Source of the DNA: an uncultured candidatus Porisulfidus sp.
GTDB lineage: Bacteria; Pseudomonadota; Gammaproteobacteria; Poriferisulfidales; Oxydemutatoraceae
Direction: 5' to 3'
NCBI GenBank assembly: GCA_965215765.1
Contig: OZ244118.1
Span: forward strand, 2,484,598 to 2,548,597
DNA: 64,000 nucleotides
In this document: positions 1-64,000 of the stretch, piece after piece
Numbering within the stretch: the stretch's first letter is position 1
Layout: each line of letters opens with the position of its first letter
Translations under genes and position numbers: made by a program
The notes under the pieces: model-generated
What the model saw: the letters and a program-made list of their open reading frames with translations, nothing else
What the model was told of the DNA's origin: nothing
Database searches by the model: none

Positions 1-3000
1 GATGCCACCCCCAGTGCAGCGTCAATCCACCTCTCGAATTCCAGTTTGCACGGACTGCATGCGGGGCAACGGGAACATCCGTAAGCGCCCGGAGCACGGG
101 CAGCATGCGGGAGTGCCCGAAATGCCAAATTTGCGTATCCCAATCCAGATACACGCCAGCTACCCTGCAAAGATTGACAGGCAATATCAAACACTTCATT
201 TGCTCTACAGTGCGCAAACCACTGCCCTGTACAGTGCCGTCATTCCCGCCTACGAGGCTGTCCCCGTCGCCCAGCTTGCTGGCATAGCTGCGGGCTATCG
301 TGCCACCGTTGACTCCGACCAGCCTGCCCGACAAATCAGTTCCTCCTACAGCACCAGTGCTATAGGCACTTCTGACCAAGCCGCTGTTTATTCCCGCCAG
401 TCCACCTGTCTGACTGCCTCCGGTCACTGCGCCTTGTGCATAACTGTTAGCGATGGTTCCCTTGTTTACTCCCGCCAGCCCACCTGCCTGACTGCCTCCG
501 GTCACTGCGCCTTGTGCATAACTGTTACCGATGGTTCCCTTGTTTACTCCCGCCAGCCCGCCTGCCTGACTGTCTCCGGTCACTGTGCCTTGTGCATAAC
601 TGTTACCGATGGTTCCCTTGTTTTCGCCGACCAGACCCCCAACTTGATCCTTCCCACTCACCGTGATTCCAGGACTACGGCCACTCACGATGCTGGCGTT
701 GCTTTCGTTCACGCCCACCAGACCGCCCACCTGACTGTCTCCGGTCACTGTGCCTTGTGCATAACTGTTACCGATGGTTCCCTTGTTTTCGCCGACCAGA
801 CCCCCGACCTGGTTCTTTCCACTCACACGTGAGTCCAAGACTACATGGCTACTCACGATGCTGGCGTTGCTTTCGTTCACACCCACCAGACCGCCTACCT
901 GACTGTCTCCGGACACTATGCTTTTTGCATAACTGTTACCGATGGTTCCCTTGTTTACGCCGACCAGACCCCCAACTTGATCCTTCCCGCTCACACGTGA
1001 TTCCAGGACTACATGGCCACTCACGATGCTATGGCTACTCACGATGCTGGCGTTGCTTTCGTTCACACCCACCAGACCGCCTACCTGACTGTCTCCGGAC
1101 ACTATGCTTTTTGCATAACTGTTACCGATGGTTCCCTTGTTTACGCCGACCAGACCCCCAACTTGATCCTTCCCACTCACACGTGCATATCTGGCTGTAT
1201 GGACATTCACGATCCTGGCTTCGTTCACACCCACCAAGCCCCCAACCCCGCGGGCTGCTCCGACAACATGGATCTGCGCGTGGTATTTTCTGTCATGGTT
1301 CTCCATGTAGCTGTCACTGATGGTGCCGCCAAGGTGCCAACCCACCAGACCACCCACGTACGCGTAGCCCCATATAGAGCCGGTCCCGGCCACATCTCCA
1401 TTCGCATGGCTGGAAGTGACCGAACCCCTGTTTTTGCCCACCAGACCTCCGACTTGATTGCTTCCTGTTACTCCCCCCGACGCATGACTGCCCACAATCG
1501 TGCCGCCGTCATTCTGACCTACCAGCCCACCGGCAACGGCAACCCATGTGCCGCTAGAGTTCTCCCCAACCCTTACCGCCGACGCGCTGTTGCGGATGAC
1601 ACCGCCCTGATTCAGGCCAACCAGCCCACCGATGGTTCTGTGCCCGTCAACCTTGCCATCAACCTCGCTGTCCTCAATCGTCCCTTGATTGTTCAGCCCA
1701 ACCAGAGAACCAACATTCACTCCGCCTTCCGTCAAAAAACCCACCAGCTTCACACGCTTCAGCAAGCCACCCTGCAGCGTACCAAACAGCCCTATATTCT
1801 CGAGTGCTTCGTCTGCTACGTTGACCTTCAAATTGGAAATCTTGTAACCGTTGCCATCATAAGTGCCAGAAAAATCCTTGATCGGTGCAAAACCGTTTTT
1901 CCAGCCATGCGTCATCGTCGTCGCGTCTATATCTTTGATTTGGATGTAGTGCGACTGGGGCGATGCATCCATGTCGCGCAAATGGCACAGGTTTTCTACC
2001 TGGTAGGGATCACTTTCAGTTCCGGAACCTGCCATGGCCTGCGAACTTGCAGCACACGCGAGCTCAGGATCCATATAGGGAAATTGGCTGTTGTTGTAAT
2101 AGGTGTCTCCGTAATTGAGAAGGTTGAAGGCTCTTTCGTTCGCATAAATCCCGCCCATTCCCCAACCGTATACCTCGCATGTTCCGAGTCCAGGGGCCGG
2201 CTGGGAAGTTTGAACCCCTATCACCAAGCCGGTCTTTTTATAAAACGCGGATGAGCCGGACGCTCCATGCGTAGGAGAGATGCCCTTATACGTTAAACTC
2301 AGGCGCCCGCACACTCCTTCGCAGAAAGACAGGATGTCTTTCTTGACGCCGCGCCGTACTCTTTCAAACTCACCCCACTGCTGAGGCCTGGTGCCAGCGT
2401 GGTGTACGGAGTAACCACTGAAATTATCGGCAGTGCGGGTCTCCCACCCCAACAATTTATAATCTCCGCTCTTGAACCCGACAAGTCGTCCAACAAGACG
2501 CACAATCCCCCAATCCGCACTATCACCACCAGCCACAAAGTATGCATCTGGTTTCTTTCCTGCCACGAACCTCACACCAAAGGCGTATGAACCACCAAGA
2601 GTAGTGACGAAGAATCGCAAAAACGGTTTGTCCACAGCGTTAGTGTCCACTTCAGGTAAAAGGTGAAGCGTTGTCAGAATGTAGGGAGCTCCGTCACCCG
2701 ACTTGTTCTTTATAAAACTCCCAGTCCCGCAGCCACCATCATCGTCAGAATGGCGGCACAATACTACGACACCTTTGGTTACATCCCGCACGTAAGCCGG
2801 GCTCTCGCTGTTTACATAGTTATTCTTACCGGGTAGACGCCAGGTGCCTGCGCGCACACAACTGCCGGCTTGCCCCAGAGGCGCCAGATTCCTGATTCCC
2901 TCCCCGTGTAAAACCCCGTTGTTATCCTTGAATGTGTGGCTCACTTTTTCGACCGAAAAAGGAAAATCGCCTGGCTCCAGGTGGTAACTGTCCGGAACCC

Positions 3001-3593
3001 AAAACTCTATGACAACGGTATCACCAGACACCGGGAACGCCACAAAGCTGCCATCATTACGTGACAAGCCGCGGCCCGTGTACTCTACGAGCCCTTCATT
3101 GCTGTCTCCGGCGGGGGCATAGACATTCACCGACATACCCGGGTCAAGGGGAAAACCAGAAAAATATAACCACAGCCGCAGGGCAGACGGAGAGCGAATC
3201 TGCGCCTGCCAGACATCAAGGCCGTCTTCCTGTTTGACCAGCGCCCAGTTGGAACGCCTTAACCGGACGTCCCGGGCAATGCTGGTGTAGTTGACCGTTG
3301 TCGCACGGAGCAGTACACGAATTTGCTCCTGTTCCCGGGTGCTGAAAGATCCCAAGTTCAGTTGCTGTGCGCGGTCAGGATACAGAGTTCGAGTGGCTTC
3401 CCGGGCATTCCTCCCCTCCGAAAAGGGATGGGACGCGAAGCCTTGTTCTGCCAGAGATTCCTGATCCTGGCCGAAAACGAGTGAGCTCGACGTGATGATA
3501 GATACACCCACGAACAGCCACTTCAGCCAACCATGGCTGCCGGAAATCTGCGTATCCGGAAATCTGAAATCTGCTTCTTTCATTGTGAATGCT
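1..3593 (-). CDS. Paralog A (3'-truncated by window edge): N-terminal ~1197 aa of a giant secreted S1-protease/GLUG-repeat/FN3 protein. Signal peptide MKEADFRFPDTQISGSHGWLKWLFVGVSIITSSSLVFG, then pro-region, protease domain and first GLUG block
   Basis: Manual reverse-complement translation from ATG (revcomp of cat at 3591-3593) runs open through at least ~1.9 kb checked by hand, with no stop found, and parallels paralog B residue by residue. It is not in the ORF track, probably because its stop lies beyond position 1. The leader upstream is identical to that of the other paralogs. Confidence 0.6.
300..1250 (-). repeat. Intragenic GLUG-motif coding repeat block 1 of paralog A (~78-81-bp units)
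   Basis: Periodic near-identical DNA units, seen as the repeating ADQTPNL/SGHCALCITVTDGSLV antisense pattern in plus ORF 2..832. Sense translation gives VGGLVGxNxGxIxNSYAxGxVxGDSQ units. Bounds are approximate. Confidence 0.45.
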
Positions 3594-3970
3594 TAGGAGC
3601 CATGCGGGCGGAGAAAAGAGAGCCTGACCACCCTGAGACATAAAATTCCCTGCACCGCATTCGCTATCTGTTCTCCATGGCTGCGCACTGAGCGATCCTC
3701 TGGCTCTGACCTTCACTCACTCTCTGATGTCCCAGTACGGCTGTACGCGGGCAGGATACAGAGTTCGAGTGGCTTCCCGGGCATTCCTCCCCTCCGAAAA
3801 GGGATGGGACGCGAAGCCTTGTTCTGCCAGAGATTCCTGATCCTGGCCGAAAACGAATGAACTCGACATGATGATGGGCACACCCACGAGCAGCCACTTC
3901 AGCCAACCATGGCTGCCGGAAATCTGCGTATCCGGAAATCTGAAATCTGCTTCTTTCATTGTGAATGCTT
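3594..3970 (-). repeat. One extra tandem copy of the ~377-bp 5' module (5'UTR + ATG + signal peptide + first ~70 codons) upstream of paralog A
   Basis: The sequence is nearly identical to the 5' end of gene A plus its leader. The junction motif ggctgtacgc|gggcaggatacag is present. Confidence 0.8.
3717..3959 (-). CDS. Upstream mini-ORF (80 aa) duplicating the signal peptide and N-terminus of the giant protein, ending ...LYPARVQPYWDIRE*
   Basis: ORF track entry MKEADFRFPDTQISGSHGWLKWLLVGVPIIMSSSFVFGQDQESLAEQGF... It has the same leader and start context as the real gene. The stop comes from leader sequence after the duplication junction. Confidence 0.35.
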   Translation of the reverse strand: MKEADFRFPDTQISGSHGWLKWLLVGVPIIMSSSFVFGQDQESLAEQGFASHPFSEGRNAREATRTLYPARVQPYWDIRE

Positions 3971-4149
3971 AGGAGCCATGCGGGCGGAGAAAAGAGAGCC
4001 TGACCACCCTGAGACATAAAATTCCCTGCACCACATTCGCTATCTGTTCTCCATGGCTGACGCACTGAGCGATCCTCTGGCTCTGACCTTCACTCACTCT
4101 CTGATGTCCCAGTACGGCTGTACGCGCCGAAAAATCACTTAGTTGGTTA

Positions 4150-4178
4150 ATTGTACAAAATAACGCCCAATCCGGCAA
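4150..4178 (-). promoter_or_regulatory. Sigma70-like promoter TTGCCG-N17-TACAAT for paralog A, preceded by an AT-rich UP-like tract
   Basis: Revcomp of 4150-4178 reads TTGCCGgattgggcgttattttgTACAAT. The same element with exact 17-nt spacing is conserved upstream of all five gene starts. It lies ~15 nt distal to the module junction, so there is a single promoter per gene. Confidence 0.45.
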
Positions 4179-4316
4179 ATTATTATAAGAAGATACCGGC
4201 CTCATCCGATCGAGAAACCCCGAAACCAGCATCGTGGTGTGCAGTTTTATTTATTGGCTTTTTGGTCTCCAGGGGAATGAATCAGTGACAATATGTCGGT
4301 ACTGCGACTTCTTGTT

Positions 4317-4469
4317 TTTAACCGCGAAAAACGTAAAAGTTGGTATTTGTAATTCGTATGATTTCAGTTTTGAGGTGGCTTCCAAAGTTCACCGAAAGCC
4401 CCAATTCAAGGCCTGTTGTTTTAAGACAATTCAATAGCTGTGCCTCATGTTCATCAGTAATGTTTGTCA
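4317..4469 (-). other. Possible 50-aa small ORF (MTNITDEHEAQLLNCLKTTGLELGLSVNFGSHLKTEIIRITNTNFYVFRG) in the AT-rich intergenic segment
   Basis: Manual translation. Intact copies also lie at 15759..15911 and 41485..41637. The ORF is truncated by an indel in the intergenic regions near 28100-28290 and 54060-54230. No start-site signals were identified. Confidence 0.12.
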
Positions 4470-4519
4470 TGGCAGATATAGTCAGGCTTATGGTCTTGCT
4501 TTAAAGGTTCACCCTCTGT

Positions 4520-5222
4520 GCCTTAAAAGAAATGCTCCTTGTGGAGAATTTCTTCTCCAGACACTCCTGATGCACTGCCTCAAGGAAAATACACCTCACT
4601 TCCCTGAACCGCATGGCATTCATCAGAAAACAAAATCTTTTCGTGTTTTTCGCGGTTATTAAACTCGTGATTTATAGTTCTCTCGCCAGTTGCCCGGGCT
4701 CTTCACCAAAGGAATGCCCCTTATGGAAAACTCCTTCTCCGGACGCTCCTGATGCACTGCCTCAAGGAAAATACACCTCACTTCCCTGAACCGCATGGCA
4801 TTCATCAGGAAATAAAAATTTTCGTATATTTCGCGGTTATTAAACTCATGGTTCATAGCTCTCTCGCCAGTTGCCCGGGCTCTTCACCAAAGGAATGCCC
4901 CTTATGGAAAACTCCTTCTCCGGACACTCCTGATGCACTGCCTCAAGGAAGATACACCTCACTTCCCTGAACCGCATGGCATTCATCAGAAAACAAAATC
5001 TTTTCGTGTTTTTCGCGGTTATTAAACTCGTGGTTCATAGCTCTCTCGCCAGTTGCCCGGGCTCTTCACCAAAGGAATGCCCCTTATGGAAAACTCCTTC
5101 TCCGGACACTCCTGGCGCACTGCCTCAAGAAAACCACAACCCCACTTCTCTGAACCGCATGGCATTCATCAGAAAACAAAATCTTTTCGTGTTTTTCGCG
5201 GTTATTAAACTCGTGTATGCCC
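4520..5222. repeat. Four tandem copies of a ~186-bp unit directly downstream of the paralog B stop codon
   Basis: Unit ...ctcctgatgcactgcctcaaggaaaatacacctcacttccctgaaccgcatggcattcatcagaaaacaaaatcttttcgtgtttttcgcggttattaaactcgtg... repeats with ~183-186-bp period. The most distal copy is degenerate. The unit begins ~20 nt after the stop. Confidence 0.8.
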
Positions 5223-8200
5223 TCAGCGAATCATGCCGCCCAGGAATACCCTCAGGCGCAATTTCTTGACGTGATGCGGGCCCGGCCTCGGCGTTGTCGG
5301 GATCTCGGGATCCCAGTTGATAAATTGACTCACTCCTGGCAGCTCAGCCACGCTGTCCAGGGGGAATGCCCGGACTTCGTACGCGACACCACCCTGCAGC
5401 CCCGTAAATTCCGTCCTGACGGCTCCCCCGGGTGTCGGCATCGCAACAGACTGTTCCTCTATCAGTTCCCCGTATGAAAGCAGTTGTACCCGATACCCCA
5501 AGCCGAGCAATATTCCATCAACCGGGGCTCCGAAATCAGCATGATCCGCAGTGCGTCCGTAGCCATCATTTCCCGAATATTGCAAGTGTACCTGCACACG
5601 ACCATTCGCCTTGTGCATCAGCTGCATGGCCAATGTTCCCTCAAGAACGTCGAGCAAGGTAAATGCTGCAGTGCTCATCGCGCCCGTTCCGGCACGGTTG
5701 ACTGCCCGGAGCGAATAGCGTATCTGCTCTCCTCCTGCGTGCTTCTTGCGCAGCTGCGCCAGGACATGGCCTGACAACACATAAGAAGTGGCGGTTCCCG
5801 AGACGGGGTGGCTTTTTCCGTCCACAAAAAGCTGGTAGCTGTCTATCATCGCCCCGTTGCTGCTCGCCGCTTCCCAACTCAGGTTCACCTGATCTACGGA
5901 CTTCCACCTGGCTCGCAAGCCCGAAGGTCTGCCAGGCACCGCTATGGTGCTGAACGCGCTCCTGTTTTCGGATGCCTGGGCAGGCTCCCCGGTGCCCGCC
6001 CGGTTGCGCGCATAGACCTGTAACGAATAGCTTCTCTTCGGCAGCAAGTCGGTGATCTCAATCTCGGCGTCAAAAGCACCTGCCGAGAAAAAGGTCTCGG
6101 TGCTGCGTCCTCCAGCACTCACAACCACCACGTAGCCAAAACCGGAGCCTGCAACGCGATCAGAAGAAGACGCAAGCGCATCACCCGCCAGGGGAGCGCA
6201 ATCGTCATGTCCCATGACCATCAACACCAGGCGCGCAGTGGTTTGGCCGGGCACCAGATCCGTTATCGTCGTCGCGCCCGGAAGACCGGGCAAATAGAAG
6301 TGACCGGCTGCCGGATAACCAGCGATATCTCCGCGCACAGCGCGAAGACGGTACGGGTGGGGGCAAGCCCCCTGTCTGTTTTTCCGAAACTCAGCCAGAA
6401 AATCTCCGTTGAAGTCAAAAGTCGGTGCTGTGACTTCCCGTATTGTTCCTGCCAGCTCAAGTTCGTAGGAATCAACCGCTGAACTTCCCGCCGCCCACGT
6501 GAAGCGCAAATGATCCGGAGATTCCCAGCTCACCGCCAAATCAACCGGTGTGGCAGGAATGTCAGCAATCGCGCGCAGCAAGGGTAACGTACGGGTATTG
6601 CCAAAATGCCAGACTTCCGGTTCCCAGCCGGCATAGGTCGTGGCATCTGCGCATCTCTGCCCCACAGCAGTCGGGCAACGCAACTGGGTCAGAGTGCGAG
6701 GTGAACTGCCGCCCGACGAGCCATTGCCCACCAAAGCTGCCTGTGCAGACACGGGTGCGTAACTGCGATCAATCACCGCATCCGGAGCAGAATAACCCGC
6801 CAGACTCCCGGTGCTGCCCGATTCCCCAACAACCCTGTTCGCTGCATAGCTGTCCTGTATGCGGCGGATATTGTTTCCGACCAGTCCCCCGATGGAGAAA
6901 TGACCCCGCACCTCACCGAGTGCATAGCTCGCATGGACAGAACCGGAGTTGATGCCCACCAGTCCGCCAATACGGCTATCTCCGCTGACCGACACGTCGG
7001 CATAGCTGTAGGCAATGGTGCTTCCGCTGTAGCCGACCAGACCGCCGGCGCGCGAGCCGTCCACAGCGATGGCCGAACCTGTCGCGTAACAGTGCAAAAT
7101 CGTGCTTCCCTGGCTATAGCCAACCAGACCGCCAGCATTGTCCCGCCCTTCACCCGAGACGCGCACCGCCGCATCGGCACTGCTGTACAAAATAGTGGCT
7201 CCCAGAGCCAGTCCGGCCAGACCACCGGCAGACTCAAGCGCGCGTACTTGCGAAGCCCTCACCGTGCTGCCCACGACCCGACCTTTTGCCTTCACATAAC
7301 CGACCAGACCGCCGACGTACCTGCCCCCGTCAACCTCGGCACTGGCACCACTGTCAATCAGCAAACCCCCGTTGCCACCCGCCAGCCCGCCAATGTTGGC
7401 TCCAGCTCTGCTGCCGGAAACCTGTGCAGACCTCACGACACTGTTCATGACGGTTCCGTCGTTAAAGCCGACCAAGGCTCCGACGCTGTTTTTTCCTTTT
7501 ACCCACGCATCAAGGAGCACCACTCCCTTGGCGATCCCGTCTTCTGCGAGTCTGGAAAACAGGCCAACCGTATCCGTCTCCGGGCGGTTAATGTGCAGAG
7601 CAGAGATTTGCCGCCCTGCCCCGTCGAAAGCGCCTGAAAAAGGCTCTATCGGATGAAAGCCGGCACCGCCTGACCACCCCCGACTCGGGCTGGCGTCAAT
7701 GTTTGCCACCTGCACATAGTGAGCGTACAGATCAGAGCGCACATCCTGCAGTTGGCACAGCGTGGCAATTTGCCACGGGTTGTTGTTGCTGCCGTCACCC
7801 GATGCACTCTTCAGGCCTTTGCCGACGCATCCCGGAAAGCTGGTCACCGCACGGATCGTTGACGGCGATCCGGTGCCCACCGTGTTATGGGCGAAGGCTT
7901 CCAGCCGATATGCAAAGGCACTCTCAAGCCCCGTAAATTCCATCGTGACCGGGCTCAGAGGATTCCCCAGCGGAATGTCGCGTTCTTCAACCAGCTCCCC
8001 GGACGCATACAGACGTATCCGGTAAGCCAGGTGCAAAGCCATGGCTTCCGCTGACGTTGCGTAATCAGCGTCAACCGGCCTGCGGCCATAGCCATCATTG
8101 GCAGGGGCTGTAAAGCTGAGTCTCAGCGTGGAGACCCCCTGCTCCACGCGCATATCAGCCGGAGAATCAGGAACATCCAGCAGGCGCACGGAAACACGGG

Positions 8201-11200
8201 CAGCCTCGCCAACACCATAAAGGTTGTAGCCACGAACCGTTAAAAAGAGCGTATTCCCGCCTTCATAACGGGCGCGCAGCTTCTGCAACCAGTCCGATCC
8301 TCCCACGTAGTACAACGATGCGGTTTCCTCAGCAGCGATCGATGGAGCCTCAATCCGGTAAGCGATCAGTTCTTTGGTGTGAAGCGGAGGCTCCCAACGC
8401 AGCAACAAGGAAGACGGGGATTTCCACTGCGCGAGCAGGCGCAAGGGTTTGCCAGGAGTCTCAAAGCCCCGCAGAACCGGCAGTGTCCTGTAATCTCCGA
8501 AAGACCAGATCTCGGCACTCCAGCCTGAGTATGTTGACCTTCCCGCACACGCCAGGCCGGGGGCAGTGGGGCAACGCAGTTGCTGCAGCGTCCGCAAGAA
8601 GCCTGATCCCTGCCCTGCGTCATCTGCCACAAAAGGCATGCCGCCGCCATTGCCGCGAGGCAACGCTGCCGCATAGCTGTCGGTGATGCCTCCCGGACTG
8701 CTGCCGGCAAAACTTCCAGGCTGTCCGGCTCCGGATACCGACCCTGCCGCGTAGCTGCGACTGACGGCGCCCTGATTGTCCGCCACAAGACCCGCGACCA
8801 GACCTTCCCCGGTCACAAAAGCTGTTGTGTAACTGTCAGTCACCGAGCCCAGGTTGTCTGCGACCAGACCACCCGCCCGAACTGCTCCTGACACCGAGCC
8901 TCCGGCATAGCTTGTATCAATACTCCCGGTTACCAGATTTCTCCCGACCAGGCCACCCGCTACTTGGCCTCCCGGCTCTGCCGCCAGCTGTGCCGCGCTG
9001 CCGCTAATCGTGCCTGCGTTGATACCGACGAGTCCTCCCGCCACTTGCCCGCCAAAAAGTGAGCCCGTCACCCCGCTGTTCACGATCCTTCCTCCCTCAT
9101 TCCTGCCCGCCAGGGCTCCCACGTTGACGCTTCCCCAAAGCTGCGCGTTCACCAGCACGACCTGCTGCAACAGACCGCCCTGAAGCTGCGCAAACATGCC
9201 GACATCTTCCATCGCCTCAGAGCGCACCTTTAAATGGAAAATCTGATGACCGGCACCATCAAGGGAACCGGAAAAATCAGCAATCGGCGCAAAGCCTTCT
9301 CCGGCTCGCCAGTCCCGGGATGGACCTGCCTCAATATCGCTTGCCAGCCGGTAGTGGGCTACAGGGGCAGAACGAATACCTTGCAATTGGCACAGCGTGG
9401 CAATCTGCCAGGGATCGTCCTCGCTGCCCGAGCCGCCCGAACCGCCTGCCGACATCAGGGCTTCCCCGTCGCACTGCCAGGGACGGGTAAATGCCGACAG
9501 GAAAAATGACGACCCTTCTCCAACATTGTTATAGGGTGTTGCCACCACTTCATAGAAGCTGTCGCTTGCCAGACCCGAAAATTCCACAACTGCGGATGTT
9601 TCGCCGGCTGTGTGCGCAAGCTCCCGTTCCTGCACGAGTTCTCCCCCGGCGTACAACCGTACCCGGTAACCCAGACCTGCGGGAACCCCGACACCCGTGT
9701 ATCCGTAAGCCGGGTCTTCCGGTGATTGGCCGTAGCCGTCGTCAGCCGGAGCCATAAGCAACACCTGCAGCGAAAATGCCTGCGCCGATGCCCGAACAAC
9801 CGTCAATTTGCCTGGGGCTCTCAGCAGCCTGATCACAACCGTCGTCGCTTCGCTCATGCCATGACGGTTATATCCACGTACGCTGACTTGCACGGTACTG
9901 CCCCTATATTCGGAACGGAGGCTTTGCAACAGGTGCCTGCCGAGCGTAAAAGATGCGGATCTCGTTTCCAGGGAACGCCCTGCCACCTCCACCCAATAGC
10001 CGGCGTTCAGACTTCCTGTTTTCGCAGCTGTCCAGTTCAGTTCCAGTTCACCTTCCAGGTTCCATTTCGCCTGCAGGCGCGAAGGGGGGGCAGGTGGCAC
10101 TGTTCGCAGGGCGCGATGAGCCGGAAGCGTCTGCTCGTCCCCGAAATACCAGACCTGTGTGCTCCAGCCGGAATAACTGACCGCTCCCTGACACGTGTCT
10201 CCCGGCAAAAGAGGGCACTGTAATTGCGCCAGCGTGCGGGAAAAATTGTTTTCTGTGGCATCCTCTTCCCCGCTGCCCACGAGTTGCAGCGCGCTGCTGC
10301 CGACACCCGGCTCCAGCGCGTAATTTGCAGCCATATCGGTGCCTTCGGAATACCCCACCAGCATGCCCGCCTGATTGTTCCCGCTAACCAGACCAGCCGC
10401 ATAACTGTCGTCAATCCTGATGTTGTTGTCGGTGCTGCGCTCACTGTTCCCCGCCAAGCCGCCCACCTGCTCATTTCCGCTTACCGAACCAGTCGCATAG
10501 CTGTCGTCAATCGAGCCGTACCTGCTTTCTCCCACCAAGCCGCCCACCTGCTCATTTCCGCTGACCGCTCCGGTCGCATGGCTTCTGAGGATTGACCCTG
10601 AGCTGAGGCCCGCCAGACCACCCACACTATTTCCTTCGCTGACAACCGTGCTGTCCGAGTGGCTGTCAACTATGGAATTGGAATTGTGGTTACCCGCCAG
10701 CCCGCCCACATCTTCTACCCCGCTGACCGCTCCTGCCGAATAAGAGCCGCTTATAAAGCCATAGTTATTACCCACCAGTCCGCCTACATATTGATGCCCG
10801 CTCACCGTTGACTGCGCGTGGCTGTGATAGATCGAAGCTTCGTTGGCTCCCACCAGTCCACCAACACTGCTTGCGCCGCTCACACCTCCTCTCGCGTACG
10901 AACTGCGTATCCTCGCGCCCCACGCATTCCAGCCCACCAGTCCGCCTATTGTGTTGCCGTGCCACCGGACAGTGGTCGTTCCGACAACGGCAGACTCCGA
11001 ATGGCTGAGCTCGATCAGCCCATGGTTCTCACCCGCTACTCCTCCCACACGTCTCCGACCGCCTATCAACCCCGTCACCGTGCTGCCATTGATGCTTCCA
11101 TTTGCCTCAACGCTTCCTGCCAGGGCTCCTGTTGCATCTCTGCCCCGTACTGTGACATTCACGAGTGCCAGCCTTTGCAGGGCACCCCCGCTGAGCTTCC

Positions 11201-14200
11201 CGAACAGCCCGACATGGTCTGTTTGCCCAGGATTGATCAAAAGATTCAGAACGCTGTGACCACTCCCGTCCAGAGAGCCGGAAAAAAATTCAATCGGAGG
11301 AAAACCCTTTCCGTCTCGCCACTCGTGGCTTTGCTTCGCGTCTATATCGTTTGCCAGCCGATAATGCGCTGCCGTGTCGTAACGCATTTCATGCAACTGG
11401 CAAAGTGTACCGACCTGCCAGGAGTCATCCTCGCTGCCAGAGCCTGCTGCTGTTATCACCGCTGCCCGTGGACACGCCTCAACGTAGGTGAAAATCGGTG
11501 CTATCACCGTTGTTGAGCCTGTGCCCGCCTTGTTTCTGGCAAACACCCTGACTTCGTACCTGGAACCACCTTCCAGGCCTGAAAATTCCACTACGGTCGA
11601 ACTTGACCATTCCTGCTGCGTCATGCGCCGATCTTCTTTCAACCGGCTTTTTGAAAACAGTTGCACGTGGTATGCGAGATCCAGAGCAACTCCGCCTGCC
11701 GGCTCCCCGTACGCGCTGCTGCCCAGAGCGTGTCCGTAGCCGTCAGTAGCAGCCTCGGTAATGGTGACCCGTATTGTCGACAGCCCCGAAGCTGTCTGGG
11801 TCCCCACCACCCCCGGAACTTTCATCAAATGGAAACTTCCCGACGCTGCATCTCCCGCAACGCCTCCTTTTACGCCGCGTATGGAATAGTGAATTTCACT
11901 GCCGCTGGCGTAACGCTCACGCAATTCAGCCATCAATGTATCGTCAAGCGAGAAACGGGATACCTTGGTGTCTCGAATGATTCCGCCCACCTCCACCTCA
12001 AAGGAACTCACGGCAACTCCTTGATGCCACCCCCAGTGCAGCGTCAATCCATCCGTCAAATTCCAGCTTTCCCGGACTGCAATCGGTGCAACGGGAACAT
12101 CCGCAAGCACCCGGAGCACAGGCAGCATGCGGAAGTGCCCGAAGTGCCAAATCCGCGTATCCCAACCCAGATACACGCCAGCTGCCCGACAAAGATTGAC
12201 GGGCAACATCGAGCACTTCATTTGCTCCACGGTGCGCAAATCACTGCCCTGTACTGCACCGTTATCCTTGCCCACCAGGCTGTCCCCGTCGCCCAGCTTG
12301 CTGGCATAACTGCGGGCTATCGTGCCACCGTTGACTCCGACCAGCCTGCCCGACAAATCAGTTCCTCCTACAGCACCAGTGCTATAGGCACTTCTGACCA
12401 AGCCGCTGTTTACTCCCGCCAGTCCACCTGTCTGACTGCCTCCGGTCACTGCACCTTGTGCGTAGCTGTTGCTGAGGCTTCCTTTGTTTTCGCCGACCAG
12501 TCCGCCTGTCTGACTGTCTCCGGTCACTGTGCCTCGTGCATAACTGTCACTGATGTTTCCTTTGTTTTCGCCGACCAGACCCCCGACCTTGTTCTTTCCA
12601 CTCACACGTGCTTGTCCTGCTGTGCTGCCATTCACGACGCTGGCATTTTCCAGGTTCACTCCTACCAGCCCACCTGTCTGACTGCCTCCGGTCACTGCGC
12701 CTTGTGCATGGCTGTTCACGATGGTTCCCTTGTTTACTCCCGCCAGCCCGCCTGTCTGACTGTCTCCGGTCACTGCGCCTCGTGCATAACTGTTACCGAT
12801 GCTTCCCTTGTTTCCGCCGACCAGACCCCCAACCTTGTTCTTTCCACTCACACGTAATTCCAGGACTGCATGGCTACTCACGATGCTGGCGTTGCTTTCG
12901 CTCACACCCACCAGACCGCCCACCTGACTGTCTCCGGCCACTGTGCCTTGTGCATAACTGTTACCGATGTTTCCCTTGTTTACGCCGACCAGACCCCCAA
13001 CTTGATCCTTCCCACTCACACGTGCATATCTGGCTGTATGGCCATTCACGATCCTGGCTTCGTTCACACCCACCAAGCCCCCAACCCCGCGGGCTGCTCC
13101 GACAACATGGATATTCGCGTAGCGGTTGCTGTCATGGCCCTTCATGTAGCTGTCACTGATGGTGCCGCCAAGGTGCCAACCCACCAGACCACCCACGTAC
13201 GCGTAGCCCCATATAGAGTCGGTTCCGGTCACATCTCCATTCGCATGGCTGGAAGTGACCGAACCCCTGTTTTTGCCCACCAGACCTCCGACTTGATTGC
13301 CTCCTGTTACTGCCCCCACCGCTTGACTGCCTACAATCGTGCCACCGTCGTTCTGACCCACCAGACCTCCGGCAACATACGTGTCGCTAGAGTTCTCCCC
13401 AACCCTTACCAATGCCACGCTGTTGCGGATGACACCGCCCTGATTCAGACCAACCAGCCCACCGATGGTTCTGTCCCCGTCAACCTTGCCATCAACCTCG
13501 CTGTCCTCAATCGTCCCCCGATCGTTCAGCCCAACCAGAGAACCGACATTCGCTCCGCCTTTCGTCACAAAATTCACCAGCTTCACGCGCTTCAGCAATC
13601 CACCCTGCAGCATGCCAAACAGCCCTATATTCTCGAATGCTTCGTCTGTTGTGTTGACCTTCAAATTGGAAATCTTGTAACCGTTGCCATCATAAGTGCC
13701 AGAAAAATCCTTGATCGGTGTAAAACCGTTTTTCCAGCCATGCGTCATCGTCGTTGCGTCTATATCCTTGATCTGGACGTAGTGCGACTGGGGCGATGCT
13801 TCCACATCGCGCAAATGGCATGCGTTTTCTACCTGGTAGGGATCACTTTCAGTTCCGGAACCTGCCATGGCCTGCGAACTTGCAGCACACGCGAGCTCAG
13901 GATCCATATAGGGAAATTGGCTGCCGTTGTAATAGGTGTCTCCGTAATTGAGAAGGTTGAAGGCTCTTTCGTCCGCATAAATCCCGCCCATTCCATCACC
14001 GTACATAATGCATGTTCCGTATCCAGGGATCGGCTGGGATGTTTGAATCCCTATCACCAAGCCGGTCTTTTTATAAAATGCGGATGAACCGGACGCTCCA
14101 TGCGTAGGAGAGATGCCCTTATACTTTAAACTTATGCTCCCGCACACTCCTTCGCAGAAAGGCAGGATGCCTCCGTCGCCCCATAGTCTTTCAAACTCAC

Positions 14201-15401
14201 CCCACTGCTGAGGCCTGGAGCCAGCGTGGTGTACGGAGTAACCACTGAATTTAACGGTAGTGCGGGTCTCCCACCCCAACAATTTATAATCTCCGCTCTT
14301 GAACCCGACAAGCCGTCCAACAAGACGCACAATCCCCCAATCCCCACCATCACCACCATGCTTCCGTGGTTTCTTTCCTGCCACGTACCTCATACCGAAG
14401 GCGTATGAACCACCAAGAGTAGTGACGAAGAATCGCAAAAACGGCTTGTCCGCAGCGTTAGTGTCCACTTCAGGGAAAAGGTGAAACGCTGTCAGAATGT
14501 AGGGAGCTCCATCACCCGACTTGTTCTTTATAAAAGTCCCAGTCCCGCAGCCACCACCATTGTCAGAATGGCTGCACAATTTTACGACACCTTTGGTTAC
14601 ATCCCGCACGTAAGCCGGGCTCTCGCTGTTTACATAGTTGTTCTTACCGGGTCGACGCCAAGTGCCTGCGCGCACGCAACTGTCGGCTTGCCTCGGAGGC
14701 GCCAGGTTCCTGATTCCCTCTCCGTATAAAACCCCGTTGTTATCCTTGAATGTGTGCCCCACTTTTTCGACCGAAAAAGGAAAATCGCCTGGTTCCAGGT
14801 GGTAACTGTCCGGAACCCAAAACTCTATGACAACGGTGTCACCAGACACCGGGAACGCCACAAAGCTGCCATCATTACGTGACAAGCCGCGACCCGTGTA
14901 CTCTACGAGCTCTTGATTGCTGTCTCCGGCGGGTGCATAGACATTCACCGACATACCCGGGTCAAGGGGAAAACCAGAAAAATATAACCACAGCCGCAGG
15001 GCAGACGGAGAGCGAATCTGCGCCTGCCAGACATCAAGACCATCTTCCTGTTTGACCAGTGCCCAGTTGGAACGCCTTAACCGGACGTCCCGGGCAATGC
15101 TGGTGTAGTTGACCGTTGTCGCACGAAGCAGTTCACGAATGCGCTCCTGTTCCTGCGTGCTGAAAGATCCCAAGTTCAGTTGCTGTGCGCGGGCAGGATA
15201 CAGAGTTCGAGTGGCTTCCCGGGCATTCCTCCCCTCCGAAAAGGGATGGGACGCGAAGCCTTGTTCTGCCAGAGATTCCTGATCCTGGCCGAAAACAAAT
15301 GAACTCGACATGACGATGGGCACACCCACAAGCAGCCACTTCAGCCAACCATGGCTACCGGAAATCTGCGTACCCGAAAATCTGAAACCTGCTTCTTTCA
15401 T
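5223..15401 (-). CDS. Paralog B: giant secreted protein, 3392 aa. Signal peptide, pro-region, trypsin-like S1 serine protease domain, then 4x (linker + GLUG-motif repeats + FN3-like domains)
   Basis: Uninterrupted 10.2-kb ORF. It has a hydrophobic N-terminal signal (WLKWLLVGVPIVMSSSFVFG|QDQ) and S1 catalytic motifs (CGTGTFI...ILTAFH, DWGIVRL, GASGSSAFY). There are dozens of GGLVG GLUG units and FN3 signatures (YEVRVFARNKAGTG, YSLQVYARNRAGTG). The stop TGA is revcomp of tca at 5223-5225. Confidence 0.9.
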   Translation of the reverse strand: MKEAGFRFSGTQISGSHGWLKWLLVGVPIVMSSSFVFGQDQESLAEQGFASHPFSEGRNAREATRTLYPARAQQLNLGSFSTQEQERIRELLRATTVNYTSIARDVRLRRSNWALVKQEDGLDVWQAQIRSPSALRLWLYFSGFPLDPGMSVNVYAPAGDSNQELVEYTGRGLSRNDGSFVAFPVSGDTVVIEFWVPDSYHLEPGDFPFSVEKVGHTFKDNNGVLYGEGIRNLAPPRQADSCVRAGTWRRPGKNNYVNSESPAYVRDVTKGVVKLCSHSDNGGGCGTGTFIKNKSGDGAPYILTAFHLFPEVDTNAADKPFLRFFVTTLGGSYAFGMRYVAGKKPRKHGGDGGDWGIVRLVGRLVGFKSGDYKLLGWETRTTVKFSGYSVHHAGSRPQQWGEFERLWGDGGILPFCEGVCGSISLKYKGISPTHGASGSSAFYKKTGLVIGIQTSQPIPGYGTCIMYGDGMGGIYADERAFNLLNYGDTYYNGSQFPYMDPELACAASSQAMAGSGTESDPYQVENACHLRDVEASPQSHYVQIKDIDATTMTHGWKNGFTPIKDFSGTYDGNGYKISNLKVNTTDEAFENIGLFGMLQGGLLKRVKLVNFVTKGGANVGSLVGLNDRGTIEDSEVDGKVDGDRTIGGLVGLNQGGVIRNSVALVRVGENSSDTYVAGGLVGQNDGGTIVGSQAVGAVTGGNQVGGLVGKNRGSVTSSHANGDVTGTDSIWGYAYVGGLVGWHLGGTISDSYMKGHDSNRYANIHVVGAARGVGGLVGVNEARIVNGHTARYARVSGKDQVGGLVGVNKGNIGNSYAQGTVAGDSQVGGLVGVSESNASIVSSHAVLELRVSGKNKVGGLVGGNKGSIGNSYARGAVTGDSQTGGLAGVNKGTIVNSHAQGAVTGGSQTGGLVGVNLENASVVNGSTAGQARVSGKNKVGGLVGENKGNISDSYARGTVTGDSQTGGLVGENKGSLSNSYAQGAVTGGSQTGGLAGVNSGLVRSAYSTGAVGGTDLSGRLVGVNGGTIARSYASKLGDGDSLVGKDNGAVQGSDLRTVEQMKCSMLPVNLCRAAGVYLGWDTRIWHFGHFRMLPVLRVLADVPVAPIAVRESWNLTDGLTLHWGWHQGVAVSSFEVEVGGIIRDTKVSRFSLDDTLMAELRERYASGSEIHYSIRGVKGGVAGDAASGSFHLMKVPGVVGTQTASGLSTIRVTITEAATDGYGHALGSSAYGEPAGGVALDLAYHVQLFSKSRLKEDRRMTQQEWSSSTVVEFSGLEGGSRYEVRVFARNKAGTGSTTVIAPIFTYVEACPRAAVITAAGSGSEDDSWQVGTLCQLHEMRYDTAAHYRLANDIDAKQSHEWRDGKGFPPIEFFSGSLDGSGHSVLNLLINPGQTDHVGLFGKLSGGALQRLALVNVTVRGRDATGALAGSVEANGSINGSTVTGLIGGRRRVGGVAGENHGLIELSHSESAVVGTTTVRWHGNTIGGLVGWNAWGARIRSSYARGGVSGASSVGGLVGANEASIYHSHAQSTVSGHQYVGGLVGNNYGFISGSYSAGAVSGVEDVGGLAGNHNSNSIVDSHSDSTVVSEGNSVGGLAGLSSGSILRSHATGAVSGNEQVGGLVGESRYGSIDDSYATGSVSGNEQVGGLAGNSERSTDNNIRIDDSYAAGLVSGNNQAGMLVGYSEGTDMAANYALEPGVGSSALQLVGSGEEDATENNFSRTLAQLQCPLLPGDTCQGAVSYSGWSTQVWYFGDEQTLPAHRALRTVPPAPPSRLQAKWNLEGELELNWTAAKTGSLNAGYWVEVAGRSLETRSASFTLGRHLLQSLRSEYRGSTVQVSVRGYNRHGMSEATTVVIRLLRAPGKLTVVRASAQAFSLQVLLMAPADDGYGQSPEDPAYGYTGVGVPAGLGYRVRLYAGGELVQERELAHTAGETSAVVEFSGLASDSFYEVVATPYNNVGEGSSFFLSAFTRPWQCDGEALMSAGGSGGSGSEDDPWQIATLCQLQGIRSAPVAHYRLASDIEAGPSRDWRAGEGFAPIADFSGSLDGAGHQIFHLKVRSEAMEDVGMFAQLQGGLLQQVVLVNAQLWGSVNVGALAGRNEGGRIVNSGVTGSLFGGQVAGGLVGINAGTISGSAAQLAAEPGGQVAGGLVGRNLVTGSIDTSYAGGSVSGAVRAGGLVADNLGSVTDSYTTAFVTGEGLVAGLVADNQGAVSRSYAAGSVSGAGQPGSFAGSSPGGITDSYAAALPRGNGGGMPFVADDAGQGSGFLRTLQQLRCPTAPGLACAGRSTYSGWSAEIWSFGDYRTLPVLRGFETPGKPLRLLAQWKSPSSLLLRWEPPLHTKELIAYRIEAPSIAAEETASLYYVGGSDWLQKLRARYEGGNTLFLTVRGYNLYGVGEAARVSVRLLDVPDSPADMRVEQGVSTLRLSFTAPANDGYGRRPVDADYATSAEAMALHLAYRIRLYASGELVEERDIPLGNPLSPVTMEFTGLESAFAYRLEAFAHNTVGTGSPSTIRAVTSFPGCVGKGLKSASGDGSNNNPWQIATLCQLQDVRSDLYAHYVQVANIDASPSRGWSGGAGFHPIEPFSGAFDGAGRQISALHINRPETDTVGLFSRLAEDGIAKGVVLLDAWVKGKNSVGALVGFNDGTVMNSVVRSAQVSGSRAGANIGGLAGGNGGLLIDSGASAEVDGGRYVGGLVGYVKAKGRVVGSTVRASQVRALESAGGLAGLALGATILYSSADAAVRVSGEGRDNAGGLVGYSQGSTILHCYATGSAIAVDGSRAGGLVGYSGSTIAYSYADVSVSGDSRIGGLVGINSGSVHASYALGEVRGHFSIGGLVGNNIRRIQDSYAANRVVGESGSTGSLAGYSAPDAVIDRSYAPVSAQAALVGNGSSGGSSPRTLTQLRCPTAVGQRCADATTYAGWEPEVWHFGNTRTLPLLRAIADIPATPVDLAVSWESPDHLRFTWAAGSSAVDSYELELAGTIREVTAPTFDFNGDFLAEFRKNRQGACPHPYRLRAVRGDIAGYPAAGHFYLPGLPGATTITDLVPGQTTARLVLMVMGHDDCAPLAGDALASSSDRVAGSGFGYVVVVSAGGRSTETFFSAGAFDAEIEITDLLPKRSYSLQVYARNRAGTGEPAQASENRSAFSTIAVPGRPSGLRARWKSVDQVNLSWEAASSNGAMIDSYQLFVDGKSHPVSGTATSYVLSGHVLAQLRKKHAGGEQIRYSLRAVNRAGTGAMSTAAFTLLDVLEGTLAMQLMHKANGRVQVHLQYSGNDGYGRTADHADFGAPVDGILLGLGYRVQLLSYGELIEEQSVAMPTPGGAVRTEFTGLQGGVAYEVRAFPLDSVAELPGVSQFINWDPEIPTTPRPGPHHVKKLRLRVFLGGMIR
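12250..13600 (-). repeat. Intragenic GLUG-motif repeat block 1 of paralog B
   Basis: ~26-27-aa units QVGGLVGxNKGxIxNSYAxGTVTGDSQTGGL are repeated more than 12 times. DNA units are ~80 bp. Bounds are approximate. Confidence 0.5.
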
Positions 15402-15590
15402 TGTGAATGCTTAGGAGCCATGCGGGCGGAGAAAAGAGAGCCTGACCACACTGAGACATAAAATTCCCTGCACCACATTCGCTATCTGTTCTCCATGGCT
15501 GACGCACTGAGCGATCCTCTGGCTCTGACCTTCACTCACTCTCTGATGTCCCAGCACGGCTGTACGCACAGGGAAATCACTAGTGGGTTA

Positions 15591-15619
15591 ATTGTACAAA
15601 ATAACGCCCAATCCGGCAA
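15591..15619 (-). promoter_or_regulatory. Sigma70-like promoter TTGCCG-N17-TACAAT for paralog B
   Basis: attgta at 15591-15596 and cggcaa at 15614-15619 on the plus strand give a 17-nt spacer. The element sits ~190 nt upstream of ATG 15401 with no extra modules in between. Confidence 0.45.
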
Positions 15620-15964
15620 ATTATTATTAAGAAGATACCGACCCCATCCGACCGGAAAACCCCGAAAACAGCACCAAGGTGTACTGTCTTATTTGTGAGC
15701 TTTTTGGTCTATAAGGGGGTGAATCAGTGGCAATAGTCGGCACTGCGACTTCCTGTTTTTAACCGCGAAAAACGTGAAAGTTGGTATTTGCAATTCGTAT
15801 GATTTCAGTTTTGGGGCAGCTTCCAAAGTTCACCGAAAGCCCCAATTCAAGGCCTGTTGTTTTAAGACAATTCAACAGTTGTGCTTCATGTTCATCAGTA
15901 ATGTTTGTCATGGCAGATATAGTCAGGCTTATGGACTTGCTTTAAAGGTTCACCCTCTGTGCCT

Positions 15965-16309
15965 TGAAAGGAATGCTCCTTTCAGAAAACTCCTTCTCCA
16001 GACACTCCTGGCACACTGCCCCAAGTAAGCCACACCTCATTTCCCTGAATCGCATGGCATTCATCAGAAAACAAAATCTTTTCGTGTTTTTCGCGGTTAT
16101 TAAACTCGTGGTTCATAGTTCTCTCGCCAGTTGCCCGGGCTCTTCACCAAAGGAATGCTCCTTATGAAAAATTCCTTCTCCGGACACTCCTGGCACACCG
16201 CCTCAAGAAAACCACAACCCCACTTCTCTGAATCACATAGCATTCATCAGAAAACAAAACCTTTTCGTGTTTTTCGTGTTTTTCGCGGTTATTAAACTCG
16301 TGTATGACC
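15965..16309. repeat. Two tandem copies of the ~186-bp unit directly downstream of the paralog C stop codon
   Basis: The same unit as at 4520..5222. The second copy has an internal ttttcgtg duplication. Confidence 0.75.
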
Positions 16310-19300
16310 TTAGCGAACCATACCGCCCAGGAACGCTCTCAGGCGCAATTTCTTGACGTGATGCGAACCTGGTCTCGGCGTCGTCGGAATCTCGGGATCC
16401 CAGTTGATAAACTGCCTCACTCCTGGCAGCTCAGCCGCGCTGTCCCGGGGAAATGCCCGGACTTCGTACGCAACACCACCCTGTAGCCCCGTAAATTCTG
16501 TCTTGACGGCTCCCCCGGGTGTCGGCATCGCAACAGACTGCTCCTCTATCAGTTCTCCGTACGAAGGCAGTTGTACCCGATACCCCAAGCCGAGCAATAT
16601 TCCGTCAACCGGGGCACCGAAATCAGCATGATCCGCAGTGCGTCCATAGCCATCATTTCCCGAATATTGCAAGTGTACCTGCACACGACCATTCGCCTTG
16701 TGTATCAGCTGCATGGCCAATGTTCCCTCAAGAACGTCGAGCAAAGTAAATACCGCCGTACCCATCACGCCCGCTCCGGCACGATTGACTGCCCAGAGCG
16801 AATAGCGTATCTGCTCTCCTCCTGCATACATATTACGCAGTTGCGCCAAGACATGGCCTGACAACACATAAGAAGTGGCGGTTCTTGTGCTCGGGTGGCT
16901 TTTCCCGTCCACGGAAAGCTGGTAGCTGTCTATCGTCGCCCCGTTGCTGCTCGCCGCTTCCCAACTCAGGTTCACCCGGTTTGTGGACTCCCACCTGGCT
17001 CGCAAGTCTGAAGGTTTGCCAGGTGCCGCTATGGTGCTGAACGCGCTCCTGTTTTCGGATGCCTGGGCGGGCTCCCCGGTGCCCGCCCGGTTGCGCGCAT
17101 AGACCTGTAACGAATAGCTTCTCTTCGGCAGCAAGTCGGTGATCTCAATCTCGGTGTCAAAAGCACCTGCCGAGAAAAAGGTCTCGGTGCTGCGTCCTGC
17201 GGCACTCACAACCACCACGTAGCCAAAGCCTGTGAGCATGGCGTAGTCAGGTGAAGTCGCCAGGGAAGCGCAATCGCCATATCCCATGGTCGTCAACACC
17301 AGGCGCGCAGTGGTTTGACCGGGCACCAGCTCCGTTATCGTCGTCGCGCCCGGAAGACCGGGCAAATAGAAGTAAGCGGCTGCCTGATAACCAGCGACAT
17401 CTCCGTGTATAGCGCGAAGACGGTACGGGTGGGGGCAAGCCTCTTGCTTGTTTTTCCGAAACCCGGCCAGAAAATCTCCGTCAAAGTCAAAAGTCGGAGC
17501 TGTGACCTCCCGTATTGTTCCTGCCAGTTCAAGTTCGTACGAATCAACCGCTGGACTTCCCGCCGCCCAAGTGAAGCGCAGATGATCCGGAGATTCCCAG
17601 CTCACCGCCAAATCAACCGGTGTGGCAGGAATATCGGCAAGCGCGCGCAGCAAGGGCAACGTGCGGGTATTGCCAAAATGCCAGGCTCCCGGTTCCCAGC
17701 CGGCATAAGTCGTGGCACCTGCGCATCTCTGCCCCGCCGCAGTCGGGCAACGCAGCTGGGTCAGAGTGCGAGGTGAAGAGCCATCCGTTGAGCCATTGCC
17801 CACCAAAGATGCCTGTGCAGACACGGGTGCGTAACTGCGATCAATCACCGCATCCGGAGCAGAATAACCTGCCAGACTCCCGGTGCTGCCCGACTCCCCA
17901 ACAACCCTGTTCACCGCATAGCTGTCCTGAATGCGGCGGATATTGCTTCCGACCAACCCCCCGGTGATGGAGCGACCCCGTACCTCACCGAGTGCATAGC
18001 TCGCATGGACAGAACCGGCGTTGATGCCCGCCAGTCCGCCAACACGATCAGCTCCGCTGACTGACACGTCGGCATAGCTGTAGGCAATGGTGCTTCCGCT
18101 GTAGCCGACCAGACCGCCGGCGCGCGAGCCGTCTACAACGATGGCCGAACCTGTCGCGTAACAGTGCAAAATCGTGCTTCCCTGGCTATAGCCAACCAGA
18201 CCGCCAGCATTGCCCCGCCCTTCACCCGAGACGCGCACCGCCGCGTCGGCACTGCTGTGCAAAATAGCGGCTCCCAGAGCCAGGCCAGCCAGACCGCCGG
18301 CAGACTCAAGCGCGCGTACTTGTGAATCCCTCACCGTGCTGCCCACGACCCGACCTTTTGCTTTCACATAACCGACCAGACCGCCGACGTATCTGCCCCC
18401 GTCAACCTCGGCACTGGCACCACTGTCAACCAGTAATCCTCCGTTGCCACCCGCCAGCCCGCCAATGTTGACTCCGGCTCTGTTGCCGGAAACCTGTGCA
18501 GACCTCACGACGCTGTTCATGACGGTTCCGTCGTTAAAGCCGACCAAAGCTCCGACGCTGTTTTTTCCTTTTACCCACGCATCAACGAGCACCACTCCCT
18601 TGGCGATCCCGTCTTCTGCGAGTCTGGAAAACAGGCCAACCGTATCCGTCTCCGGGCGGTTAATGTGCAGAGCAGAGATTTGCCGCCCTGCCCCGTCGAA
18701 AGTGCCTGAAAAGGACTCTATCGGATGAAAACCGGCGCCGCCTGACCACTCCCGACTCGGGCTGGCGTCAATATCTGCCACCTGCACATAGTGAGCGTGC
18801 AGATCAGAGCGCACATCCTGCAGTTGGCACAACGTGCCAATTTGCCACGGGTTGTTGTTGCTGCCGTCACCCGATGCACTCTTCAGACCCTTGCCTGCGC
18901 ATCCCGGAAAGCTGGTCACCGCCCGGATCGTTGACGGCGATCCGGTGCCCACCGTGTTATGGGCGAAGGCTTCCAGCCGATATGCAAAGGCACTCTCAAG
19001 CCCCGTAAATTCTATCGTGACCGGGTTCAGAGGACTCCCCAGCGGAATGTCGCGTTCTTCAACCAGCTCCCCGGTCGCATACAGACGTATTCGGTAAGCC
19101 AGGTGCAAAGCCATGGCTTCCGCTGACGTTGCGTAATCAGCGTCACCCGGTTTGCGACCGTAGCCGTCATTGGCCGGGGCTGTAAAGCTGAGTCTCAGCG
19201 TGGAGACCCCCGGCACCACGCGCATATCAACCGGAGAATCAGGAACATCCAGCAGGCGCACGGAAACACGGGCAGCTTCGCCAACACCATAAAGGTTGTA

Positions 19301-22300
19301 GCCGCGAACCGTTAAAAAGAGCGTATTCCCGCCTTCATGACGGGCGCGCAGCTTCTGCAACCAGTCTGATCCTCCCACGTAGTACAACGATGCGGTTTCC
19401 TCAGCAGCGATCGATGGAGCCTCAATCCGGTAAGCGATCAGTTCTTTGGTGTGAAGCGGAGGCTCCCAACGCAGCAACAAGGAAGACGGGGATTTCCACT
19501 GCGCGAGCAGGCGCAAGGGTTTGCCAGGAGTCTCAAAGCCCCGCAAAACCGGCAGTGTCCTGTAATCTCCGAAAGACCAGATCTCGGCACTCCAGCCTGA
19601 GTATGTTGACCTTCCCGCACACGCCAGGCCGGGGGCGGTGGGGCAACGCAGTTGCTGCAGCGTCCGCAAGGAGCCTGATCCCTGCCCGGTGTCATCTGCC
19701 ACAAAAGGCACGCTGCCACCATTGCCGCCATTGACGCGAGGCAACGCTGCTGCGTAGCTGTCGGTGATGCCTCCCGAACTGCTGCCGGCAAAACCTCCAG
19801 GCTGTCCGGCTCCGGACACCGACCCTGCCGCATAGCTGCGGCTGACTGTGCCTTGATTGTTTGCCACAAGACCTGCAACCAGACCTTCCCCGGTCACAAA
19901 AGCTGTTGTGTAGCTGTCAGTCACCGAGCCCAGGTTGTCTGCGACCAGACCACCCGCCCGAACTGCTCCTGACACCGAGCCTCCGGCATAGCTTGTATCA
20001 ATACTCCCGACTGTCAGGTTTTTCCCGACCAGACCACCTGCAACCTGAGCTCCCGGCTCTGTCGTCAGTTGAGCCGCGCTGCCGCTGATCGTGCCTGCGT
20101 TGATGCCAACGAGTCCTCCCGCCACTTGCCCGCCAAAAAGTGAGCCCGTCACCCCGCTGTTCACGATCCTTCCTCCCTCGTTCCTGCCCGCCAGGGCACC
20201 CACATTGACGCTTCCCCAAAGCTGCGCGTTCACCAGCACGACCTGCTGCAACAGACCACCCCGAAGCTGCGCAAACATGCCGACATCTTCCAGCGCATCA
20301 GAGCGCACCCATAAGTGGAAAATCTGATAACCGGCACCGTCAAGGGAACCGGAAAAATCGGCGATCGGTGCAAAACCTTCTCCGGCTCGCCAGTTCCGGG
20401 ATGGGCCTGCCTCAATATCGCCTGCCAGCCGGTAGTGAGCTGCAGGAACAGAGCGAATGTCCTGCAATTGGCACAGCGTGGCAATCTGCCAGGGATCGTC
20501 CTCGCTGCCCGAGCCGCCCGAACCGCCTGCCGATGCCAGGGCTTCTCCGTCGCACTGCCAGGGACGGGTAAATGCCGACAGGAAAAATGACGACCCTTCT
20601 CCAACATTGTTATAGGGTGTTGCCACCACTTCATAGAAGCTGTCGCTTGCCAGACCCGAAAATTCAACAACTGCAGATGTTTTGCCAACTGTGTGCGTAC
20701 GCTCCCGCTCCTGCACCAGTTCTCCCCCGGCGTACAACCGTACCCGGTAGCCCAGACCTGCGGGAACCCCGACACCCGTGTATCCGTAAGCCGGGTCTTC
20801 CGGTGATTGGCCGTAGCCGTCGTCAGCCGGAGCCATAAGCGACACACGCAGTGAAAACGCTTGCGCCGATGCCCGAACGACCGTCAATTTGCCTGGGGCT
20901 CTCAGCAGTCTGATCACAACCGTCGTCGCTTCGCTCATGCCATGGCGGTTATATCCACGCACGCTGACTTGCAAGGTACTGCCCCTATATTCGGAACGGA
21001 GGCTTTGCAACAGGTGCCTGCCGAAGGTAAAAGATGCGGACTCCGTTTCCAGGGAACGCCCTGCCATCTCCACCCAATAGCCGGCGTTCAGGCTTCCTGT
21101 TTTCGCGGCTGTCCAGCTCAGTTCCAGATCACCTTCCAGGTTCCATCGCGCCTGCAGGCGGGAAGGGGGAGCAGGTGGCACTGCTTGCAGGGCGCGATGG
21201 GTCGGGAGCGTCTGCTCGTCCCCGAAATACCAGATTTTGGTGCTCCAGCCGGAGTAGCTGACTGCTCCCTGGCACGTGTCTCCCGGCAAAAGGGGACACT
21301 GCAATTGCGCCAGCGTGCGGGAAAAATTGTTTTCTGTGGTGTCGTCTTCCCCGCTGCCCACGAGTTCCAGCGCGCTGCTGCCGGCACCCGGCTCCAAGGC
21401 GTAATTTGCAGCCATATCGGTGCCCACGGATTGCCCCACCAGCATGCCCGCCTGATTGTTCCCGTTAACCAGACCAGTCGCATAACTGTCTTCAATACTG
21501 ATGTTTCTGCTGTAGTAGAGTTCACTGTTTCCCACCAGGCCGCCTATCTGCACATTCCCGCTGACCAAACCAGTCGCATAGCTGTCGTCAATCGAGCCGT
21601 ACTTGGTTTTTCCCACCAGTCCACCTACCTGATCAGTTCCACTGACCGCTCCGGTCGCATGGCTTCTGAGGATTGACCCTGAACTCATGCCCACCAGACC
21701 TCCCACATGGTTCCCCGCGCTGATAACCTTGCTGTCCGAGTGGCTGTCAGCTATGGAATAGTAATCGTTCCAGCCCACCAGCCCGCCCACATTTCTCGTT
21801 CCGCTGACCACTCCTGCCGAATAAGAGCCGAATATAAAGCCAACGTTATAACCCGCCAGCCCGCCCACAGAAGAACGCCCGCTCACCGTTGACTGCGCTT
21901 GGCTGTGGTAGATCGGAGCTTGATTGAGCCCTACCAGTCCACCAATATTGTCTGCTCCGCTCACACTTCCTCTCGCGTGCGAACTGCGTATCCTCGCGCC
22001 CGAGAAGTTGGCACCCACCAGTCCGCCTATTGTGTTGCCGTGCCCCTGGGAATCAACCGTTCCGGCAACGGTAGACTCCGAATGGCTGAGCTTGATCAAG
22101 CCATGGTTCTCACCTGCCACTCCTCCCACACGATCCCGACCGCCTATCAACCCCGTTACCGTGCTGCCCTTGATGCTTCCATTTGCCGCAACGCTTCCTG
22201 CCAGGGCTCCTGTTGCATCTCTGCCCCATACTGTGACATTCACTAGCGCCAGCCTTTGCAGAGCACCACCGCTGAGTTTCCCGAACAGCCCGACATGGTC

Positions 22301-31400: not shown

Positions 31401-34400
31401 ATCCCCGGTATCACGCGCACATCAGTCAGAGAACCAGGAACGTCCAGCAGGCGCACGGAAACACGGGCAGCTTCGCCAGCACCATAAAGGTTGTAGCTGC
31501 GAACCGTTAAAAAGAGCGTGCTCCCGCCTTCATGACGGGCGCGCAGCTTCTGCAACCAGTCAACTCCCGCTATGAAGTAATCCGAGAGCGTTTCCTCAAA
31601 AAGCACTCCACTTTCTACACGATAACCGATTCGCTCAGGCCCGCCCAATGGGCGTTCCCAACGCAGCAGCAAGGCAGACGGGGATTTCCATTGCGCGTGC
31701 AGGCGCAAGGGTTTGCCAGGAGTCTCAAAGCCCCGCAGAACCGGCAGCGCCTTGTGATCGCCGAAGGACCAGGTCTCGGCACTCCAGCCTGAGTATGTTG
31801 ACCTACCCGCACACTCCAGGCCGGGGGCGGTGGGGCAACGCAGTTGCTGCAGCGTCCGCAGGGAGCCTGATCCCCGCCCGGTGTCATCTGCCACAAAAGG
31901 CACGCTGCCACCATTGACGCGAGGCAACTCTGCTGCGTAGCTGTCGGCAATGCCTCCCCGACTGCTGCCGGCAAAACTTCCAGTCTGACCGGCTCCGGAC
32001 ACCGACCCTGCCGCGTAGCTGCGACTGGCTGTGCCTTGATTGTTTGCCACAAGACCCGCAACCAGACCTTTCCCGGTCACAAAGGCTGTTGTGTAACTGT
32101 CAGTCACCGAGCCCTGGTTGTCTGCGACCAGACCACCCGCCCGAACTGCTCCTGACACCGAGCCTCCGGCATAGCTTGTGTTGATACTCCCGCCTGTCAG
32201 ATTTCTTCCGACCAGACCACCTGCAACCTGAGCTCCCGGCTCTGTCGTCAGTTGAGCCGCGCTGCCGCTGATCGTGCCTGCGTTGATGCCAACGAGTCCT
32301 CCCGCCACTTGCCCACCAAAAAGTGAGGCCGTCACCCCGCTGTTCACGATCCTTCCTCCCTCGTTCCTGCCCGCCAGGGCACCCACGTTGACGCTTCCCC
32401 AAAGCTGCGCGTTAACCAGCACGACCTGCTGCAACAGACCACCCCGAAGCTGCGCAAACATGCCGACATCTTCCAGCGCATCAGAGCGCACCCATAAGTG
32501 GAAAATCTGATAACCGGCACCGTCAAGGGAACCGGAAAAATCGGCGATCGGTGCAAAACCTTCTCCGGCTCGCCAGTCCTGGGATGGACCTGCCTCAATA
32601 TCGCCTGCCAGCCGGTAGTGGGCTACAGGTGCAGAGCGAATGTCCTGCAATTGGCACAGCGTGGCAATCTGCCAGGGATCGTCCTCGCTGCCCGGGCCGC
32701 CCGAACCGCCTGCCGATGCCAGGGCTTCCCCGTCGCACTGCCAGGGACGGGTAAATGCCGACAGGAAAAATGACGACCCTTCTCCAACATTGTTATAGGG
32801 TGTTGCTACCACTTCATAGAAGCTGTCGCTTGCCAGACCCGAAAATTCCACAACTGCGAATGTTTTGCCAACTGTGTGCGTACGCTCCCGCTCCTGCATC
32901 AGTTCTCCCCCGGTGTACAGCCGTACCCGGTAGCCCAGACCTGCAGGAACCCCGACACCCGCATACCCGTAAGCCGGGTCTTCCGGTGATTGGCCGTAGC
33001 CGTCGTCAGCCGGAGCCATAAGCGACACACGCAGTGAAAACGCTTGCGCCGATGCCCGAACGACTGCCAATTTGCCAGGGGCTCTCAGCAGCTTGATCGC
33101 AACCGTTGTCGCTTCACTCATGCCATGGCGGTTATATCCACGCACGCTGACTTGCAAGGTACTGCCCCTATATTCGGAACGGAGGCTTTGCACCAGGCGC
33201 CTGCCGAACGTAAAAGATGCGGACTCCGTTTCCAGGGAACGCCCTGCCATCTCCACCCAATAGCCGGCGTTCAGGCTTCCTGTTTTTGCGGCTGTCCAGC
33301 TCAGTTCCAGATCACCTTCCAGGTTCCATCGCGCCTGCAGGCGGGAAGGGGGAGCAGGTGGCACTGCTTGCAGGGCGCGATGAACCGGAAGCGTCTGCCT
33401 GTCTCCGAAATACCAGACCTGGGTGCTCCAGCCGGAGTAACTGGCCGCTCCCTGGCACGTGTCTCCCGGCAAAAGAGGGCACTGCAATTGCGCCAGCGTG
33501 CGGGAAAAATTATTTTCTGTGGCATCCTCTTCCCCGCTACCCACGAGTTCCAGCGCGCTGCTGCCGACACCCGGCTCCAAGGCGTAATTCGCAGCCATAT
33601 CGGTGCCTTCGGAATGCCCCACCAGCGTGCCCGCCTGGTTGTTCCCGTTAACCAGTCCTGTAGCATAACTGTCCTCAATCCTGACGTTATAGCTTGTGCT
33701 GCTCTCACTGTTTCCCGCCAGCCCGCCTACCTGCACATTTCCGCTGACCGATCCGGTTGCGTAGCTTTCCCTGAGCCAGGATTCATTGTGTCCCACCAGA
33801 CCGCCCACCCGCTCATTTCCGCTGACCGGTCCGGTCGCATGGCTTCCGAAGATTGACCCTAAGCTGTAGCCAGCCAGCCCGCCCACACCATTCCCCGCGC
33901 CAATAACCGTGCTGTCCGAGTGGCTGTTAACTATGGAATAGTAATCGTTCCAGCCCACCAGCCCGCCCACATTTCTCGTTCCGCTGACCACTCCTGCCGA
34001 ATAAGAGCCGAATATAAAGCCAACGTTATAACCCGCCAGCCCGCCCACAGAAGAACGCCCGCTCACCGTTGACTGCGCTTGGCTGTGGTAGATCGGAGCT
34101 TGATTGAGCCCTACCAGTCCACCAACATTGTCTGCTCCGCTCACACTTCCTCTCGCGTGCGAACTACGAATCCTCGCGCCCAGGAAGTTTCTGCCCACCA
34201 GCCCGCCTATTGTGTTGCCGTGCCCCTGGGAATCAATCGTTCCGACAACAGTGGACTCCGAATGGCTGAGCTTGATCAAGCCATGGTTTTCACCTGCCAC
34301 TCCGCCCACATTTGCCCGTCCGCCTATCAACCCCGACACCGTGCTGAGCTCGATTAGCCCATGGTTCTCACCTGCCACTCCTCCCACACGATCCCGACCG

Positions 34401-37400
34401 CCTATCAACCCCGTTACCGTGCTGCCCTTGATGCTTCCATTTGCCGCAACGCTTCCTGCCAGGGCTCCTGTTGCATCTCTGCCCCATACTGTGACATTCA
34501 CTAGCGCCAGCCTTTGCAGAGCACCACCGCTGAGTTTCCCGAACAGCCCGACATGGTCTGTCTGCCCAGGATTGATCAAAAGACTCAGAACGCTGTGACC
34601 ACTCCCGTCCAGAGAGCCGGAAAAAGATTCAATCGGAGGAAAACCCTTTCCGTCACGCCACTCGTGGCTTTGCTTCGCGTCTATGTCGTTTGCCACCCGA
34701 TAATGCGCTGCCGTGTCGTAACGTATTTCCTGCAACTGGCAAAGTGAGCCAACCTGCCAGGGGTCATCCTCGCTGCCAGAGCCCGCTGCTGTTATCACCG
34801 CTGCCCATGGGCACGCGCCAACGTAGGTGAAAACCGGCACTGCCTCCGTTGGGCCTGCGCCCGCCTTGTTTCTGGCAAACACCCTGACTTCATACCTGGA
34901 ACCACCTTCCAGGCCTGAAAATTCCACTACGGCCGAGCTTGACCATTCCTGTTGTGTCTTATGCCGATCTTCTTTCAACAGGCCTTTTGAAAACAGTTGC
35001 ACGTGATATACGAGATCCAGCGCAACTCCGCCTGCCGGCTTCCCGTACGCGCTGCTGCCCGGAGTGCGTCCGTAGCCGTCATCAGTTGCCCCGACAATGG
35101 TGACCCGTATTGTCGACAGCCCTGAAGCTACCTGGGTCACCACCGCCCCCGGAGCTTTCATTAAATGGAAACTTCCCGACGTTACCTCTCCCGCAACGTC
35201 TCCTTTTACGCCGCGTATGGAATAGTGGATTTCACTGCCGCTGGTGTAACGCTTACGCAATTCAGCCATTAATGAGCCGCCAAGCGCAAAGCGGGTTCCC
35301 TCGGTGTCTCGAATGATTCCGCCCACCTCAAGCTCATAGGAATTCACGACAACTCCTTGATGCTCCCACTGCAGCGTCAATCCACCTCTCGAATTCCAGT
35401 TTGCCCGGACTGCAAGTGGTGCAGCGGGAACATTCGTGAGCACCCGGAGCACGGGCAGCATGCGGGAGTGCCCGAAATGCCAAATTCGCGGATCCCAACC
35501 CAGATACACTCTGGCTGCCCGGCAAAGATTGACGGGATCCATCGAACACTTCATTTGTTCCACAGTGCGCAAAGCACTGCCCTGTACAGTGCCATCATTC
35601 CCGCCCACGAGGCTGTCCACGTCGCCCAGCTTGCTGGCATAGCTGCGAGCTATCGTGCCACTGTTGACCCCGACCAGTCTGCCCGGCAAATCAGTTCCTC
35701 CTACAGCACCAGTGCTATAGGCACTTCTGACCGTACCGCTGTTTTCGCCGACCAGACCGCCTGTCTGACTGCCTCCGGTCACTGTGCCTTGTGCGTAGCA
35801 GTTACCGATGCTTCCTTTGTTATCGCCGACCAGACCCCCAACCTGGTTCTTTCCACTCACACGTGATCCCCGGGATACATGGCTACTCACGATCCTGGCG
35901 TTGCTCTCGCTCACACCCACCAAGCCCCCAACCCCGGGGGCTGTTCCGACAACCTGGTTAAGCGCGTAACTGTCACTGATGGTGCCGCCTAGGTGCAAAC
36001 CCACCAGACCGCCTGTCTGTCTGTTTCCGGTCACTGTGCCTTTTGCGTAGCTGTTGCTGATGCTTCCCTTGTTTTCGCCCACCAGACCTCCGATTTGTTT
36101 GGTTCCTGTTACTGCCCCTAGCGCATGACTGCCTTCAATTGTGCCACCTTCGTTCTGACCTACCAGCCCGCCTGTCTGACTGTCCCCGGTCACCGTGCCT
36201 TGTGCGTAGCTGTCACTGATGCTTCCTTTGTTTTCGCCGACCAGACCGCCGACTTGTTCATACCCACGCACATGTACTTCCTGATGTGTATGGCTGTTCA
36301 CAATCCTGGCGTTGCCTTCATTCACACCCACCAGACCGCCTGTCTGATTCATCCCGGACACTGTGCCTTGTGCGTAGCTGCCACTGATGGTGCCGCCAAG
36401 GTGGCGACCCACCAGACCGCCTGTCTGATTGATCCCGGACACTGTGCCTTGTGCGTAGCTGTCACTGATGGTGCCGCCAAGGTGACGGCCCACCAGACCG
36501 CCTGTCTGACTGTCTCCGGTCACTGCGCCTTGTGCGTAGCTGTCACTGATGCTTCCCTTGTTTTCGCCGACCAGACCCCCGACTTGATTCTTTCCACGTA
36601 CTTTCCCGAATGCTCGGCTGGTCACGATCCTGGCGTTGCCCTCGCCCACACCCACCAGACCGCCTATCTGACTGTCTCCGGACACTGTGCCTTTTGTGTA
36701 GCTGTCGCTGATGCTTCCCTTGTTTTCGCCGACCAGACCGCCGACCTTGTTCTTTCCACTCGCATTTGATCCCAATTCTGTATAGCTATTCACGATCTTG
36801 GCGTTGCTCTCGTTCACACCCACCAATCCCCCAATCCCGAGGGCTGCTCCGACAACCTTGTTCTTCGTGTGGCTGCCACTGATGGTGCCGCCAAGGTGCC
36901 AACCCACCAGACCACCCACGTACGCGTAGCCCCATATAGAGCCGGTCCCGGTCACATCTCCATTCGCATGGCTGGAAGTGACCGAACCCCTGTTTTTGCC
37001 CACCAGACCTCCGACTTGATTGCCTCCTGTTACTGCCCCCGACGCATGACTGCCCGCAATCGTGCCACCGTCATTCTGACCCACCAGACCGCCGACAACC
37101 CATCTGTCGCGAGAGTTCTCCCCAACCCTTACCATTGACGTGCTGTTGCGGATGATACCGCCCTGATTCAGACCAACCAGCCCACCGATGGTTCCGTCCC
37201 CGTCAACCTTGCCATCAACCTCGCTGTCCTCAATCGTTCCTTGATTGTTCAGCCCAACCAGAGAACCAACACTCACTCCGCCTTTCGTCGAAAAATTCAC
37301 CAGCTTCACGCGCTTCAGCAAGCCACCCTGCAGTTCGCCAAACAGCCCTATATTCTTGAATGCTTCGTCTGCTGCGTTGACCTTCAAATTGGAAATCTGA

Positions 37401-39142
37401 TAACCGTTGCCATCATAAGCGCCAGAAAAACCCTTGATCGGTGCAAAACCGTTTTTCCAGCCATGCGTCATCGTCGTTGCGTCTATATCGTTGATCTGGA
37501 TGTAGTGCGACTCGGGCGATGTTTCCATGTCGCGCAAATGGCACAGGTTTTCTACCTGGTAGGGATCACTTTCAGTTCCGGAACCCGCCATGGCCTGCGA
37601 ACTTATAGCGCACGCCTGAACTGGATCCATATAGGGAAATTGGCTGTTGTTGTAATAGGTGTCTCCGTAATTGAGAATGTTGAAGGCTCTTTCGTCCGCG
37701 TAAATCCCTCCCATCCCGTAATACCACGTGGTGCATTCCCAACCCGGATTGGTAGGGAAGGTATTGTAAACCCCTATCGCCATGCCGGTCTTTTTATAAA
37801 ACGCGGTTGAGCCGGACGCTCCAAACGTAGGAGAGATGCCCTTATACGTTAATTCTAAAAACCAGCAAATCGCTCCTTCACAGAAAGGTGGGGCACCTTT
37901 CTTGCCGCCGACGGTCTTGTAGGCTGCCCGGTTTAGCGGTGCCACTGCACTTTCAAACTCGGCCAACTGCTGAGGCCTGGAGCCGGAGTGGTGTACGGAG
38001 TAACCACTGAAGGTACCGGTAGTGCGGGTCATCCACTCCAGCAATTTATAATTTCCGTGCCCGGAAAATGCCCCATCAAGACGCACAATCGCCCAATCTC
38101 CACCCTCATCAGATCTTGGCACCATTGCCTTTCCTGCCACATATCTCACACCATGGGCGTGTGAATCACCAGGAAGACCGACGTAGAATGCTAAAAACGG
38201 TTTGTCCACAGTGTCAGCGTCCACTTCAGGGAAAGAGTGAAATGCTGTCAGAATGTAGGCTCCACCACCCGACTTGTTCTTTATAAAAGTCCCAGTCCCG
38301 CAGAGACCATTGCGGCAGAAGCTCACGACACCATTGGTCACATCATGCACGTAAGCCGGGCTCTCGTTGTCTACATAGTTATTCTCACCGGGGTAAGTTC
38401 TGGTGCCTGCGCGCTCGCAACTGCCGGCTTGTCTCCGAGGCACCAGGTTCCTGATTTCCTCTCCGTATAAAACTCCGTTGTTATCCTTGAATGTGTGGCT
38501 CACTTTTTCGACCGAAAAAGGAAAATCGCTCGGCTCCAGGTGGTAACTGTCAGGAACCCAAAACTCTATGACAACAGTGTCACCAGACGTCGGGAACGCC
38601 ACAAAGCTGCCATCATCACGTGACAAGCCGCGTCCCGTGTACTCTACGACCTCTTGATTGCTGTCTCCGGCGGGGGCATAGACATTCACCGACATCCCCG
38701 GGTCGAGGGGAAACCCAGAAAAATGCAACCACAGCTGCAGGGCAGACGGAGAGCGAATCTGCGCCTGCCAGACATCAAGGCCATCTTCCTGTTTGACCAG
38801 TGCCCAGTTGGAACGCCTTAACCGGACGTCCCGGGCAAAGCTGGTGTAGTTGATCGTTGTCGCACGAAGCAGTTCACGAATTTGCTCTTGTTCCCGGGTA
38901 CTGAAAGACCCCAAGTCCAGTTGCTGCGCGCGGGCAGGATACAGAGTTAGAGTGGCTTCCCGGGCATTCCTCCCCTCCGAAAAGGGATAGGACGTGAAGC
39001 CTTGTTCTGCCAGAGATTCCTGATCCTGGCCGAAAACGAGTGAGCTTGACGTGATGATGGATACACCCACGAGCAGCAACTTCAGCCAACCATGGCTGCC
39101 GGAAATCTGCGCATCCGGAAATCTGAAATCTGCTTTTTTCAT
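28490..39142 (-). CDS. Paralog D: giant secreted S1-protease/GLUG/FN3 protein, 3550 aa
   Basis: Uninterrupted ORF. It has extra GLUG units in block 1 and two block-2 units of the STVSGLIGGRANVGGVAGENHGLIELS type. Confidence 0.9.
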   Translation of the reverse strand: MKKADFRFPDAQISGSHGWLKLLLVGVSIITSSSLVFGQDQESLAEQGFTSYPFSEGRNAREATLTLYPARAQQLDLGSFSTREQEQIRELLRATTINYTSFARDVRLRRSNWALVKQEDGLDVWQAQIRSPSALQLWLHFSGFPLDPGMSVNVYAPAGDSNQEVVEYTGRGLSRDDGSFVAFPTSGDTVVIEFWVPDSYHLEPSDFPFSVEKVSHTFKDNNGVLYGEEIRNLVPRRQAGSCERAGTRTYPGENNYVDNESPAYVHDVTNGVVSFCRNGLCGTGTFIKNKSGGGAYILTAFHSFPEVDADTVDKPFLAFYVGLPGDSHAHGVRYVAGKAMVPRSDEGGDWAIVRLDGAFSGHGNYKLLEWMTRTTGTFSGYSVHHSGSRPQQLAEFESAVAPLNRAAYKTVGGKKGAPPFCEGAICWFLELTYKGISPTFGASGSTAFYKKTGMAIGVYNTFPTNPGWECTTWYYGMGGIYADERAFNILNYGDTYYNNSQFPYMDPVQACAISSQAMAGSGTESDPYQVENLCHLRDMETSPESHYIQINDIDATTMTHGWKNGFAPIKGFSGAYDGNGYQISNLKVNAADEAFKNIGLFGELQGGLLKRVKLVNFSTKGGVSVGSLVGLNNQGTIEDSEVDGKVDGDGTIGGLVGLNQGGIIRNSTSMVRVGENSRDRWVVGGLVGQNDGGTIAGSHASGAVTGGNQVGGLVGKNRGSVTSSHANGDVTGTGSIWGYAYVGGLVGWHLGGTISGSHTKNKVVGAALGIGGLVGVNESNAKIVNSYTELGSNASGKNKVGGLVGENKGSISDSYTKGTVSGDSQIGGLVGVGEGNARIVTSRAFGKVRGKNQVGGLVGENKGSISDSYAQGAVTGDSQTGGLVGRHLGGTISDSYAQGTVSGINQTGGLVGRHLGGTISGSYAQGTVSGMNQTGGLVGVNEGNARIVNSHTHQEVHVRGYEQVGGLVGENKGSISDSYAQGTVTGDSQTGGLVGQNEGGTIEGSHALGAVTGTKQIGGLVGENKGSISNSYAKGTVTGNRQTGGLVGLHLGGTISDSYALNQVVGTAPGVGGLVGVSESNARIVSSHVSRGSRVSGKNQVGGLVGDNKGSIGNCYAQGTVTGGSQTGGLVGENSGTVRSAYSTGAVGGTDLPGRLVGVNSGTIARSYASKLGDVDSLVGGNDGTVQGSALRTVEQMKCSMDPVNLCRAARVYLGWDPRIWHFGHSRMLPVLRVLTNVPAAPLAVRANWNSRGGLTLQWEHQGVVVNSYELEVGGIIRDTEGTRFALGGSLMAELRKRYTSGSEIHYSIRGVKGDVAGEVTSGSFHLMKAPGAVVTQVASGLSTIRVTIVGATDDGYGRTPGSSAYGKPAGGVALDLVYHVQLFSKGLLKEDRHKTQQEWSSSAVVEFSGLEGGSRYEVRVFARNKAGAGPTEAVPVFTYVGACPWAAVITAAGSGSEDDPWQVGSLCQLQEIRYDTAAHYRVANDIDAKQSHEWRDGKGFPPIESFSGSLDGSGHSVLSLLINPGQTDHVGLFGKLSGGALQRLALVNVTVWGRDATGALAGSVAANGSIKGSTVTGLIGGRDRVGGVAGENHGLIELSTVSGLIGGRANVGGVAGENHGLIKLSHSESTVVGTIDSQGHGNTIGGLVGRNFLGARIRSSHARGSVSGADNVGGLVGLNQAPIYHSQAQSTVSGRSSVGGLAGYNVGFIFGSYSAGVVSGTRNVGGLVGWNDYYSIVNSHSDSTVIGAGNGVGGLAGYSLGSIFGSHATGPVSGNERVGGLVGHNESWLRESYATGSVSGNVQVGGLAGNSESSTSYNVRIEDSYATGLVNGNNQAGTLVGHSEGTDMAANYALEPGVGSSALELVGSGEEDATENNFSRTLAQLQCPLLPGDTCQGAASYSGWSTQVWYFGDRQTLPVHRALQAVPPAPPSRLQARWNLEGDLELSWTAAKTGSLNAGYWVEMAGRSLETESASFTFGRRLVQSLRSEYRGSTLQVSVRGYNRHGMSEATTVAIKLLRAPGKLAVVRASAQAFSLRVSLMAPADDGYGQSPEDPAYGYAGVGVPAGLGYRVRLYTGGELMQERERTHTVGKTFAVVEFSGLASDSFYEVVATPYNNVGEGSSFFLSAFTRPWQCDGEALASAGGSGGPGSEDDPWQIATLCQLQDIRSAPVAHYRLAGDIEAGPSQDWRAGEGFAPIADFSGSLDGAGYQIFHLWVRSDALEDVGMFAQLRGGLLQQVVLVNAQLWGSVNVGALAGRNEGGRIVNSGVTASLFGGQVAGGLVGINAGTISGSAAQLTTEPGAQVAGGLVGRNLTGGSINTSYAGGSVSGAVRAGGLVADNQGSVTDSYTTAFVTGKGLVAGLVANNQGTASRSYAAGSVSGAGQTGSFAGSSRGGIADSYAAELPRVNGGSVPFVADDTGRGSGSLRTLQQLRCPTAPGLECAGRSTYSGWSAETWSFGDHKALPVLRGFETPGKPLRLHAQWKSPSALLLRWERPLGGPERIGYRVESGVLFEETLSDYFIAGVDWLQKLRARHEGGSTLFLTVRSYNLYGAGEAARVSVRLLDVPGSLTDVRVIPGITTLRLSFTAPANDGYGRKPVDADYATSAEAMALRLAYRIRLYASGELTEERDITLGNPLSPVTVEFAELKSAFAYRLEAFAHNTVGTGSPSTIRAVTSFPGCAGKGLKSAQGDGSGDNPWQIGTLCQLQDVRSDLYAHYVQVADIDASPSRGWSGGDGFHPIESFSGTFSGAGREISDLYINRPETNTIGLFSRLAEDGIAKGVVLVDAWVKGKNSVGALVGFNDGTVMNSVVKSAQISGNRAGLNVGGLAGGSGGLLVDSGASAEVDGGRYVGGLVGYVKTKGRVVGSTVRASQVRALESAGGLAGLALGATILYSSADAAVRVSGEGRDNAGGLVGYSQGSTILHCYATGLAIAVDGSRAGGLVGYSGSTIAYSYADVSVSGDSRVGGLAGINSGSVHASYALGEVRGRSISGGLVGNNIRRIQDSYAVNSVDGESGSTGSLVGYSAPDAVIDRSYAPVSAQAALVGNGLTGSSSPRTLTQLRCPTAAGQRCAGATTYAGWEPGAWHFGNTRTLPLLRELADIPATPVDLAVRWESPDHLRFTWAAGSSAVDSYELELAGTIREVTAPTFDFDGDFLAGFRKNKQEACPHPYRLRAVHGDVAGYPAAGHFYLPGLPGATTITELVPGQTTARLVLTTMGYGDCASLADNALATSPDRVAGSGLGYVVVVSAAGRSTETFFSAGAFDTEIEITDLLPKRSYSLQVYARNRAGVGEPAQASENRSAFSTIAVPGRPSGLRARWESTNRVNLSWEAASSNGATIDSYQLFVDGKSHPVVGTGTSYVLSGHVLVQLRKKHTGGEQIRYSLRAINRAGTGATSTATFTLLNVLEGTLAMQLVHKANGRVQVHLQYSGNDGYGRTADHADFGALVDGILLGLGYRVQLISYGELMEEQSVAMPTPGGAVRTEFTGLQGGVAYEVRAFPRDSVAELPGMSQFINWDPEIPTTPRPGPHHVKKLRLKVFLGGMVR
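35700..36800 (-). repeat. Intragenic GLUG-motif repeat block 1 of paralog D
   Basis: Periodic coding repeats. Bounds are approximate. Confidence 0.45.
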
Positions 39143-39276
39143 TGTGAATGCTTAGGAGCCATGCGGACGGAGAAAAGAGAGCCTGACCGCCCTGAGACAT
39201 AAAATTCCCTGCACCACATTCGCTATCTGTTCTCCATGGCTGACGCACTGAGCGTTCCTCTGGCTCTGACCTTCAC

Positions 39277-39522
39277 TTACTCTCTGATGTACCAGCACGG
39301 CTGTACGCAGGCAGGATACAGAGTTCGAGTGGCTTCCCGGGCATTCCTCCCCTCCGAAAAGGGATGGGACGCGAAGCCTTGTTCTGCCAGAGATTCCTGA
39401 TCCTGACCGAAAACGAATGAACTCGACGTGATGATGGATACACCCACCACGAGCAAGTACTTCAGCCAGACACGGCTGCCGGAAATCTGCGCATCCGGAA
39501 ATCTGAAACCTGCTTCTTTCAT
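39277..39522 (-). CDS. Upstream mini-ORF (81 aa)
   Basis: MKEAGFRFPDAQISGSRVWLKYLLVVGVSIITSSSFVFGQDQESLAEQGF... Confidence 0.35.
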   Translation of the reverse strand: MKEAGFRFPDAQISGSRVWLKYLLVVGVSIITSSSFVFGQDQESLAEQGFASHPFSEGRNAREATRTLYPACVQPCWYIRE

Positions 39523-39656
39523 TGTGAATGCCTACGAGCCATGCGGGCGGAGAAAAGAGAGCCTGACCACCCTGAGACATAAAATTCCCTGCACCACATT
39601 CGCTATCTGTTCTCCATGGCTGACGCGCTGAGCGATCCTCTGGCTCTGACCTTCAC

Positions 39657-39902
39657 TCACTCTCTGATGTCCCAGTACAGCTGTACGCGGGCAGGATACA
39701 GAGTTCGAGTGGCTTCCCGGGCATTCCTCACCTCCGAAAAGGGATGGGACGCGAAGCCTTGTTCTGCCAGAGATTCCTGATCCTGTCCGAAAACGAATGA
39801 ACTCGACGTGATGATGGATACACCCACCACGAGCAAGTACTTCAGCCAGACACGGCTGCCGGCAATCTGCGCATCCGGAAATCTGAAATTTGCTTTTTTC
39901 AT
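39657..39902 (-). CDS. Upstream mini-ORF (81 aa)
   Basis: MKKANFRFPDAQIAGSRVWLKYLLVVGVSIITSSSFVFGQDQ... Confidence 0.35.
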   Translation of the reverse strand: MKKANFRFPDAQIAGSRVWLKYLLVVGVSIITSSSFVFGQDQESLAEQGFASHPFSEVRNAREATRTLYPARVQLYWDIRE

Positions 39903-40036
39903 TGTGAATGCTTAGGAGCCATGCGGACGGAGAAAAGAGAGCCTGACCACCCTGAGACATAAAATTCCCTGCACCACATTCGCTATCTGTTCTCCATGGC
40001 TGACGCACTGAGCGTTCCTCTGGCTCTGACCTTCAC

Positions 40037-40279
40037 TTACTCTCTGATGTCCCAGCACGGCTGTACGCAGGCAGGATACAGAGTTCGAGTGGCTTCCCGG
40101 GCATTCCTCCCCTCCGAAAAGGGATGGGACGCGAAGCCTTGTTCCGCCAGAGATTCCTGATCCTGTCCGAAAACGAATGAACTAGACGTGACGATGGATA
40201 CACCTACGAGCAAGTACTTCAGCCAACCATGGCTGCCGGAAATCTGCGCATCCGGAAATCTGAAACCTGCTTCTTTCAT
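40037..40279 (-). CDS. Upstream mini-ORF (80 aa)
   Basis: MKEAGFRFPDAQISGSHGWLKYLLVGVSIVTSSSFVFGQDQ... Confidence 0.35.
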   Translation of the reverse strand: MKEAGFRFPDAQISGSHGWLKYLLVGVSIVTSSSFVFGQDQESLAEQGFASHPFSEGRNAREATRTLYPACVQPCWDIRE

Positions 40280-40413
40280 TGTGAATGCTTAGGAGCCATG
40301 CGGGCGGAGAAAAGAGAGCCTGACCACCCTGAGACATAAAATTCCCTGCACCACATTCGCTATCTGTTCTCCATGGCTGACGCGCTGAGCGATCCTCTGG
40401 CTCTGACCTTCAC

Positions 40414-40656
40414 TCACTCTCTGATGTCCCAGTACAGCTGTACGCGGGCAGGATACAGAGTTCGAGTGGCTTCCCGGGCATTCCTCACCTCCGAAAAGGG
40501 ATGGGACGCGAAGCCTTGTTCTGCCAGAGATTCCTGATCTTGGCCAAAAACGAGTGAGCTTGATGTGATGATGGATACACCCACGAGCAGCCACTTCAGC
40601 CAACCATGGCTGCCGGAAATCTGCGCATCCGGAAATCTGAAATTTGCTTTTTTCAT
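40414..40656 (-). CDS. Upstream mini-ORF (80 aa)
   Basis: MKKANFRFPDAQISGSHGWLKWLLVGVSIITSSSLVFGQDQ... Confidence 0.35.
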   Translation of the reverse strand: MKKANFRFPDAQISGSHGWLKWLLVGVSIITSSSLVFGQDQESLAEQGFASHPFSEVRNAREATRTLYPARVQLYWDIRE

Positions 40657-40790
40657 TGTGAATGCTTAGGAGCCATGCGGACGGAGAAAAGAGAGCCTGA
40701 CCACCCTGAGACATAAAATTCCCTGCACCACATTCGCTATCTGTTCTCCATGGCTGACGCACTGAGCGTTCCTCTGGCTCTGACCTTCAC

Positions 40791-41126
40791 TTACTCTCTG
40801 ATGTCCCAGCACGGCTGTACGCAGGCAGGATACAGAGTTCGAGTGGCTTCCCGGGCATTCCTCCCCTCCGAAAAGGGATGGGACGCGAAGCCTTGTTCTG
40901 CCAGAGATTCCTGATCCTGTCCGAAAACGAATGAACTCGACGTGATGATGGATACACCCACCACGAGCAAGTGCGAAGCCTTGTTCTGATCCAGAGATTC
41001 CTGATCCTGTCCGAAAACGAATGAACTCGACGTGATGATGGATACACCCACCACGAGCAAGTACTTCAGCCAGACACGGCTGCCGGAAATCTGCGCATCC
41101 GGAAATCTGAAATCTGCTTTTTTCAT
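40791..41126 (-). CDS. Upstream mini-ORF (111 aa, with internal 30-codon duplication)
   Basis: MKKADFRFPDAQISGSRVWLKYLLVVGVSIITSSSFVFGQDQESLDQNKASHLLVVGVSIITSSSFVFGQDQESLAEQGF... Confidence 0.3.
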   Translation of the reverse strand: MKKADFRFPDAQISGSRVWLKYLLVVGVSIITSSSFVFGQDQESLDQNKASHLLVVGVSIITSSSFVFGQDQESLAEQGFASHPFSEGRNAREATRTLYPACVQPCWDIRE

Positions 41127-41316
41127 TGTGAATGCTTAGGAGCCATGCGGGCGGAGAAAAGAGAGCCTGACCACCCTGAGACATAAAATTCCCTGCACCA
41201 CATTCGCTATCTGTTCTCCATGGCTGACGCACTGAGCACTCCTCTGGCTCTGACCTTCACTCACTCTCTGATGTCCCAGTACGGCTGTACGCGCCGAAAA
41301 ATCACTTAGTGGGTTA

Positions 41317-41345
41317 ATTGTACAAAATAACGCCCAATCCGGCAA
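41317..41345 (-). promoter_or_regulatory. Sigma70-like promoter TTGCCG-N17-TACAAT for paralog D
   Basis: attgta at 41317-41322 and cggcaa at 41340-41345. It lies ~2.2 kb upstream of the real ATG because of the module array. Confidence 0.45.
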
Positions 41346-41664
41346 ATTATTATTAAGAAGATACCGACCCCATCCGACCGGAAAACCCCGAAAACAGTGC
41401 CAAGGCGTACTGTCATATTTGTGAGCTTTTAGGTCTGCAAGGGGGTGAATCAGTGGCAATAGTCGGCACTGCGACTTCTTGTTTTTAACCGCGAAAAACA
41501 TGAAAGTTGGTATTTGCAATTCGTATGATTTCAGTTTTGGGGCAGCTTCCAAAGTTCACCAAAAGCCCCAATTCAAGACCTGTTGTTTTAAGACAATTCA
41601 ATAGCTGTGCCTCATGTTCATCAGTAATGTTTGTCATGGCAGATAAGGTCAGGCTTATGGACTT

Positions 41665-41842
41665 GCTTTAAAGGTTCACCCTCTGTGCCTTGAAAGGAAT
41701 GCCCCTTATGGAAAACTCATTCTCCGGACACTCCTGGCACACTGCCTCAAGTAAGCCACACCTCATTTCCCTGAATCGCATGGCATTCATCAGGAAACAA
41801 AACTTCTCGTGCTTTTCGCGGTTGTTAAATTCGTGTATGCCC
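41665..41842. repeat. Single copy of the ~186-bp 3' unit downstream of the paralog E stop
   Basis: Homologous to the units at 4520..5222. Confidence 0.6.
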
Positions 41843-44800
41843 TCAGCGAACCATACCGCCCAAGAACGCTCTCAGGCGCAATTTCTTGACGTGATGCGGG
41901 CCGGGTCTCGGCGTTGTCGGGATCTCGGGATCCCAGTTGATAAATTGACTCACTCCTGGCAGCTCAGCCACACCGTCCCGGGGAAATACCCGGACTTCGT
42001 ACGCAACACCACCCTGCAGCCCCGTAAATTCCGTCCTGACAGCTCCCCCGGGCGTCGGCATCGCAACAGACTGTTCCTCTATCAGTTCTCCGTACGAAAG
42101 CAGTTGTACCCGATACCCCAAGCCGAGCAATATTCCGTCAACCGGGGCTCCGAAATCAGCATGATCCGCAGTGCGTCCATAGCCATCATTTCCCGAATAC
42201 TGCAAGTGTACCTGCACACGACCATTCGCCTTGTGCATCAACTGCATGGCCAATGTTCCCTCAAGAACGTTGAGCAAAGTAAATGTTGCCGTGCTTGTCG
42301 CGCCCGTTCCGGCGCGGTTGATTGCCCGGAGCAAATAGCGTATCTGCTCTCCTCCTGCGTGCTTCTTGCGCAACTGCACCAAGGCATGTCCTGACAACAC
42401 ATAAGAAGTGGCGGTTCCCGCAACGGGGTAGCTTTTTCCGTCCACAAAAAGCTGGTAGCTGTCTATCGTCGCCCCGTTGCTGCTCGCCGCTTCCCAACTC
42501 AGGTTCACCCGGTTTGTGGACTCCCACCTGGCTCGCAAGCCTGAAGGTCTGCCAGGCACCGCTATGGTGCTGAACGCATCCCTGTTTTCGGACGCTTGGG
42601 CAGGCACTCCGGCGCCCGCCCGGTTGCGTGCATAGACCTGTAACGAATAGCTTCTCTTCGGCAGCAAGTCGGTGATCTCAATCTCGGCGTCAAAAGCACC
42701 TGCCGAGAAAAAGGTCTCGGTACTGCGTCCTGCAGCACTCACAATCACCACGTAGCCAAAACCGGAGAGCATGGCACGATCAGGGGAAGTCGCAAGCGCA
42801 TTGTCCGCCAAGGAAGCGCAATCGCCATATCCCATGGTTGTCAACACCAGACGCGCAGTGGTTTGACCGGGCACCAGCTCCGTTATCGTTGTCGCGCCCG
42901 GAAGACCGGGCAAATAGAAATGACCGGCTGCCGTATAGCCAGCGACATCTCCGTGTACAGCGCGAAGACGGTACGGGTGGGGGCAAGCCTCTTGCTTGTT
43001 TTTCCGAAACCCGGCCAGAAAATCTCCGTCAAAGTCAAAAGTCGGAGCTGTGACCTCCCGTATTGTTCCTGCCAGTTCAAGTTCGTAGGAATCAACCGCT
43101 GAACTTCCCGCCGCCCAAGTGAAGCGCAGATGATCCGGAGATTCCCAGCTCACCGCCAAATCAACCGGTGTGGCAGGAATGTCGGCAAGCGCGCGCAGCA
43201 AGGGCAACGTGCGGGTATTACCAAAATGCCAGGCTCCCGGTTCCCAGCCGGCATAAGTCGTGGCATCTGCACATCTCTGCCCCACCGCAGTCGGGCAACG
43301 CAGTTGGGTCAGAGTGCGAGGTGAACTGCTGCCCGTTAAGCCATTGCCCACCAAAGATGCCTGTGCAGACACGGGTGCGTAACTGCGATCAATCATCGCA
43401 TCCGGAGCAGAATAACCTGCCAGACTCCCGGTGCTGCCCGACTCCCCAACAACCCTGTTCACCGCATAGCTGTCCTGAATGCGGCGGATATTGCTTCCGA
43501 CCAACCCCCCGGTGATGGAGCGACCCCGTACCTCACCGAGTGCATAGCTCGCATGGACAGAACCGGCGTTGATGCCCGCCAGTCCGCCAACACGATCAGC
43601 TCCGCTGACCGACACGTCGGCATAGCTGTAGGCAATGGTGCTTCCGCTGTAGCCGACCAAGCCGCCGACGCGCGAGCCGTCCACAGCGATGGCCGAACCT
43701 GTCGCGTAACAGTGCAAAATCGTGCTTCCCAGACTGTAGCCAACCAGACCGCCGGCATTGCCCCGCCCTTCACCCAAGACGCGCACCGCCGCATCGGCAC
43801 TGCTGTACAAAATAGCGGCTCCCAGAGCCAGACCGGCCAGACCACCGGCAGACTCAATCGCGCGTACTTGCGAAGCCCTCACCGTACTGCCCACGACCCG
43901 ACCTTTTGCTTTCACATAACCGACCAGACCGCCGACGTATCTGCCCCCGTCGACCTCGGCACTGGCACCACTGTCAACCAGTAATCCTCCGTTGCCACCC
44001 GCCAGCCCGCCAATGTTGACTCCGGCTCTGTTGCCGGAAACCTGTGCAGACCTCACGACGCTGTTCATGACGGTTCCGTCGTTAAAGCCGACCAAAGCTC
44101 CGACGCTGTTTTTTCCTCTTACCCACGCATCAACGAGCACCACCCCCTTGGCGATCCCGTCTTCTGCAAGTCTGGAGAACAGGCCAATCGTGTTCGTTTC
44201 CGGGCGGTTAATGTACAGATCAGAGATTTCCCGCCCTGCCCCGTCAAAGGTGCCTGAAAAAGGCTCTATCGGATGAAAGCCGGCACCGCCTGACCACCCC
44301 CGACTCGGGCTGGCGTCAATGTCTGCGACCTGCACATAGTGAGCGTACAGATCAGAGCGCACATCCTGCAGTTGGCACAGCGTGGCAATTTGCCACGGGT
44401 TGTCGCCGCTGCCGTCACCCGATGCACTTTTCAGACCCTTGCGGGCGCATCCCGGAAAGCTGGTCACGACCCGGATCGTTGACGGCGATCCGGTGCCCAC
44501 CGTGTTATGGGCGAAGGCTTCCAGCCGATATGCAAAGACACTTTTAAGCTCCGTAAATTCCATCGTGACCGGGCTCAGAGGATTCCCCAGCGGAATGTCG
44601 CGTTCTTCAACCAGCTCCCCGGTCGCATACAGACGTATCCGGTAAGCCAGGTGCAAAGCCATGGCTTCCGCTGACGCTGCGTAATCAGCGTCAACCGGCC
44701 TGCGGCCATAGCCGTCATTGGCCGGGGCTGTAAAGCTGAGTCTCAGCGTGGAAACCCCCGGCACCACGCGCACACCAGTCAGAGAACCGGGAACATCCAG

Positions 44801-47800
44801 CAGGCGCACGGAAACACGGGCAGCTTCGCCAACACCATAAAGGTTGTAGCCGCGAACCGTTAAAAAGAGCGTATTCCCGCCTTCATGACGAGCGCGCAGC
44901 TTCTGCAACCAGTCCGATCCTCCCACGTAGTACAACGATGCGGTTTCCTCAGCAGCGATCGATGGAGCCTCAATCCGGTAAGCGATCAGTTCTCTGGTGT
45001 GAAGCGGAGGCTCCCAACGCAGCAACAAGGAAGACGGGGATTTCCACTGTGCCAGCAGGCGCAAGGGTTTGCCAGGAGTCTCAAAGCCCCGCAGAACCGG
45101 CAGCGTCCTGTAATCGCCAAAGGACCAGATCTCGGCACTCCAGCCTGAGTATGTTGACCTTCCCGCACACGCCAAGCCGGGGGTGGTGGGGCAACGCAGT
45201 TGCTGCAGTGTCCGCAGAAAGTCTGATCCCTGCCCGGTGCCATCTGCCACAAAAGGCACGCTGCCACCATTGCCACCGTTGGCGCGAGGCAACGCTGCTG
45301 CGTAGCTGTCGGTGATGCCTCCCGGACTGCTGCCGGCAAAACTTCCAGACCGTCCGGCTCCGGACACCGATCCTGCCGCATAGCTGCGGCTGACTGTGCC
45401 TTGATTGTTTGCCACAAGACCCGCAACCAGACCTTTCCCTGTCACAAAGGCTGTTGTGTAACTGTCAGTCACCGAACCCCGGTTGTCTGCGACCAGACCA
45501 CCCGCCCGAACTGCTCCTGACACCGAGCCTCCGGCATAGCTTGTATCAATACTCCCGGTTACCAGATTTTTCCCGACCAGACCACCCGCAACCTGAGCTC
45601 CCGGCTCTGTCGTCAGTTGAGCCGCGCTGCCGCTGATCGTGCCTGCGTTGATGCCAACGAGTCCTCCCGCCACTTGCCCGCCAAAAAGTGAGGCCGTCAC
45701 CCCGCTGTTCATGATCCTTCCTCCCTCGTTCCTGCCCGCCAGGGCACCCACGTTGACGCTTCCCCAAAGCTGCGCGTTCACCAGCACGACCTGCTGCAAC
45801 AGACCACCCCGAAGCTGCGCAAACATGCCGACATCTTCCAGCGCATCAGAGCGCACCCATAAGTGGAAAATCTGATAACCGGCACCGTCAAGGGAACCGG
45901 AAAAATCGGCGATCGGTGCAAAACCTTCTCCGGCTCGCCAGTTCCGGGATGGACCTGCCTCAATATCGCCTGCCAGCCGGTAGTGAGCTGCAGGTGCAGA
46001 ACGAATATCCTGCAATTGGCACAGCGTGGCAATCTGCCAGGGATCACCCTCGCTGCCCGAACCACCTGCCAATGCCACGGCTTCCCCGTCGCACTGCCAG
46101 GGACGGGTAAATGCCGACAGGAAAAATGACGGCCCTTCTCCAGCCCTGTTATAGGGCGTCGCCACCACTTCATAGCGGCTATCGCTTGCCAGACCCGAAA
46201 ACTCCACAGCCACGGATGTTTCGCCGTCTGTGTGTGCAAGCTCCTGTTCCTGCATCAGTTCTTCCCCGGTGTACAGCCGTACCCGGTAGCCCAGACCTGC
46301 AGGAACCCCGACACCCGCATACCCGTAAGCCGGGTCTTCCGGTGATTGGCCGTAGCCGTCGTCAGCCGGAGCCATAAGCGACACACGCAGTGAAAACGCT
46401 TGCGCCGATGCCCGAACGACTGCCAATTTGCCAGGGGTTCTCAGCAGCTCGATCGCAACCGTTGTCGCTTCACTCATGCCATGACGGTTATATCCACGCA
46501 CGCTGACTTGCAGGGTGCTGCCCCTATATTCAGAACGGAGGCTTTGCAACAGGTGCCTGCCGAGCGTAAAAGACGCGGATCCCGTTTCCATGGAGTGTCC
46601 TGCCACCTCCACCCAATAGCCGGCGTTCAGGCTTCCTGTTCTCGCGGCTGTCCAGTTCAGTTCCAGTTCACCTTCCAGGTTCCATTTCACCTGTAGGCGC
46701 GAAGGGGAAGAAGGTGGTAGCGGTCGCAGGGCGCGATGAACCGGAAGCGTCTGCCCGTCCCCGAAATACCAGACCTGTGTGTCCCAGCCGGAGTAACTGA
46801 CTGCTCCCTGGCACGTGTCTCCCGGCAAAAGGGGGCACTGCAATTGCGCCAGCGTGCGGGAAAAATTGTTTTCTGTGGTGTCATCTCCCCTGCTGCCCAC
46901 GAGTTCCAGCGTACTGCTGTCGGCACCCGGCTCCAAGGCGTAATTCGCAACCATATCGGTTCCTTCGGAATGCCCCACCAGCGTACCCTCCTGATTGTTC
47001 CCGCTGACCAGACCAGTCGCATAACTGTCCTCAATCCTGACGTTATAGCTTGTGCTGCTCTCACTGTTTCCCGCCAGCCCGCCTATCTGCGCTTTCCCGC
47101 TCACCGATCCGGTTGCGTAGCTTTCCCTGAGCCAGGATTCATTGTGTCCCACCAGACCGCCCACTCGCTCATTTCCGCTGACAGCTCCGGTCGCGTGGCT
47201 TCTGAGGATTGACCCTGAACTCATGCCCGCCAGACCTCCCACACGGTTCCCCGCGCCGATAACCGTGCTGTCCGAGTGGCTGTCAACTATGGAATTGGAA
47301 TTGTGCTGGCCCACCAGCCCGCCCACATTTTCCGTTCCGCTGACCGCTCCTGCCGAGTAAGAGCCGCTTATAAAACCATAGTTATTACCCACCAGTCCGC
47401 CTACATATTGATGCCCGCTCACCGTTGACTGCGCATGGCTGTGATAGATCGAAGCATCACTGTCTCCCACCAGTCCACCAACATTGTCTGCTCCGCTCAC
47501 GCTTCCTCTCGCGTGCGAACTACGAATCCTCGCGCCCAGGAAGTTTCTGCCCACCAGCCCGCCTATTGTGTTGCCGTGCCCCTGGGAATCAATCGTTCCG
47601 ACAACAGTGGACTCCGAATGGCTGAGCTTGATCAAGCCATGGTTCTCACCTGCCACTCCGCCCACATTTGCCCGTCCGTCTATCAACCCCGACACCGTGC
47701 TGAGCTCGATTAGCCCATGGTTCTCACCTGCCACTCCTCCCACATTTGCCCGTCCGCCTATCAACCCCGACACCGTGCTGAGCTTGATCAAGCCATGGTT

Positions 47801-50800
47801 CTCACCTGCCACTCCTCCCACACGATCCCGACCGTCTATCAACCCCGTCACCGTGCTGCCCTTGATGCTTCCATTTGCCGCAACGCTTCCTGCCAGGGCT
47901 CCTGTTGCATCTCTGCCCTGCACCGTGACATTCACCAGCACCAGACTTTGCAGGGCACCACCGTTGAGCCTCCCGAACAGCCCGACATAGTCTGTTTGCC
48001 CAGGATTGATCAAAAGACTCAGAATGCTGTGACCACTCCCGTCCAGAGAGCCGGAAAAAGGTTCAATCGGTGCAAAGCCCTTTCCGTCTCGCCACTCGTG
48101 GCTTTGCTTCGCGTCTATATCGTTTGCCAGCCGATAATGCGCTGCCGTGTCGTAACGTATTTCCTGCAACTGGCAAAGTGTGCCAACTTGCCAGGGGTCA
48201 TCCTCGCTGCCAGAGCCTGCTGCCGTTATCACCGCTTCCCATGGACACGCGCCAACGTAGGTGAAAACCGGTGCTGCCTCCGTTGGGCTTGCGCCCACTT
48301 TGTTTCTGGCAAACACCCTGACTTCATACCTGGAACCACCTTCCAGGCCTGAAAATTCCACTACGGCCGAGCTTGACCATTCCTGTTGTGTCTTATGCCG
48401 ATCTTCTTTCAACAGTCCTTTTGAAAACAGTTGCACGTGATATACAAGATCCAGCGCAACTCCGCCTGCCGGCTTCCCGTACGCGTTGCTGCCTGGAGTG
48501 CGTCCGTAGCCGTCATCAGTTGCCCCGACAATGGTGACCCGTATTGTCGACAGCCCTGAAGCTACCTGGGTCACCACCGCCCCCGGAATTTTCATTAAAT
48601 GGAAACTTCCCGACGTTGCATCTCCCGCAATGCCTCCTTTTACGCCGCGTATGGAATAATGGATTTCACTGCCGTTGGCGTAACGCTCACGCAATTTAGC
48701 CATCAATGTATCGTCAAGCGCGAAACGGGTTCCCTCGGTGTCTCGAATGATTCCGCCCACCTCCACCTCAAAGGAACTCACGGCGGCTCCCCGATGCTCC
48801 CACTGCAGCGTCAATCCACCTCTCGAATTCCAGTTTGCCCGGACTGCAAGTGGTGCAGCGGGAACATTCGTGAGCACCCGGAGCACGGGCAGCATGCGGG
48901 AGTGCCCGAAATGCCAAATTCGCGGATCCCAACCCAGATACACTCTGGCTGCCCGGCAAAGATTGACGGGATCCATCGGACACTTCATTTGTTCCACAGT
49001 GCGCAAAGCACTGCCCTGTACAGTGCCATCATTCCCGCCCACGAGGCTGTCCACGTCGCCCAGCTTGCTGGCATAGCTGCGAGCTATCGTGCCACTGTTG
49101 ACCCCGACCAGTCTGCCCGGCAAATCAGTTCCTTCTACAGCACCAGTGCTATAGGCACTTCTGACCGTACCGCTGTTTTCGCCGACCAGACCGCCTGTCT
49201 GGCTGCCTCCGGTCACTGTGCCTTGTGCGTAGCAGTTACCGATGCTTCCTTTGTTATCGCCGACCAGACCCCCAACCTGGTTCTTTCCACTCACACGTGA
49301 TCCCCGGGATACATGGCTACTCACGATCTTGGCGTTGCTCTCGCTCACACCCACCAAGCCCCCAACCCCGGGGGCTGTTCCGACAACCTGGTTAAGCGCG
49401 TAACTGTCACTGATGGTGCCGCCTAGGTGCAAACCCACCAGACCGCCTGTCTGACTGTCTCCGGTCACTGGACCTCGTGCGTAGCTGTTACTGATGCTTC
49501 CCTTGTTTTCGCCGACCAGACCGCCGACTTGATCCTTCCCACTCACGCGTACTTCCTGGCGTGTATGGCTATTCACAATCCTGGCGTTGCTTTCGTTCAC
49601 ACCCACCAGACCGCCTGTCTGACTGTCCCCGGTCACTGTGCCTTGTGTGTAGCTGTCACTGATGCTTCCTTTGTTTTCGCCGACCAGACCGCCGACTTGA
49701 TCCTTCCCACGCACATGTACTTCCTGACGTGTATGGCTGTTCACAATCCTGGCGTTGCTTTCGTTCACACCCACCAGACCGCCTGTCTGACTGTCCCCGG
49801 TCACTGCGCCTTGTGTGTAGCTGTCACTGATGGTGCCGCCAAGGTGGCGGCCCACCAGACCGCCTGCCTGATTGATCCCGGACACTGTGCCTTGTGCGTA
49901 GCTGTCACTGATGCTTCCCTTGTTTTCGCCGACCAGACCCCCGACTTGATTCTTTCCACGTACTTTCCCGAATGCTCGGCTGGTCACGATCCTGGCGTTG
50001 CCCTCGCCCACACCCACCAGACCGCCTATCTGACTGTCTCCGGACACTGAACCTTGTGCGTAGCTGTCGCTGATGCTTCCCTTGTTTTCGCCGACCAGAC
50101 CGCCTATCTGACTGTCTCCGGACACTGTGCCTTTTGTGTAGCTGTCGCTGATGCTTCCCTTGTTTTCGCCGACCAGACCGCCGACCTTGTTCTTTCCAAT
50201 CGCATTTGATCCCAATTCTGTATAGCTATTCACGATCTTGGCGTTGCTCTCGCTCACACCCACCAAGCCCCCAATCCCGGGGGCTGCTCCGACAACCTTG
50301 TTCTCCGTGTGGCTGCCACTGATGGTGCCGCCAAGGTGCCAACCCACCAGACCACCCACGTACGCGTAGCCCCATATAGAGCCGGTCCCGGTCACATCTC
50401 CATTCGCATGGCTGGAAGTGACCGAACCCATGTTTTTGCCCACCAGACCGCCGACTTGATTGCCTCCTGTTACTGCCCCAGACGCATGACTGCCCGCAAT
50501 CGTGCCACCGTCATTCTGACCCACCAGACCGCCGGCAACCCATCTGTCGCGAGAGTTCTTCCCAACCCTTACCGTTGACGTGCTGTTGCGGATGACACCG
50601 CTCTGATTCAGGCCAACCAGCCCACCGATGGTTCTGCCCCCGTCAACCTTGCCATCAACCTCGCTGTCCTCAATCGTTCCCCGATTGTTCAGCCCAACCA
50701 GAGAACCGACATTCACTCCGCCTTCCGTCAAAAAATCCACCAGCTTCACGCGCTTCAGCAAGCCACCCTGCAGCTTGCCAAACAGCCCTATATTCTCGAG

Positions 50801-52558
50801 CACTTCGTCTGCTGCGTTGACCTTCAAATTGGAAATCTGATAACCGTTGCCATCATAAGTGCCAGAAAAATCCTTGATCGGTGTAAAACCGTTTTTCCAG
50901 CCATGCGTCATCGTCGATGCGTCTATATCTTTGATCTGGATGTAGTGCGACTGGGGCGATGTTTCCATGTCGCGCAAATGGCACAGGTTTTCTACCTGGT
51001 AGGGATCACTTTCAGTTCCGGAACCTGCCATGGCTTGCGAACCTGTAGTACACGCGAGCTCGGGATCCATATAGGGGAATTGGCTGTTGTTGTAATAGGT
51101 GTCTCCGTAATTGAGAATGTTGAAGGCTCTTTTGTCCGTGTAAATCGCGCCCATTCCATAAGCGTAGTTACTACAACTGAAGTTTGAGTTCCAGCCTATG
51201 GCCCCTACAAGGTGTTGATAATGAACCCCCACTATCAACCCGGTTTCTCTATAAAATGCGGGTGAGCCGGACGCTCCATGCGTAGGAGAAATGTCCTTAT
51301 AAATTAAAGCCATATTCCCGCAAACCGCCCCTTCACAGAAAGGTGAGCTGAGTCCGACTTGGGACCACGCTCTTTCATACTCATTCCACTGCTGGGGCCT
51401 GGAGCCGGTGTGGTGTACGGAATAACCATAGAAACTATCGGGAGTGCGGGTCGTCCACTCCAGCAATTTATAATCTCCGTGCCCGGTAAACGTCCCTTCA
51501 AGACGCACAATCGCCCAATCTTCAGCCTCATTTCCTGCCACATATCTCACACCATGGGCGATTGAATTACCAGGAATACTGACGTAAAAAAATAAAAATG
51601 GTTTGTCCACAGCGTCAACGTCCACTTCATCGAAAAGGTGAAATACTGTCAGAATGTAGGCTCCATCACCCGACTTGTTCTTTATAAAACTTCCAGTCCC
51701 GCAGGTAAATATACCCCACCCCGTGTGCCGGCACATTTCTACGACACCTTTGGACACATCCCGCACGTAAGCCGGGCTGTCGCTGCCTACATAGACGTTG
51801 TTAAAACTAAACCAGGAGGTGCTTGCGCGCTCGCAACTGCCGGCTTGTCTCCGAGGCACCAGGTTCCTGATTTCCTCTCCGTATAAAACTCCGTTGTTAT
51901 CCTTGAATGTGTGGCTCACTTTTTCGACCGAAAAAGGAAAATTTTCTGGCTCCAGGTGGTAACTGTCCGGAACCCAAAACTCTATGACAACGGTGTCACC
52001 AGACGTCGGGAACGCCACAAAACCGTCATCATCACGTGACAAGCCGCGTCCCGTGTACTCTACGACCTCTTGATTGCTGTCTCCGGCGAGGGCATAGACA
52101 TTCACCGACATGCCTGGGTCAAGGGGAAAACCAGAGAAACCCAACCACAACCGTACGGCAGACGGAGAGCGAATCTGCGCCTGCCAGACATCAAGGCCGT
52201 CTTCCTGTTTGACCAGTGCCCAGTTGGAACGCCTTAACCGGACGTCCCGGGCAAAGCTGGTGTAGTTGATCGTTGTCGCACGAAGCAGTTCACGAACACG
52301 CTCCTGTTCCTGCGTACTGAAAGATCCCAAGTTCAGTTGCTGTGCGCGGGCAGGATACAGAGTTCGAGTGGCTTCCCGGGCATTCCTCCCCTCCGAAAAG
52401 GGATGGGACGCGAAGCCTTGTTCTGCCAGAGATTCCTGATCCTGGCCGAAAACGAGTGAGCTTGACGTGATGATGGATACACCCACGAGCAGCCACTTCC
52501 GCCAACCATGACTGCCGGAAATCTGCGTATCCGAAAATCTGAAATCTGCTTCTTTCAT
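41843..52558 (-). CDS. Paralog E: giant secreted S1-protease/GLUG/FN3 protein, 3571 aa
   Basis: Uninterrupted ORF. It is the longest copy, with three tandem block-2 units of the STVSGLIxGRANVGGVAGENHGLIxLS type. Confidence 0.9.
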   Translation of the reverse strand: MKEADFRFSDTQISGSHGWRKWLLVGVSIITSSSLVFGQDQESLAEQGFASHPFSEGRNAREATRTLYPARAQQLNLGSFSTQEQERVRELLRATTINYTSFARDVRLRRSNWALVKQEDGLDVWQAQIRSPSAVRLWLGFSGFPLDPGMSVNVYALAGDSNQEVVEYTGRGLSRDDDGFVAFPTSGDTVVIEFWVPDSYHLEPENFPFSVEKVSHTFKDNNGVLYGEEIRNLVPRRQAGSCERASTSWFSFNNVYVGSDSPAYVRDVSKGVVEMCRHTGWGIFTCGTGSFIKNKSGDGAYILTVFHLFDEVDVDAVDKPFLFFYVSIPGNSIAHGVRYVAGNEAEDWAIVRLEGTFTGHGDYKLLEWTTRTPDSFYGYSVHHTGSRPQQWNEYERAWSQVGLSSPFCEGAVCGNMALIYKDISPTHGASGSPAFYRETGLIVGVHYQHLVGAIGWNSNFSCSNYAYGMGAIYTDKRAFNILNYGDTYYNNSQFPYMDPELACTTGSQAMAGSGTESDPYQVENLCHLRDMETSPQSHYIQIKDIDASTMTHGWKNGFTPIKDFSGTYDGNGYQISNLKVNAADEVLENIGLFGKLQGGLLKRVKLVDFLTEGGVNVGSLVGLNNRGTIEDSEVDGKVDGGRTIGGLVGLNQSGVIRNSTSTVRVGKNSRDRWVAGGLVGQNDGGTIAGSHASGAVTGGNQVGGLVGKNMGSVTSSHANGDVTGTGSIWGYAYVGGLVGWHLGGTISGSHTENKVVGAAPGIGGLVGVSESNAKIVNSYTELGSNAIGKNKVGGLVGENKGSISDSYTKGTVSGDSQIGGLVGENKGSISDSYAQGSVSGDSQIGGLVGVGEGNARIVTSRAFGKVRGKNQVGGLVGENKGSISDSYAQGTVSGINQAGGLVGRHLGGTISDSYTQGAVTGDSQTGGLVGVNESNARIVNSHTRQEVHVRGKDQVGGLVGENKGSISDSYTQGTVTGDSQTGGLVGVNESNARIVNSHTRQEVRVSGKDQVGGLVGENKGSISNSYARGPVTGDSQTGGLVGLHLGGTISDSYALNQVVGTAPGVGGLVGVSESNAKIVSSHVSRGSRVSGKNQVGGLVGDNKGSIGNCYAQGTVTGGSQTGGLVGENSGTVRSAYSTGAVEGTDLPGRLVGVNSGTIARSYASKLGDVDSLVGGNDGTVQGSALRTVEQMKCPMDPVNLCRAARVYLGWDPRIWHFGHSRMLPVLRVLTNVPAAPLAVRANWNSRGGLTLQWEHRGAAVSSFEVEVGGIIRDTEGTRFALDDTLMAKLRERYANGSEIHYSIRGVKGGIAGDATSGSFHLMKIPGAVVTQVASGLSTIRVTIVGATDDGYGRTPGSNAYGKPAGGVALDLVYHVQLFSKGLLKEDRHKTQQEWSSSAVVEFSGLEGGSRYEVRVFARNKVGASPTEAAPVFTYVGACPWEAVITAAGSGSEDDPWQVGTLCQLQEIRYDTAAHYRLANDIDAKQSHEWRDGKGFAPIEPFSGSLDGSGHSILSLLINPGQTDYVGLFGRLNGGALQSLVLVNVTVQGRDATGALAGSVAANGSIKGSTVTGLIDGRDRVGGVAGENHGLIKLSTVSGLIGGRANVGGVAGENHGLIELSTVSGLIDGRANVGGVAGENHGLIKLSHSESTVVGTIDSQGHGNTIGGLVGRNFLGARIRSSHARGSVSGADNVGGLVGDSDASIYHSHAQSTVSGHQYVGGLVGNNYGFISGSYSAGAVSGTENVGGLVGQHNSNSIVDSHSDSTVIGAGNRVGGLAGMSSGSILRSHATGAVSGNERVGGLVGHNESWLRESYATGSVSGKAQIGGLAGNSESSTSYNVRIEDSYATGLVSGNNQEGTLVGHSEGTDMVANYALEPGADSSTLELVGSRGDDTTENNFSRTLAQLQCPLLPGDTCQGAVSYSGWDTQVWYFGDGQTLPVHRALRPLPPSSPSRLQVKWNLEGELELNWTAARTGSLNAGYWVEVAGHSMETGSASFTLGRHLLQSLRSEYRGSTLQVSVRGYNRHGMSEATTVAIELLRTPGKLAVVRASAQAFSLRVSLMAPADDGYGQSPEDPAYGYAGVGVPAGLGYRVRLYTGEELMQEQELAHTDGETSVAVEFSGLASDSRYEVVATPYNRAGEGPSFFLSAFTRPWQCDGEAVALAGGSGSEGDPWQIATLCQLQDIRSAPAAHYRLAGDIEAGPSRNWRAGEGFAPIADFSGSLDGAGYQIFHLWVRSDALEDVGMFAQLRGGLLQQVVLVNAQLWGSVNVGALAGRNEGGRIMNSGVTASLFGGQVAGGLVGINAGTISGSAAQLTTEPGAQVAGGLVGKNLVTGSIDTSYAGGSVSGAVRAGGLVADNRGSVTDSYTTAFVTGKGLVAGLVANNQGTVSRSYAAGSVSGAGRSGSFAGSSPGGITDSYAAALPRANGGNGGSVPFVADGTGQGSDFLRTLQQLRCPTTPGLACAGRSTYSGWSAEIWSFGDYRTLPVLRGFETPGKPLRLLAQWKSPSSLLLRWEPPLHTRELIAYRIEAPSIAAEETASLYYVGGSDWLQKLRARHEGGNTLFLTVRGYNLYGVGEAARVSVRLLDVPGSLTGVRVVPGVSTLRLSFTAPANDGYGRRPVDADYAASAEAMALHLAYRIRLYATGELVEERDIPLGNPLSPVTMEFTELKSVFAYRLEAFAHNTVGTGSPSTIRVVTSFPGCARKGLKSASGDGSGDNPWQIATLCQLQDVRSDLYAHYVQVADIDASPSRGWSGGAGFHPIEPFSGTFDGAGREISDLYINRPETNTIGLFSRLAEDGIAKGVVLVDAWVRGKNSVGALVGFNDGTVMNSVVRSAQVSGNRAGVNIGGLAGGNGGLLVDSGASAEVDGGRYVGGLVGYVKAKGRVVGSTVRASQVRAIESAGGLAGLALGAAILYSSADAAVRVLGEGRGNAGGLVGYSLGSTILHCYATGSAIAVDGSRVGGLVGYSGSTIAYSYADVSVSGADRVGGLAGINAGSVHASYALGEVRGRSITGGLVGSNIRRIQDSYAVNRVVGESGSTGSLAGYSAPDAMIDRSYAPVSAQASLVGNGLTGSSSPRTLTQLRCPTAVGQRCADATTYAGWEPGAWHFGNTRTLPLLRALADIPATPVDLAVSWESPDHLRFTWAAGSSAVDSYELELAGTIREVTAPTFDFDGDFLAGFRKNKQEACPHPYRLRAVHGDVAGYTAAGHFYLPGLPGATTITELVPGQTTARLVLTTMGYGDCASLADNALATSPDRAMLSGFGYVVIVSAAGRSTETFFSAGAFDAEIEITDLLPKRSYSLQVYARNRAGAGVPAQASENRDAFSTIAVPGRPSGLRARWESTNRVNLSWEAASSNGATIDSYQLFVDGKSYPVAGTATSYVLSGHALVQLRKKHAGGEQIRYLLRAINRAGTGATSTATFTLLNVLEGTLAMQLMHKANGRVQVHLQYSGNDGYGRTADHADFGAPVDGILLGLGYRVQLLSYGELIEEQSVAMPTPGGAVRTEFTGLQGGVAYEVRVFPRDGVAELPGVSQFINWDPEIPTTPRPGPHHVKKLRLRAFLGGMVR
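49100..50100 (-). repeat. Intragenic GLUG-motif repeat block 1 of paralog E
   Basis: Periodic coding repeats. Bounds are approximate. Confidence 0.45.
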
Positions 52559-52691
52559 TGTGAATGCTTAGGAGCCATGCGGGCGGAGAAAAGAGAGCAT
52601 AGCCCGCCTGCGGCATAAAACTCTTGGCACAATATTCACCTTCTGTTCTCCTGGCTGACGCACTGAGCGATCTTCTGGCTCTGACCTTCAC

Positions 52692-52934
52692 TCACTCTCT
52701 GATGTCCCAGCACGGCTGTGCGCGGGCAGGATACAGAGTTCGAGTGGCTTCCCGGGCATTCCTCCCCTCCGAAAAGGGATGGGACGCATAGCCTTGTTCT
52801 GCCAGAGATTCCTGATCCTGACCGAAAACGAGTGAGCTTGACGTGATGATGGATACACCCACGAGCAGCCACTTCCGCCAACCATGACTGCCGGAAATCT
52901 GCGCATCCGGAAATCTGAAATCTGCTTTTTTCAT
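52692..52934 (-). CDS. Upstream mini-ORF (80 aa)
   Basis: MKKADFRFPDAQISGSHGWRKWLLVGVSIITSSSLVFGQDQ... Confidence 0.35.
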   Translation of the reverse strand: MKKADFRFPDAQISGSHGWRKWLLVGVSIITSSSLVFGQDQESLAEQGYASHPFSEGRNAREATRTLYPARAQPCWDIRE

Positions 52935-53068
52935 TGTGAATGCTTAGGAGCCATGCGGGCGGAGAAAAGAGAGCCTGACCACCCTGAGACATAAAATTCC
53001 CTGCACCACATTCGCTATCTGTTCTCCATGGCTGACGCACTGAGCGATCCTCTGGCTCTGACCTTCAC

Positions 53069-53311
53069 TCACTCTCTGATGTCCCAGTACGGCTGCGCGC
53101 GGGCAGGATACAGAGTTCGAGTGGCTTCCCGGGCATTCCTCCCCTCCGAAAAAGGATGGGACGCAAAGCCTTGTTCCGCCAGAGATTCCTGATCCTGGCC
53201 GAACAAGGGTGAGCTTGACGTAATGATGGATACACCCACGAGCAGCCACTTTAGCCAGGCATGGCTGCCGGAAATCTGCGCATCCGGAAATCTGAAATTT
53301 GCTTTTTTCAT
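53069..53311 (-). CDS. Upstream mini-ORF (80 aa)
   Basis: MKKANFRFPDAQISGSHAWLKWLLVGVSIITSSSPLFGQDQ... Confidence 0.35.
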   Translation of the reverse strand: MKKANFRFPDAQISGSHAWLKWLLVGVSIITSSSPLFGQDQESLAEQGFASHPFSEGRNAREATRTLYPARAQPYWDIRE

Positions 53312-53445
53312 TGTGAATGCTTAGGAGCCATGCGGACGGAGAAAAGAGAGCCTGACCACCCTGAAACATAAAATTCCCTGCGCCACATTCGCTATCTGTT
53401 CTCCATGGCTGACGCACTGAGCGATCCTCTGGCTCTGACCTTCAC

Positions 53446-53691
53446 TCACTCTCTGATGTCCCAGCACGGCTGTGCGCGGGCAAGATACTGAGTTCGAGTG
53501 GCTTCCCGTGCATTCCTCCCCTCCGAAAAGGGATGGGACGCGAAGCCTTGTTCTGCCAGAGATTCCTGATCCTGGCCGAAAACGAATGAACTCGACGTGA
53601 TGATGGATACACCCACCACGAGCAAGTACTTCAGCCAGACACGGCTGCCGGAAATCTGCGCATCCGGAAATCTGAAATCTGCTTTTTTCAT
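53446..53691 (-). CDS. Upstream mini-ORF (81 aa)
   Basis: MKKADFRFPDAQISGSRVWLKYLLVVGVSIITSSSFVFGQDQ... Confidence 0.35.
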   Translation of the reverse strand: MKKADFRFPDAQISGSRVWLKYLLVVGVSIITSSSFVFGQDQESLAEQGFASHPFSEGRNAREATRTQYLARAQPCWDIRE

Positions 53692-53882
53692 TGTGAATGC
53701 TTAGGAGCCATGCGGGCGGAGAAAAGAGAGCCTGACCACCCTGAGACATAAAATTCCCTGCACCACATTCGCTATCTGTTCTCCATGGCTGACGCGCTGA
53801 GCAATCCCCTGACTCTGACCTTCACTCACTCTCTGATGTCCCAGCACGGCTGTACGTGCCTGGAAATCACTTAGTGGGGTCA

Positions 53883-53911
53883 ATTATATAAAATAGCACC
53901 CAATCCGGCAA
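53883..53911 (-). promoter_or_regulatory. Sigma70-like promoter TTGCCG-N17-TATAAT for paralog E
   Basis: attata at 53883-53888 and cggcaa at 53906-53911. The spacer is 17 nt. Confidence 0.45.
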
Positions 53912-54234
53912 ATTATTATGAGAAGATACCGACTTCATCCGACCGCGAAACCCCGAAACCAGCACAGTGGCGTGCAGTCTTATTTGTTGGCTTTTTGGTC
54001 TCCAGGGGGGTGAATCAGTGACAATAGTCGGCACTGAGACTTCTTGTTTTTAACCGCGAAAGGCGGTTTCATTTATTTTTAACTGGGAAAAACATGAAAG
54101 TTGGTATTTGCAATTCGTATGATTTCAGTTTTGGGGCAGCTTCCAAAGTTCACCAAAAGCCCCAATTCAACAGTTGTGCTTCATGCTCATCAACAATGTT
54201 TGTCATGGCAGATAAGGTCAGGCTTATGGACTTG

Positions 54235-54410
54235 CTTTAAAGGTTCACCCTCTGTGCCTTGAAAGGAAGCCCCTTACGGAAAACTCCTTCTCCAGACACT
54301 TCTGATGCACTGCCTCAAGTAAGCCACACCTCATTTCCCTGAATCGCATGGCATTCATCAGGAAATAAAACTTCTCGTGCTTTTCACGGTTGTTAAATTC
54401 GTGTATGCCC
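54235..54410. repeat. Single copy of the ~186-bp 3' unit downstream of the paralog F stop
   Basis: Homologous to the units at 4520..5222. Confidence 0.6.
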
Positions 54411-57400
54411 TCAGCGAATCATACCGCCCAAGAACACCCTCAGTCGCAATTTCTTGACGTGATGCGGACCTGGCCTCGGCGTTGTCGGGATTTCGGGATC
54501 CCAGTTGATAAATTGACTCACTCCTGGCAGCTCAGCCACGCTGTCCCGGGGGAATGCCCGGACTTCGTACGCGACACCACCCTGTAGCCCCGTAAATTCC
54601 GTCCTGACGGCTCCCCCGGGCGTCGGCATCGCAACAGACTGTTCCTCTATCAGTTCCCCGTATGAAATCAGTTGTACCCGATACCCCAAGCCGAGCAATA
54701 TTCCGTCAACCGGGGCTCCGAAATCAGCATGATCCGCAGTGCGTCCGTAGCCATCATTTCCCGAATATTGCAAGTGTACCTGCACACGACCATTCGCCTT
54801 GTGCATCAGCTGCATGGCCAATGTCCCCTCAAGAACGTCGAGCAAGGTAAATGCTGCAGTGCTCATCGCGCCCGTTCCGGCGCGGTTGACTGCCCGGAGC
54901 GAATAGCGTATCTGCTCTCCTCCTGTGTGCTTCTTGCGCAGCTGCACCAAGACATGGCCTGACAACACATAAGAAGTGCCGGTTCCCACGACGGGGTGGC
55001 TTTTCCCGTCTACGGAAAGCTGGTAGCTGTCTATCGTCGCCCCGTTGCTGCTCGCCGCTTCCCAACTCAGGTTCACCCGATCTGCGGACTTCCACCTGGC
55101 TCGCAAGCCTGAAGGCCTGCCAGGCACCGCTATGGTGCTGAACGCGCTCCTGTTTTCGGATGCCTGGGCGGGCTCCCCTGCGCCCGCCCGGTTGCGCGCA
55201 TAGACCTGTAGCGAATAGCTTCTCTTCGGCAGCAAGTCGGTGATCTCAATCTCGGTGTCAAAAGCACCTGCCGAGAAAAAGGTCTCGGTGCTGCGTCCTG
55301 CAGCACTCACAACCACCACGTAGCCAAAACCGGAGGCTGCAACGCGATCAGAGGAAGACGCAAGCGCATCACCCGCCAGGGGAGCACAATCGTCACGTCC
55401 CATGATTGCCAATACCAGGCGCGCAGTGGTTTGGCCGGGCACCAGATCCGTTATCGTCGTCGCGCCCGGAAGACCGGGCAAATAGAAGTGACCGGCTGCC
55501 GGATAACCAGCGATATCTCCGCGCACAGCGCGAAGACGGTACGGGTGGGGGCAAGCCCCCTGTCTGTTTTTCCGAAACTCAGCCAGAAAATCTCCGTTGA
55601 AGTCAAAAGTCGGTGCTGTGACTTCCCGTATTGTTCCTGCCAGCTCAAGTTCGTACGAATCAACCGCTGGACTTCCCGCCGCCCAAGTAAAGCGCAGATG
55701 ATCCGGAGATTCCCAGCTCACCGCCAAATCAACCGGTGCGGCGGGAATGTCGGCAAGCGCGCGCAACAAGGGCAACGTGCGGGTATTGCCAAAATGCCAG
55801 GCTCCCGGTTCCCAGCCGGCATAAGTCGTGGCACCTGCGCATCTCTGCCCCGCCGCAGTCGGGCAACGCAACTGGGCCAAAGTTCGAGGTAAAGAGCCAT
55901 CCGTTGAGCCATTGCCCACCAAAGCTGCCTGTGCAGACACGGGTGCGTAACTGCGATCAATCACCGCATCCGGAGCAGAATAACCCGCCAGACTCCCGGT
56001 GCTGCCCGATTCTCCGTCAACCGAGTTCACCGCATAGCTGTCCTGTATGCGGCGGATATTGCTTCCGACCAGTCCCCCGATGGAGAAATGACCCCGTACC
56101 TCACCGAGTGCATAGCTCGCATGGACAGAACCGGCGTTGAAGCCCACCAGTCCGCCCACACGATCAGCTCCGTTGACCGACACGTCAGCATAGCTGTAGG
56201 CAATGGTGCTTCCGCTGTAGCCGACCAGCCCGCCGACGCGCGAGCCGTCCACAGCGATGGCCGAACCTGTCGCGTAACAGTGCAAAATCGTGCTTCCCAG
56301 ACTGTAGCCAACCAGACCACCAGCATTGTCCCGCGCTTCACCCGAGACGCGCACCGCCGCATCGGCACTGCTGTGCAAAATAGCGGCTCCCAGAGCCAGA
56401 CCGGCCAGACCACCGGCAGACTCAAGCGCGCGTACTTGCGAAGCCCTCACCGTGCTGCCCACGACCCGACCTTTTGCTTTCACATAACCGACCAGACCAC
56501 CGACGTATCTGCCCCCGTCAACCTCGGCACTGGCACCACTGTCAACCAGTAATCCTCCGTTGCCACCCGCCAGCCCGCCAATGTTGGCTCCGGCTCTGCC
56601 GCCGGAAATCTGTGCGGACCTCACGACGCTGTTCATGACGGTTCCGTAGTTAAAGCCAACCAAGGCTCCGACGCTGTTCCCCCCTTTTACCCACGCATCA
56701 ACGAGCACCACCCCTTTGACGACCCCGTCTTCTGCAAGCTTGGAAAACAGGCCAATCGTGTCCGTTTCCGGGCGGTTAATGTGCAGAGCAGAGATTTGCC
56801 GCCCTGCCCCGTCGAAAGTGCCTGAAAAAGGCTCTATCGGATGAAAGCCGGTGCCGTCTGACCACCCCCGACTAGGGCTGGCGTCTATGTTTGCCACCTG
56901 CACATAGTGAGCGTGCAGATCAGAGCGCATATCCTGCAGTTGGCACAGCGTGGCAATTTGCCACGGGTTGTCGCCGCTGCCGTCACCCGATGCACTTTTC
57001 AGACCTTTGCCGGCGCATCCCGGAAAGCTGGTCACCGCCCGGATCGTTGACGGTGATCCGGTGCCCACCGTGTTATGGGCGAAGGCTTCCAGGCGATATG
57101 CAAAGACACTTTTAAGCTCCGTAAATTCCATCGTGACTGGGCTCAGAGGATTCCCCAGCGGAATGCCGCGTTCTTCAACCAGCTCCCCGGACGCATACAG
57201 GCGTATCCGGTAAGCCAGGCGCAAAGCCATGGCTTCCGCTGACGCTGCGTAATCAGCGTCAACCGGTTTGCGTCCATAGCCATCATTGGCAGGGGCTGTA
57301 AAGCTGAGTCTCAGCGTGGAGACCCCCGGCACCACGCGCACATCAGTCAGAGAATCAGGAACGTCCAGCAGGCGCACGGAAACACGGGCAGCTTCGCCAA

Positions 57401-60400
57401 CACCATAAAGGTTGTAGCCACGAACCATTAAAAAGAGCGTACTTCCGCCTTCATGACTGGCGCGCAGCTTCTGCAACCAGTCTGATCCTCCGACGTAGTA
57501 CAACGATGCGGTTTCCTCAGCAGCGATCGATGGAGCCTCAATCCGGTAAGCGATCAGTTCTCTGGTGTGAAGCGGGGGCTCCCAACGCAGCAACAAGGAA
57601 GACGGAGATTTCCACTGTGCCAGCAGGCGCAAGGGTTTGCCAGGAGTCTCAAAGCCTCGCAGAACCGGCAGCGTCCTGTAATCGCCAAAGGACCAGATCT
57701 CGGCACTCCAGCCTGAGTATGTTGACCTTCCCGCACATGCCAGGCCAGGGGCGGTGGGGCAACGCAGTTGCTGCAGCGTCCGCAAGGAGCCTGATCCCTG
57801 CCCGGTGTCATTTGCCACAAAAGGCATACCGCCACCATTGGCGCCATTGCCGCGAGGCAACGCTGCCGCGTAGCTGTCGGTGATGCCTCCCGGACTGCTG
57901 CCGGCAAAACTTCCAGACCGTCCTGCTCCGGACACCGACCCTGCCGCATAGCTGCGACTGACGGTGCCCTGATTGTCCGCCACAAGACCCGCGACCAGAC
58001 CTTCCCCGGTCACAAAAGCTGTTGTGTAACTGTCAGTCACCGAGCCCTGGTTGTCTGCGACCAGACCACCCGCCCGAACTGCTCCTGACACCGAGCCTCC
58101 GGCGTAGCTTGTATCAATACTCCCGGTTACCAGATTTCTTCCGACCAGGCCTCCTGCAACCTGACCTCCCGGCTCTGTCGTCAGCTGTGCCGCGCTGCCG
58201 CTGATCATGCCTGCGTTGACGCCAACAAGTCCTCCCGCCACTTGCCCGCCAAAAAGTGAGCCCGTCACCCCGCTGTTCACGATCCTTCCTCCCTCATTCC
58301 TGCCCACCAGAGCACCCACGTTGGCACTTCCCCAAAGCTGCGCGTTCACCAGCACGACCTGCTGCAATAACCCGCCCCGAAGCTGCGCAAACATGCCGAC
58401 ATCTTCCAGCGCCTCAGAGCGCACCCTTAAATGGAAAATCTGATGACCGGCACCGTCAAGGGAACCGGAAAAATCAGCGATCGGCGCAAAACCTTCTCCG
58501 GCTCGCCAGTCCCGGGATGGACCTGCCTCAATATCGCTTGCCAGCCGGTAGTGGGCTACAGGTGCAGAGCGAATGTCCTGCAATTGGCACAGCGTGGCAA
58601 TCTGCCAGGGATCGTCCTCGCTGCCCGAGCCGCCTGCCGACGCCAGGGTTTCCCCGTCGCACTGCCAAGGAAGGGTAAATGCCGGCAGGAAAAATGGCGG
58701 TCCTTCTCCAGCCCTGTTATAGGGCGTCGCCACCACTTCATAGCGGCTATCGCTTGCCAGACCCGAAAACTCCACAGCCACGGATGTTTCGCCGTCTGTG
58801 TGCGCAAGCTCCTGTTCCTGCATCAGTTCTCCCCCGGTGTACAGCCGTACCCGGTAACCCAGACCTGCGGAAACCCCGACACTCGTATAACCGTAAGCCG
58901 GGTCTTCCGGTGATTGGCCGTAGCCGTCGTCAGCAGGAGCCATAAGCGACACACGCAGTGAAAACGCTTGCGCCGATGCCCAAACGACTGCCAATTTGCC
59001 AGGGGCTCTCAGCAGCTTGATCGCAACCGTTGTCGCTTCGCTCATGCCGTGACGGTTATATCCACGTACGCTGACTTGCAAGGTACTGCCCCTATATTCA
59101 GAACGGAGGCTTTGCACCAGGCGCCTGCCGAAGGTAAAAGATGCGGACTCCGTTTCCAGGGAACGCCCTGCCACCTCCAGCCAATAGCCGGCGTTCAGGC
59201 TTTCTGTTCTCGCGGCTGTCCAGTTCAGTTCCAGTTCACCTTCCTGGTTCCATCTTGCCTGCAGGCGTGAAGGGGGAGCAGGTGGCACTGCTCGCAGGGC
59301 GCGATGAAGCGGAAGCGTCTGCCTGTCCCCGAAATACCAGTCCTGTGTGCTCCAGTCGGAGTAGCTGACTGCTCCCTGGCATGTATCTCCCGGCAAAAGA
59401 GGGCACTGTAATTGCGCCAGCGTGCGGGAAAAATTGTTTTCTGTGGTGTCATCTCCCCTGCTGCCCACGAGTTCCAGCGCGCTGCTGCCGGCACTCGGCT
59501 CCAGGGCGTAATTCGCAACCATATCGGTATCTTCGGAATGCCCCACCAGCATGCCCGCCTGATTGTTTCCGCTAACCAGACCAGTCGCATAACTGTCCTT
59601 AATCCTGATGCTATAGCTCGTGTTGCTTTCACTGTTCCCCGCCAGGCCGCCCACCCGCTCATTTCCGCTGACCGATCCGGTTGCGTAGCTTCCCCCGAGC
59701 CAGGATCTATTGTGTCCCACCAGGCCGCCCACCCGCTCATTTCCGCTGACCACTCCGGTCGCATGGCTTCCGTAGATTGACCCAAAGCTGAGGCCCACCA
59801 GCCCGCCCACACCATTCCCCGCGCCGATAACCGTGCTGTCCGAGTAGCTGTAAATTATGGAATTGTAATCACCGTGCTGACCCACCAGTCCACCCACATT
59901 TCCCGTTCCGCTGACCACTCCCGCTGAATAAGAGCCGAATATAAAGCCAACGTTATAACCCGCCAGCCCGCCCACAGAATGATGCCCGCTCACCGTTGAC
60001 TGCGCTTGGCTGTGGTAGATAGGAGCTTGATTGAGCCCTACCAGTCCACCAACATTGTCTGCTCCGCTCACACTTCCTCTCGCGTGCGAACTGCGTATCC
60101 TCGCGCCCCAGAAGTTTTTGCCCACAAGTCCGCCTATTGTGTTGCCGTGCCCCTGGAAATCAACCGTTCCGGCAACGGTAGACTCCGAATGGCTGAGCTT
60201 GATCAAGCCATGGTTCTCACCTGCCACTCCGCCCACATTTGTCCGTCCGCCTATCAACCCCGTCACAGTGCTGAGCTTGATGCTTCCATTTGTCGCAATG
60301 CTTCCTGCCAGGGCTCCTGTCGCATCTCTGCCCCGCACCGTGACATTCACCAGCGCCAGCCTTTGCAGGGCACCACCGCTGAGCCTCCCGAACAGCCCGA

Positions 60401-63400
60401 CATGGTCTGTTTGCCCAGGGTTGATCAAAAGATTCAGAACACTGTGACCACTCCCGTCCAGAGAGCCGGAAAAAGATTCAATCGGTGGAAAGCCCTTTCC
60501 GTCTCGCCACTCGTGGCTTTGCTTCGCGTCTATGTCGTTTGCCAACCGATAATGCGCTGCCGTGTCGTAACGTATTTCCTGCAACTGGCAAAGTGTGCCG
60601 ACCTGCCAGGGGTCATCCTCGCTGCCAGAGCCCGCTGCCGTTATCACCGCTGCCCATGGACACGCACCAACGTAGGTAAAAACCGGCACTGCCTCCGTTG
60701 GGCTTGCGCCCACTTTGTTTCTGGCAAACACTCTGACTTCGTACCTGGAACTATCTTTCAGACCTGAAAATTCCACTACGGCCGAACTTGACCATTCCTG
60801 TTGTGTCTTATGCCGATCTTCTTTCAACAGGCCTTTTGAAAACAGTTGCACGTGATATACGAGATCCAGAGCAATTCCGCCTGCCGACTCCCCGTACGCG
60901 TTGCTGCCCGAAACGCGTCCGTAGCCGTCATCAGCTGCCCCGACAATGGTGACCCGTATTGTCGACAGCCCTGAAGCTACCTGGGCCACCACCGCCCCCG
61001 GAACTTTCATCAAATGGAAACTTCCCGACGCTGCATCTCCCGCAACGCCCCCTTTTACGCCGCGTATGGAATAATGAATTTCACTGCCGCTGGCGTGATG
61101 CTCACGTAATTCAGCCATTAATGAGCCGCCAAGCGCGAAACGGGGTTCCTCGGTGTCTCGAATGATTCCGTCCATCTCAAGCTCATAGAAATTCACGGCA
61201 ACTCCTTGATGCTCCCACTGCAGCGTCAACCCACCTCTCGAATTCCAGTTTGCCCGGACTGCAAGCGGTGCAGCGGGAACATTCGTAAGCACCCGGAGCA
61301 CGGGCAGCATGCGGGAGTGCCCGAAATGCCAAATTCGCGTATCCCAATCCAGATACACTCTGGCTGCCCGGCAAAGATTGACGGGATCCATCGAACACTT
61401 CATTTGTTCCACAGTGCGCAAAGCGCTGCCCTGTACAGTGCCGTCATTCCCGCCCACGAGGCTGTCCACGTCACCCAGCTTGCTGGCATAGCTGCGAGCT
61501 ATCGTGCCACTGTTGACCCCGACCAGTCTGCCCGGCAAATCAGTTCCGCTTACAGCACCAGTGCTATAGGCACTTCTGACCGTACCGCTGTTTTCGCCGA
61601 CCAGACCGCCTGTCTGACTGTCTCCGGTCACTGAACCTCGTGCGTAGCTGTTACTGATGGTTCCTTTGTTTTCGCCGACCAGACCCCCAACTTGATCCTT
61701 CCCTCTCACACGTACTTCTTGACGTGTATGGCTACTCACGATCTTGGCGTTACTCTCGCTCACACCCACCAGACCGCCTGTCTGACTGTCTCCGGTCACT
61801 GCGCCTTGTGCGTAGCTGTCACTGATGCTTCCCATGTTTTTGCCGACCAGACCGCCGACTTGATCCTTCCCTCTCACACGTACTTCCTGGCGTGTATGGC
61901 TACTCACGATCCTGGCGTTGCTTTCGTTCACACCCACCAAGCCCCCAACCCCAGGGGCGGTTCCGACAACCTGATTACGCGCGTAACTGCCACTGATGGT
62001 GCCGCCAAGGTGTAAACCCACCAGACCACCCACCTGACTGTCTCCGGTCACTGCACCTTGTGCGTAGCTGTTGCTGATGCTTCCTTTGTTTTCGCCGACC
62101 AGACCGCCGACTTGATCCTTCCCACTCACACGTACTTCCTGACGTGTATGGCTATTCACGATCCTGGCGTTGCCCTCGTTCACACCCACCAAGCCTCCAA
62201 CCCCGGGGGCTGTTCCGACAACCTGGTTAAGCGCGTAACTGTCACTGATGGTGCCGCCAAGGTGCAAACCCACCAGACCGCCCACCTGACCGTCTCCGGT
62301 CACTGCGCCTTGTGCGTAGCTGTCACTGATGCTTCCTTTGTTTTCGCCGACCAGACCGCCGACTTGATCCTTCCCACGCACATGTACTTCCTGACGTGTA
62401 TGGCTGTTCACAATCCTGGCGTAGCCCCAGCTCACACCCACCAGACCACCCACCTGACTGTCTCCGGTCACTGGACCTTGTGCGTAGCTGTCACTTATGC
62501 TTCCCCTGTTTTCGCCGACAAGACCGCCGACCTGATTCTTTCCACGTACTTGCCCAAGTGTATGGCTACTCACGATCCTGGCGTTGCCCTCGCTCACACC
62601 CACCAGACCACCCACCTGACTGTTTCCGGTCACTGCGCCTTTTGCGTAGCTGTCGCTGATGCTTCCCCTGTTTTCGCCGACCAGACCGCCGACCTTGTTC
62701 TTTCCACTCGCACGTGATCCCAAATCTGTATAGCTATTCACGATCCTGGCGTTGCTCTCGCTCACACCCACCAAGCCCCCAATCCCGAGGGCTGCTCCGA
62801 CAACCTTGTTCTCCGTGTGGCTGCCACTGATGGTGCCGCCAAGGTGCCAACCCACCAGACCACCCACGTAGCCCCTCCCTGAGGTGCCGGTTCCGGTCAC
62901 ATCTCCAGTCGCATGGCTGGAAGTGACTGAACCCCTGTTTTTGCCCACCAGACCTCCGACTTGATTGCCTCCTGTTACTGCCCCAGACGCATGACTGCCT
63001 GCAATCGTGCCACCGTCATTCTGACCCACCAGACCGCCGGCAACCCATGTGACGCTAGAGTTCTCCCCAACCCTTACCGTTGACGTGCTGTTGCGGATGA
63101 CACCGCCCTGATTCAGGCCAACCAGCCCACCGATGGTTCTGTACCCGTCAACCTTGCCATCAACCTCGCTGTCCTCAATCGTTCCCCGATTGTTCAGCCC
63201 AACCAGAGAACCGACATTCACTCCGTTTTCCGTCAAAAAACCCACCAGCTTCACGCGCTTCAGCAAGCCACCCTGCAGCTCGCCAAACAGCCCTATATTC
63301 TCGAGTGCTTCGTCTGCTACGTTGACCTTCAAATTGGAAATCTTGTAACCGTTGCCATCATAAGTGCCAGAAAAACCCTTGATCGGTGCAAAACCGTTTT

Positions 63401-64000
63401 TCCAGCCATGCGTCATCGTCGTTGCGTCTATATCTTTGATCTGGATGTAGTGCGACTCGGGCGATGTTTCCATGTCGCGCAAGTGGCACAGGTTTTCTAC
63501 CTGGTAGGGATCACTTTCAGTTCCGGAACCTGCCATGGCTTGCGAACCTGCAGTACACGCGAGCTCGGGATCCATATAGGGGAATTGGCTGTTGTTGTAA
63601 TAGGTGTCTCCGTAATTGAGAATGTTGAAGGCTCTTTCGTCTGCATAAATCCCACCCATTCCATAATAGGTTGAAGTGCACGCATCACTCGGCGACATGG
63701 CACTATCAACCCCTATAATCAAGCCGGTTTTTTTATAAAATGCGGATGAGCCGGACGATCCAAACGTAGGAGAGATGCCCTTATACGTTAAATGCATACA
63801 CCCGCAAATCACCCCTTCACAGAAAGGTGAGGTGCCTTTCTTGCCTCCGAAGAGCCAGCAGATTCCACCGCTCTCGATCGCCACACTTACAAACTCAGCC
63901 AACTGCTGAGGCTTGGAGCCGGCGTGGTGTACGGTGTAACCACTGAAGGTATCGGTAGTGTGAGTCATCCACTCCAGCAATTTATAATCTCCAGATCCGG
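54411..64000 (-). CDS. Paralog F (5'-truncated by window edge): C-terminal ~3195 aa of a giant secreted S1-protease/GLUG/FN3 protein
   Basis: The ORF runs open to the window end. The track starts it at internal Met 63980, inside the protease domain. The C-terminus ...KKLRLRVFLGGMIR is identical to the other copies. Confidence 0.85.
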   Translation of the reverse strand, partial: GSGDYKLLEWMTHTTDTFSGYTVHHAGSKPQQLAEFVSVAIESGGICWLFGGKKGTSPFCEGVICGCMHLTYKGISPTFGSSGSSAFYKKTGLIIGVDSAMSPSDACTSTYYGMGGIYADERAFNILNYGDTYYNNSQFPYMDPELACTAGSQAMAGSGTESDPYQVENLCHLRDMETSPESHYIQIKDIDATTMTHGWKNGFAPIKGFSGTYDGNGYKISNLKVNVADEALENIGLFGELQGGLLKRVKLVGFLTENGVNVGSLVGLNNRGTIEDSEVDGKVDGYRTIGGLVGLNQGGVIRNSTSTVRVGENSSVTWVAGGLVGQNDGGTIAGSHASGAVTGGNQVGGLVGKNRGSVTSSHATGDVTGTGTSGRGYVGGLVGWHLGGTISGSHTENKVVGAALGIGGLVGVSESNARIVNSYTDLGSRASGKNKVGGLVGENRGSISDSYAKGAVTGNSQVGGLVGVSEGNARIVSSHTLGQVRGKNQVGGLVGENRGSISDSYAQGPVTGDSQVGGLVGVSWGYARIVNSHTRQEVHVRGKDQVGGLVGENKGSISDSYAQGAVTGDGQVGGLVGLHLGGTISDSYALNQVVGTAPGVGGLVGVNEGNARIVNSHTRQEVRVSGKDQVGGLVGENKGSISNSYAQGAVTGDSQVGGLVGLHLGGTISGSYARNQVVGTAPGVGGLVGVNESNARIVSSHTRQEVRVRGKDQVGGLVGKNMGSISDSYAQGAVTGDSQTGGLVGVSESNAKIVSSHTRQEVRVRGKDQVGGLVGENKGTISNSYARGSVTGDSQTGGLVGENSGTVRSAYSTGAVSGTDLPGRLVGVNSGTIARSYASKLGDVDSLVGGNDGTVQGSALRTVEQMKCSMDPVNLCRAARVYLDWDTRIWHFGHSRMLPVLRVLTNVPAAPLAVRANWNSRGGLTLQWEHQGVAVNFYELEMDGIIRDTEEPRFALGGSLMAELREHHASGSEIHYSIRGVKGGVAGDAASGSFHLMKVPGAVVAQVASGLSTIRVTIVGAADDGYGRVSGSNAYGESAGGIALDLVYHVQLFSKGLLKEDRHKTQQEWSSSAVVEFSGLKDSSRYEVRVFARNKVGASPTEAVPVFTYVGACPWAAVITAAGSGSEDDPWQVGTLCQLQEIRYDTAAHYRLANDIDAKQSHEWRDGKGFPPIESFSGSLDGSGHSVLNLLINPGQTDHVGLFGRLSGGALQRLALVNVTVRGRDATGALAGSIATNGSIKLSTVTGLIGGRTNVGGVAGENHGLIKLSHSESTVAGTVDFQGHGNTIGGLVGKNFWGARIRSSHARGSVSGADNVGGLVGLNQAPIYHSQAQSTVSGHHSVGGLAGYNVGFIFGSYSAGVVSGTGNVGGLVGQHGDYNSIIYSYSDSTVIGAGNGVGGLVGLSFGSIYGSHATGVVSGNERVGGLVGHNRSWLGGSYATGSVSGNERVGGLAGNSESNTSYSIRIKDSYATGLVSGNNQAGMLVGHSEDTDMVANYALEPSAGSSALELVGSRGDDTTENNFSRTLAQLQCPLLPGDTCQGAVSYSDWSTQDWYFGDRQTLPLHRALRAVPPAPPSRLQARWNQEGELELNWTAARTESLNAGYWLEVAGRSLETESASFTFGRRLVQSLRSEYRGSTLQVSVRGYNRHGMSEATTVAIKLLRAPGKLAVVWASAQAFSLRVSLMAPADDGYGQSPEDPAYGYTSVGVSAGLGYRVRLYTGGELMQEQELAHTDGETSVAVEFSGLASDSRYEVVATPYNRAGEGPPFFLPAFTLPWQCDGETLASAGGSGSEDDPWQIATLCQLQDIRSAPVAHYRLASDIEAGPSRDWRAGEGFAPIADFSGSLDGAGHQIFHLRVRSEALEDVGMFAQLRGGLLQQVVLVNAQLWGSANVGALVGRNEGGRIVNSGVTGSLFGGQVAGGLVGVNAGMISGSAAQLTTEPGGQVAGGLVGRNLVTGSIDTSYAGGSVSGAVRAGGLVADNQGSVTDSYTTAFVTGEGLVAGLVADNQGTVSRSYAAGSVSGAGRSGSFAGSSPGGITDSYAAALPRGNGANGGGMPFVANDTGQGSGSLRTLQQLRCPTAPGLACAGRSTYSGWSAEIWSFGDYRTLPVLRGFETPGKPLRLLAQWKSPSSLLLRWEPPLHTRELIAYRIEAPSIAAEETASLYYVGGSDWLQKLRASHEGGSTLFLMVRGYNLYGVGEAARVSVRLLDVPDSLTDVRVVPGVSTLRLSFTAPANDGYGRKPVDADYAASAEAMALRLAYRIRLYASGELVEERGIPLGNPLSPVTMEFTELKSVFAYRLEAFAHNTVGTGSPSTIRAVTSFPGCAGKGLKSASGDGSGDNPWQIATLCQLQDMRSDLHAHYVQVANIDASPSRGWSDGTGFHPIEPFSGTFDGAGRQISALHINRPETDTIGLFSKLAEDGVVKGVVLVDAWVKGGNSVGALVGFNYGTVMNSVVRSAQISGGRAGANIGGLAGGNGGLLVDSGASAEVDGGRYVGGLVGYVKAKGRVVGSTVRASQVRALESAGGLAGLALGAAILHSSADAAVRVSGEARDNAGGLVGYSLGSTILHCYATGSAIAVDGSRVGGLVGYSGSTIAYSYADVSVNGADRVGGLVGFNAGSVHASYALGEVRGHFSIGGLVGSNIRRIQDSYAVNSVDGESGSTGSLAGYSAPDAVIDRSYAPVSAQAALVGNGSTDGSLPRTLAQLRCPTAAGQRCAGATTYAGWEPGAWHFGNTRTLPLLRALADIPAAPVDLAVSWESPDHLRFTWAAGSPAVDSYELELAGTIREVTAPTFDFNGDFLAEFRKNRQGACPHPYRLRAVRGDIAGYPAAGHFYLPGLPGATTITDLVPGQTTARLVLAIMGRDDCAPLAGDALASSSDRVAASGFGYVVVVSAAGRSTETFFSAGAFDTEIEITDLLPKRSYSLQVYARNRAGAGEPAQASENRSAFSTIAVPGRPSGLRARWKSADRVNLSWEAASSNGATIDSYQLSVDGKSHPVVGTGTSYVLSGHVLVQLRKKHTGGEQIRYSLRAVNRAGTGAMSTAAFTLLDVLEGTLAMQLMHKANGRVQVHLQYSGNDGYGRTADHADFGAPVDGILLGLGYRVQLISYGELIEEQSVAMPTPGGAVRTEFTGLQGGVAYEVRAFPRDSVAELPGVSQFINWDPEIPTTPRPGPHHVKKLRLRVFLGGMIR
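61500..62750 (-). repeat. Intragenic GLUG-motif repeat block 1 of paralog F
   Basis: Periodic coding repeats. Bounds are approximate. Confidence 0.45.

What the first reader, a model, noticed from the sequence alone, without database searches (positions are those of the whole stretch)
1..64000. Tandem array of at least six 10-kb paralogous giant genes occupies the entire 64-kb window
Six co-oriented genes of 10.2-10.7 kb each have near-identical 5' and 3' ends and conserved intergenic architecture. Each has its own promoter. The array extends beyond both window edges. This is the layout of a contingency or antigenic-variation-type multigene family, not a housekeeping locus. A tandem family of 3400-3600-aa proteins has, to my knowledge, not been described.
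Basis: seen in the sequence. Interest (0 to 1): 0.8.

Follow-up and report, generated by a model that had tools for sequence, protein, structure and literature searches.

The report
Tandem array of giant secreted proteins
The whole 64-kb window is a real head-to-tail array of six closely related 10-kb genes for giant secreted proteins (a protease-like head on a long beta-helix/FN3 stalk), which swap sequence among themselves; similar giant-gene clusters are already known from another bacterial symbiont, so this is a new example with some unusual details, not a new kind of locus.

Summary
Four complete genes (3392-3571 aa) and two cut by the window edges lie co-oriented on the minus strand. All have open frames, 77-88% protein identity, and their own conserved sigma-70-like promoter.

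Each protein has a Sec-type signal peptide, a divergent trypsin-like serine-protease head with an intact H/D/S triad, four GLUG beta-helix modules resembling the IgA1-protease N-terminal domain but lacking HExxH, and FN3 domains.

The paralogs are mosaics made by gene conversion. Divergence is concentrated in the protease head (dN/dS 0.7-0.9, against about 0.3 in the stalk). In relatives the head occurs as two types only about 35% identical, on stalks that are 81-89% identical in DNA.

Related arrays occur in a Candidatus Oxydemutatoraceae MAG and in one long-read metagenome, so an assembly artefact is excluded.

Classical contingency features are absent: no short repeats, invertible promoters or silent copies.

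Downstream of each promoter lie 0-5 extra tandem 377-bp cassettes, each a leader plus the first 71 codons, giving intact 80-aa signal-peptide mini-ORFs. A relative has 305-bp cassettes with different boundaries.

The closest precedent in layout is the Giant1-5 cluster of Apilactobacillus kunkeei. I rate this a new variant of a known kind, of moderate interest.

The parts
1..3583 (-). G1: 5' part (first 1194 codons) of a giant gene. ATG at 3583; the 3' end lies beyond the left window edge.
5223..15401 (-). G2: complete giant gene, 3392 aa. Domain map in window coordinates: signal peptide 15285-15401; beta-rich pre-domain ~14697-15104; trypsin-like head ~13962-14594; GLUG/FN3 modules 1-4 at 11430-13874, 9450-11429, 7815-9449 and 6102-7814; C-terminal FN3 region and basic tail 5226-6101.
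16310..26659 (-). G3: complete giant gene, 3449 aa.
28490..39142 (-). G4: complete giant gene, 3550 aa.
41843..52558 (-). G5: complete giant gene, 3571 aa. Its head domain gives the only direct Pfam Trypsin_2 hit.
54411..64000 (-). G6: 3' 9.6 kb of a giant gene (3195 codons seen). It is open to the right window edge, and the 5' end lies outside the window.
4150..4178 (-). Sigma-70-like promoter motif of G1 (TTGCCG-17 nt-TACAAT).
15591..15619 (-). Sigma-70-like promoter motif of G2.
27962..27990 (-). Sigma-70-like promoter motif of G3 (TTGCCG-17 nt-TATAAT).
   Evidence: read by eye
41317..41345 (-). Sigma-70-like promoter motif of G4.
53883..53911 (-). Sigma-70-like promoter motif of G5 (-10 = TATAAT).
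3584..4126 (-). Leader of G1 with one extra 377-bp cassette (mini-ORF ATG at 3959, 80 aa).
15402..15590 (-). Leader of G2: a single ~190-nt leader with no extra cassette. It is the minimal form of the architecture.
26660..27935 (-). Leader of G3 with three extra cassettes (mini-ORF ATGs at 27039, 27390 and 27770; 81 aa each).
39143..41300 (-). Leader of G4 with five extra cassettes (mini-ORF ATGs at 39522, 39902, 40279, 40656 and 41126; 80-81 aa). The 41126 mini-ORF is 111 aa because of a 90-bp internal duplication.
52559..53853 (-). Leader of G5 with three extra cassettes (mini-ORF ATGs at 52934, 53311 and 53691).
41488..41637 (-). Remnant of a PDDEXK_3 (GxxExxY-type) gene, C-terminal 50 codons. 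Equivalent remnants lie at 4321-4470, 15762-15911, 28167-28285 and 54088-54206.
4526..5215 (-). 182-bp tandem repeat (3.8 copies) just downstream of the G2 stop. The unit is the degraded 5' part of the PDDEXK_3 remnant; the other intergenic regions hold 1-2 copies.

Best explanation
The window is part of a lineage-specific tandem multigene family in a gammaproteobacterium related to Candidatus Oxydemutatoraceae, a family that includes a sponge symbiont. Each gene encodes a giant Sec-exported protein. It has an N-terminal signal peptide, a beta-rich pre-domain, a divergent trypsin-like serine-protease 'head', four GLUG right-handed beta-helix modules each followed by FN3-type domains, and a C-terminal FN3 region ending in a conserved basic tail. 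I read these as long extracellular or cell-surface fibres that present a protease head at the distal (N-terminal) end. Their likely targets are host matrix, particles or other cells. The family evolves by tandem duplication and frequent segmental gene conversion, which keeps the leader, signal peptide and stalk similar. The protease head diversifies, so each paralog carries a different head on a near-common stalk. Each gene is probably transcribed from its own sigma-70-type promoter through a highly conserved ~190-nt leader. In four of the five gene starts seen, this leader plus the first 71 codons has been tandemly amplified (1-5 extra 377-bp cassettes), producing signal-peptide mini-ORFs upstream of the real gene. 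Shown: the anatomy, the homologies, the mosaicism, the divergence pattern and the occurrence in relatives. Inferred: export, extracellular location, protease activity, promoter use and any role of the cassettes.
For: Array and open frames.

Domains: GLUG scores 174-267 bits and fn3 89-92 bits, with a weak Peptidase_M26_N match. There are four modules per protein. The AF2 model of module 3 has a beta-helix at pLDDT ~97. Its best PDB matches are BACOVA_03286 'putative IgA1 protease' (E 1.7e-7) and the S. pneumoniae and G. haemolysans IgA1 proteases (E 2e-5 to 9e-5).

Head: Trypsin_2 scores 26.5 bits (E 1.2e-5) for G5. The motifs around His (TxFHLF), Asp (DWxIVR) and Ser (GASGS) are conserved. 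An exhaustive profile search found 690 relatives, and sampled distant ones pass the Pfam Trypsin/Trypsin_2 cut-offs.

Export: the only hydrophobic segment is at residues ~18-38.

Mosaicism: the nearest paralog changes along the gene, with segments up to 99.1% identical. Shared-run permutation tests give p<=0.001 in 8 of 10 pairs.

Selection: whole-gene dN/dS is 0.39-0.63. The head is at 0.7-0.9 with dN up to 0.3, and the stalk at 0.25-0.45. Heads of two types are ~35% identical, while the stalks are 81-89% identical in DNA.

Promoter and leader conservation in relatives.

Cassettes; in relatives.

Related arrays.

Taxon and habitat lead.
Against: No expression, localisation or activity data exist.

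The AF2 model of the head was poor (pLDDT 34). The direct Pfam hit is just below the gathering score and is seen for only one paralog. PDB sequence searches found no protease. The protease assignment therefore rests on transitive homology and motifs.

No recognised outer-membrane secretion or anchoring signal was found for a Gram-negative cell. There is no autotransporter barrel, RTX/T1SS, T9SS or sortase-type signal in Pfam or NCBIfam. How the protein leaves the periplasm is unknown.

dN/dS below 1 in the head does not prove positive selection; relaxed constraint would look similar.

The host or habitat of the window's own genome is not known. The sponge link comes only from the family name of the nearest MAG and one paper.
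Confidence: 0.7

Rival explanations
1. Contingency or antigenic-variation locus in the strict sense. Only one or a few paralogs would be expressed at a time. Switching would occur by recombination between the conserved 5' blocks (leader and signal-peptide cassettes) and the conserved stalk, or by changes in cassette copy number, giving population heterogeneity in the exposed head.
For: A hypervariable head is flanked by conserved 5' and 3' sequence. Gene-conversion tracts are significant. Long tandem cassettes differ in number between paralogs (0, 1, 3, 3, 5) and between related contigs. Cassettes arose with different boundaries in a relative.
Against: Every copy has the same putative promoter and an open frame, so there are no silent donors. 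There are no short repeats or homopolymers. The one intergenic region scanned has no inverted repeats bracketing the promoter, and the window encodes no recombinase. Whole-gene dN/dS of 0.4-0.6 implies that all copies are maintained as functional genes. The adaptive immune pressure that drives classical antigenic variation is not expected in an invertebrate host (general knowledge).
Confidence: 0.15
2. A battery of secreted digestive or matrix-remodelling proteases. The paralogs would be retained for different substrate specificities (subfunctionalisation) and for dosage. The GLUG and FN3 parts would act as substrate- or surface-binding spacers, and there would be no variation or evasion role.
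For: The catalytic triad is conserved in all heads seen. Divergence and indels are concentrated in the head. Related head domains occur on quite different C-terminal parts, such as PPC, Calx-beta, Big_9 and T9SS tails, as is usual for secreted proteases. All copies are intact.
Against: A stalk of about 2,900 residues is far more than a secreted enzyme needs. The extreme size with repeated beta-helix/FN3 modules is more typical of surface fibres and adhesins (general knowledge; compare PMC12863079). This rival overlaps with the best explanation and differs mainly in emphasis.
Confidence: 0.12
3. Assembly artefact: one or two real genes were wrongly expanded into a tandem array by misassembly of repeats or by mixing strains.
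For: Highly repetitive loci are error-prone in metagenome assemblies. The relatives come from low-coverage long-read contigs (2x-18x).
Against: The copies differ by 8-16% in DNA with many indels, and each has a distinct head. Every junction has different cassette numbers. Independent contigs, and a complete 1.92-Mb MAG chromosome of another species, show consecutive giant genes of the same family. All frames are open over 10 kb, which chimeric joins would rarely preserve.
Confidence: 0.02

Closest known systems
Giant1-5 gene cluster of Apilactobacillus kunkeei (honeybee symbiont; Tamarit et al. 2015; Pedersen et al. 2026, PMC12863079)
   Same: Five to six consecutive co-oriented genes encode 3,000-8,000-aa extracellular proteins in a small symbiont genome. 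[quoted passage not shown] Diversification occurs by short intragenic recombination. The layout and evolutionary mode match this window.
   Different: That organism is a Gram-positive Firmicute, with an SRRP-like beta-solenoid and no protease head. Its Giants differ much more from one another in length. Here six paralogs share one architecture at 77-88% identity, in a Gram-negative gammaproteobacterium, with a trypsin-like head, GLUG helices and FN3 domains. The leader/signal-peptide cassette arrays are not mentioned in the abstract or introduction I read; I did not read the rest of that paper. Sequence homology between the two families was not tested.
GLUG-motif proteins and the N-terminal beta-helix domain of M26 IgA1 proteases (S. 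pneumoniae ZmpA/IgA1P, PDB 6XJA/6XJB; BACOVA_03286, PDB 3N6Z)
   Same: There are strong Pfam GLUG matches and a weak Peptidase_M26_N match. The predicted beta-helix of a module superposes on these structures. NCBIfam gives a weak ZmpA match to the same region.
   Different: There is no M26 zinc-protease domain and no HExxH anywhere. The catalytic candidate is an unrelated serine-protease domain at the N-terminus. There are four helix modules per protein rather than one.
Tandem multigene families of variable surface proteins evolving by gene conversion (for example Chlamydia pmp, Anaplasma msp2/p44, Ehrlichia p28/omp-1; cited from general knowledge and the review PMC4534519 listed, which I did not read)
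   Same: Both have clustered paralogs, conserved flanks around a hypervariable exposed region, and segmental gene conversion.
   Different: Those proteins are about 10 times smaller. Many of those systems use one expression site plus silent pseudogene donors. Here every copy is complete with its own putative promoter.
Repeat-number 'rheostat' promoters and leaders (for example the 7-bp repeats upstream of Haemophilus influenzae hmw1A/hmw2A; general knowledge)
   Same: A tandem repeat lies between the promoter and the start codon of a large surface-protein gene, and its copy number differs between paralogs.
   Different: The units here are 377 bp (305 bp in a relative), not a few bases, and each carries a translatable signal-peptide mini-ORF. 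No effect on expression has been shown.

Membership tests
GLUG-motif beta-helix proteins (Pfam PF07581) | Multiple GLUG motifs scoring above the Pfam gathering score | tested here: met
   174 bits (G2) and 266.8 bits (G4) against a cut-off of 20.5. There are 29-35 GGL[VA]G motifs per protein.
GLUG-motif beta-helix proteins (Pfam PF07581) | Right-handed beta-helix fold like the IgA1-protease N-terminal domain | tested here: met
   The AF2 model has pLDDT ~97 over residues 1-250 of module 3. Foldseek finds 3n6z at E 1.7e-7 and 6xjb/6xja at E 2e-5.
M26 IgA1-specific metalloendopeptidases (ZmpA/B/C) | Zinc-binding HExxH catalytic domain (Peptidase_M26_C) | tested here: not met
   None of the six proteins has an HExxH motif. 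There is no Peptidase_M26_C hit. NCBIfam ZmpA scores 24 bits against a cut-off of 3000.
Trypsin-like serine peptidases (clan PA, Pfam Trypsin/Trypsin_2) | Sequence match to the family model | tested here: inconclusive
   Only G5 matches, at 26.5 bits against a cut-off of 27.6, and G2 and G4 give nothing. However, a profile of the head finds 690 relatives. Of ten sampled, at least five pass the Trypsin or Trypsin_2 cut-offs over the aligned region.
Trypsin-like serine peptidases (clan PA, Pfam Trypsin/Trypsin_2) | Catalytic His, Asp and Ser in the canonical order | tested here: met
   The motifs TxFHLF, DWxIVR and GASGS are conserved in all heads and in the relatives P0001-P0003 where the region is present. 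Assigning these residues as catalytic is an inference.
Trypsin-like serine peptidases (clan PA, Pfam Trypsin/Trypsin_2) | Double beta-barrel chymotrypsin fold | tested here: inconclusive
   The AF2 model built from a shallow alignment reached only pLDDT 34, so no fold search was run.
Contingency (phase-variable) loci | Short sequence repeat or homopolymer in the promoter or 5' coding region | tested here: not met
   The only tract in 64 kb is a G7 at 10084, deep inside G2.
Contingency (phase-variable) loci | Invertible promoter flanked by inverted repeats, with a site-specific recombinase | tested here: not met
   The inverted repeats found in the G3-G2 intergenic region belong to the PDDEXK_3 remnant and do not bracket the promoter; only this one region was scanned. 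No other genes lie in the window. A recombinase elsewhere in the genome cannot be excluded.
Expression-site/silent-cassette antigenic variation systems (msp2, vlsE, pilE/pilS type) | Truncated, promoterless donor copies feeding one expression site | tested here: not met
   All copies are full-length open frames with the same promoter motif. The 5' cassettes are upstream duplicates, not donors of variable sequence.
Expression-site/silent-cassette antigenic variation systems (msp2, vlsE, pilE/pilS type) | Segmental gene conversion creating mosaics around a hypervariable region | tested here: met
Tandem giant extracellular-protein gene clusters (Apilactobacillus kunkeei type) | Several consecutive co-oriented genes of at least 3,000 codons with signal peptide, beta-solenoid and repeated stalk | tested here: met
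   the description of the A. kunkeei cluster is.
Tandem giant extracellular-protein gene clusters (Apilactobacillus kunkeei type) | Sequence homology to Giant1-5 | not tested
The different domain composition makes common descent unlikely.
Polymorphic toxins (CdiA, Rhs, MafB) | Variable C-terminal toxin domain followed by a cognate immunity gene | tested here: not met
   The C-terminus is the most conserved part (89-94% identity). The downstream DNA holds only a degraded PDDEXK_3 remnant.
RTX/T1SS giant adhesins and autotransporters | RTX repeats with a C-terminal T1SS signal, or a C-terminal beta-barrel translocator | tested here: not met
   Pfam and NCBIfam give no such domains. The protein has an N-terminal Sec-type signal peptide instead.

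The most novel reading that the evidence does not exclude
The tandem 377-bp leader-plus-signal-peptide cassettes (305 bp with different boundaries in a relative) may not be neutral debris. They could be a selected, recombination-labile control device for giant secreted-protein genes. Copy number would set how many copies of the ultra-conserved leader element and how many signal-peptide mini-ORFs precede each paralog. This could tune expression paralog by paralog, or bring the very long mRNA to the membrane before the 10-kb ORF is translated. Together with head swapping on a common stalk, this would be a previously undescribed way of running a giant-gene family.
Probability: 0.15. Interest if true: 0.75.

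Novelty: new variant of a known kind. Interest (0 to 1): 0.5.

Why it matters
Giant genes are costly. Here at least 64 kb, about 2% of a ~3.0-Mb chromosome, is spent on six near-copies, and related genomes keep similar arrays. That argues for an important, probably host- or environment-facing function in a poorly known symbiont-related lineage.

The family is a clean natural example of conserved stalk with a diversifying protease head, and of concerted evolution over 10-kb units.

It also adds a Gram-negative counterpart to the only described case I found, Apilactobacillus kunkeei. This suggests that tandem giant-gene clusters may recur in small-genome symbionts.

The repeated leader/signal-peptide cassettes, and a leader that is more conserved than synonymous sites, are unexplained. 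They can be tested with existing long-read and transcript data.

Tried and rejected
- **Source contig not retrieved.** An exact look-up of G2 and of a window mini-ORF in the gene-position index found nothing. The cluster look-up showed that the 111-aa mini-ORF P0141 sits on a 2,997,607-bp NCBI/ENA contig, with no accession given.
- **Head structure not obtained.** AF2 on the head with an 8-sequence alignment gave pLDDT 34, so it was not used for a fold search. PDB sequence searches with the head, alone and as a profile, gave only chance-level hits.
- **No RNA element found in the leader.** Rfam found nothing in the window. RNAalifold gave a weak consensus with a positive covariation term. The single-sequence fold had z = +0.48. 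The leader's conservation is therefore not explained by a stable RNA structure.
- **Leader uORF not universal.** A 25-28-codon uORF has a GGAGAA Shine-Dalgarno sequence and a stop overlapping the main ATG. It is present in most window copies and in L004 and L006, fused in frame in L005 and L007, and absent in G5, L010 and L011. It is recorded only as a lead.
- **Sigma-54 promoter rejected.** By eye, the GG/GC spacing near the start codon is wrong for a sigma-54 promoter.
- **Cassettes as separate promoters rejected.** The conserved -35/-10 motif lies upstream of the first cassette and is not part of the repeat unit.
- **Defence system rejected.** PADLOC gave no hits.
- **Plus-strand ORFs rejected.** The long ORFs of 398-413 aa at 1013-2254, 11661-12857 and 12870-14087 lie antisense to GLUG repeats and recur at equivalent places, so I treat them as spurious.
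- **Literature.** Searches on GLUG, giant genes and Oxydemutatoraceae found no description of this family.
Full report
**1. Observation**

All large ORFs lie on the minus strand.
- Four are complete: G2 5223-15401 (3392 aa), G3 16310-26659 (3449 aa), G4 28490-39142 (3550 aa) and G5 41843-52558 (3571 aa).
- G1 starts at ATG 3583 and runs off the left edge. G6 ends at 54411 and is open, in frame, to the right edge.
- None has an internal stop.

Self-BLASTN shows 6-11-kb alignments at 88-92% identity between units. Protein identity is 77-88%. The window has no tRNAs and no Rfam matches.

**2. The proteins**

Pfam finds many GLUG motifs (174-267 bits), fn3 domains, and a weak Peptidase_M26_N match. 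Motif mapping gives four modules per protein. Each starts with DPYQV...FSGxxDGxG, continues with GLUG repeats, and ends with a Cys-containing linker and FN3-type domains.

An AF2 model of module 3 of G2 has a beta-helix at pLDDT ~97 over its first ~250 residues. Its only significant PDB matches are BACOVA_03286 (3n6z, E 1.7e-7) and the beta-helix of the streptococcal and Gemella IgA1 proteases (E 2e-5 to 9e-5). The M26 catalytic domain is absent, and there is no HExxH motif in any copy.

The N-terminal ~520 residues have very few close relatives: four in 5.8 billion proteins by word search. An exhaustive profile search found 690 relatives, 32 of them at E<=1e-30. Sampled distant ones are trypsin-like peptidases that pass the Pfam cut-offs over the aligned region. 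G5 itself scores 26.5 bits on Trypsin_2. The His, Asp and Ser motifs are conserved in all copies. My AF2 model of the head failed (pLDDT 34), so the fold is inferred, not shown.

The only hydrophobic stretch is an N-terminal signal-peptide-like segment. The C-terminus is a conserved basic tail, HHVKKLRLRxFLGGMxR, with no recognised sorting signal.

**3. Evolution of the paralogs**

Sliding-window comparison shows that the nearest paralog changes along the gene:
- G4-G5 reach 99.1% at alignment codons 1201-1350.
- G3-G4 reach 98.7% at 1501-1650.
- G2-G3 reach 96.8% at 2551-2700, where G4 drops to 82%.

A GENECONV-style permutation of variable sites gives p<=0.001 for 8 of 10 pairs.

Whole-gene dN/dS is 0.39-0.63, so all copies are under purifying selection. 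The head (alignment 201-500) reaches 0.7-0.9 with dN up to 0.3 and many indels. Most of the stalk is at 0.25-0.45.

Adding relatives, the head falls into two types:
- Type A: the window's G1-G5 (the G6 head lies outside the window), plus L001, L004, L009 and L010.
- Type B: L002, L005-L007 and both L011 genes.

The two types are only ~35% identical in protein, while the stalks of the same genes are 81-89% identical in DNA. The family therefore consists of variable heads on a shared stalk.

**4. Intergenic architecture**

The five intergenic regions share one plan. From upstream stop to next start, it contains:
- 1-4 copies of a ~182-bp unit.
- A degraded PDDEXK_3 (GxxExxY) gene remnant (Pfam E 8.6e-9; coordinates).
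- An AT-rich stretch with TTGCCG-17 nt-TA(C/T)AAT.
- A ~190-nt leader.

The promoter-like motif and the leader are conserved in homologous loci of other genomes, even where the head is <40% identical. This supports 'one promoter per gene', as a prediction.

The unit is the last ~165 nt of the leader plus the first 71 codons. The extra copies number 0 (G2), 1 (G1), 3 (G3), 5 (G4) and 3 (G5).

Every extra copy keeps an intact mini-ORF of 80-81 aa, consisting of the signal peptide plus ~40 residues. One is 111 aa because of a 90-bp internal duplication. Because the -35/-10 motif lies outside the unit, the cassettes sit inside the presumed transcript.

Among cassettes, pN/pS is 0.49, against 0.57 for the real gene starts. 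Synonymous divergence is 0.17, whereas the non-coding leader part differs by only 0.036. The leader is thus the most conserved sequence in the window. This is not explained by RNA structure.

Related contigs show three states:
- 376-bp cassettes x5 in L009.
- 305-bp cassettes x4.9 with different boundaries and 102-aa mini-ORFs in L001.
- None in L011 or the Oxydemutatoraceae MAG.

Different boundaries imply at least two independent origins. That points either to a mutational hotspot or to selection.

**5. Relatives and source**

The 111-aa mini-ORF is identical to a database protein on a 2,997,607-bp NCBI/ENA contig, presumably the source chromosome.

The nearest genome in the species-representative collection is a MAG labelled Candidatus Oxydemutatoraceae (OZ243039.1, 1.92 Mb; Gammaproteobacteria). 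At least six family members were seen in it. Two of its loci hold two co-oriented giants each, and some are interrupted.

Contigs of one long-read metagenome (ERZ25071281) carry arrays of at least three giants. One array edge there abuts housekeeping genes.

The only searchable paper naming the genus places Oxydemutator thiolithooxidans among the dominant symbionts of the sponge Stylissa (PMC11685487). A sponge-symbiont lifestyle for the window's organism is a lead, not a finding.

**6. Interpretation**

The evidence fits a family of giant exported fibres carrying a diversifying protease head. The family is maintained by duplication and gene conversion.

It does not fit a classical contingency locus, a silent-cassette system, a polymorphic toxin, an RTX/autotransporter adhesin or a defence system.

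**7. Comparison with what is known**

A tandem cluster of 5-6 genes for 3,000-8,000-aa extracellular proteins is established in Apilactobacillus kunkeei. Those proteins have a signal peptide, an N-proximal beta-solenoid, a repeated stalk and a conserved C-terminus. The cluster makes up 6% of a 1.5-Mb symbiont genome and diversifies by intragenic recombination (PMC12863079).

The present array is the same kind of object in a different phylum, with a different domain set. It has unusually uniform paralogs, a protease head and the cassette arrays. I therefore rate it a new variant of a known kind, of moderate interest. The cassette and leader observations are the parts most worth following up.

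Noticed in passing
window 3584-4126, 26660-27935, 39143-41300, 52559-53853 (minus strand): The gene's own 5' end is tandemly amplified as a 377-bp unit (about 165 nt of leader plus the first 71 codons), with 1, 3, 5 and 3 extra copies; G2 has none. All 12 extra mini-ORFs are intact: eleven of 80-81 aa and one of 111 aa. The cassettes fall into two signal-peptide subtypes (GSHGWLKW... and GSRVWLKYLLVV...), and upstream of G4 they form a two-unit higher-order repeat.
   Followed up: yes
window 15402-15590 and the equivalent leader in every unit; L004-L007, L010, L011 at ~9800-10000: The ~160-190-nt leader is the most conserved sequence in the window. Its p-distance is 0.036-0.066, against synonymous divergence of 0.09-0.17 in the adjacent codons. 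It stays ~80-85% identical in relatives whose head domain is <40% identical. No Rfam hit, covariation or unusual folding energy explains this.
   Followed up: partly
window ~15405-15478 (minus strand) and equivalents; L004-L007: A possible 25-28-codon leader ORF is preceded by GGAGAA, and its TGA overlaps the main ATG (ATGA), which suggests translational coupling. It is fused in frame to the main ORF in L005 and L007, and lost in G5, L010 and L011.
   Followed up: partly
window 4321-4470, 15762-15911, 28167-28285, 41488-41637, 54088-54206; 182-bp repeats at 4526-5215: Every intergenic region carries a degraded PDDEXK_3 (GxxExxY) gene. Its 5' part has itself become a 179-225-bp tandem repeat (3.8 copies after G2; also present in L009 and L011). 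20-nt inverted repeats join its two ends. The ancestral duplicated unit was apparently giant gene plus this small gene.
   Followed up: partly
window 40885-41062: A 90-bp internal duplication in the promoter-proximal cassette of G4 doubles the hydrophobic core of the signal peptide, giving a 111-aa mini-ORF. This exact protein (P0141) is in the public protein collection on a 2,997,607-bp contig.
   Followed up: yes
L002, L005, L006, L007, L011 (type B) versus the window, L001, L004, L009, L010 (type A): There are two deeply divergent head-domain types, ~35% identical to each other, on otherwise similar genes. The Oxydemutatoraceae MAG has both types. All five heads visible in the window are type A.
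   Followed up: yes
L004 (9962-20469), L006 (13-9629 and 9962-19257): In the related MAG OZ243039.1 several giant genes are split into two ORFs, for example 1405+1796 aa and 1494+1588 aa. These are either pseudogenes or sequencing frameshifts. By contrast, all six window copies are open.
   Followed up: no
window 1013-2254, 11661-12857, 12870-14087 (plus strand): ORFs of 398-413 aa lie antisense to the first GLUG region of G1 and G2. Shorter ones recur at the equivalent places in the other copies. They are most likely by-products of the repetitive G-rich codons, not genes.
   Followed up: partly
last 17 codons of each gene, e.g. window 5226-5276: The C-terminal tail HHVKKLRLR(A/V)FLGGM(I/V)R is conserved in all copies. 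It matches no sorting signal that I recognise. The route across the outer membrane is unknown.
   Followed up: no
window 10084: This is the only homopolymer of 7 or more bases in the window (G7 on the plus strand), and it lies inside the G2 coding sequence. The equivalent position in the other copies was not checked.
   Followed up: no

Follow-up and report, generated by a model that had tools for sequence, protein, structure and literature searches.

The lysyl endopeptidases of Achromobacter (protease I) and Lysobacter (Lys-C; structures 1ARB, 4NSV and 9OMD) consist of a signal peptide, a propeptide of ~200 aa, a chymotrypsin-fold protease of ~260 aa and a C-terminal extension. In Achromobacter protease I this extension measures ~180 aa and is removed on maturation. 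An N-terminal chymotrypsin-like protease followed by a beta-helical stalk is found in the Sec-exported type Va autotransporters of Gram-negative bacteria (the IgA1 proteases of H. influenzae and Neisseria, the SPATEs and Hap), and the joining of the beta-helix to the chymotrypsin-like domain has been described (PMC9637739). The M26 IgA1 metalloproteases of Gram-positive cocci (ZmpA; 6XJA, 6XJB and 7JGJ) contain a GLUG region. Finally, VesB of Vibrio cholerae is a gammaproteobacterial S1 protease with a Sec signal that needs a short C-terminal element for retention at the surface; its display involves GlyGly-CTERM and rhombosortase and depends on T2SS (PMC6219818). The tripartite sorting signal in question combines a signature motif, a hydrophobic helix and a basic cluster at the C-terminus (PMC6219818).

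Here we compare with these systems the proteins encoded in a stretch of 64 kb (the window), taking one gene, gene A, as the reference. The ORF list and translation show gene A to be a single intact reading frame on the minus strand. Its product was confirmed to be an exported giant in which an N-terminal protease head precedes four repeat modules that make up a long stalk. The first-pass annotation had put the length at ~3500 aa; the giant frame stands, and its actual length is 3392 aa. The features of gene A are the following.

5223..15401, minus strand: gene A (ORF and translation; Pfam Glug, fn3 and Peptidase_M26_N)
15288..15401, minus strand: signal-peptide-like N-terminus, aa 1-38 (hydropathy and charge calculation)
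14682..15239, minus strand: propeptide-like domain, aa ~55-240 (profile match to the Lys-C propeptide; pLDDT 85-95)
13872..14681, minus strand: S1 chymotrypsin-fold, Lys-C-like protease domain, aa 241-510 (homology, fold model, paralog variability)
14481..14483, minus strand: catalytic His307 codon, in ILTAFH (invariant column; aligned to 1ARB H57; kept in all paralogs covering it)
14340..14342, minus strand: catalytic Asp354 codon, in GDWGIVRL (invariant column; aligned to 1ARB D113)
14091..14093, minus strand: catalytic Ser437 codon, in GASGSS (invariant column; aligned to 1ARB S194; kept in 6/6 copies)
12120..13871, minus strand: module 1 GLUG region, aa 511-1094 (Pfam Glug E 1e-38, 8 stretches)
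11460..12119, minus strand: module 1 FN3-like pair, aa 1095-1314 (fn3 26.9 bits, cutoff 25; internal repeat of a ~200-aa unit)
10122..11459, minus strand: module 2 cap and GLUG region, aa 1315-1760 (Glug E 1.8e-22; Peptidase_M26_N E 6.9e-5; 6xjb E 2.2e-7)
9450..10121, minus strand: module 2 FN3-like pair, aa 1761-1984 (fn3 22.7 bits, slightly below the cutoff of 25; internal repeat)
8478..9449, minus strand: module 3 short GLUG region, aa 1985-2308 (Glug E 8.2e-6)
7770..8477, minus strand: module 3 FN3-like pair, aa 2309-2544 (fn3 27.2 bits)
6582..7769, minus strand: module 4 GLUG region, aa 2545-2940 (Glug E 6.3e-24)
5262..6581, minus strand: module 4, about four FN3-like domains, aa 2941-3380 (fn3 E 7.7e-16, 58.5 bits, 2 stretches; internal repeats)
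5226..5261, minus strand: conserved C-terminal tail LRLRVFLGGMIR, 12 residues (shared by the paralogs, the giants of a related MAG and short relatives)

The Lys-C-like head

A hydropathy scan of the whole of protein A found its sole hydrophobic stretch at the N-terminus. A Sec-type signal peptide is suggested by residues 1-38, with a net-positive n-region, V-x-G at -3/-1 before QDQ and no lipobox Cys, and this pattern agrees with the earlier proposal that the protein is secreted. In the AlphaFold model the pLDDT of residues 1-55 is <50. The following domain (aa ~55-240) is ~90% identical between the paralogs. The family profile matches the propeptide chain of lysyl endopeptidase (9omd_I, E 4.2e-6), the alignment of a profile made from distant relatives only starts at residue 117 of protein A, and relatives are flagged, weakly and by precomputed annotation, with PF27052 (Lysyl_endopep_N). 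Judged by sequence, the N-terminus of protein A is a complete lysyl-endopeptidase-type prepro-enzyme, a layout that the first-pass annotation had missed.

Since a direct Pfam S1 match of protein A is absent, intermediate profiles and a structure model were needed to assign the head to family S1. A Pfam search of protein A returned neither Trypsin nor Trypsin_2, even at E<=10, and an NCBIfam search of its N-terminus returned no S1 family. Trypsin_2 was barely reached by paralog D only (28.0 bits, cutoff 27.6) and not by paralog B. The protease was likewise not found with phmmer or a shallow clade profile against PDB sequences, and hhalign of the clade-only profile against 1ARB gave an E of 0.075, which is not significant. 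The search with the clade profile yielded 598 relatives; in a Pfam search of 55 of the relatives obtained with it, 34 carried Trypsin_2 and 17 carried Trypsin. The C-terminal domains on the relatives vary (PPC, BACON, cadherin-like). The family profile matches 1ARB with an E of 1.5e-45, with VesB and VesC among its weak PDB matches. The profile from distant relatives only gives 185 bits for 1ARB and 132.6 bits for protein A; no score among 1000 shuffles exceeds 9.5.

AlphaFold supplied with a 9-sequence clade alignment gave an unusable model (pLDDT 34). The AF2 model from a mixed alignment has a pLDDT of 75.6, and its 50 best PDB matches are all chymotrypsin-fold proteases, the fold that the first-pass annotation had expected (1arb at TMt 0.65). 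Transitive homology and the mixed-alignment model together establish the head of protein A as an S1-family protease, at the level of sequence and predicted fold. The earlier proposal, in which four GLUG/FN3 modules follow an N-terminal S1 protease in one protein, is thus supported by profile chaining and the structure model; of the Pfam families it had named, GLUG and fn3 are significant and S1 is without a match in protein A, which taken alone would have failed the Pfam S1 check that the annotation had set. The motifs on which it had relied, ILTAFH (H307), DWGIVRL (D354) and GASGSSAFY (S437), were all found in the translation. Only seven columns are invariant in the 24-sequence family alignment, these three residues among them, and in all paralogs they fall on H57, D113 and S194 of Achromobacter protease I.

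Propeptide and protease are both homologous to the Lys-C type, with the catalytic H, D and S in register, at an identity to 1ARB of only ~15-22%. Relative to 1ARB, the window clade has inserts of its own (PFCEGxxC) and a YGDTYYN extension. We take Asp225 of 1ARB to be the S1-pocket residue that confers Lys specificity. In all paralogs the local alignment stops before this segment; by eye, in an alignment that is unreliable there, the equivalent is D in A, the other copies having W or Y. Of the residues that we take to be the disulfide cysteines of 1ARB (C6, C12, C36, C58, C80 and C216), C58 is replaced by L, A or S and C80 by L or P, C6, C12 and C36 are without an aligned Cys, and only the position of C216 is a Cys, in some copies. 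With Cys58 and Cys80 replaced and the Asp225 segment outside the alignment, the homology does not imply Lys specificity, and we rejected the assignment as a lysine-specific enzyme.

The GLUG/FN3 stalk and the C-terminal tail

Unlike the extension of Achromobacter protease I, that of protein A comprises ~2900 aa of GLUG and FN3 modules. Against Pfam, the whole protein matches Glug with an E of 6.6e-53 (174 bits in 11 stretches, cutoff 20.5) and fn3 with an E of 3.3e-26, a content of both that is far above chance. Each of the four modules is significant on its own for the GLUG-motif family (PF07581). The four GLUG/FN3 modules proposed earlier were all recovered, each with a Glug and an fn3 match (in module 2 the latter scores 22.7 bits, below the cutoff of 25), and the last 452 aa are fn3-like according to Pfam. 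The DNA of module 1 holds tandem repeats of 78, 162 and 168 bp, and the number of GGLVG cores in this module is 13 in A and 15-19 in paralogs B-E.

A trypsin-family Pfam domain occurs in none of the 120 best homologs of the GLUG modules (out of 3543 matches), and GLUG in 1 of 55 relatives of the protease family. The pairing of an S1 protease with GLUG thus appears to be uncommon. A literature search found no paper that pairs the GLUG motif with a serine protease, and none that joins 'lysyl endopeptidase', 'propeptide' and 'C-terminal extension'. The protein family is unannotated and metagenomic, and has no name in any source searched.

The link to IgA1-protease-type proteins that the first-pass annotation had drawn is borne out by the Pfam Peptidase_M26_N match (model positions 147-250) and by the alignment of module 2 to residues 125-337 of the chain in PDB 6xjb (E 2.2e-7). 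By an offset estimate, the GLUG region of module 2 would correspond to NTD2 of the pneumococcal IgA1 protease, the beta-helix that gates its active site (PMC9637739). Unlike in the M26 enzymes, HExxH is absent from every paralog and an M26 catalytic domain is lacking; instead the N-terminus, at the other end of the chain, carries a serine protease domain, and the GLUG helix occurs four times. With the ZmpA model of NCBIfam, whose cutoff is 3000, protein A scores 34.5 bits, and the window proteins are not members of the M26 family. Neither are they members of the type Va autotransporter family, in spite of the shared order of protease and predicted beta-helix, Sec-type export and Gram-negative background. 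Whereas type Va proteins have a C-terminal beta-barrel, an S6 protease and a single pertactin-like helix, the window protein ends in FN3-like domains and a 12-aa tail, carries an S1 Lys-C-like protease with a large propeptide, and has four separate GLUG helices between FN3 domains.

A search of Pfam, NCBIfam and motifs for an anchor, translocator or sorting domain in protein A found no autotransporter barrel, tripartite CTERM, LPxTG or RTX. No autotransporter family is matched and the last residue is Arg, not an aromatic one. The RTX motif GGxGxDxUx and Pfam RTX are both absent, and the N-terminus is of the Sec type, unlike in T1SS RTX adhesins. By hydropathy, there is no TM-like window anywhere besides the signal peptide. 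No secretion or sorting genes lie beside the related loci, where the neighbours are housekeeping genes.

The tail has the consensus LR/K-L-R/K-VFL-G/E-G-xx-R/Q. In contrast to the C-terminal element of VesB, it measures 12 residues and lacks a hydrophobic helix: no membrane-spanning stretch was detected, the maximum KD(19) over the last 60 aa being 0.72. Because this helix is absent, the tail is not a GlyGly-CTERM. Ends resembling GlyGly-CTERM (a Gly-run, a hydrophobic stretch and basic residues) do occur on the short relatives P0018, P0020 and P0032-34. The tail had no match in NCBIfam at E<=10, a metagenome scan for KVFLEG[AP]LQ followed by a stop gave 0 matches, and no mention of it was found in the literature. 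At all loci examined it was seen on members of this protease family only. A role as a general sorting tag was considered and found no support in these scans.

The tandem array and its variable heads

A tblastn map shows that six or more giant genes in tandem take up all 64 kb of the window. The array, like the variable heads, the tail motif and the 5' stub arrays, had escaped the first-pass annotation. Its further members are listed below.

1..3583, minus strand: paralog Z, start at 3583, leaving the left edge; 1194 stop-free codons visible (tblastn and translation)
16310..26659, minus strand: paralog B, 3449 aa (ORF and tblastn map)
28490..39142, minus strand: paralog C, 3550 aa (tblastn map)
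41843..52558, minus strand: paralog D, 3571 aa, protease domain reaching Pfam Trypsin_2 (tblastn map)
54411..64000, minus strand: paralog E, >3196 aa, N-terminus past the right edge (tblastn map and translation)
3741..3959, minus strand: one 5' stub ORF upstream of Z, 80 aa, a signal peptide plus 42 residues
26660..27935, minus strand: three 5' stub units upstream of B, 380-bp period
39143..41126, minus strand: five 5' stub units upstream of C, 377-bp period
52559..53853, minus strand: three 5' stub units upstream of D, 377-bp period
3960..5222, minus strand: spacer between A and Z, 46% GC, homologous to the other four spacers
4526-5215, within the A-to-Z spacer: 182-bp element, 3.8 copies, immediately past the gene A stop codon
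4318-4470, within the A-to-Z spacer: PDDEXK_3 remnant

The 5' stub ORFs are intact, encode 80 aa and stand in tandem arrays before most of the giant copies. The predicted stub peptide reads QDQESLAEQGFASHPFSEGR... The folding of the 182-bp element that follows each stop codon is not significant (z -1.27). Promoter and terminator scans gave hits at chance level only, and no Rfam families or tRNAs were found.

The most variable block between the paralogs is aa 241-510, where their identity is ~60% vs ~90% in the flanks. In this protease segment dN is 0.234 and omega 0.78, vs ~0.05 and ~0.33 in the flanks; omega in modules 2-4 is ~0.3-0.45. The changes and indels in the protease domain cluster in predicted loops, and the triad is kept in 6/6 copies. 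As dS is likewise raised in the protease segment, we make no claim of diversifying selection. Positive selection on the protease loops was rejected, omega reaching ~1.0 only in segments chosen post hoc, with dS raised as well.

A Candidatus Oxydemutatoraceae MAG holds the nearest genomic relatives, among them seven or more giant paralogs. The gene family occurs, likewise in tandem, in an independent complete-chromosome MAG and in other assemblies; no relatives were found in viral contigs. The closest relatives come from metagenome assemblies, one of them at 3x coverage only, and the related MAG has a size of 1.9 Mb. Oxydemutator is a sponge symbiont (PMC11685487), and the source bacterium is probably one as well.

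Proposed function of the protease-tipped proteins

Our preferred reading, with a probability of roughly 0.6, is that gene A encodes a Sec-exported, Lys-C-like S1 zymogen, whose ~2900-aa extension would be a stalk of four GLUG beta-helix/FN3 modules that bears the head or from which the head is set free. Surface display, activity and substrates of the product are presumptive; display of an S1 protease that bears a C-terminal tag is known from VesB (PMC6219818). After export, the propeptide would assist folding of the protease and hold it inactive until it is cleaved, by analogy with Achromobacter protease I. The mature protease would remain joined to the stalk, and the active head would therefore lie tens of nanometres from the C-terminal holding point; the candidate for this holding, or for sorting, is the conserved tail of 12 residues. 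That the protease is held away from the cell, as proposed at first pass, is likewise presumptive. Gene conversion may keep the scaffold uniform across the six or more paralogs, and the diverged substrate-binding loops would then equip the bacterium with a set of proteases that differ in specificity. Sponge symbionts typically carry FN3-type 'eukaryotic-like' domains, and since the lineage probably belongs among them, host matrix or surface proteins are the likely targets.

The alternative that survives best, still an unlikely one, takes the stalk as the functional part, an adhesin or matrix-binding fibre, with a protease that serves only maturation or release by cutting the protein itself or its neighbours off the cell. 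Large surface proteins without a protease very often carry such GLUG modules (the 3543 matches), FN3-like domains and a variable number of repeats (13-19 GLUG cores in module 1) are typical of adhesins, and the K/R-rich tail and linkers are possible self-cleavage sites. However, it is the heads that diversify while the stalk stays ~90% identical, the reverse of what stalk-borne binding specificity would lead us to expect, and self-processing should have kept the protease conserved together with its cleavage site.

Doubtful as well is a free secreted protease, with the extension a disposable aid to secretion or folding that has no function as a stalk. Because Achromobacter protease I loses its C-terminal extension, the head may indeed leave the stalk, and homology to this prepro-enzyme and the assorted C-terminal domains of the relatives (PPC, BACON, cadherin-like) fit such a view. 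Yet ~2900 disposable aa in at least six intact copies, at an omega of ~0.3-0.45, would be very costly (the related MAG measures 1.9 Mb), and the conserved extreme C-terminus suggests a role for the far end.

Very improbable is a catalytically dead head acting as a binding domain. The omega of 0.78, the numerous loop indels, the loss of most 1ARB disulfide cysteines, the Asp225 segment that cannot be aligned and the lack of a direct Pfam match for A would suit a pseudo-protease, but H, D, S and G-x-S-G-S are invariant in six copies and 24 aligned relatives although the rest of the domain diverges by ~40%, and a propeptide, needed only by an active enzyme, has been kept. It is hardly credible that the array results from misassembly or is a repeat family in decay and without expression. 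The region is highly repetitive and its closest relatives are metagenomic (one at 3x coverage), but the copies differ by 8-40%, are all intact over 3189-3571 codons, have a stalk omega well below 1, and belong to a family that is tandem in an independent complete-chromosome MAG and present in other assemblies.

Starting from the preferred reading of a stalk-borne zymogen, a more far-reaching version can be offered only tentatively. It would make the array a repertoire of tandem surface proteases, with a stalk kept uniform by conversion and differing heads directed at host proteins, served by two undescribed elements, the tail and the stubs. As parts of this same tentative version, the tail would be a non-tripartite sorting or attachment signal that replaces GlyGly-CTERM in the protease family, and the stub ORFs, possibly translationally coupled, would tune expression or yield small secreted peptides.

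If the preferred reading is true, a probable sponge symbiont with a small genome spends more than 64 kb on fibres with a catalytic protease tip, where most of their differences lie. This would be a candidate means for an extracellular symbiont to edit the matrix or surface proteins of its host, and a natural case of a single scaffold with many specificities. The analysis also ties an unannotated metagenomic family to the well-studied Lys-C and points to a conserved tail, possibly a novel signal for export or attachment.

The giant array and its protease heads

Gene A is one of at least six giant genes lying head to tail on the minus strand of the window, an array around A that the first-pass annotation did not describe. 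All are intact over their visible extent.

Giant genes of the array
1..3583, minus strand: paralog Z, running off the left edge of the window
5223..15401, minus strand: gene A, an intact ORF of 3392 aa
16310..26659, minus strand: gene B, array member
28490..39142, minus strand: gene C, array member
41843..52558, minus strand: gene D, array member
54411..>64000, minus strand: gene E, array member

The catalytic motifs proposed earlier for A (ILTAFH, DWGIVRL and GASGSSAFY) are all found in the translated protein. Its N-terminus has no S1 match in Pfam or NCBIfam, even at E<=10, and no protease was among the matches of a PDB sequence search with A; Trypsin_2 was barely reached by paralog D alone (28.0 bits, cutoff 27.6, profile covered full-length). 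A word-indexed search returned six close fragments only, every one from ENA assemblies, and a first structure prediction from the shallow alignment of these fragments was unusable (pLDDT 34). An exhaustive profile search yielded 598 proteins at E<=1e-3, many of which cover profile positions ~120-450 in a single stretch; 34 of the 55 relatives scanned carry Trypsin_2 and 17 carry Trypsin. An alignment of 24 sequences, headed by A, has just seven invariant columns: C242, H307, D354, H392, G435, S437 and G438. The profile of these sequences matches Achromobacter protease I/lysyl endopeptidase in the PDB (1ARB, E 1.5e-45; also 4NSV and 9OMD), and its N-terminal part matches 9omd_I, a "lysyl endopeptidase propeptide" (E 4.2e-6).

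Since this profile included the window's own sequences, a control profile was limited to the 11 most distant typical relatives. With it, A reaches 132.6 bits (E 9e-43, residues 117-457), the other paralogs 107-125 bits and 1ARB 185 bits, against a best score of 9.5 bits among 1000 shuffled controls. In the control-profile alignment H57, D113 and S194 of 1ARB fall on H307, D354 and S437 in every paralog. AlphaFold with a deeper alignment reached pLDDT 75.6 (above 85 for the greater part of prodomain and protease core), and the top 50 PDB matches of the head model in Foldseek are all chymotrypsin-fold serine proteases, including Esp/V8, DegP/DegS and 1arb (TMt 0.65 over 275 columns). The N-terminal S1 protease claimed for A is thus supported by distant-relative profile, triad alignment and predicted fold. 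By homology A belongs to peptidase family S1, and we conclude that its residues ~55-510 probably make up an entire pro-enzyme from the Lys-C-like branch. The lysine-specificity residue of 1ARB is taken to be Asp225; the segment around it could not be aligned with the paralogs, and most of the cysteines of 1ARB are lost in the control-profile alignment. Lysine specificity is therefore not claimed for A.

The paralogs share ~90% identity in signal peptide, prodomain and stalk, against ~60% in the protease domain.

Variable regions of the giant genes
13872-14681, minus strand: variable block of the head, the one strongly diverged segment, also in Z, B, C, D and E
12419-13058, 23481-24256, 35964-36759, 49433-50182 and 61600-62773: DNA tandem repeats of module 1

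By the Nei-Gojobori method, the protease domain has dN 0.234, dS 0.300 and omega 0.78, compared with dN ~0.05, dS ~0.14 and omega ~0.33 for the prodomain plus modules 3-4. Substitutions and indels in the head concentrate in predicted loops, whereas the triad-bearing strands are conserved; near aa 400-415 and 453-470 the indels reach ~14 residues. Omega is ~1.0 in six variable head segments, which were picked after the alignment had been inspected and in which dS is raised too. Positive selection is hence not taken as proven, and we describe the head as a diverged, unhomogenised domain, apparently under relaxed or diversifying constraint.

Stalk, export and C-terminal tail

Over the whole of protein A, Pfam detects Glug (E 6.6e-53, 11 stretches), fn3 (E 3.3e-26) and Peptidase_M26_N (E 2.2e-7), so that of the domains expected from the first pass Glug and fn3 were significant and the S1 family went without a match. 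With module borders placed at two repeated motifs, GSG..D.[YW]Q and W.FG...LP, and each module scanned alone, a GLUG part was found in all four (E 1e-38, 1.8e-22, 8e-6 and 6e-24 for modules 1-4), each followed by an fn3-positive part (26.9, 22.7, 27.2 and 58.5 bits; cutoff 25), as the proposed four-module anatomy had it. Modules 1-3 each contain one copy of an internal ~200-aa double unit and module 4 contains two, for a total of about ten FN3-like domains. Module 1 has 13, 15, 18, 18 and 19 GGLVG cores in A, B, C, D and E, its rungs being encoded by tandem repeats of 78, 162 and 168 bp; stalk length thus varies among the paralogs. The plus-strand ORFs opposite the giants (2-832, 1013-2254, 11661-12857, 12870-14087 and others, up to 413 aa) were judged by eye to be repetitive antisense shadows of these G-rich repeats and not genes.

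Module 2 matches residues 125-337 in the solved chains 6XJB/6XJA/7JGJ of the IgA1 protease from S. pneumoniae (E 2.2e-7), within NTD2 if such chains start, as we assume, at about residue 665. NTD2 is a beta-helix serving as scaffold and gate, and in the H. influenzae serine IgA1 protease a beta-helix is joined to a chymotrypsin-like domain (PMC9637739). GLUG modules resembling those of A gave 3543 matches, named, where at all, "GLUG motif-containing protein". None of the best 120 of these has a trypsin-family Pfam domain, and GLUG is present in only 1 of the 55 protease-family relatives scanned. On these counts the fusion of protease and GLUG/FN3 stalk is uncommon, though its parts are individually ordinary.

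The sole hydrophobic window in the 3392 residues of A is centred on residues 25-32 (hydropathy calculation). With a net-positive n-region (K2, R7, K21), V-x-G at -3/-1 preceding QDQ, and no lipobox Cys, the N-terminus resembles a Sec signal peptide. The C-terminus holds no membrane-spanning stretch (maximum KD 0.72), and a search for LPxTG, RTX repeats and an autotransporter barrel in A found none. Every giant paralog, in the window and in a related MAG (loci L001-L004), closes with the tail LR/K-L-R/K-VFLGGM[IV]R.

C-terminal tail
5226-5261, minus strand: last 12 codons of A, with the last 12 codons of B-E as counterpart

Similar tails end short relatives (P0017, 418 aa; P0022, 548 aa; a 478-aa ORF with its tail at L007:16554-16592) and a variant, ...VFLEGALQ, ends P0024-P0030; the consensus across giant and short members is LR/K-L-R/K-VFL-G/E-G-xx-R/Q. 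The preceding domains are unlike one another (FN3, cadherin-like or the protease domain itself). Other short members carry GlyGly-CTERM-like tripartite tails at the same end, whereas the tail of the giants is not tripartite. It has no NCBIfam entry or literature match, and among the loci and relatives examined it was never found on a protein lacking the protease.

Stub arrays and spacers

Short ORF units lie upstream of four giant genes, and the spacers carry further repeats.

Intergenic features
3741-3959, 26660-27935, 39143-41126 and 52559-53853, all minus strand: stub units upstream of Z, B, C and D
15560-15600 (upstream) and 15183-15194 (codons 70-73): microhomology of gene A, matching the 377-bp unit boundaries
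4526-5215 (A, ~4 copies) and 15967-16302 (B, 2 copies): 182-bp element
28341-28480 (C), 41693-41835 (D) and 54262-54403 (E), 1 copy each: 182-bp element
4318-4470, minus strand: 50-aa ORF, putative PDDEXK_3 remnant, with a counterpart in each spacer, e.g. ~15790-15940

Z is preceded by 1 extra tandem unit, B by 3, C by 5 and D by 3; the units measure 377-380 bp, and each copies about -158..+219 of the giant gene. Their ORFs are intact (80-81 aa; 111 aa in one unit), with a signal peptide plus 42 residues ending in QP[CY]WDIRE, and 11 copies showed no frameshift; pN/pS is 0.41, against 0.51 for the giant genes' own 5' ends. Stub-like ORFs are known as database proteins P0023, P0036 and P0037. 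The locus of the closest relative (L006:305-1528) has five 102-aa stub ORFs with a 305-bp period, breakpoints unlike those of the window and ATGA stop/start overlaps; such arrays are absent at the MAG loci. A ~10-nt microhomology, CCCTG[CT]GCGT, found by eye in each gene both at about -165 and over codons 70-73, could have seeded the original duplication.

The spacers are homologous to one another (~716 bp, 46% GC). The 182-bp element follows directly on every giant stop codon in 1-4 copies, and its folding as RNA is not significantly more stable than that of shuffled sequences (z -1.27). The spacer ORF matches Pfam PDDEXK_3 (E 9.6e-8) at positions 79-117 of 117 only and is, by this match, a remnant of a PD-(D/E)XK nuclease gene carried in every repeat unit.

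Relatives and proposed mode of action

A search of 185,579 species genomes found relatives in a single MAG, the 1.9-Mb Candidatus Oxydemutatoraceae (Gammaproteobacteria) OZ243039.1, with four loci at 47-66% identity. It has at least 7 giant paralogs of the same Glug/fn3/M26_N composition at four chromosomal sites flanked by housekeeping genes, three in tandem in L003 and two in L004; the L001 giant is split into ORFs of 1422 and 2096 aa by a frameshift or assembly error. The closest proteins, from ENA assemblies ERZ25071281 and ERZ24894577, are without a name in any source, and the viral contigs searched contained no relatives. On a 1.3-Mb contig of ERZ24894577, shorter protease paralogs of 548, 954 and 478 aa lie in tandem (L007:10001-16592), followed by an unannotated 154-aa ORF, in a block with ribH on one side and nusB on the other; cadherin-like domains take the place of GLUG/FN3 in the 954-aa paralog. 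Oxydemutator thiolithooxidans is a symbiont of the sponge Stylissa (PMC11685487), and from the relatives of the giant genes we infer that the window, too, comes from a sponge symbiont.

By analogy with Achromobacter protease I and VesB (PMC6219818), the giant protein would be exported by Sec, and the propeptide may assist folding of the head and then be cleaved off, after which the active head would either stay on its ~2900-aa stalk or be released. That the protein is an adhesin whose protease serves self-processing is unlikely; the strongest argument against it is that the head varies on a stalk that stays uniform. Release as a soluble protease, also improbable, would make the stalk a disposable segment at large cost, as it is under purifying selection in at least six copies, and the far C-terminus bears a strongly conserved element; on both grounds retention of the head is favoured. 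A dead pseudo-protease is very doubtful, the triad being aligned in every paralog, and an assembly artefact or decaying repeat family, with the array genes intact, is hardly credible.

Protein A belongs neither to the M26 proteases nor to the autotransporters or GlyGly-CTERM substrates; in mode of action its closest analogue is probably the autotransporter type, in which a protease is carried on a beta-helical stalk. The earlier observation holds, and its reading of the architecture, an S1 protease with a GLUG/FN3 stalk, is supported. The C-terminal tail and the stub arrays are side features that could raise the value of the finding, an uncommon fusion of known parts amplified into a head-variable tandem array.

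Follow-up and report, generated by a model that had tools for sequence, protein, structure and literature searches.

Segmental exchange between paralogs is a well-known diversifier and homogeniser of bacterial families of surface and secreted proteins. In the Neisseria opa genes and the Helicobacter pylori bab, sab and hop genes, complete paralogs swap short variable segments, producing mosaics that differ between strains. Neisseria pilE/pilS, Borrelia vlsE/vls, Treponema tprK and Anaplasma msp2 have a single expression site, with silent, truncated and promoterless donors. In the tufA/tufB genes and the rRNA operons, exchange of the RecA type between paralogs leaves the two to seven copies almost completely homogenised. 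A 2005 article by Santoyo and Romero is said to review such concerted evolution, driven by gene conversion, among duplicated genes of bacteria. The locus described here is a large and clean example of segmental paralog exchange, in an uncharacterised and lineage-restricted family of 10-kb genes; as an instance of gene conversion within a multigene family of bacteria, it is clear but not out of the ordinary. A literature search on GLUG proteins and gene conversion, or on giant GLUG proteins of symbionts, found nothing relevant.

Gene array and protein layout

The window, that is, the whole 64-kb stretch of DNA that was analysed, contains six head-to-tail paralogs (A–F), all on the minus strand and 88.7–92.2% identical at the nucleotide level. 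Four of them are complete genes of 3392–3571 codons with 89–92% nucleotide identity: B (positions 5223–15401, 3392 codons, protein P0001), C (16310–26659, 3449 codons, P0004), D (28490–39142, 3550 codons) and E (41843–52558, 3571 codons, P0007). The remaining two are truncated at the window ends: the open reading frame (ORF) of A (1–3583) leaves the window at the left after its first 1194 codons (full protein P0003, 3481 amino acids), and the 5′ end of F (54411–64000) lies outside the window (full protein P0005, 3548 amino acids). B, C, D and E each have an ATG, a common signal-peptide-like start and a common 157-bp upstream unit. The direct tandem unit measures 11–13 kb and includes a repeat-rich spacer, occupied by repeats and a PDDEXK_3 fragment; repeats of 377 bp, 182 bp and 78 bp vary in copy number from unit to unit. 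Tandem arrays of promoter-proximal 5′ stubs precede most copies, which is unusual. An Rfam search of the window gave no match, and a promoter and terminator scan upstream of B performed no better than on shuffled sequence.

The same 2,997,607-bp contig encodes at least 13 family proteins that are additional to, or overlap with, the copies in the window. The family has at least 14 members in one genome of about 3.0 Mb, an estimated 5% of it (some 14 genes at roughly 10 kb each), and is expected to break short-read assemblies. Paralogs outside the window were compared as proteins only. Further related genomes and contigs also carry family members, one of which adjoins the TsaD gene in a related circular genome of 1.92 Mb. 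The best named matches to this TsaD are from Gammaproteobacteria, at 57–59% identity, which indirectly suggests an uncultured gammaproteobacterium that branches deeply. In a scan of species-representative genomes, the sole match was a 2-kb contig of a metagenome-assembled genome labelled Rhodobiaceae (79% identity), which is probably a mis-binned fragment. Beyond the narrow lineage, the best relatives show 27–42% identity over 5–16% of the protein.

The paralogs have a predicted common layout, in which an N terminus resembling a signal peptide is combined with a variable domain resembling serine proteases and with four modules of GLUG repeats and fibronectin-III-like (FN3) domains. The matches to GLUG-motif proteins are strong: profile PF07581 matches seven stretches of paralog E (E = 3.2e-73, 237.6 bits with a cut-off of 20.5 bits). 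Peptidase_M26_N (PF05342), the profile of the non-catalytic N-terminal region of streptococcal IgA1/M26 peptidases, is matched at the module start but stays below threshold (26.4 bits, cut-off 27.7 bits), and the profile search returned no M26 catalytic domain, so that the paralogs do not class as M26 IgA1-specific metallopeptidases. In the protease-like domain, 23 family sequences with 48–86% identity all have H78, D125 and S208, the last within a G-x-S-G motif; these residues would fit the His-Asp-Ser triad of a PA-clan serine peptidase. The AlphaFold model of this domain is of low confidence (pLDDT of 49 and pTM of 0.54). When this low-confidence model was compared with the PDB using Foldseek, all 50 of the matches listed were chymotrypsin-fold proteases (E down to 5e-7, TM of approximately 0.37–0.65), the majority of them serine proteases, for example DegQ, HtrA, V8 and Esp. 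The domain has neither a Pfam match nor a PDB sequence match, and searching the N-terminal 620 amino acids against PDB sequences gave nothing meaningful. The family has two head classes and two tail types, and all four combinations are present.

Mosaic relationships among the five copies

Paralogs B–F were aligned by codon, and all tests were made on ungapped five-way columns only; the PHI-type, GENECONV-style and simulation tests are our own re-implementations rather than the published programs. The closest pair of copies shifts continually along the alignment. Among 530 biallelic informative sites (two copies against three), all ten possible splits are represented, each backed by 26–107 sites, and the best single tree accounts for only 166 of these sites (107 for BF and 59 for DE). 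Like-minded sites are strongly clustered: 226 pairs of adjacent informative sites have the same split, compared with 61.5 ± 7.3 after permutation, and the PHI-type statistic is 0.374, compared with 0.553 ± 0.008 (z = −22; none of 2000 permutations as extreme). In the GENECONV-style test, the longest concordant run exceeds that of all 2000 permutations in eight of the ten pairs. Between 450-column windows, seven different splits take the lead. The single topology along the gene that would speak against exchange is therefore not found, and the recurrent segmental exchange that the initial annotation had read from the sequence is upheld by the representation of all ten splits, by the significance of the PHI-type and GENECONV-style tests, and by the two results on silent sites and homoplasy that follow. 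The Hudson–Kaplan Rmin is 186; at 10% divergence this value is inflated by recurrent mutation, and it is not used to count events. Along the gene, the synonymous divergence (dS) varies between 0.09 and 0.47.

The same pattern is present at the 172 synonymous sites in amino-acid-invariant codons. All ten splits are backed there, with 46 same-split adjacencies, compared with 22.1 ± 4.1 in permutations (maximum 40). Since the signal is carried by silent sites, the mosaic is not the product of convergent protein evolution, and convergent selection is ruled out as its cause. Homoplasy combined with rate heterogeneity is ruled out as well: simulations on a single tree with strong rate heterogeneity (gamma 0.5 × local rates) yield 52 conflicting sites (maximum 67), seven-fold fewer than the 364 observed, and almost no clustering (approximately 2 clustered conflicting sites, compared with 143). 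The part of the alignment that spans the GLUG repeats (columns ~2500–3600) has many gaps, and some of the signal in this region may reflect slippage of repeat units rather than exchange between genes; the signal is equally strong in the unambiguously aligned C-terminal half.

Several discrete tracts, all on the minus strand like the genes themselves, illustrate the patchwork. One, with sharp edges, is a 242-bp tract of B (6226–6467) that is 100% identical to F (55414–55655), the F copy being 91.3–92.1% identical to C, D and E. Sixteen informative sites join B with F and none contradicts this grouping. The tract covers most of the region at 6350–6500 that had originally been flagged as one in which F groups with B, a grouping that is borne out, and here even more clearly than in the quoted peptides. 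Five variant peptides had been quoted from the same region. All are present in the sequence; the B copy, VMGHDDCAPLAGDALASSSDRVAGSGFGY, is encoded at 6132–6218, which is 130–370 bp away from 6350–6500. The other copies lie at 17219–17290 (C), 29399–29485 (D), 42752–42838 (E) and 55320–55406 (F), and in this motif the identity of F is highest with B (89.8%), followed by D (81.8%), E (75.0%) and C (64.4%). The longest exact run between paralogs measures 322 bp (C 22130–22451 and D 34388–34709), and the first 225 bp of B (15177–15401) are identical to those of C (26435–26659).

D and E had been described as identical over more than 500 bp. They are nearly so between D 35357–35866 and E 48791–49300 (the E segment begins at 48791, not 48840), with 5 mismatches in 513 columns (99% identity) and a longest exact run of 186 bp; C does differ, as noted originally, with 21 sites separating it from D. 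E groups with F at 14 sites in columns 6601–7050, and these two copies are 96.2% identical in columns 1501–2000. For the GLUG block closest to the C terminus, the proposed grouping of F with D and E was not recovered. In columns 8401–9090, F shares 92.8% identity with B, 92.8% with C, 92.0% with D and 93.8% with E, and the splits containing F are few and mixed. Another patch is seen in D, in which an alternative cassette of 136 bp (31563–31698) is only about 61% identical to B, C, E and F, which are 96–100% identical to one another at this position. As judged by eye, the D cassette is identical at the protein level to paralog P0012 elsewhere in the genome. When the family proteins are compared in 60-residue windows, the nearest relative changes in more than half of the steps, often to a paralog outside the window.

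The architecture of the array would also suit unequal crossing-over, by which each gene would have been fixed as a chimera when it arose, and established genes would not have copied from one another afterwards. The direct tandem units with their repeat-rich spacers are an ideal substrate, repeat numbers vary between units, and similarity is slightly higher between neighbouring copies than between those farther apart. However, a single crossover would leave two long blocks, whereas dozens of switches and patches of 10–320 bp are seen. The B/F tract and the D cassette are internal patches with both flanks retaining their original partner, and the partners of some segments lie outside the array. 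Contigs that match exactly over kilobases differ in internal patches with the gene order preserved (see below). Unequal crossing-over alone is therefore regarded as unlikely.

Comparison with a second contig

A closely similar contig from another assembly (L003) has long exact matches to A and B, with the differences clustered in patches; the internal patches differ and the gene order does not. Between A and its counterpart, the first 1700 nt are without a difference and are followed by 52 clustered differences (variance/mean of 7). In 44 of these, the base in L003 occurs in some paralog of the window. The proteins agree at 3279 of 3483 positions, and the differences fall into six segments, in each of which the two alleles have different best-matching paralogs. 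Between B and its counterpart, 24 differences are found in 403 nt of a patch (6000–6402, minus strand) that covers the flagged region, compared with 6 in the last 777 nt further downstream (Fisher p = 2.5e-7), and the counterpart encodes another recombinant form of the variable peptide. The variant base is present in a window paralog in 21 of these 30 cases. The comparison of the two contigs reveals clustered differences that are largely templated by paralogs. As most variant bases are present in paralogs, as every window ORF of at least 200 amino acids lies within a paralog or antisense to one, and as the spacers are occupied by repeats and a PDDEXK_3 fragment, a diversity-generating retroelement (a reverse transcriptase gene with a template repeat near the variable region) is rejected as far as the window is concerned.

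These matches also bear on the possibility of an artefact, by which near-identical repeats would have been mis-assembled, internal repeats misaligned, or homoplasy and convergent selection mistaken for exchange. The genes are repetitive, the source is apparently a metagenome-derived genome, and the GLUG region is gappy. Yet the independently assembled L003 reproduces A exactly over the 1700 nt and B over the 777 nt with its few differences, on which basis assembly chimeras are rejected. Together with the restriction to ungapped columns, the strength of the signal in the well-aligned C-terminal half, its presence at synonymous sites and the outcome of the single-tree simulations, this makes an artefact exceedingly improbable.

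Patches could instead have been imported from other strains at the same locus, by transformation or transduction and allelic homologous recombination, rather than copied from paralogs. Related genomes and contigs do carry the family, and in 9 of the 30 differences between B and its counterpart the base is absent from all window paralogs. Moreover, the paralogs available as donors of the patches separating the two contigs match at 85–96% only, so that no single event is traced to an exact donor. Allelic import alone, however, cannot make two loci of one genome identical over 242–322 bp with differing flanks; such identity means that sequence crossed between loci at some point. Most variant bases are, in addition, found in paralogs of the same genome. 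As a sole explanation, allelic import is very unlikely, and some individual patches could have entered by this route instead of being copied from another family member of the same cell.

Interpretation and relation to described systems

The mosaic is best explained by recurrent short-tract homologous exchange within the family of at least 14 members, a reading to which we assign a probability of about 0.85. As the head-to-tail copies are approximately 90% identical, the general homologous-recombination machinery would repeatedly pair one copy with another, and stretches of tens to a few hundred base pairs would be copied or exchanged between the paired copies; family members outside the array would also serve as partners. 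Repeated short exchanges of this kind would make each gene a patchwork, with the closest relative changing from one segment to the next. Some parts of the genes would be homogenised, and variant patches would be re-dealt among otherwise intact genes, the flagged loop-like peptide being an example. The protease domain, the most divergent part, would be the least homogenised.

Exchange of the conversion type fits better than single crossovers, because the patches, of tens to about 320 bp, have different relationships on either flank. The exchange is probably non-reciprocal, as in true conversion, and presumably depends on recombination of the RecA type; reciprocal double crossovers, or chimeras formed during duplication by unequal crossing-over, would be expected to give similar patterns. 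The resulting diversity may be selected because the proteins are exposed. Bodies that are homogenised or shuffled, protease-like heads that stay distinct and loop-like peptides that are re-dealt suggest that the GLUG/FN3 body is a shared scaffold, with a protease specificity particular to each copy. For these genes, phylogenies, orthology assignments and tests of selection are misleading unless they are made segment by segment.

A more far-reaching possibility, which we consider doubtful, is an active system of fast turnover acting on exposed giant proteins resembling proteases or adhesins. Full-length, separately expressed copies at 14 or more loci would re-deal cassettes and head and tail modules, and cells of one population would differ only there. 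The 5′ stub arrays would take part, perhaps as recombination entry points or expression switches. If exchange is fast enough for cells of one population to differ, the locus would amount to a system resembling antigenic variation, in a gammaproteobacterium that is environmental or symbiotic.

Among the described systems, the opa and bab/sab/hop genes are likened to this family by the presence of several complete paralogs per genome, all of which have a start codon and an export signal of their own, and by the exchange of segments between them. There is no sequence relationship; those genes measure approximately 1–2 kb, compared with approximately 10 kb here, and unlike them the present genes form direct tandem arrays and combine a protease-like domain with GLUG/FN3 modules. 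The likeness to pilE/pilS, vlsE/vls, tprK and msp2 lies in the templated replacement of segments, from related donors in the genome, in a gene for an exposed protein. Here, however, all four complete genes have intact reading frames and share the upstream unit, start codon and signal-peptide-like N terminus, and exchange appears to run along the whole gene rather than being limited to a few defined variable regions. Since none of B–E is truncated, the array does not fit cassette-type antigenic variation from silent donors. The tufA/tufB genes and the rRNA operons share with this family the tracts of identity and the phylogenetic discordance along the gene; the copies described here, by contrast, are approximately 10% divergent and form a patchwork, in which the protease-like head largely escapes homogenisation.

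Organisation of the array and its spacers

The window captures part of an array in which 10-kb genes follow one another head to tail, a reading based on five very long minus-strand ORFs (paralogs B, 5223–15401; C, 16310–26659; D, 28490–39142; E, 41843–52558; and F, 54411 to the right window end, with the frame open up to base 64000) and a sixth minus-strand copy, paralog A, which starts at 3583 and exits the left window end. The paralog proteins align end to end, and DNA identity between paralog pairs is 88.7–92.2% over shared columns. Opposite the giant genes, within repeat regions, lie plus-strand ORFs of 200–413 aa (2–832, 1013–2254, 11661–12857, 12870–14087, 20861–21676 and others). These have no convincing family match and are most likely by-products of repeat composition, not genes.

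Tandem arrays of a 377-bp unit stand in front of the genes (3364–4117, 15182–15559, 26440–27928, 38923–41284 and 52339–53849). The unit comprises 157 bp of upstream sequence and the first 220 bp of coding sequence, and is present in two copies at A, one at B, four at C, about 6.4 at D and four at E. Each extra unit forms an 80-aa ORF with a signal-peptide-like start followed by a stop; one unit with an internal duplication gives a 111-aa ORF. Such stacking of promoter-proximal 5′ stubs is unusual. L003, a closely similar contig of another assembly, likewise carries a single extra stub ahead of A. Directly after the stop codons is a 182-bp repeat (4526–5215, 15967–16302, 28341–28480, 41693–41835 and 54262–54403), present in 3.8 copies for B, 1.8 for C and about 0.8 for each of D, E and F. 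Every spacer also contains an AT-rich segment of approximately 410 bp (4118–4526, 15560–15965, 27929–28339, 41285–41691 and 53850–54260; 41% GC versus 56.5% for the window) encoding a 50-aa fragment that bears the Pfam label PDDEXK_3 in a related contig and is probably a gene remnant duplicated along with the unit. A promoter scan was uninformative.

Protein architecture and the wider family

Judged from the sequence, the paralogs begin with what resembles a signal peptide. In the variable domain that follows, 23 family members share, without exception, a His, an Asp and the serine of a G-x-S-G motif. Pfam and PDB sequence searches with this domain were negative. AlphaFold modelled the domain with low confidence (pLDDT 49, pTM 0.54). 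Every one of the 50 PDB entries listed by Foldseek for this model is a protease of the chymotrypsin fold, for the most part a serine protease (DegQ, HtrA, V8 and Esp, for example; E down to 5e-7). A PA-clan protease head is likely, though still putative. Four modules follow, each composed of GLUG repeats and FN3-like domains. Pfam detects many GLUG motifs (E = 3e-73) and fibronectin-III domains and, below threshold, matches the N-terminal, non-catalytic region of M26 peptidases.

No other part of the gene is as divergent, or as little homogenised, as the protease-like head (B 13600–14800 and its equivalents in A, C, D, E and F). Nucleotide identity there is 63–80%, dS reaches 0.47 and dN/dS is 0.64–0.83; the whole-gene dN/dS is 0.45, and window averages of dN/dS never exceed 1. 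Shuffling seems to affect the rest of the gene and to leave each paralog with a protease head of its own. Intragenic repeat-unit copy number varies between paralogs as well: a 78-bp unit has 2.1 copies in D (34265–34424) and 3.2 in E (47621–47866), and GLUG units of 78–252 bp vary in all copies (12419–13058, 23481–24256, 35964–36759, 49433–50182 and 61600–62773), which indicates that slippage or unequal exchange also takes place within genes, not only between genes.

Protein searches returned 13 matches on a single 2,997,607-bp contig, which carries B, C and E along with A and F in full length, and dozens more on related contigs; the next-best proteins beyond the family show 27–42% identity over 5–16% of the length. 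The family is thus a large one of limited distribution, with no close relatives beyond a narrow lineage. At least 14 copies lie on one 3.0-Mb contig, approximately 5% of the genome by our own estimate. In a related circular 1.92-Mb genome a family member adjoins a TsaD gene, whose product has its best named relatives in Gammaproteobacteria (57–59% identity), an indirect indication of where the organism belongs.

Among the 14 source-genome paralogs, the nearest relative in a 60-aa segment changes more often than not from one step to the next and is often a copy encoded outside the 64,000-nt window. Among 30 full-length members, the N terminus belongs to one of two deeply diverged head classes (about 57% identical) and the C terminus to one of two tail types (about 65% identical); all four pairings of head and tail are found, a four-gamete result at the scale of modules.

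Mosaic relationships among the paralogs

The initial annotation had proposed gene conversion around 6350–6500, where F was said to group with B. This interval falls within a 242-bp tract identical in B (6226–6467) and F (55414–55655), across which F is 91.3–92.1% identical to C, D and E, and 16 informative sites join B and F with none conflicting. Directly upstream, the variable sites of F match C, D and E, not B. The five variable peptides quoted as evidence are all present (B 6132–6218, C 17219–17290, D 29399–29485, E 42752–42838 and F 55320–55406), that of B lying outside 6350–6500; within the peptide F is nearest to B, and an 'AML' variant is common to C and E. A grouping of F with D and E in the last GLUG block was not recovered, F being equidistant from all copies there (92.0–93.8%); a grouping of F with E is seen elsewhere. 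The D/E stretch of more than 500 bp reported as identical is nearly so, with 5 mismatches in 513 columns and a longest exact run of 186 bp, and the counterpart of D 35357–35866 is E 48791–49300. The mosaic itself is real, with imprecise coordinates and two incorrect details in its first description.

Recombination tests were confined to the 8991 columns without a gap in any of the five copies (B–F), and our own scripts, not the published software, were used for the PHI-type and GENECONV-style tests. A five-taxon tree accommodates only two splits of the copies into two versus three, yet all ten possible splits are supported by 26–107 sites each (530 biallelic sites), and the best tree (BF + DE) accounts for 166 of the 530. 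Neighbouring informative sites share a split 226 times, compared with 61.5 ± 7.3 under permutation (maximum 89, 5000 permutations). The PHI-type pairwise homoplasy index is 0.374, versus 0.553 ± 0.008, with 0 of 2000 permutations as low, and the GENECONV-style longest concordant run exceeds all 2000 permutations in eight of the ten pairs. The leading split differs between successive 450-column windows, so that no single topology runs along the gene, and dS varies five-fold along it (0.09 to 0.47).

An artefactual or homoplasic origin of the mosaic is excluded. Under a single-tree simulation with strong rate heterogeneity (gamma 0.5 × observed local rates), about 52 conflicting informative sites are expected (maximum 67; 364 observed), about 2 of them clustered (maximum 11; 143 observed). 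At 172 synonymous sites in amino-acid-invariant codons, clustering persists (46 versus 22.1 ± 4.1, maximum 40); as every one of the ten splits has support at these sites too, convergence at the protein level is excluded. The agreement of A and B with L003 likewise counters an artefact.

Consecutive same-split sites form runs spanning 6–190 bp, and the longest exact inter-paralog runs are 322 bp (C/D), 242 bp (B/F), 225 bp (B/C, at the gene start), 215 bp (D/E) and 213 bp (C/E). Allelic import from other strains cannot by itself have made the patches, as it cannot give separate loci within a single genome the same sequence across 242–322 bp. A sharply bounded 136-bp alternative cassette in D (31563–31698) shares about 61% identity with its equivalents in the other four copies, where identity among the four is 96–100%. 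Compared by eye, it is protein-identical to P0012, a paralog encoded elsewhere in the same genome, and its version also occurs at the protein level in many members on related contigs; this makes two 'alleles' of one segment, spread across loci. The patches are thus short and internal, with different relationships in the flanks on either side, and conversion-type exchange therefore fits them better than single crossovers.

Probable exchange between loci and comparison with known systems

The strongest indication of recent and recurrent exchange comes from L003 (18,975 bp; ENA assembly ERZ25071281), which is syntenic with the B 3′-end/A region. A and its counterpart show no differences over the first 1700 nt and 52 clustered differences in the remainder (variance/mean 7; 17 in one 100-nt window), at 44 of which the L003 base occurs in a window paralog. 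The full-length A proteins agree at 3279 of 3483 positions; the differences lie in six segments of 73–88% identity, in which the best-matching paralog is not the same for the two alleles. B differs from its counterpart at 24 of 403 nt in the flagged region (positions 6000 and above), compared with 6 of 777 nt downstream (Fisher p = 2.5e-7). In the counterpart of B the quoted peptide reads TTMGRDDCAPLPVDVLATSPDRVAGSGFGY, which, judged by eye, joins pieces known from C/D/E, F and D. Exact agreement over kilobases with this separately assembled contig argues against assembly chimeras; the identical stretches may themselves stem from recent strain-to-strain transfer.

Unequal crossing-over probably contributes to changes in copy number and repeat units. 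Alone it cannot have produced the mosaic: it can explain neither the large number of short patches inside genes nor the fact that contigs differ in patches while their gene order is the same. Recurrent short-tract homologous exchange (gene conversion) among family paralogs is the best-supported explanation, with a probability of roughly 0.85, and upholds the original interpretation; family paralogs would repeatedly exchange short tracts by homologous recombination.

Within the literature library searched, no paper connects GLUG proteins to gene conversion. The phenomenon would gain greater significance only if exchange were fast within populations, or if the 5′-stub arrays were functional parts of it. 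Judged from the ORFs and spacers of the window, the array is not a retroelement system. Cassette-type antigenic variation is defined by silent, truncated donors, and the array is not of this type because such donors are absent: the complete copies are all intact and share the upstream unit. Concerted evolution of duplicated genes is a looser resemblance. The array works like Neisseria opa and Helicobacter bab/sab, in which full-length paralogs of one family exchange segments; the phenomenon belongs to a well-known kind, of which this array is a new member.

Follow-up and report, generated by a model that had tools for sequence, protein, structure and literature searches.

The cdiA, rhs and maf toxin genes carry promoter-less "orphan" 3' cassettes downstream, and in the Mycoplasma vsa and Pneumocystis UCS/MSG systems a single promoter with a 5'-end module serves many silent genes that have no 5' end. 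In non-typeable Haemophilus influenzae, the hmw1A/hmw2A adhesin paralogs have variable 7-bp tandem repeats upstream (PMC2424069, PMC8262952), with a repeat number generally inverse to the mRNA level. In the Staphylococcus aureus lpl cluster, the unit of evolution comprises the 3' region of one gene, the intergenic stretch and the following gene's 5' region (Tsuru and Kobayashi 2008, PMC2568036), and the ATGA overlap of a stop codon with a start codon is associated with translational coupling by termination-reinitiation (PMC6728339).

The window (the whole stretch of 64,000 nucleotides analysed here) harbours a cluster of six tandem paralogs on the minus strand, whose products (~3,400-3,570 aa) carry a signal peptide and a probable trypsin-like domain as well as GLUG repeats and FN3 domains. 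Pfam matches for paralog D were Glug (1.6e-82) and fn3 (1.9e-25). From its sequence, the N-terminal domain of the giant proteins is probably a trypsin-like peptidase: a Trypsin_2 match (1.1e-5) was found in one homologue, and a lysyl endopeptidase match had E = 0.13. Modelling the first 520 aa with AlphaFold gave no usable structure (pLDDT 30). The closest relative of the organism is a gammaproteobacterium, and a relationship to a clade of sponge symbionts seems likely.

As in hmw1A/hmw2A, large surface or secreted-protein paralogs differ here in the number of tandem repeats upstream of the start codon. The hmw unit, however, is non-coding, only 7 bp long and changed by slippage, whereas the units described here measure 377 or 305 bp, contain a complete initiation region and a signal-peptide ORF, and change by recombination. 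A simple-sequence contingency locus was rejected, because it needs a slippage unit of 1-10 bp and the present units are of 377-380 or 305 bp. The locus shares with lpl the tandem arrangement of host-interaction paralogs, a conserved segment acting as recombination site, and adjacent segments with incongruent histories, but lpl shuffles whole variable regions, and arrays of start-codon-bearing 5' stubs have not been reported there. Like the cdiA, rhs and maf cassettes, the modules are promoter-less partial copies beside a giant secreted-protein gene, made and used by recombination; those cassettes are, in contrast, 3' fragments that bring diverse toxin tips along with immunity genes, whereas these are near-identical upstream 5' fragments with no alternative functional domain. 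Antigenic variation from an expression site and silent cassettes was also rejected, since every paralog comes with a leader, an ATG and a conserved promoter of its own, and with a complete ORF. A limited literature search found no published equivalent of the stub arrays, in agreement with the sequence-only reading, which knew of no described system with this structure.

Tandem Repeats Finder detected 5.4 copies of a 377-bp unit at 38929-40961 (94% matches, score 3599) and two further arrays of 4.0 copies each, at 26440-27935 (period 380) and 52339-53853 (period 377). The head-to-tail, in-register copies were far above chance (scores of 2446-3599 for periods 377-380), and the ATG-to-ATG spacing across modules was 351-470 bp. 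The start context AGCATTCACAATGAAA occurred 17 times on the minus strand, giving 1, 0, 3, 5 and 3 extra 5' modules for paralogs A, B, C, D and E (12 in total), exactly the numbers previously read from the sequence. One unit (377-380 bp) comprised 163 nt of leader and 214 coding nucleotides (71 codons and one further nucleotide), so that the module length of ~377 bp given by the sequence-only reading stood, and its division into ~150 nt of leader and ~76 codons had to be corrected; beyond codon 71, the similarity of the unit to the real gene faded over a ~10-nt microhomology. The ATG was retained and the frame open in all 12 extra units of the window, the frames closing a few codons past the junction. 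The shared start context and the stop claimed for the mini-ORFs were found in all of them, and the length of 80-81 aa in all except that of D1, which reached 111 aa by an in-frame 90-bp internal duplication. Module C3 lacked 26-29 bp in its leader part. The coordinates of all features are given in Table 1.

Table 1. Coordinates of paralog D, of the 5' modules and of the predicted expression signals in the window.
Feature	Position	Strand	Description
Paralog D	28490..39142	-	3,550 aa; signal peptide, N-terminal domain with His/Asp/Ser trypsin-like motifs, GLUG, FN3
Gene-proximal leader of paralog D (163 nt)	39143..39305	-	Matches leader part of every module
Module D5 (380 bp)	39306..39685	-	ATG 39522; 81-aa mini-ORF 39277-39522
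Module D4 (380 bp)	39686..40065	-	ATG 39902; 81-aa mini-ORF 39657-39902
Module D3 (377 bp)	40066..40442	-	ATG 40279; 80-aa mini-ORF 40037-40279
Module D2 (377 bp)	40443..40819	-	ATG 40656; 80-aa mini-ORF 40414-40656
Module D1 (470 bp, nearest promoter)	40820..41289	-	Leader from ~+22; ATG 41126; 111-aa mini-ORF 40791-41126
D1 internal 90-bp in-frame tandem duplication	40885-41062	-	
Predicted sigma-70-type promoter of D	41317..41345	-	Consensus scan, TTGCCG-17-TACAAT; upstream of entire array
Terminator-like hairpin	41364..41381	-	Just upstream of D promoter; sequence conserved in 14-locus alignment
Module A1 (sole extra module of A)	3746..4122	-	ATG 3959; 80-aa mini-ORF
Leader of paralog B	15402..15564	-	Zero extra modules; reference for unduplicated state
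Array C	26823..27933	-	C1 27554-27933, C2 27177-27553, C3 26823-27176
Module C3	26823-27176	-	354 bp owing to leader-part deletion
Array E	52721..53854	-	E1 53475-53854, E2 53098-53474, E3 52721-53097
Predicted promoters of other paralogs	A 4150-4178, B 15591-15619, C 27962-27990, E 53883-53911	-	Consensus scan

The locus is extremely repetitive (six ~11 kb paralogs with internal repeats), and the arrays might be assembly artefacts, produced by repeat expansion or by mis-joining of paralogs. This is scarcely credible given the modules themselves: the copies were 2-8% divergent from each other and are thus not collapsed or expanded identical repeats, they had structured shared variants and distinct indels, and each array measured at most 2.2 kb, far below the usual length of long reads. 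On a 2,997,607-bp contig, the same mini-ORFs were called in the public record, and modules were also present in independent contigs of another sample, one of them from a 354-kb contig with a "16x" name tag. The products of D1 and D3 were identical to database proteins P0007 and P0008, respectively.

A consensus scan found one TTGCCG-17-TA[CT]AAT site per paralog on the gene strand, always upstream of the array, and none in any module; the promoter had indeed been placed distal to the whole array in the sequence-only reading. Of 14 homologous loci in three related populations, 13 retained the site; in L008, a gap covers the -35 element. Transcription of paralog D is predicted to start near 41310, and a single transcript would run from the upstream promoter through the whole array. 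The terminator-like hairpin next to this promoter is probably where transcription of paralog E, which lies upstream, comes to an end. Inside the extra modules there were no terminator-like sites, the sole in-array match being a weak stem of 5 bp within D's gene-proximal leader, and no antiterminator structure was present in the leader or the modules. The folding of leader and module RNA was no better than that of shuffled sequence (z = +1.27 and +1.32), the alignment fold showed little covariation, and nothing in the array matched Rfam apart from two snoRNA hits at chance level, on the opposite strand. Attenuation by a leader peptide or uORF, acting through a terminator/antiterminator or a start-occluding structure, was rejected on account of this unremarkable folding and of the terminator-free extra modules. 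An RfaH/ops anti-termination leader was ruled out, as the ops element (GGCGGTAGnnTG) was absent from the window with up to one mismatch allowed. Most loci had a 26-codon uORF in the leader, with a TGA overlapping the main ATG; it was discarded as a conserved element because its frame was not kept (it shares the gene's frame in L002 and L004, stops at once in L007 and L012, and takes other frames in L006 and L008).

The modules did not group by array: identity was 98% between E1 and D1, and 99.7% between the proximal units of B and C. Promoter regions were 99.3% identical between C and E and 95.2% between B and D, compared with only 78-93% for gene bodies, the similarities of promoter, 5' unit and gene body being mutually incongruent. 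In array D, modules D2 + D3 and D4 + D5 formed a duplicated 757-bp dimer, identical save for a patch in the signal-peptide segment. The module trees, the dimer and the incongruent similarities all indicate illegitimate recombination with subsequent unequal crossing-over and gene conversion. The 377-type junction sits on a ~10-nt homology between leader (CGCGTACAGCCGTGCTGG) and coding sequence (CGCGCACAGCAACTGG); the E-array junctions read CGCGCACAGCC or CGCGCGCAGCC, with a crossover point different from that of the A, C and D arrays. In-register copies, a junction at short homology and a copy number varying between homologous loci are features of a large-unit tandem duplication. The footprint of recurrent unequal recombination, put forward earlier as one option among others, was strongly supported by the junctions, the module similarities, the incongruent segments and the D dimer.

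According to the junction sequences, the initial event would have been an illegitimate exchange between codons 71-74 (CCCGCG-CACAGC-AACTGG) and a look-alike site ~22 nt into the transcribed leader (GGCGCG-TACAGC-CGTGCTGG), by local tandem duplication or, equally possibly, by an ~11-kb deletion fusing one paralog's 5' end to the next paralog's leader. The relationships between the copies show that, from two copies onwards, RecA-type unequal crossing-over and patchy gene conversion altered their number (now 0 to 5), carried modules from one paralog unit to another and held the copies similar to the real 5' ends. Such duplications may survive because they are among the few rearrangements of this repeat-rich locus after which the downstream initiation region and ORF are still intact, and the real start would not be occluded, since the stub frame stops before or at the next ATG. 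On balance, and with some reserve, we favour the reading that the modules are promoter-less 5' gene stubs generated by recombination, tolerated by-products with expression side effects. As their start context is that of the gene, the stubs would probably be translated to a pre-peptide of 80-81 aa that bears a Sec signal peptide; initiation at the giant ORF would not depend on them, and any effect on expression would be a side effect of copy number.

A second module type, with a unit of 305 bp (~27 nt of leader and 93 codons) and a distinct junction, was found in a related metagenome, with 4 extra copies in contig L006 and 1 in each of the related contigs L008, L010 and L012; protein records place more of them elsewhere in the source genome. 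In these four contigs the mini-ORF stop overlaps the next ATG (ATGA), and the same frame also terminates on the ATG of the real gene. This resembles the overlaps known from termination-reinitiation coupling, which, however, join different genes of an operon and not serial copies of one gene start. The 377-bp modules of the window, unlike these, stop ~125-139 nt ahead of the next ATG with no ATGA overlap, and so are not coupled in this manner. The L012 stub belongs to another paralog subtype than the gene downstream, as expected of a deletion scar. In JGI metagenomes, neither an exact module match nor relatives were found.

An alternative to tolerated by-products is a selected, contingency-type expression tuner, in which the number of modules between promoter and gene would set the output of each paralog (via ribosome traffic, transcript length, stability or polarity), recombination creating heterogeneity between paralogs and cells. 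The copy numbers from 0 to 5 that differ among paralogs, the placement of the repeats between a conserved promoter and the start codon, the persistence of two junction types and the HMW1/HMW2 adhesin precedent (more 7-bp promoter-region repeats, generally less mRNA; PMC2424069) are all consistent with this explanation, but we regard it as unlikely. Changing the number of 377-bp units needs homologous recombination and not fast slippage, and bacterial ribosomes initiate internally, so upstream ORFs stopping at least 125 nt before the start need not attenuate. The sense strand, being less rich in C than in G (C/G 0.84-0.90), is poorly suited as a Rho substrate, and the extra modules have no terminator-like site. 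A search of related contigs for allelic copy-number variants gave none, all being different paralog loci (at most 96% identical), and the five homologous loci of OZ243039.1, from a related genome, had no arrays.

The mini-ORFs themselves might be the purpose of the arrays, either as signal-peptide nascent chains tethering the 10.7-kb mRNA to the membrane/Sec or as free ~42-aa peptides working in trans as a pro-peptide or inhibitor of the protease domain. After the likely cleavage between VFG and QDQ, read from the sequence, the mature peptide would have ~42 aa (and not the ~43 aa proposed earlier): the first ~33 residues past the signal peptide and 9 residues from the leader, with a tail varying between copies (QDQESLAEQGF and QDQESLAEQGFASHPFSE are included in its sequence, and the junction tails are VQLYWDIRE or VQPCWDIRE). 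A role of this kind would fit with the gene-identical start context and the open frames in 12/12 copies, with the chaining of ORFs by ATGA overlaps in the 305-bp type, which permits termination-reinitiation coupling (PMC6728339), and with the probable trypsin-like peptidase at the N-terminus of the giant protein. It is nonetheless very doubtful, as the peptide contains so little of the protein beyond its signal peptide, has no family match in NCBIfam, and is encoded by a pro-region more diverse in modules (0.038) than in genes (0.0155). Protein records of the same genome also include an apparently frameshifted 377-type mini-ORF (P0016) and an apparently degenerate 5' fragment (P0021); the products of its further module loci are P0011, P0012, P0016, P0019, P0021, P0022 and P0025. 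The intact frames are not significant: of the 17 private substitutions that module ORFs carry, some 0.9 would be expected to kill an ORF, so that 12/12 intact mini-ORFs are expected by chance and statistically uninformative. No evidence of selection on the mini-ORFs was found, in tests that were underpowered.

Several observations nevertheless count against a mere recombination scar. Besides the intact ATG and frame in the 12 modules, the private substitutions in module ORFs were 9 non-synonymous and 8 synonymous (~3:1 under neutrality), though this ratio could also arise if gene conversion brings in sequence from the real genes, which are under selection. Both indels in ORF parts were in frame (3 bp and 90 bp) and the three in leader parts were out of frame. 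Two independent junction types were seen in many loci and at least two populations differing by 10-15% in DNA, and in both types the stub ORF ended before, or exactly at, the next ATG. It is conceivable, though quite improbable, that the stub array is a selected 5' device resized by recombination: the signal-peptide nascent chains of the co-transcribed mini-ORFs would tether the 10.7-kb mRNA to the membrane/Sec machinery and, jointly with the ATGA-coupled variant, give each paralog its own level of translation or secretion, depending on copy number. Such a device would correspond to promoter-repeat phase variation, but with large and translated units.

The uORF-like attenuation, ribosome loading and free secreted pro-peptide suggested by the sequence-only reading gained no positive support from the sequence here. 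That reading proposed to look for the peptide in the culture supernatant; Sec export would lead to the periplasm instead, the closest relative being gammaproteobacterial. If the modules are mere scars, the partial duplications surviving in a hyper-recombinogenic paralog cluster would be those that leave an intact downstream start. If copy number modulates the expression or secretion of a giant host-interaction protein, the arrays would represent a new recombination-driven mode of variable expression with translated repeats. The stub arrays also yield strings of small signal-peptide ORFs that are called hypothetical proteins, as is already the case in the public protein records of this genome. 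The 3' flank of the genes carried a separate variable tandem repeat of 182 bp (1 to 4 copies), indicating that duplication is a general property of the locus.

The window carried six paralogs (A to F) arranged head-to-tail on the minus strand (table below), whose products were 3,392-3,571 aa long. Their N-terminus is predicted to be a Sec-type signal peptide (MKKADFRFPDAQISGSHGWLK-LLLVGVSIITSSSLVFG/QDQ), followed over about 450 aa by the His/Asp/Ser motifs of a trypsin-like peptidase, with weak domain matches (lysyl endopeptidase, E = 0.13; Trypsin_2, 1.1e-5 in one homologue); the remainder consisted of GLUG repeats (Pfam, 1.6e-82) and FN3 domains (1.9e-25). About four super-repeats of about 650 aa each were observed in paralog D and the others, with a “(G)SG.E.DPWQ(I/V)..LCQL” motif first, then GLUG repeats and FN3-like domains last; the C-terminus (…HHVKKLRLKVFLGGMVR) was conserved, and the genes contained many internal DNA repeats of 78, 162 and 168 bp. 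Among GTDB representatives, the closest genome was a Candidatus Oxydemutatoraceae MAG (Gammaproteobacteria, Chromatiales) with five homologous loci (DNA identity 80-85%); Oxydemutator thiolithooxidans, a named member of its clade, is a sponge symbiont (PMC11685487).

Positions of the paralogs, repeats and leader features in the window
Feature	Position	Strand	Remarks
Paralog A	start 3583	-	extends past left window end
Paralog B	5223-15401	-	
Paralog C	16310-26659	-	
Paralog D	28490-39142	-	
Paralog E	41843-52558	-	
Paralog F	start 54411	-	extends past right window end
182-bp element after B	4526-5215		4 copies
182-bp element after C	15964-16309		2 copies
182-bp element after D	28338-28489		1 copy
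182-bp element after E	41690-41842		1 copy
182-bp element after F	54259-54410		1 copy
GxxExxY fragment	41485-41637	-	homologous copies 4318-4470, 15759-15911, 28158-28285, 54079-54206
Tandem duplication in module D1	40885-41062		90 bp, in frame
C3 leader variant	27140-27176		
Paralog E proximal leader	52559-52720		
Leader uORF (examples)	39143-39219, 15402-15478		
Otherwise identical units (example)	40540-40620 vs. 39780-39865		differences in codons 14-40

Arrays of modules, each a copy of the paralog leader, ATG and signal-peptide segment, were detected by TRF upstream of C, D and E (periods of 377-380 bp, scores 2446-3599). The start context AGCATTCACAATGAAA was found 17 times on the minus strand, giving the 1, 0, 3, 5 and 3 extra copies proposed for A to E in the sequence-only reading. 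The module size of about 377 bp also held, but alignment of the 17 units moved its borders: the leader was 163 nt (not about 150) and the coding part 71 codons plus 1 nt (not about 76), and each unit opened with TACAGCC, some 22 nt past the predicted start of transcription, and ran through leader, ATG and codons to ...CTGTATCCTGCCCGCG. Past the junction, the frame entered the next leader and stopped nine codons on (...VQLYWDIRE or ...VQPCWDIRE before the stop). All 12 extra units had an ATG and an open frame, as had been claimed, but the size of 80-81 aa was not universal: in D1, the module nearest the promoter of D, an in-frame duplication repeated the signal-peptide hydrophobic core, and the mini-ORF had 111 aa and two hydrophobic segments. 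The leader of C3 was shorter by 26-29 bp; its variant (…GACATCAGATCCATATAGTGCG…) carried a ATCCATATAGTGCG motif also seen in a homologous leader from another sample (L009), which suggests an old shared variant and not a private deletion. The proximal leader of E (its own 5' end) had clearly diverged more than the modules upstream of it, sharing 88-93% identity with every other unit, and resembled the leader type of related contigs (GGGCTATGCTCTC), without the uORF ATG.

A single sigma-70-like site per paralog was predicted on the gene strand (TTGCCG-17-TA[CT]AAT), upstream of the array in every case and absent from all modules in the scan, in agreement with the proposed distal promoter; a terminator-like hairpin preceded each site. 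A 14-locus alignment covering three populations showed conservation of the predicted promoter and the entire leader, the best argument for taking the site as a probable promoter. A 26-codon leader uORF (MWCREFYVSGWSGSLFSARMAPKHSQ, then stop) lay about 77 nt upstream of the main ATGs, with GGAG before its start and its TGA overlapping the main ATG (ATGA); it was present in most loci, sharing the reading frame of the gene in L002 and L004; in L006, L007, L008 and L012 it was broken or lay in another frame. No Shine-Dalgarno sequence preceded the main ATG.

The modules were joined on short homology between leader (GGCGCG-TACAGC-CGTGCTGGGA) and coding sequence (CCCGCG-CACAGC-AACTGGACTTGGGG). The junction read CGCGTACAGCC in arrays A, C and D and CGCGCACAGCC or CGCGCGCAGCC in E, so the crossover point differed within the homology. 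A second, independent module type was found before homologues in ENA sample ERZ25071281, whose contigs shared 85-90% identity with the window: 305-bp units of only about 27 nt of leader and 93 codons, which cannot include the promoter. L006 carried four of these as extra copies, and L008, L010 and L012 a single one each. Their mini-ORFs had 102 aa, the TGA overlapping the next ATG (ATGA). In L012 (a 354-kb contig, name tagged “16x”) the stub, a promoter-less 5' gene copy, and the following gene were different paralog subtypes; this pattern would fit a deletion that joined one paralog's 5' end to the leader of the next at least as well as a local duplication.

In a profile search with the mini-ORFs, the products of D1 and D3 were identical to database proteins P0007 and P0008, both on one 2,997,607-bp NCBI/ENA contig, so the same arrays are in the public record. 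That contig also held, outside the window, other 377-type modules (P0011, P0012 and P0016, the last apparently frameshifted after ...NAREAT), 305-type modules (P0019, P0022/P0025) and a degenerate 5' fragment (P0021). Two or more populations thus carry both junction types. None of the five homologous loci of the Oxydemutatoraceae MAG had modules.

The recurrent unequal recombination raised earlier as one origin was well supported. Modules were not grouped by array (E1/D1, 98%; D3/D5, 97.4%; D2/D proximal unit, 97.1% identity), and adjacent segments told different histories: C paired with E (99.3%) and B with D (95.2%) over the 300 nt with the promoter, B paired with C in the proximal unit (99.7%), and the gene bodies were just 78-93% identical, with A nearest B. 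Array D was built from a duplicated dimer, D2+D3 being identical to D4+D5 over both leaders and both pro-regions; the differences were confined to patches of the signal-peptide segment, where nucleotide diversity was about 0.10 vs. about 0.03 in leader and pro-region. This pattern is the signature of unequal crossing-over plus short-patch gene conversion in a conserved 5' block common to tandem paralogs; the S. aureus lpl cluster has been described as evolving in a similar way (PMC2568036). Where units were otherwise identical, their differences clustered in codons 14-40, and two signal-peptide haplotypes (HGWLKWLL-VGV...SSSLVFG and RVWLKYLLVVGV...SSSFVFG) were shuffled in short patches.

The likeliest reading, at slightly better than even odds, is that the arrays are tolerated recombination products. 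Where a duplication or deletion scar takes in the gene start, the initiation region and ORF that follow it stay complete; here the stub frame also stops before or at the next ATG, which would explain why stubs are not purged. Copy number could instead have been selected for tuning expression, and the 7-bp repeats of HMW1/HMW2 offer a functional precedent for this (PMC2424069); or the stubs could have been selected for mRNA tethering or ATGA-coupled loading (PMC6728339). The mini-ORFs share the exact initiation context of the gene and should be translated whenever it is. Rfam searches gave no family matches, RNA stability was not unusual (z = +1.3), no ops element was found, and the scan placed no terminator-like site within the extra modules, the sole in-array match being a weak stem of 5 bp in the gene-proximal leader of paralog D. 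Rho-dependent polarity is unlikely, since C is below G on the sense strand (C/G 0.84-0.90). Intact mini-ORFs carry no statistical weight, because just 5.3% of random substitutions would destroy one (about 0.9 hits expected among 17 private substitutions). The private substitutions (9 non-synonymous vs. 8 synonymous) and the in-frame indels inside ORF parts hint at constraint, but both can be accounted for by gene conversion from the real genes, which are under selection; the higher pro-region diversity of modules (0.038 vs. 0.0155 in genes) and the apparently frameshifted copy elsewhere in the genome hint against it. The arrays should lengthen the transcript by 0.4-2.1 kb, with up to five signal-peptide mini-proteins expected per message, which in a Gram-negative cell would go to the periplasm. 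A limited literature search found no description of such arrays of translated 5' gene stubs, in line with the earlier statement that no equivalent system was known.

The 3' flank behaved like the 5' arrays: a 182-bp element directly after each giant-gene stop codon was itself a variable tandem repeat, and a related 144-bp array (8.7 copies) lay downstream of a MAG homologue (L004, 20218-21460). Every intergenic region also held a C-terminal-third fragment of a GxxExxY (PD-(D/E)XK-like) protein (TIGR04256, E = 1.8e-8), which looks like a gene remnant duplicated together with the paralog unit.
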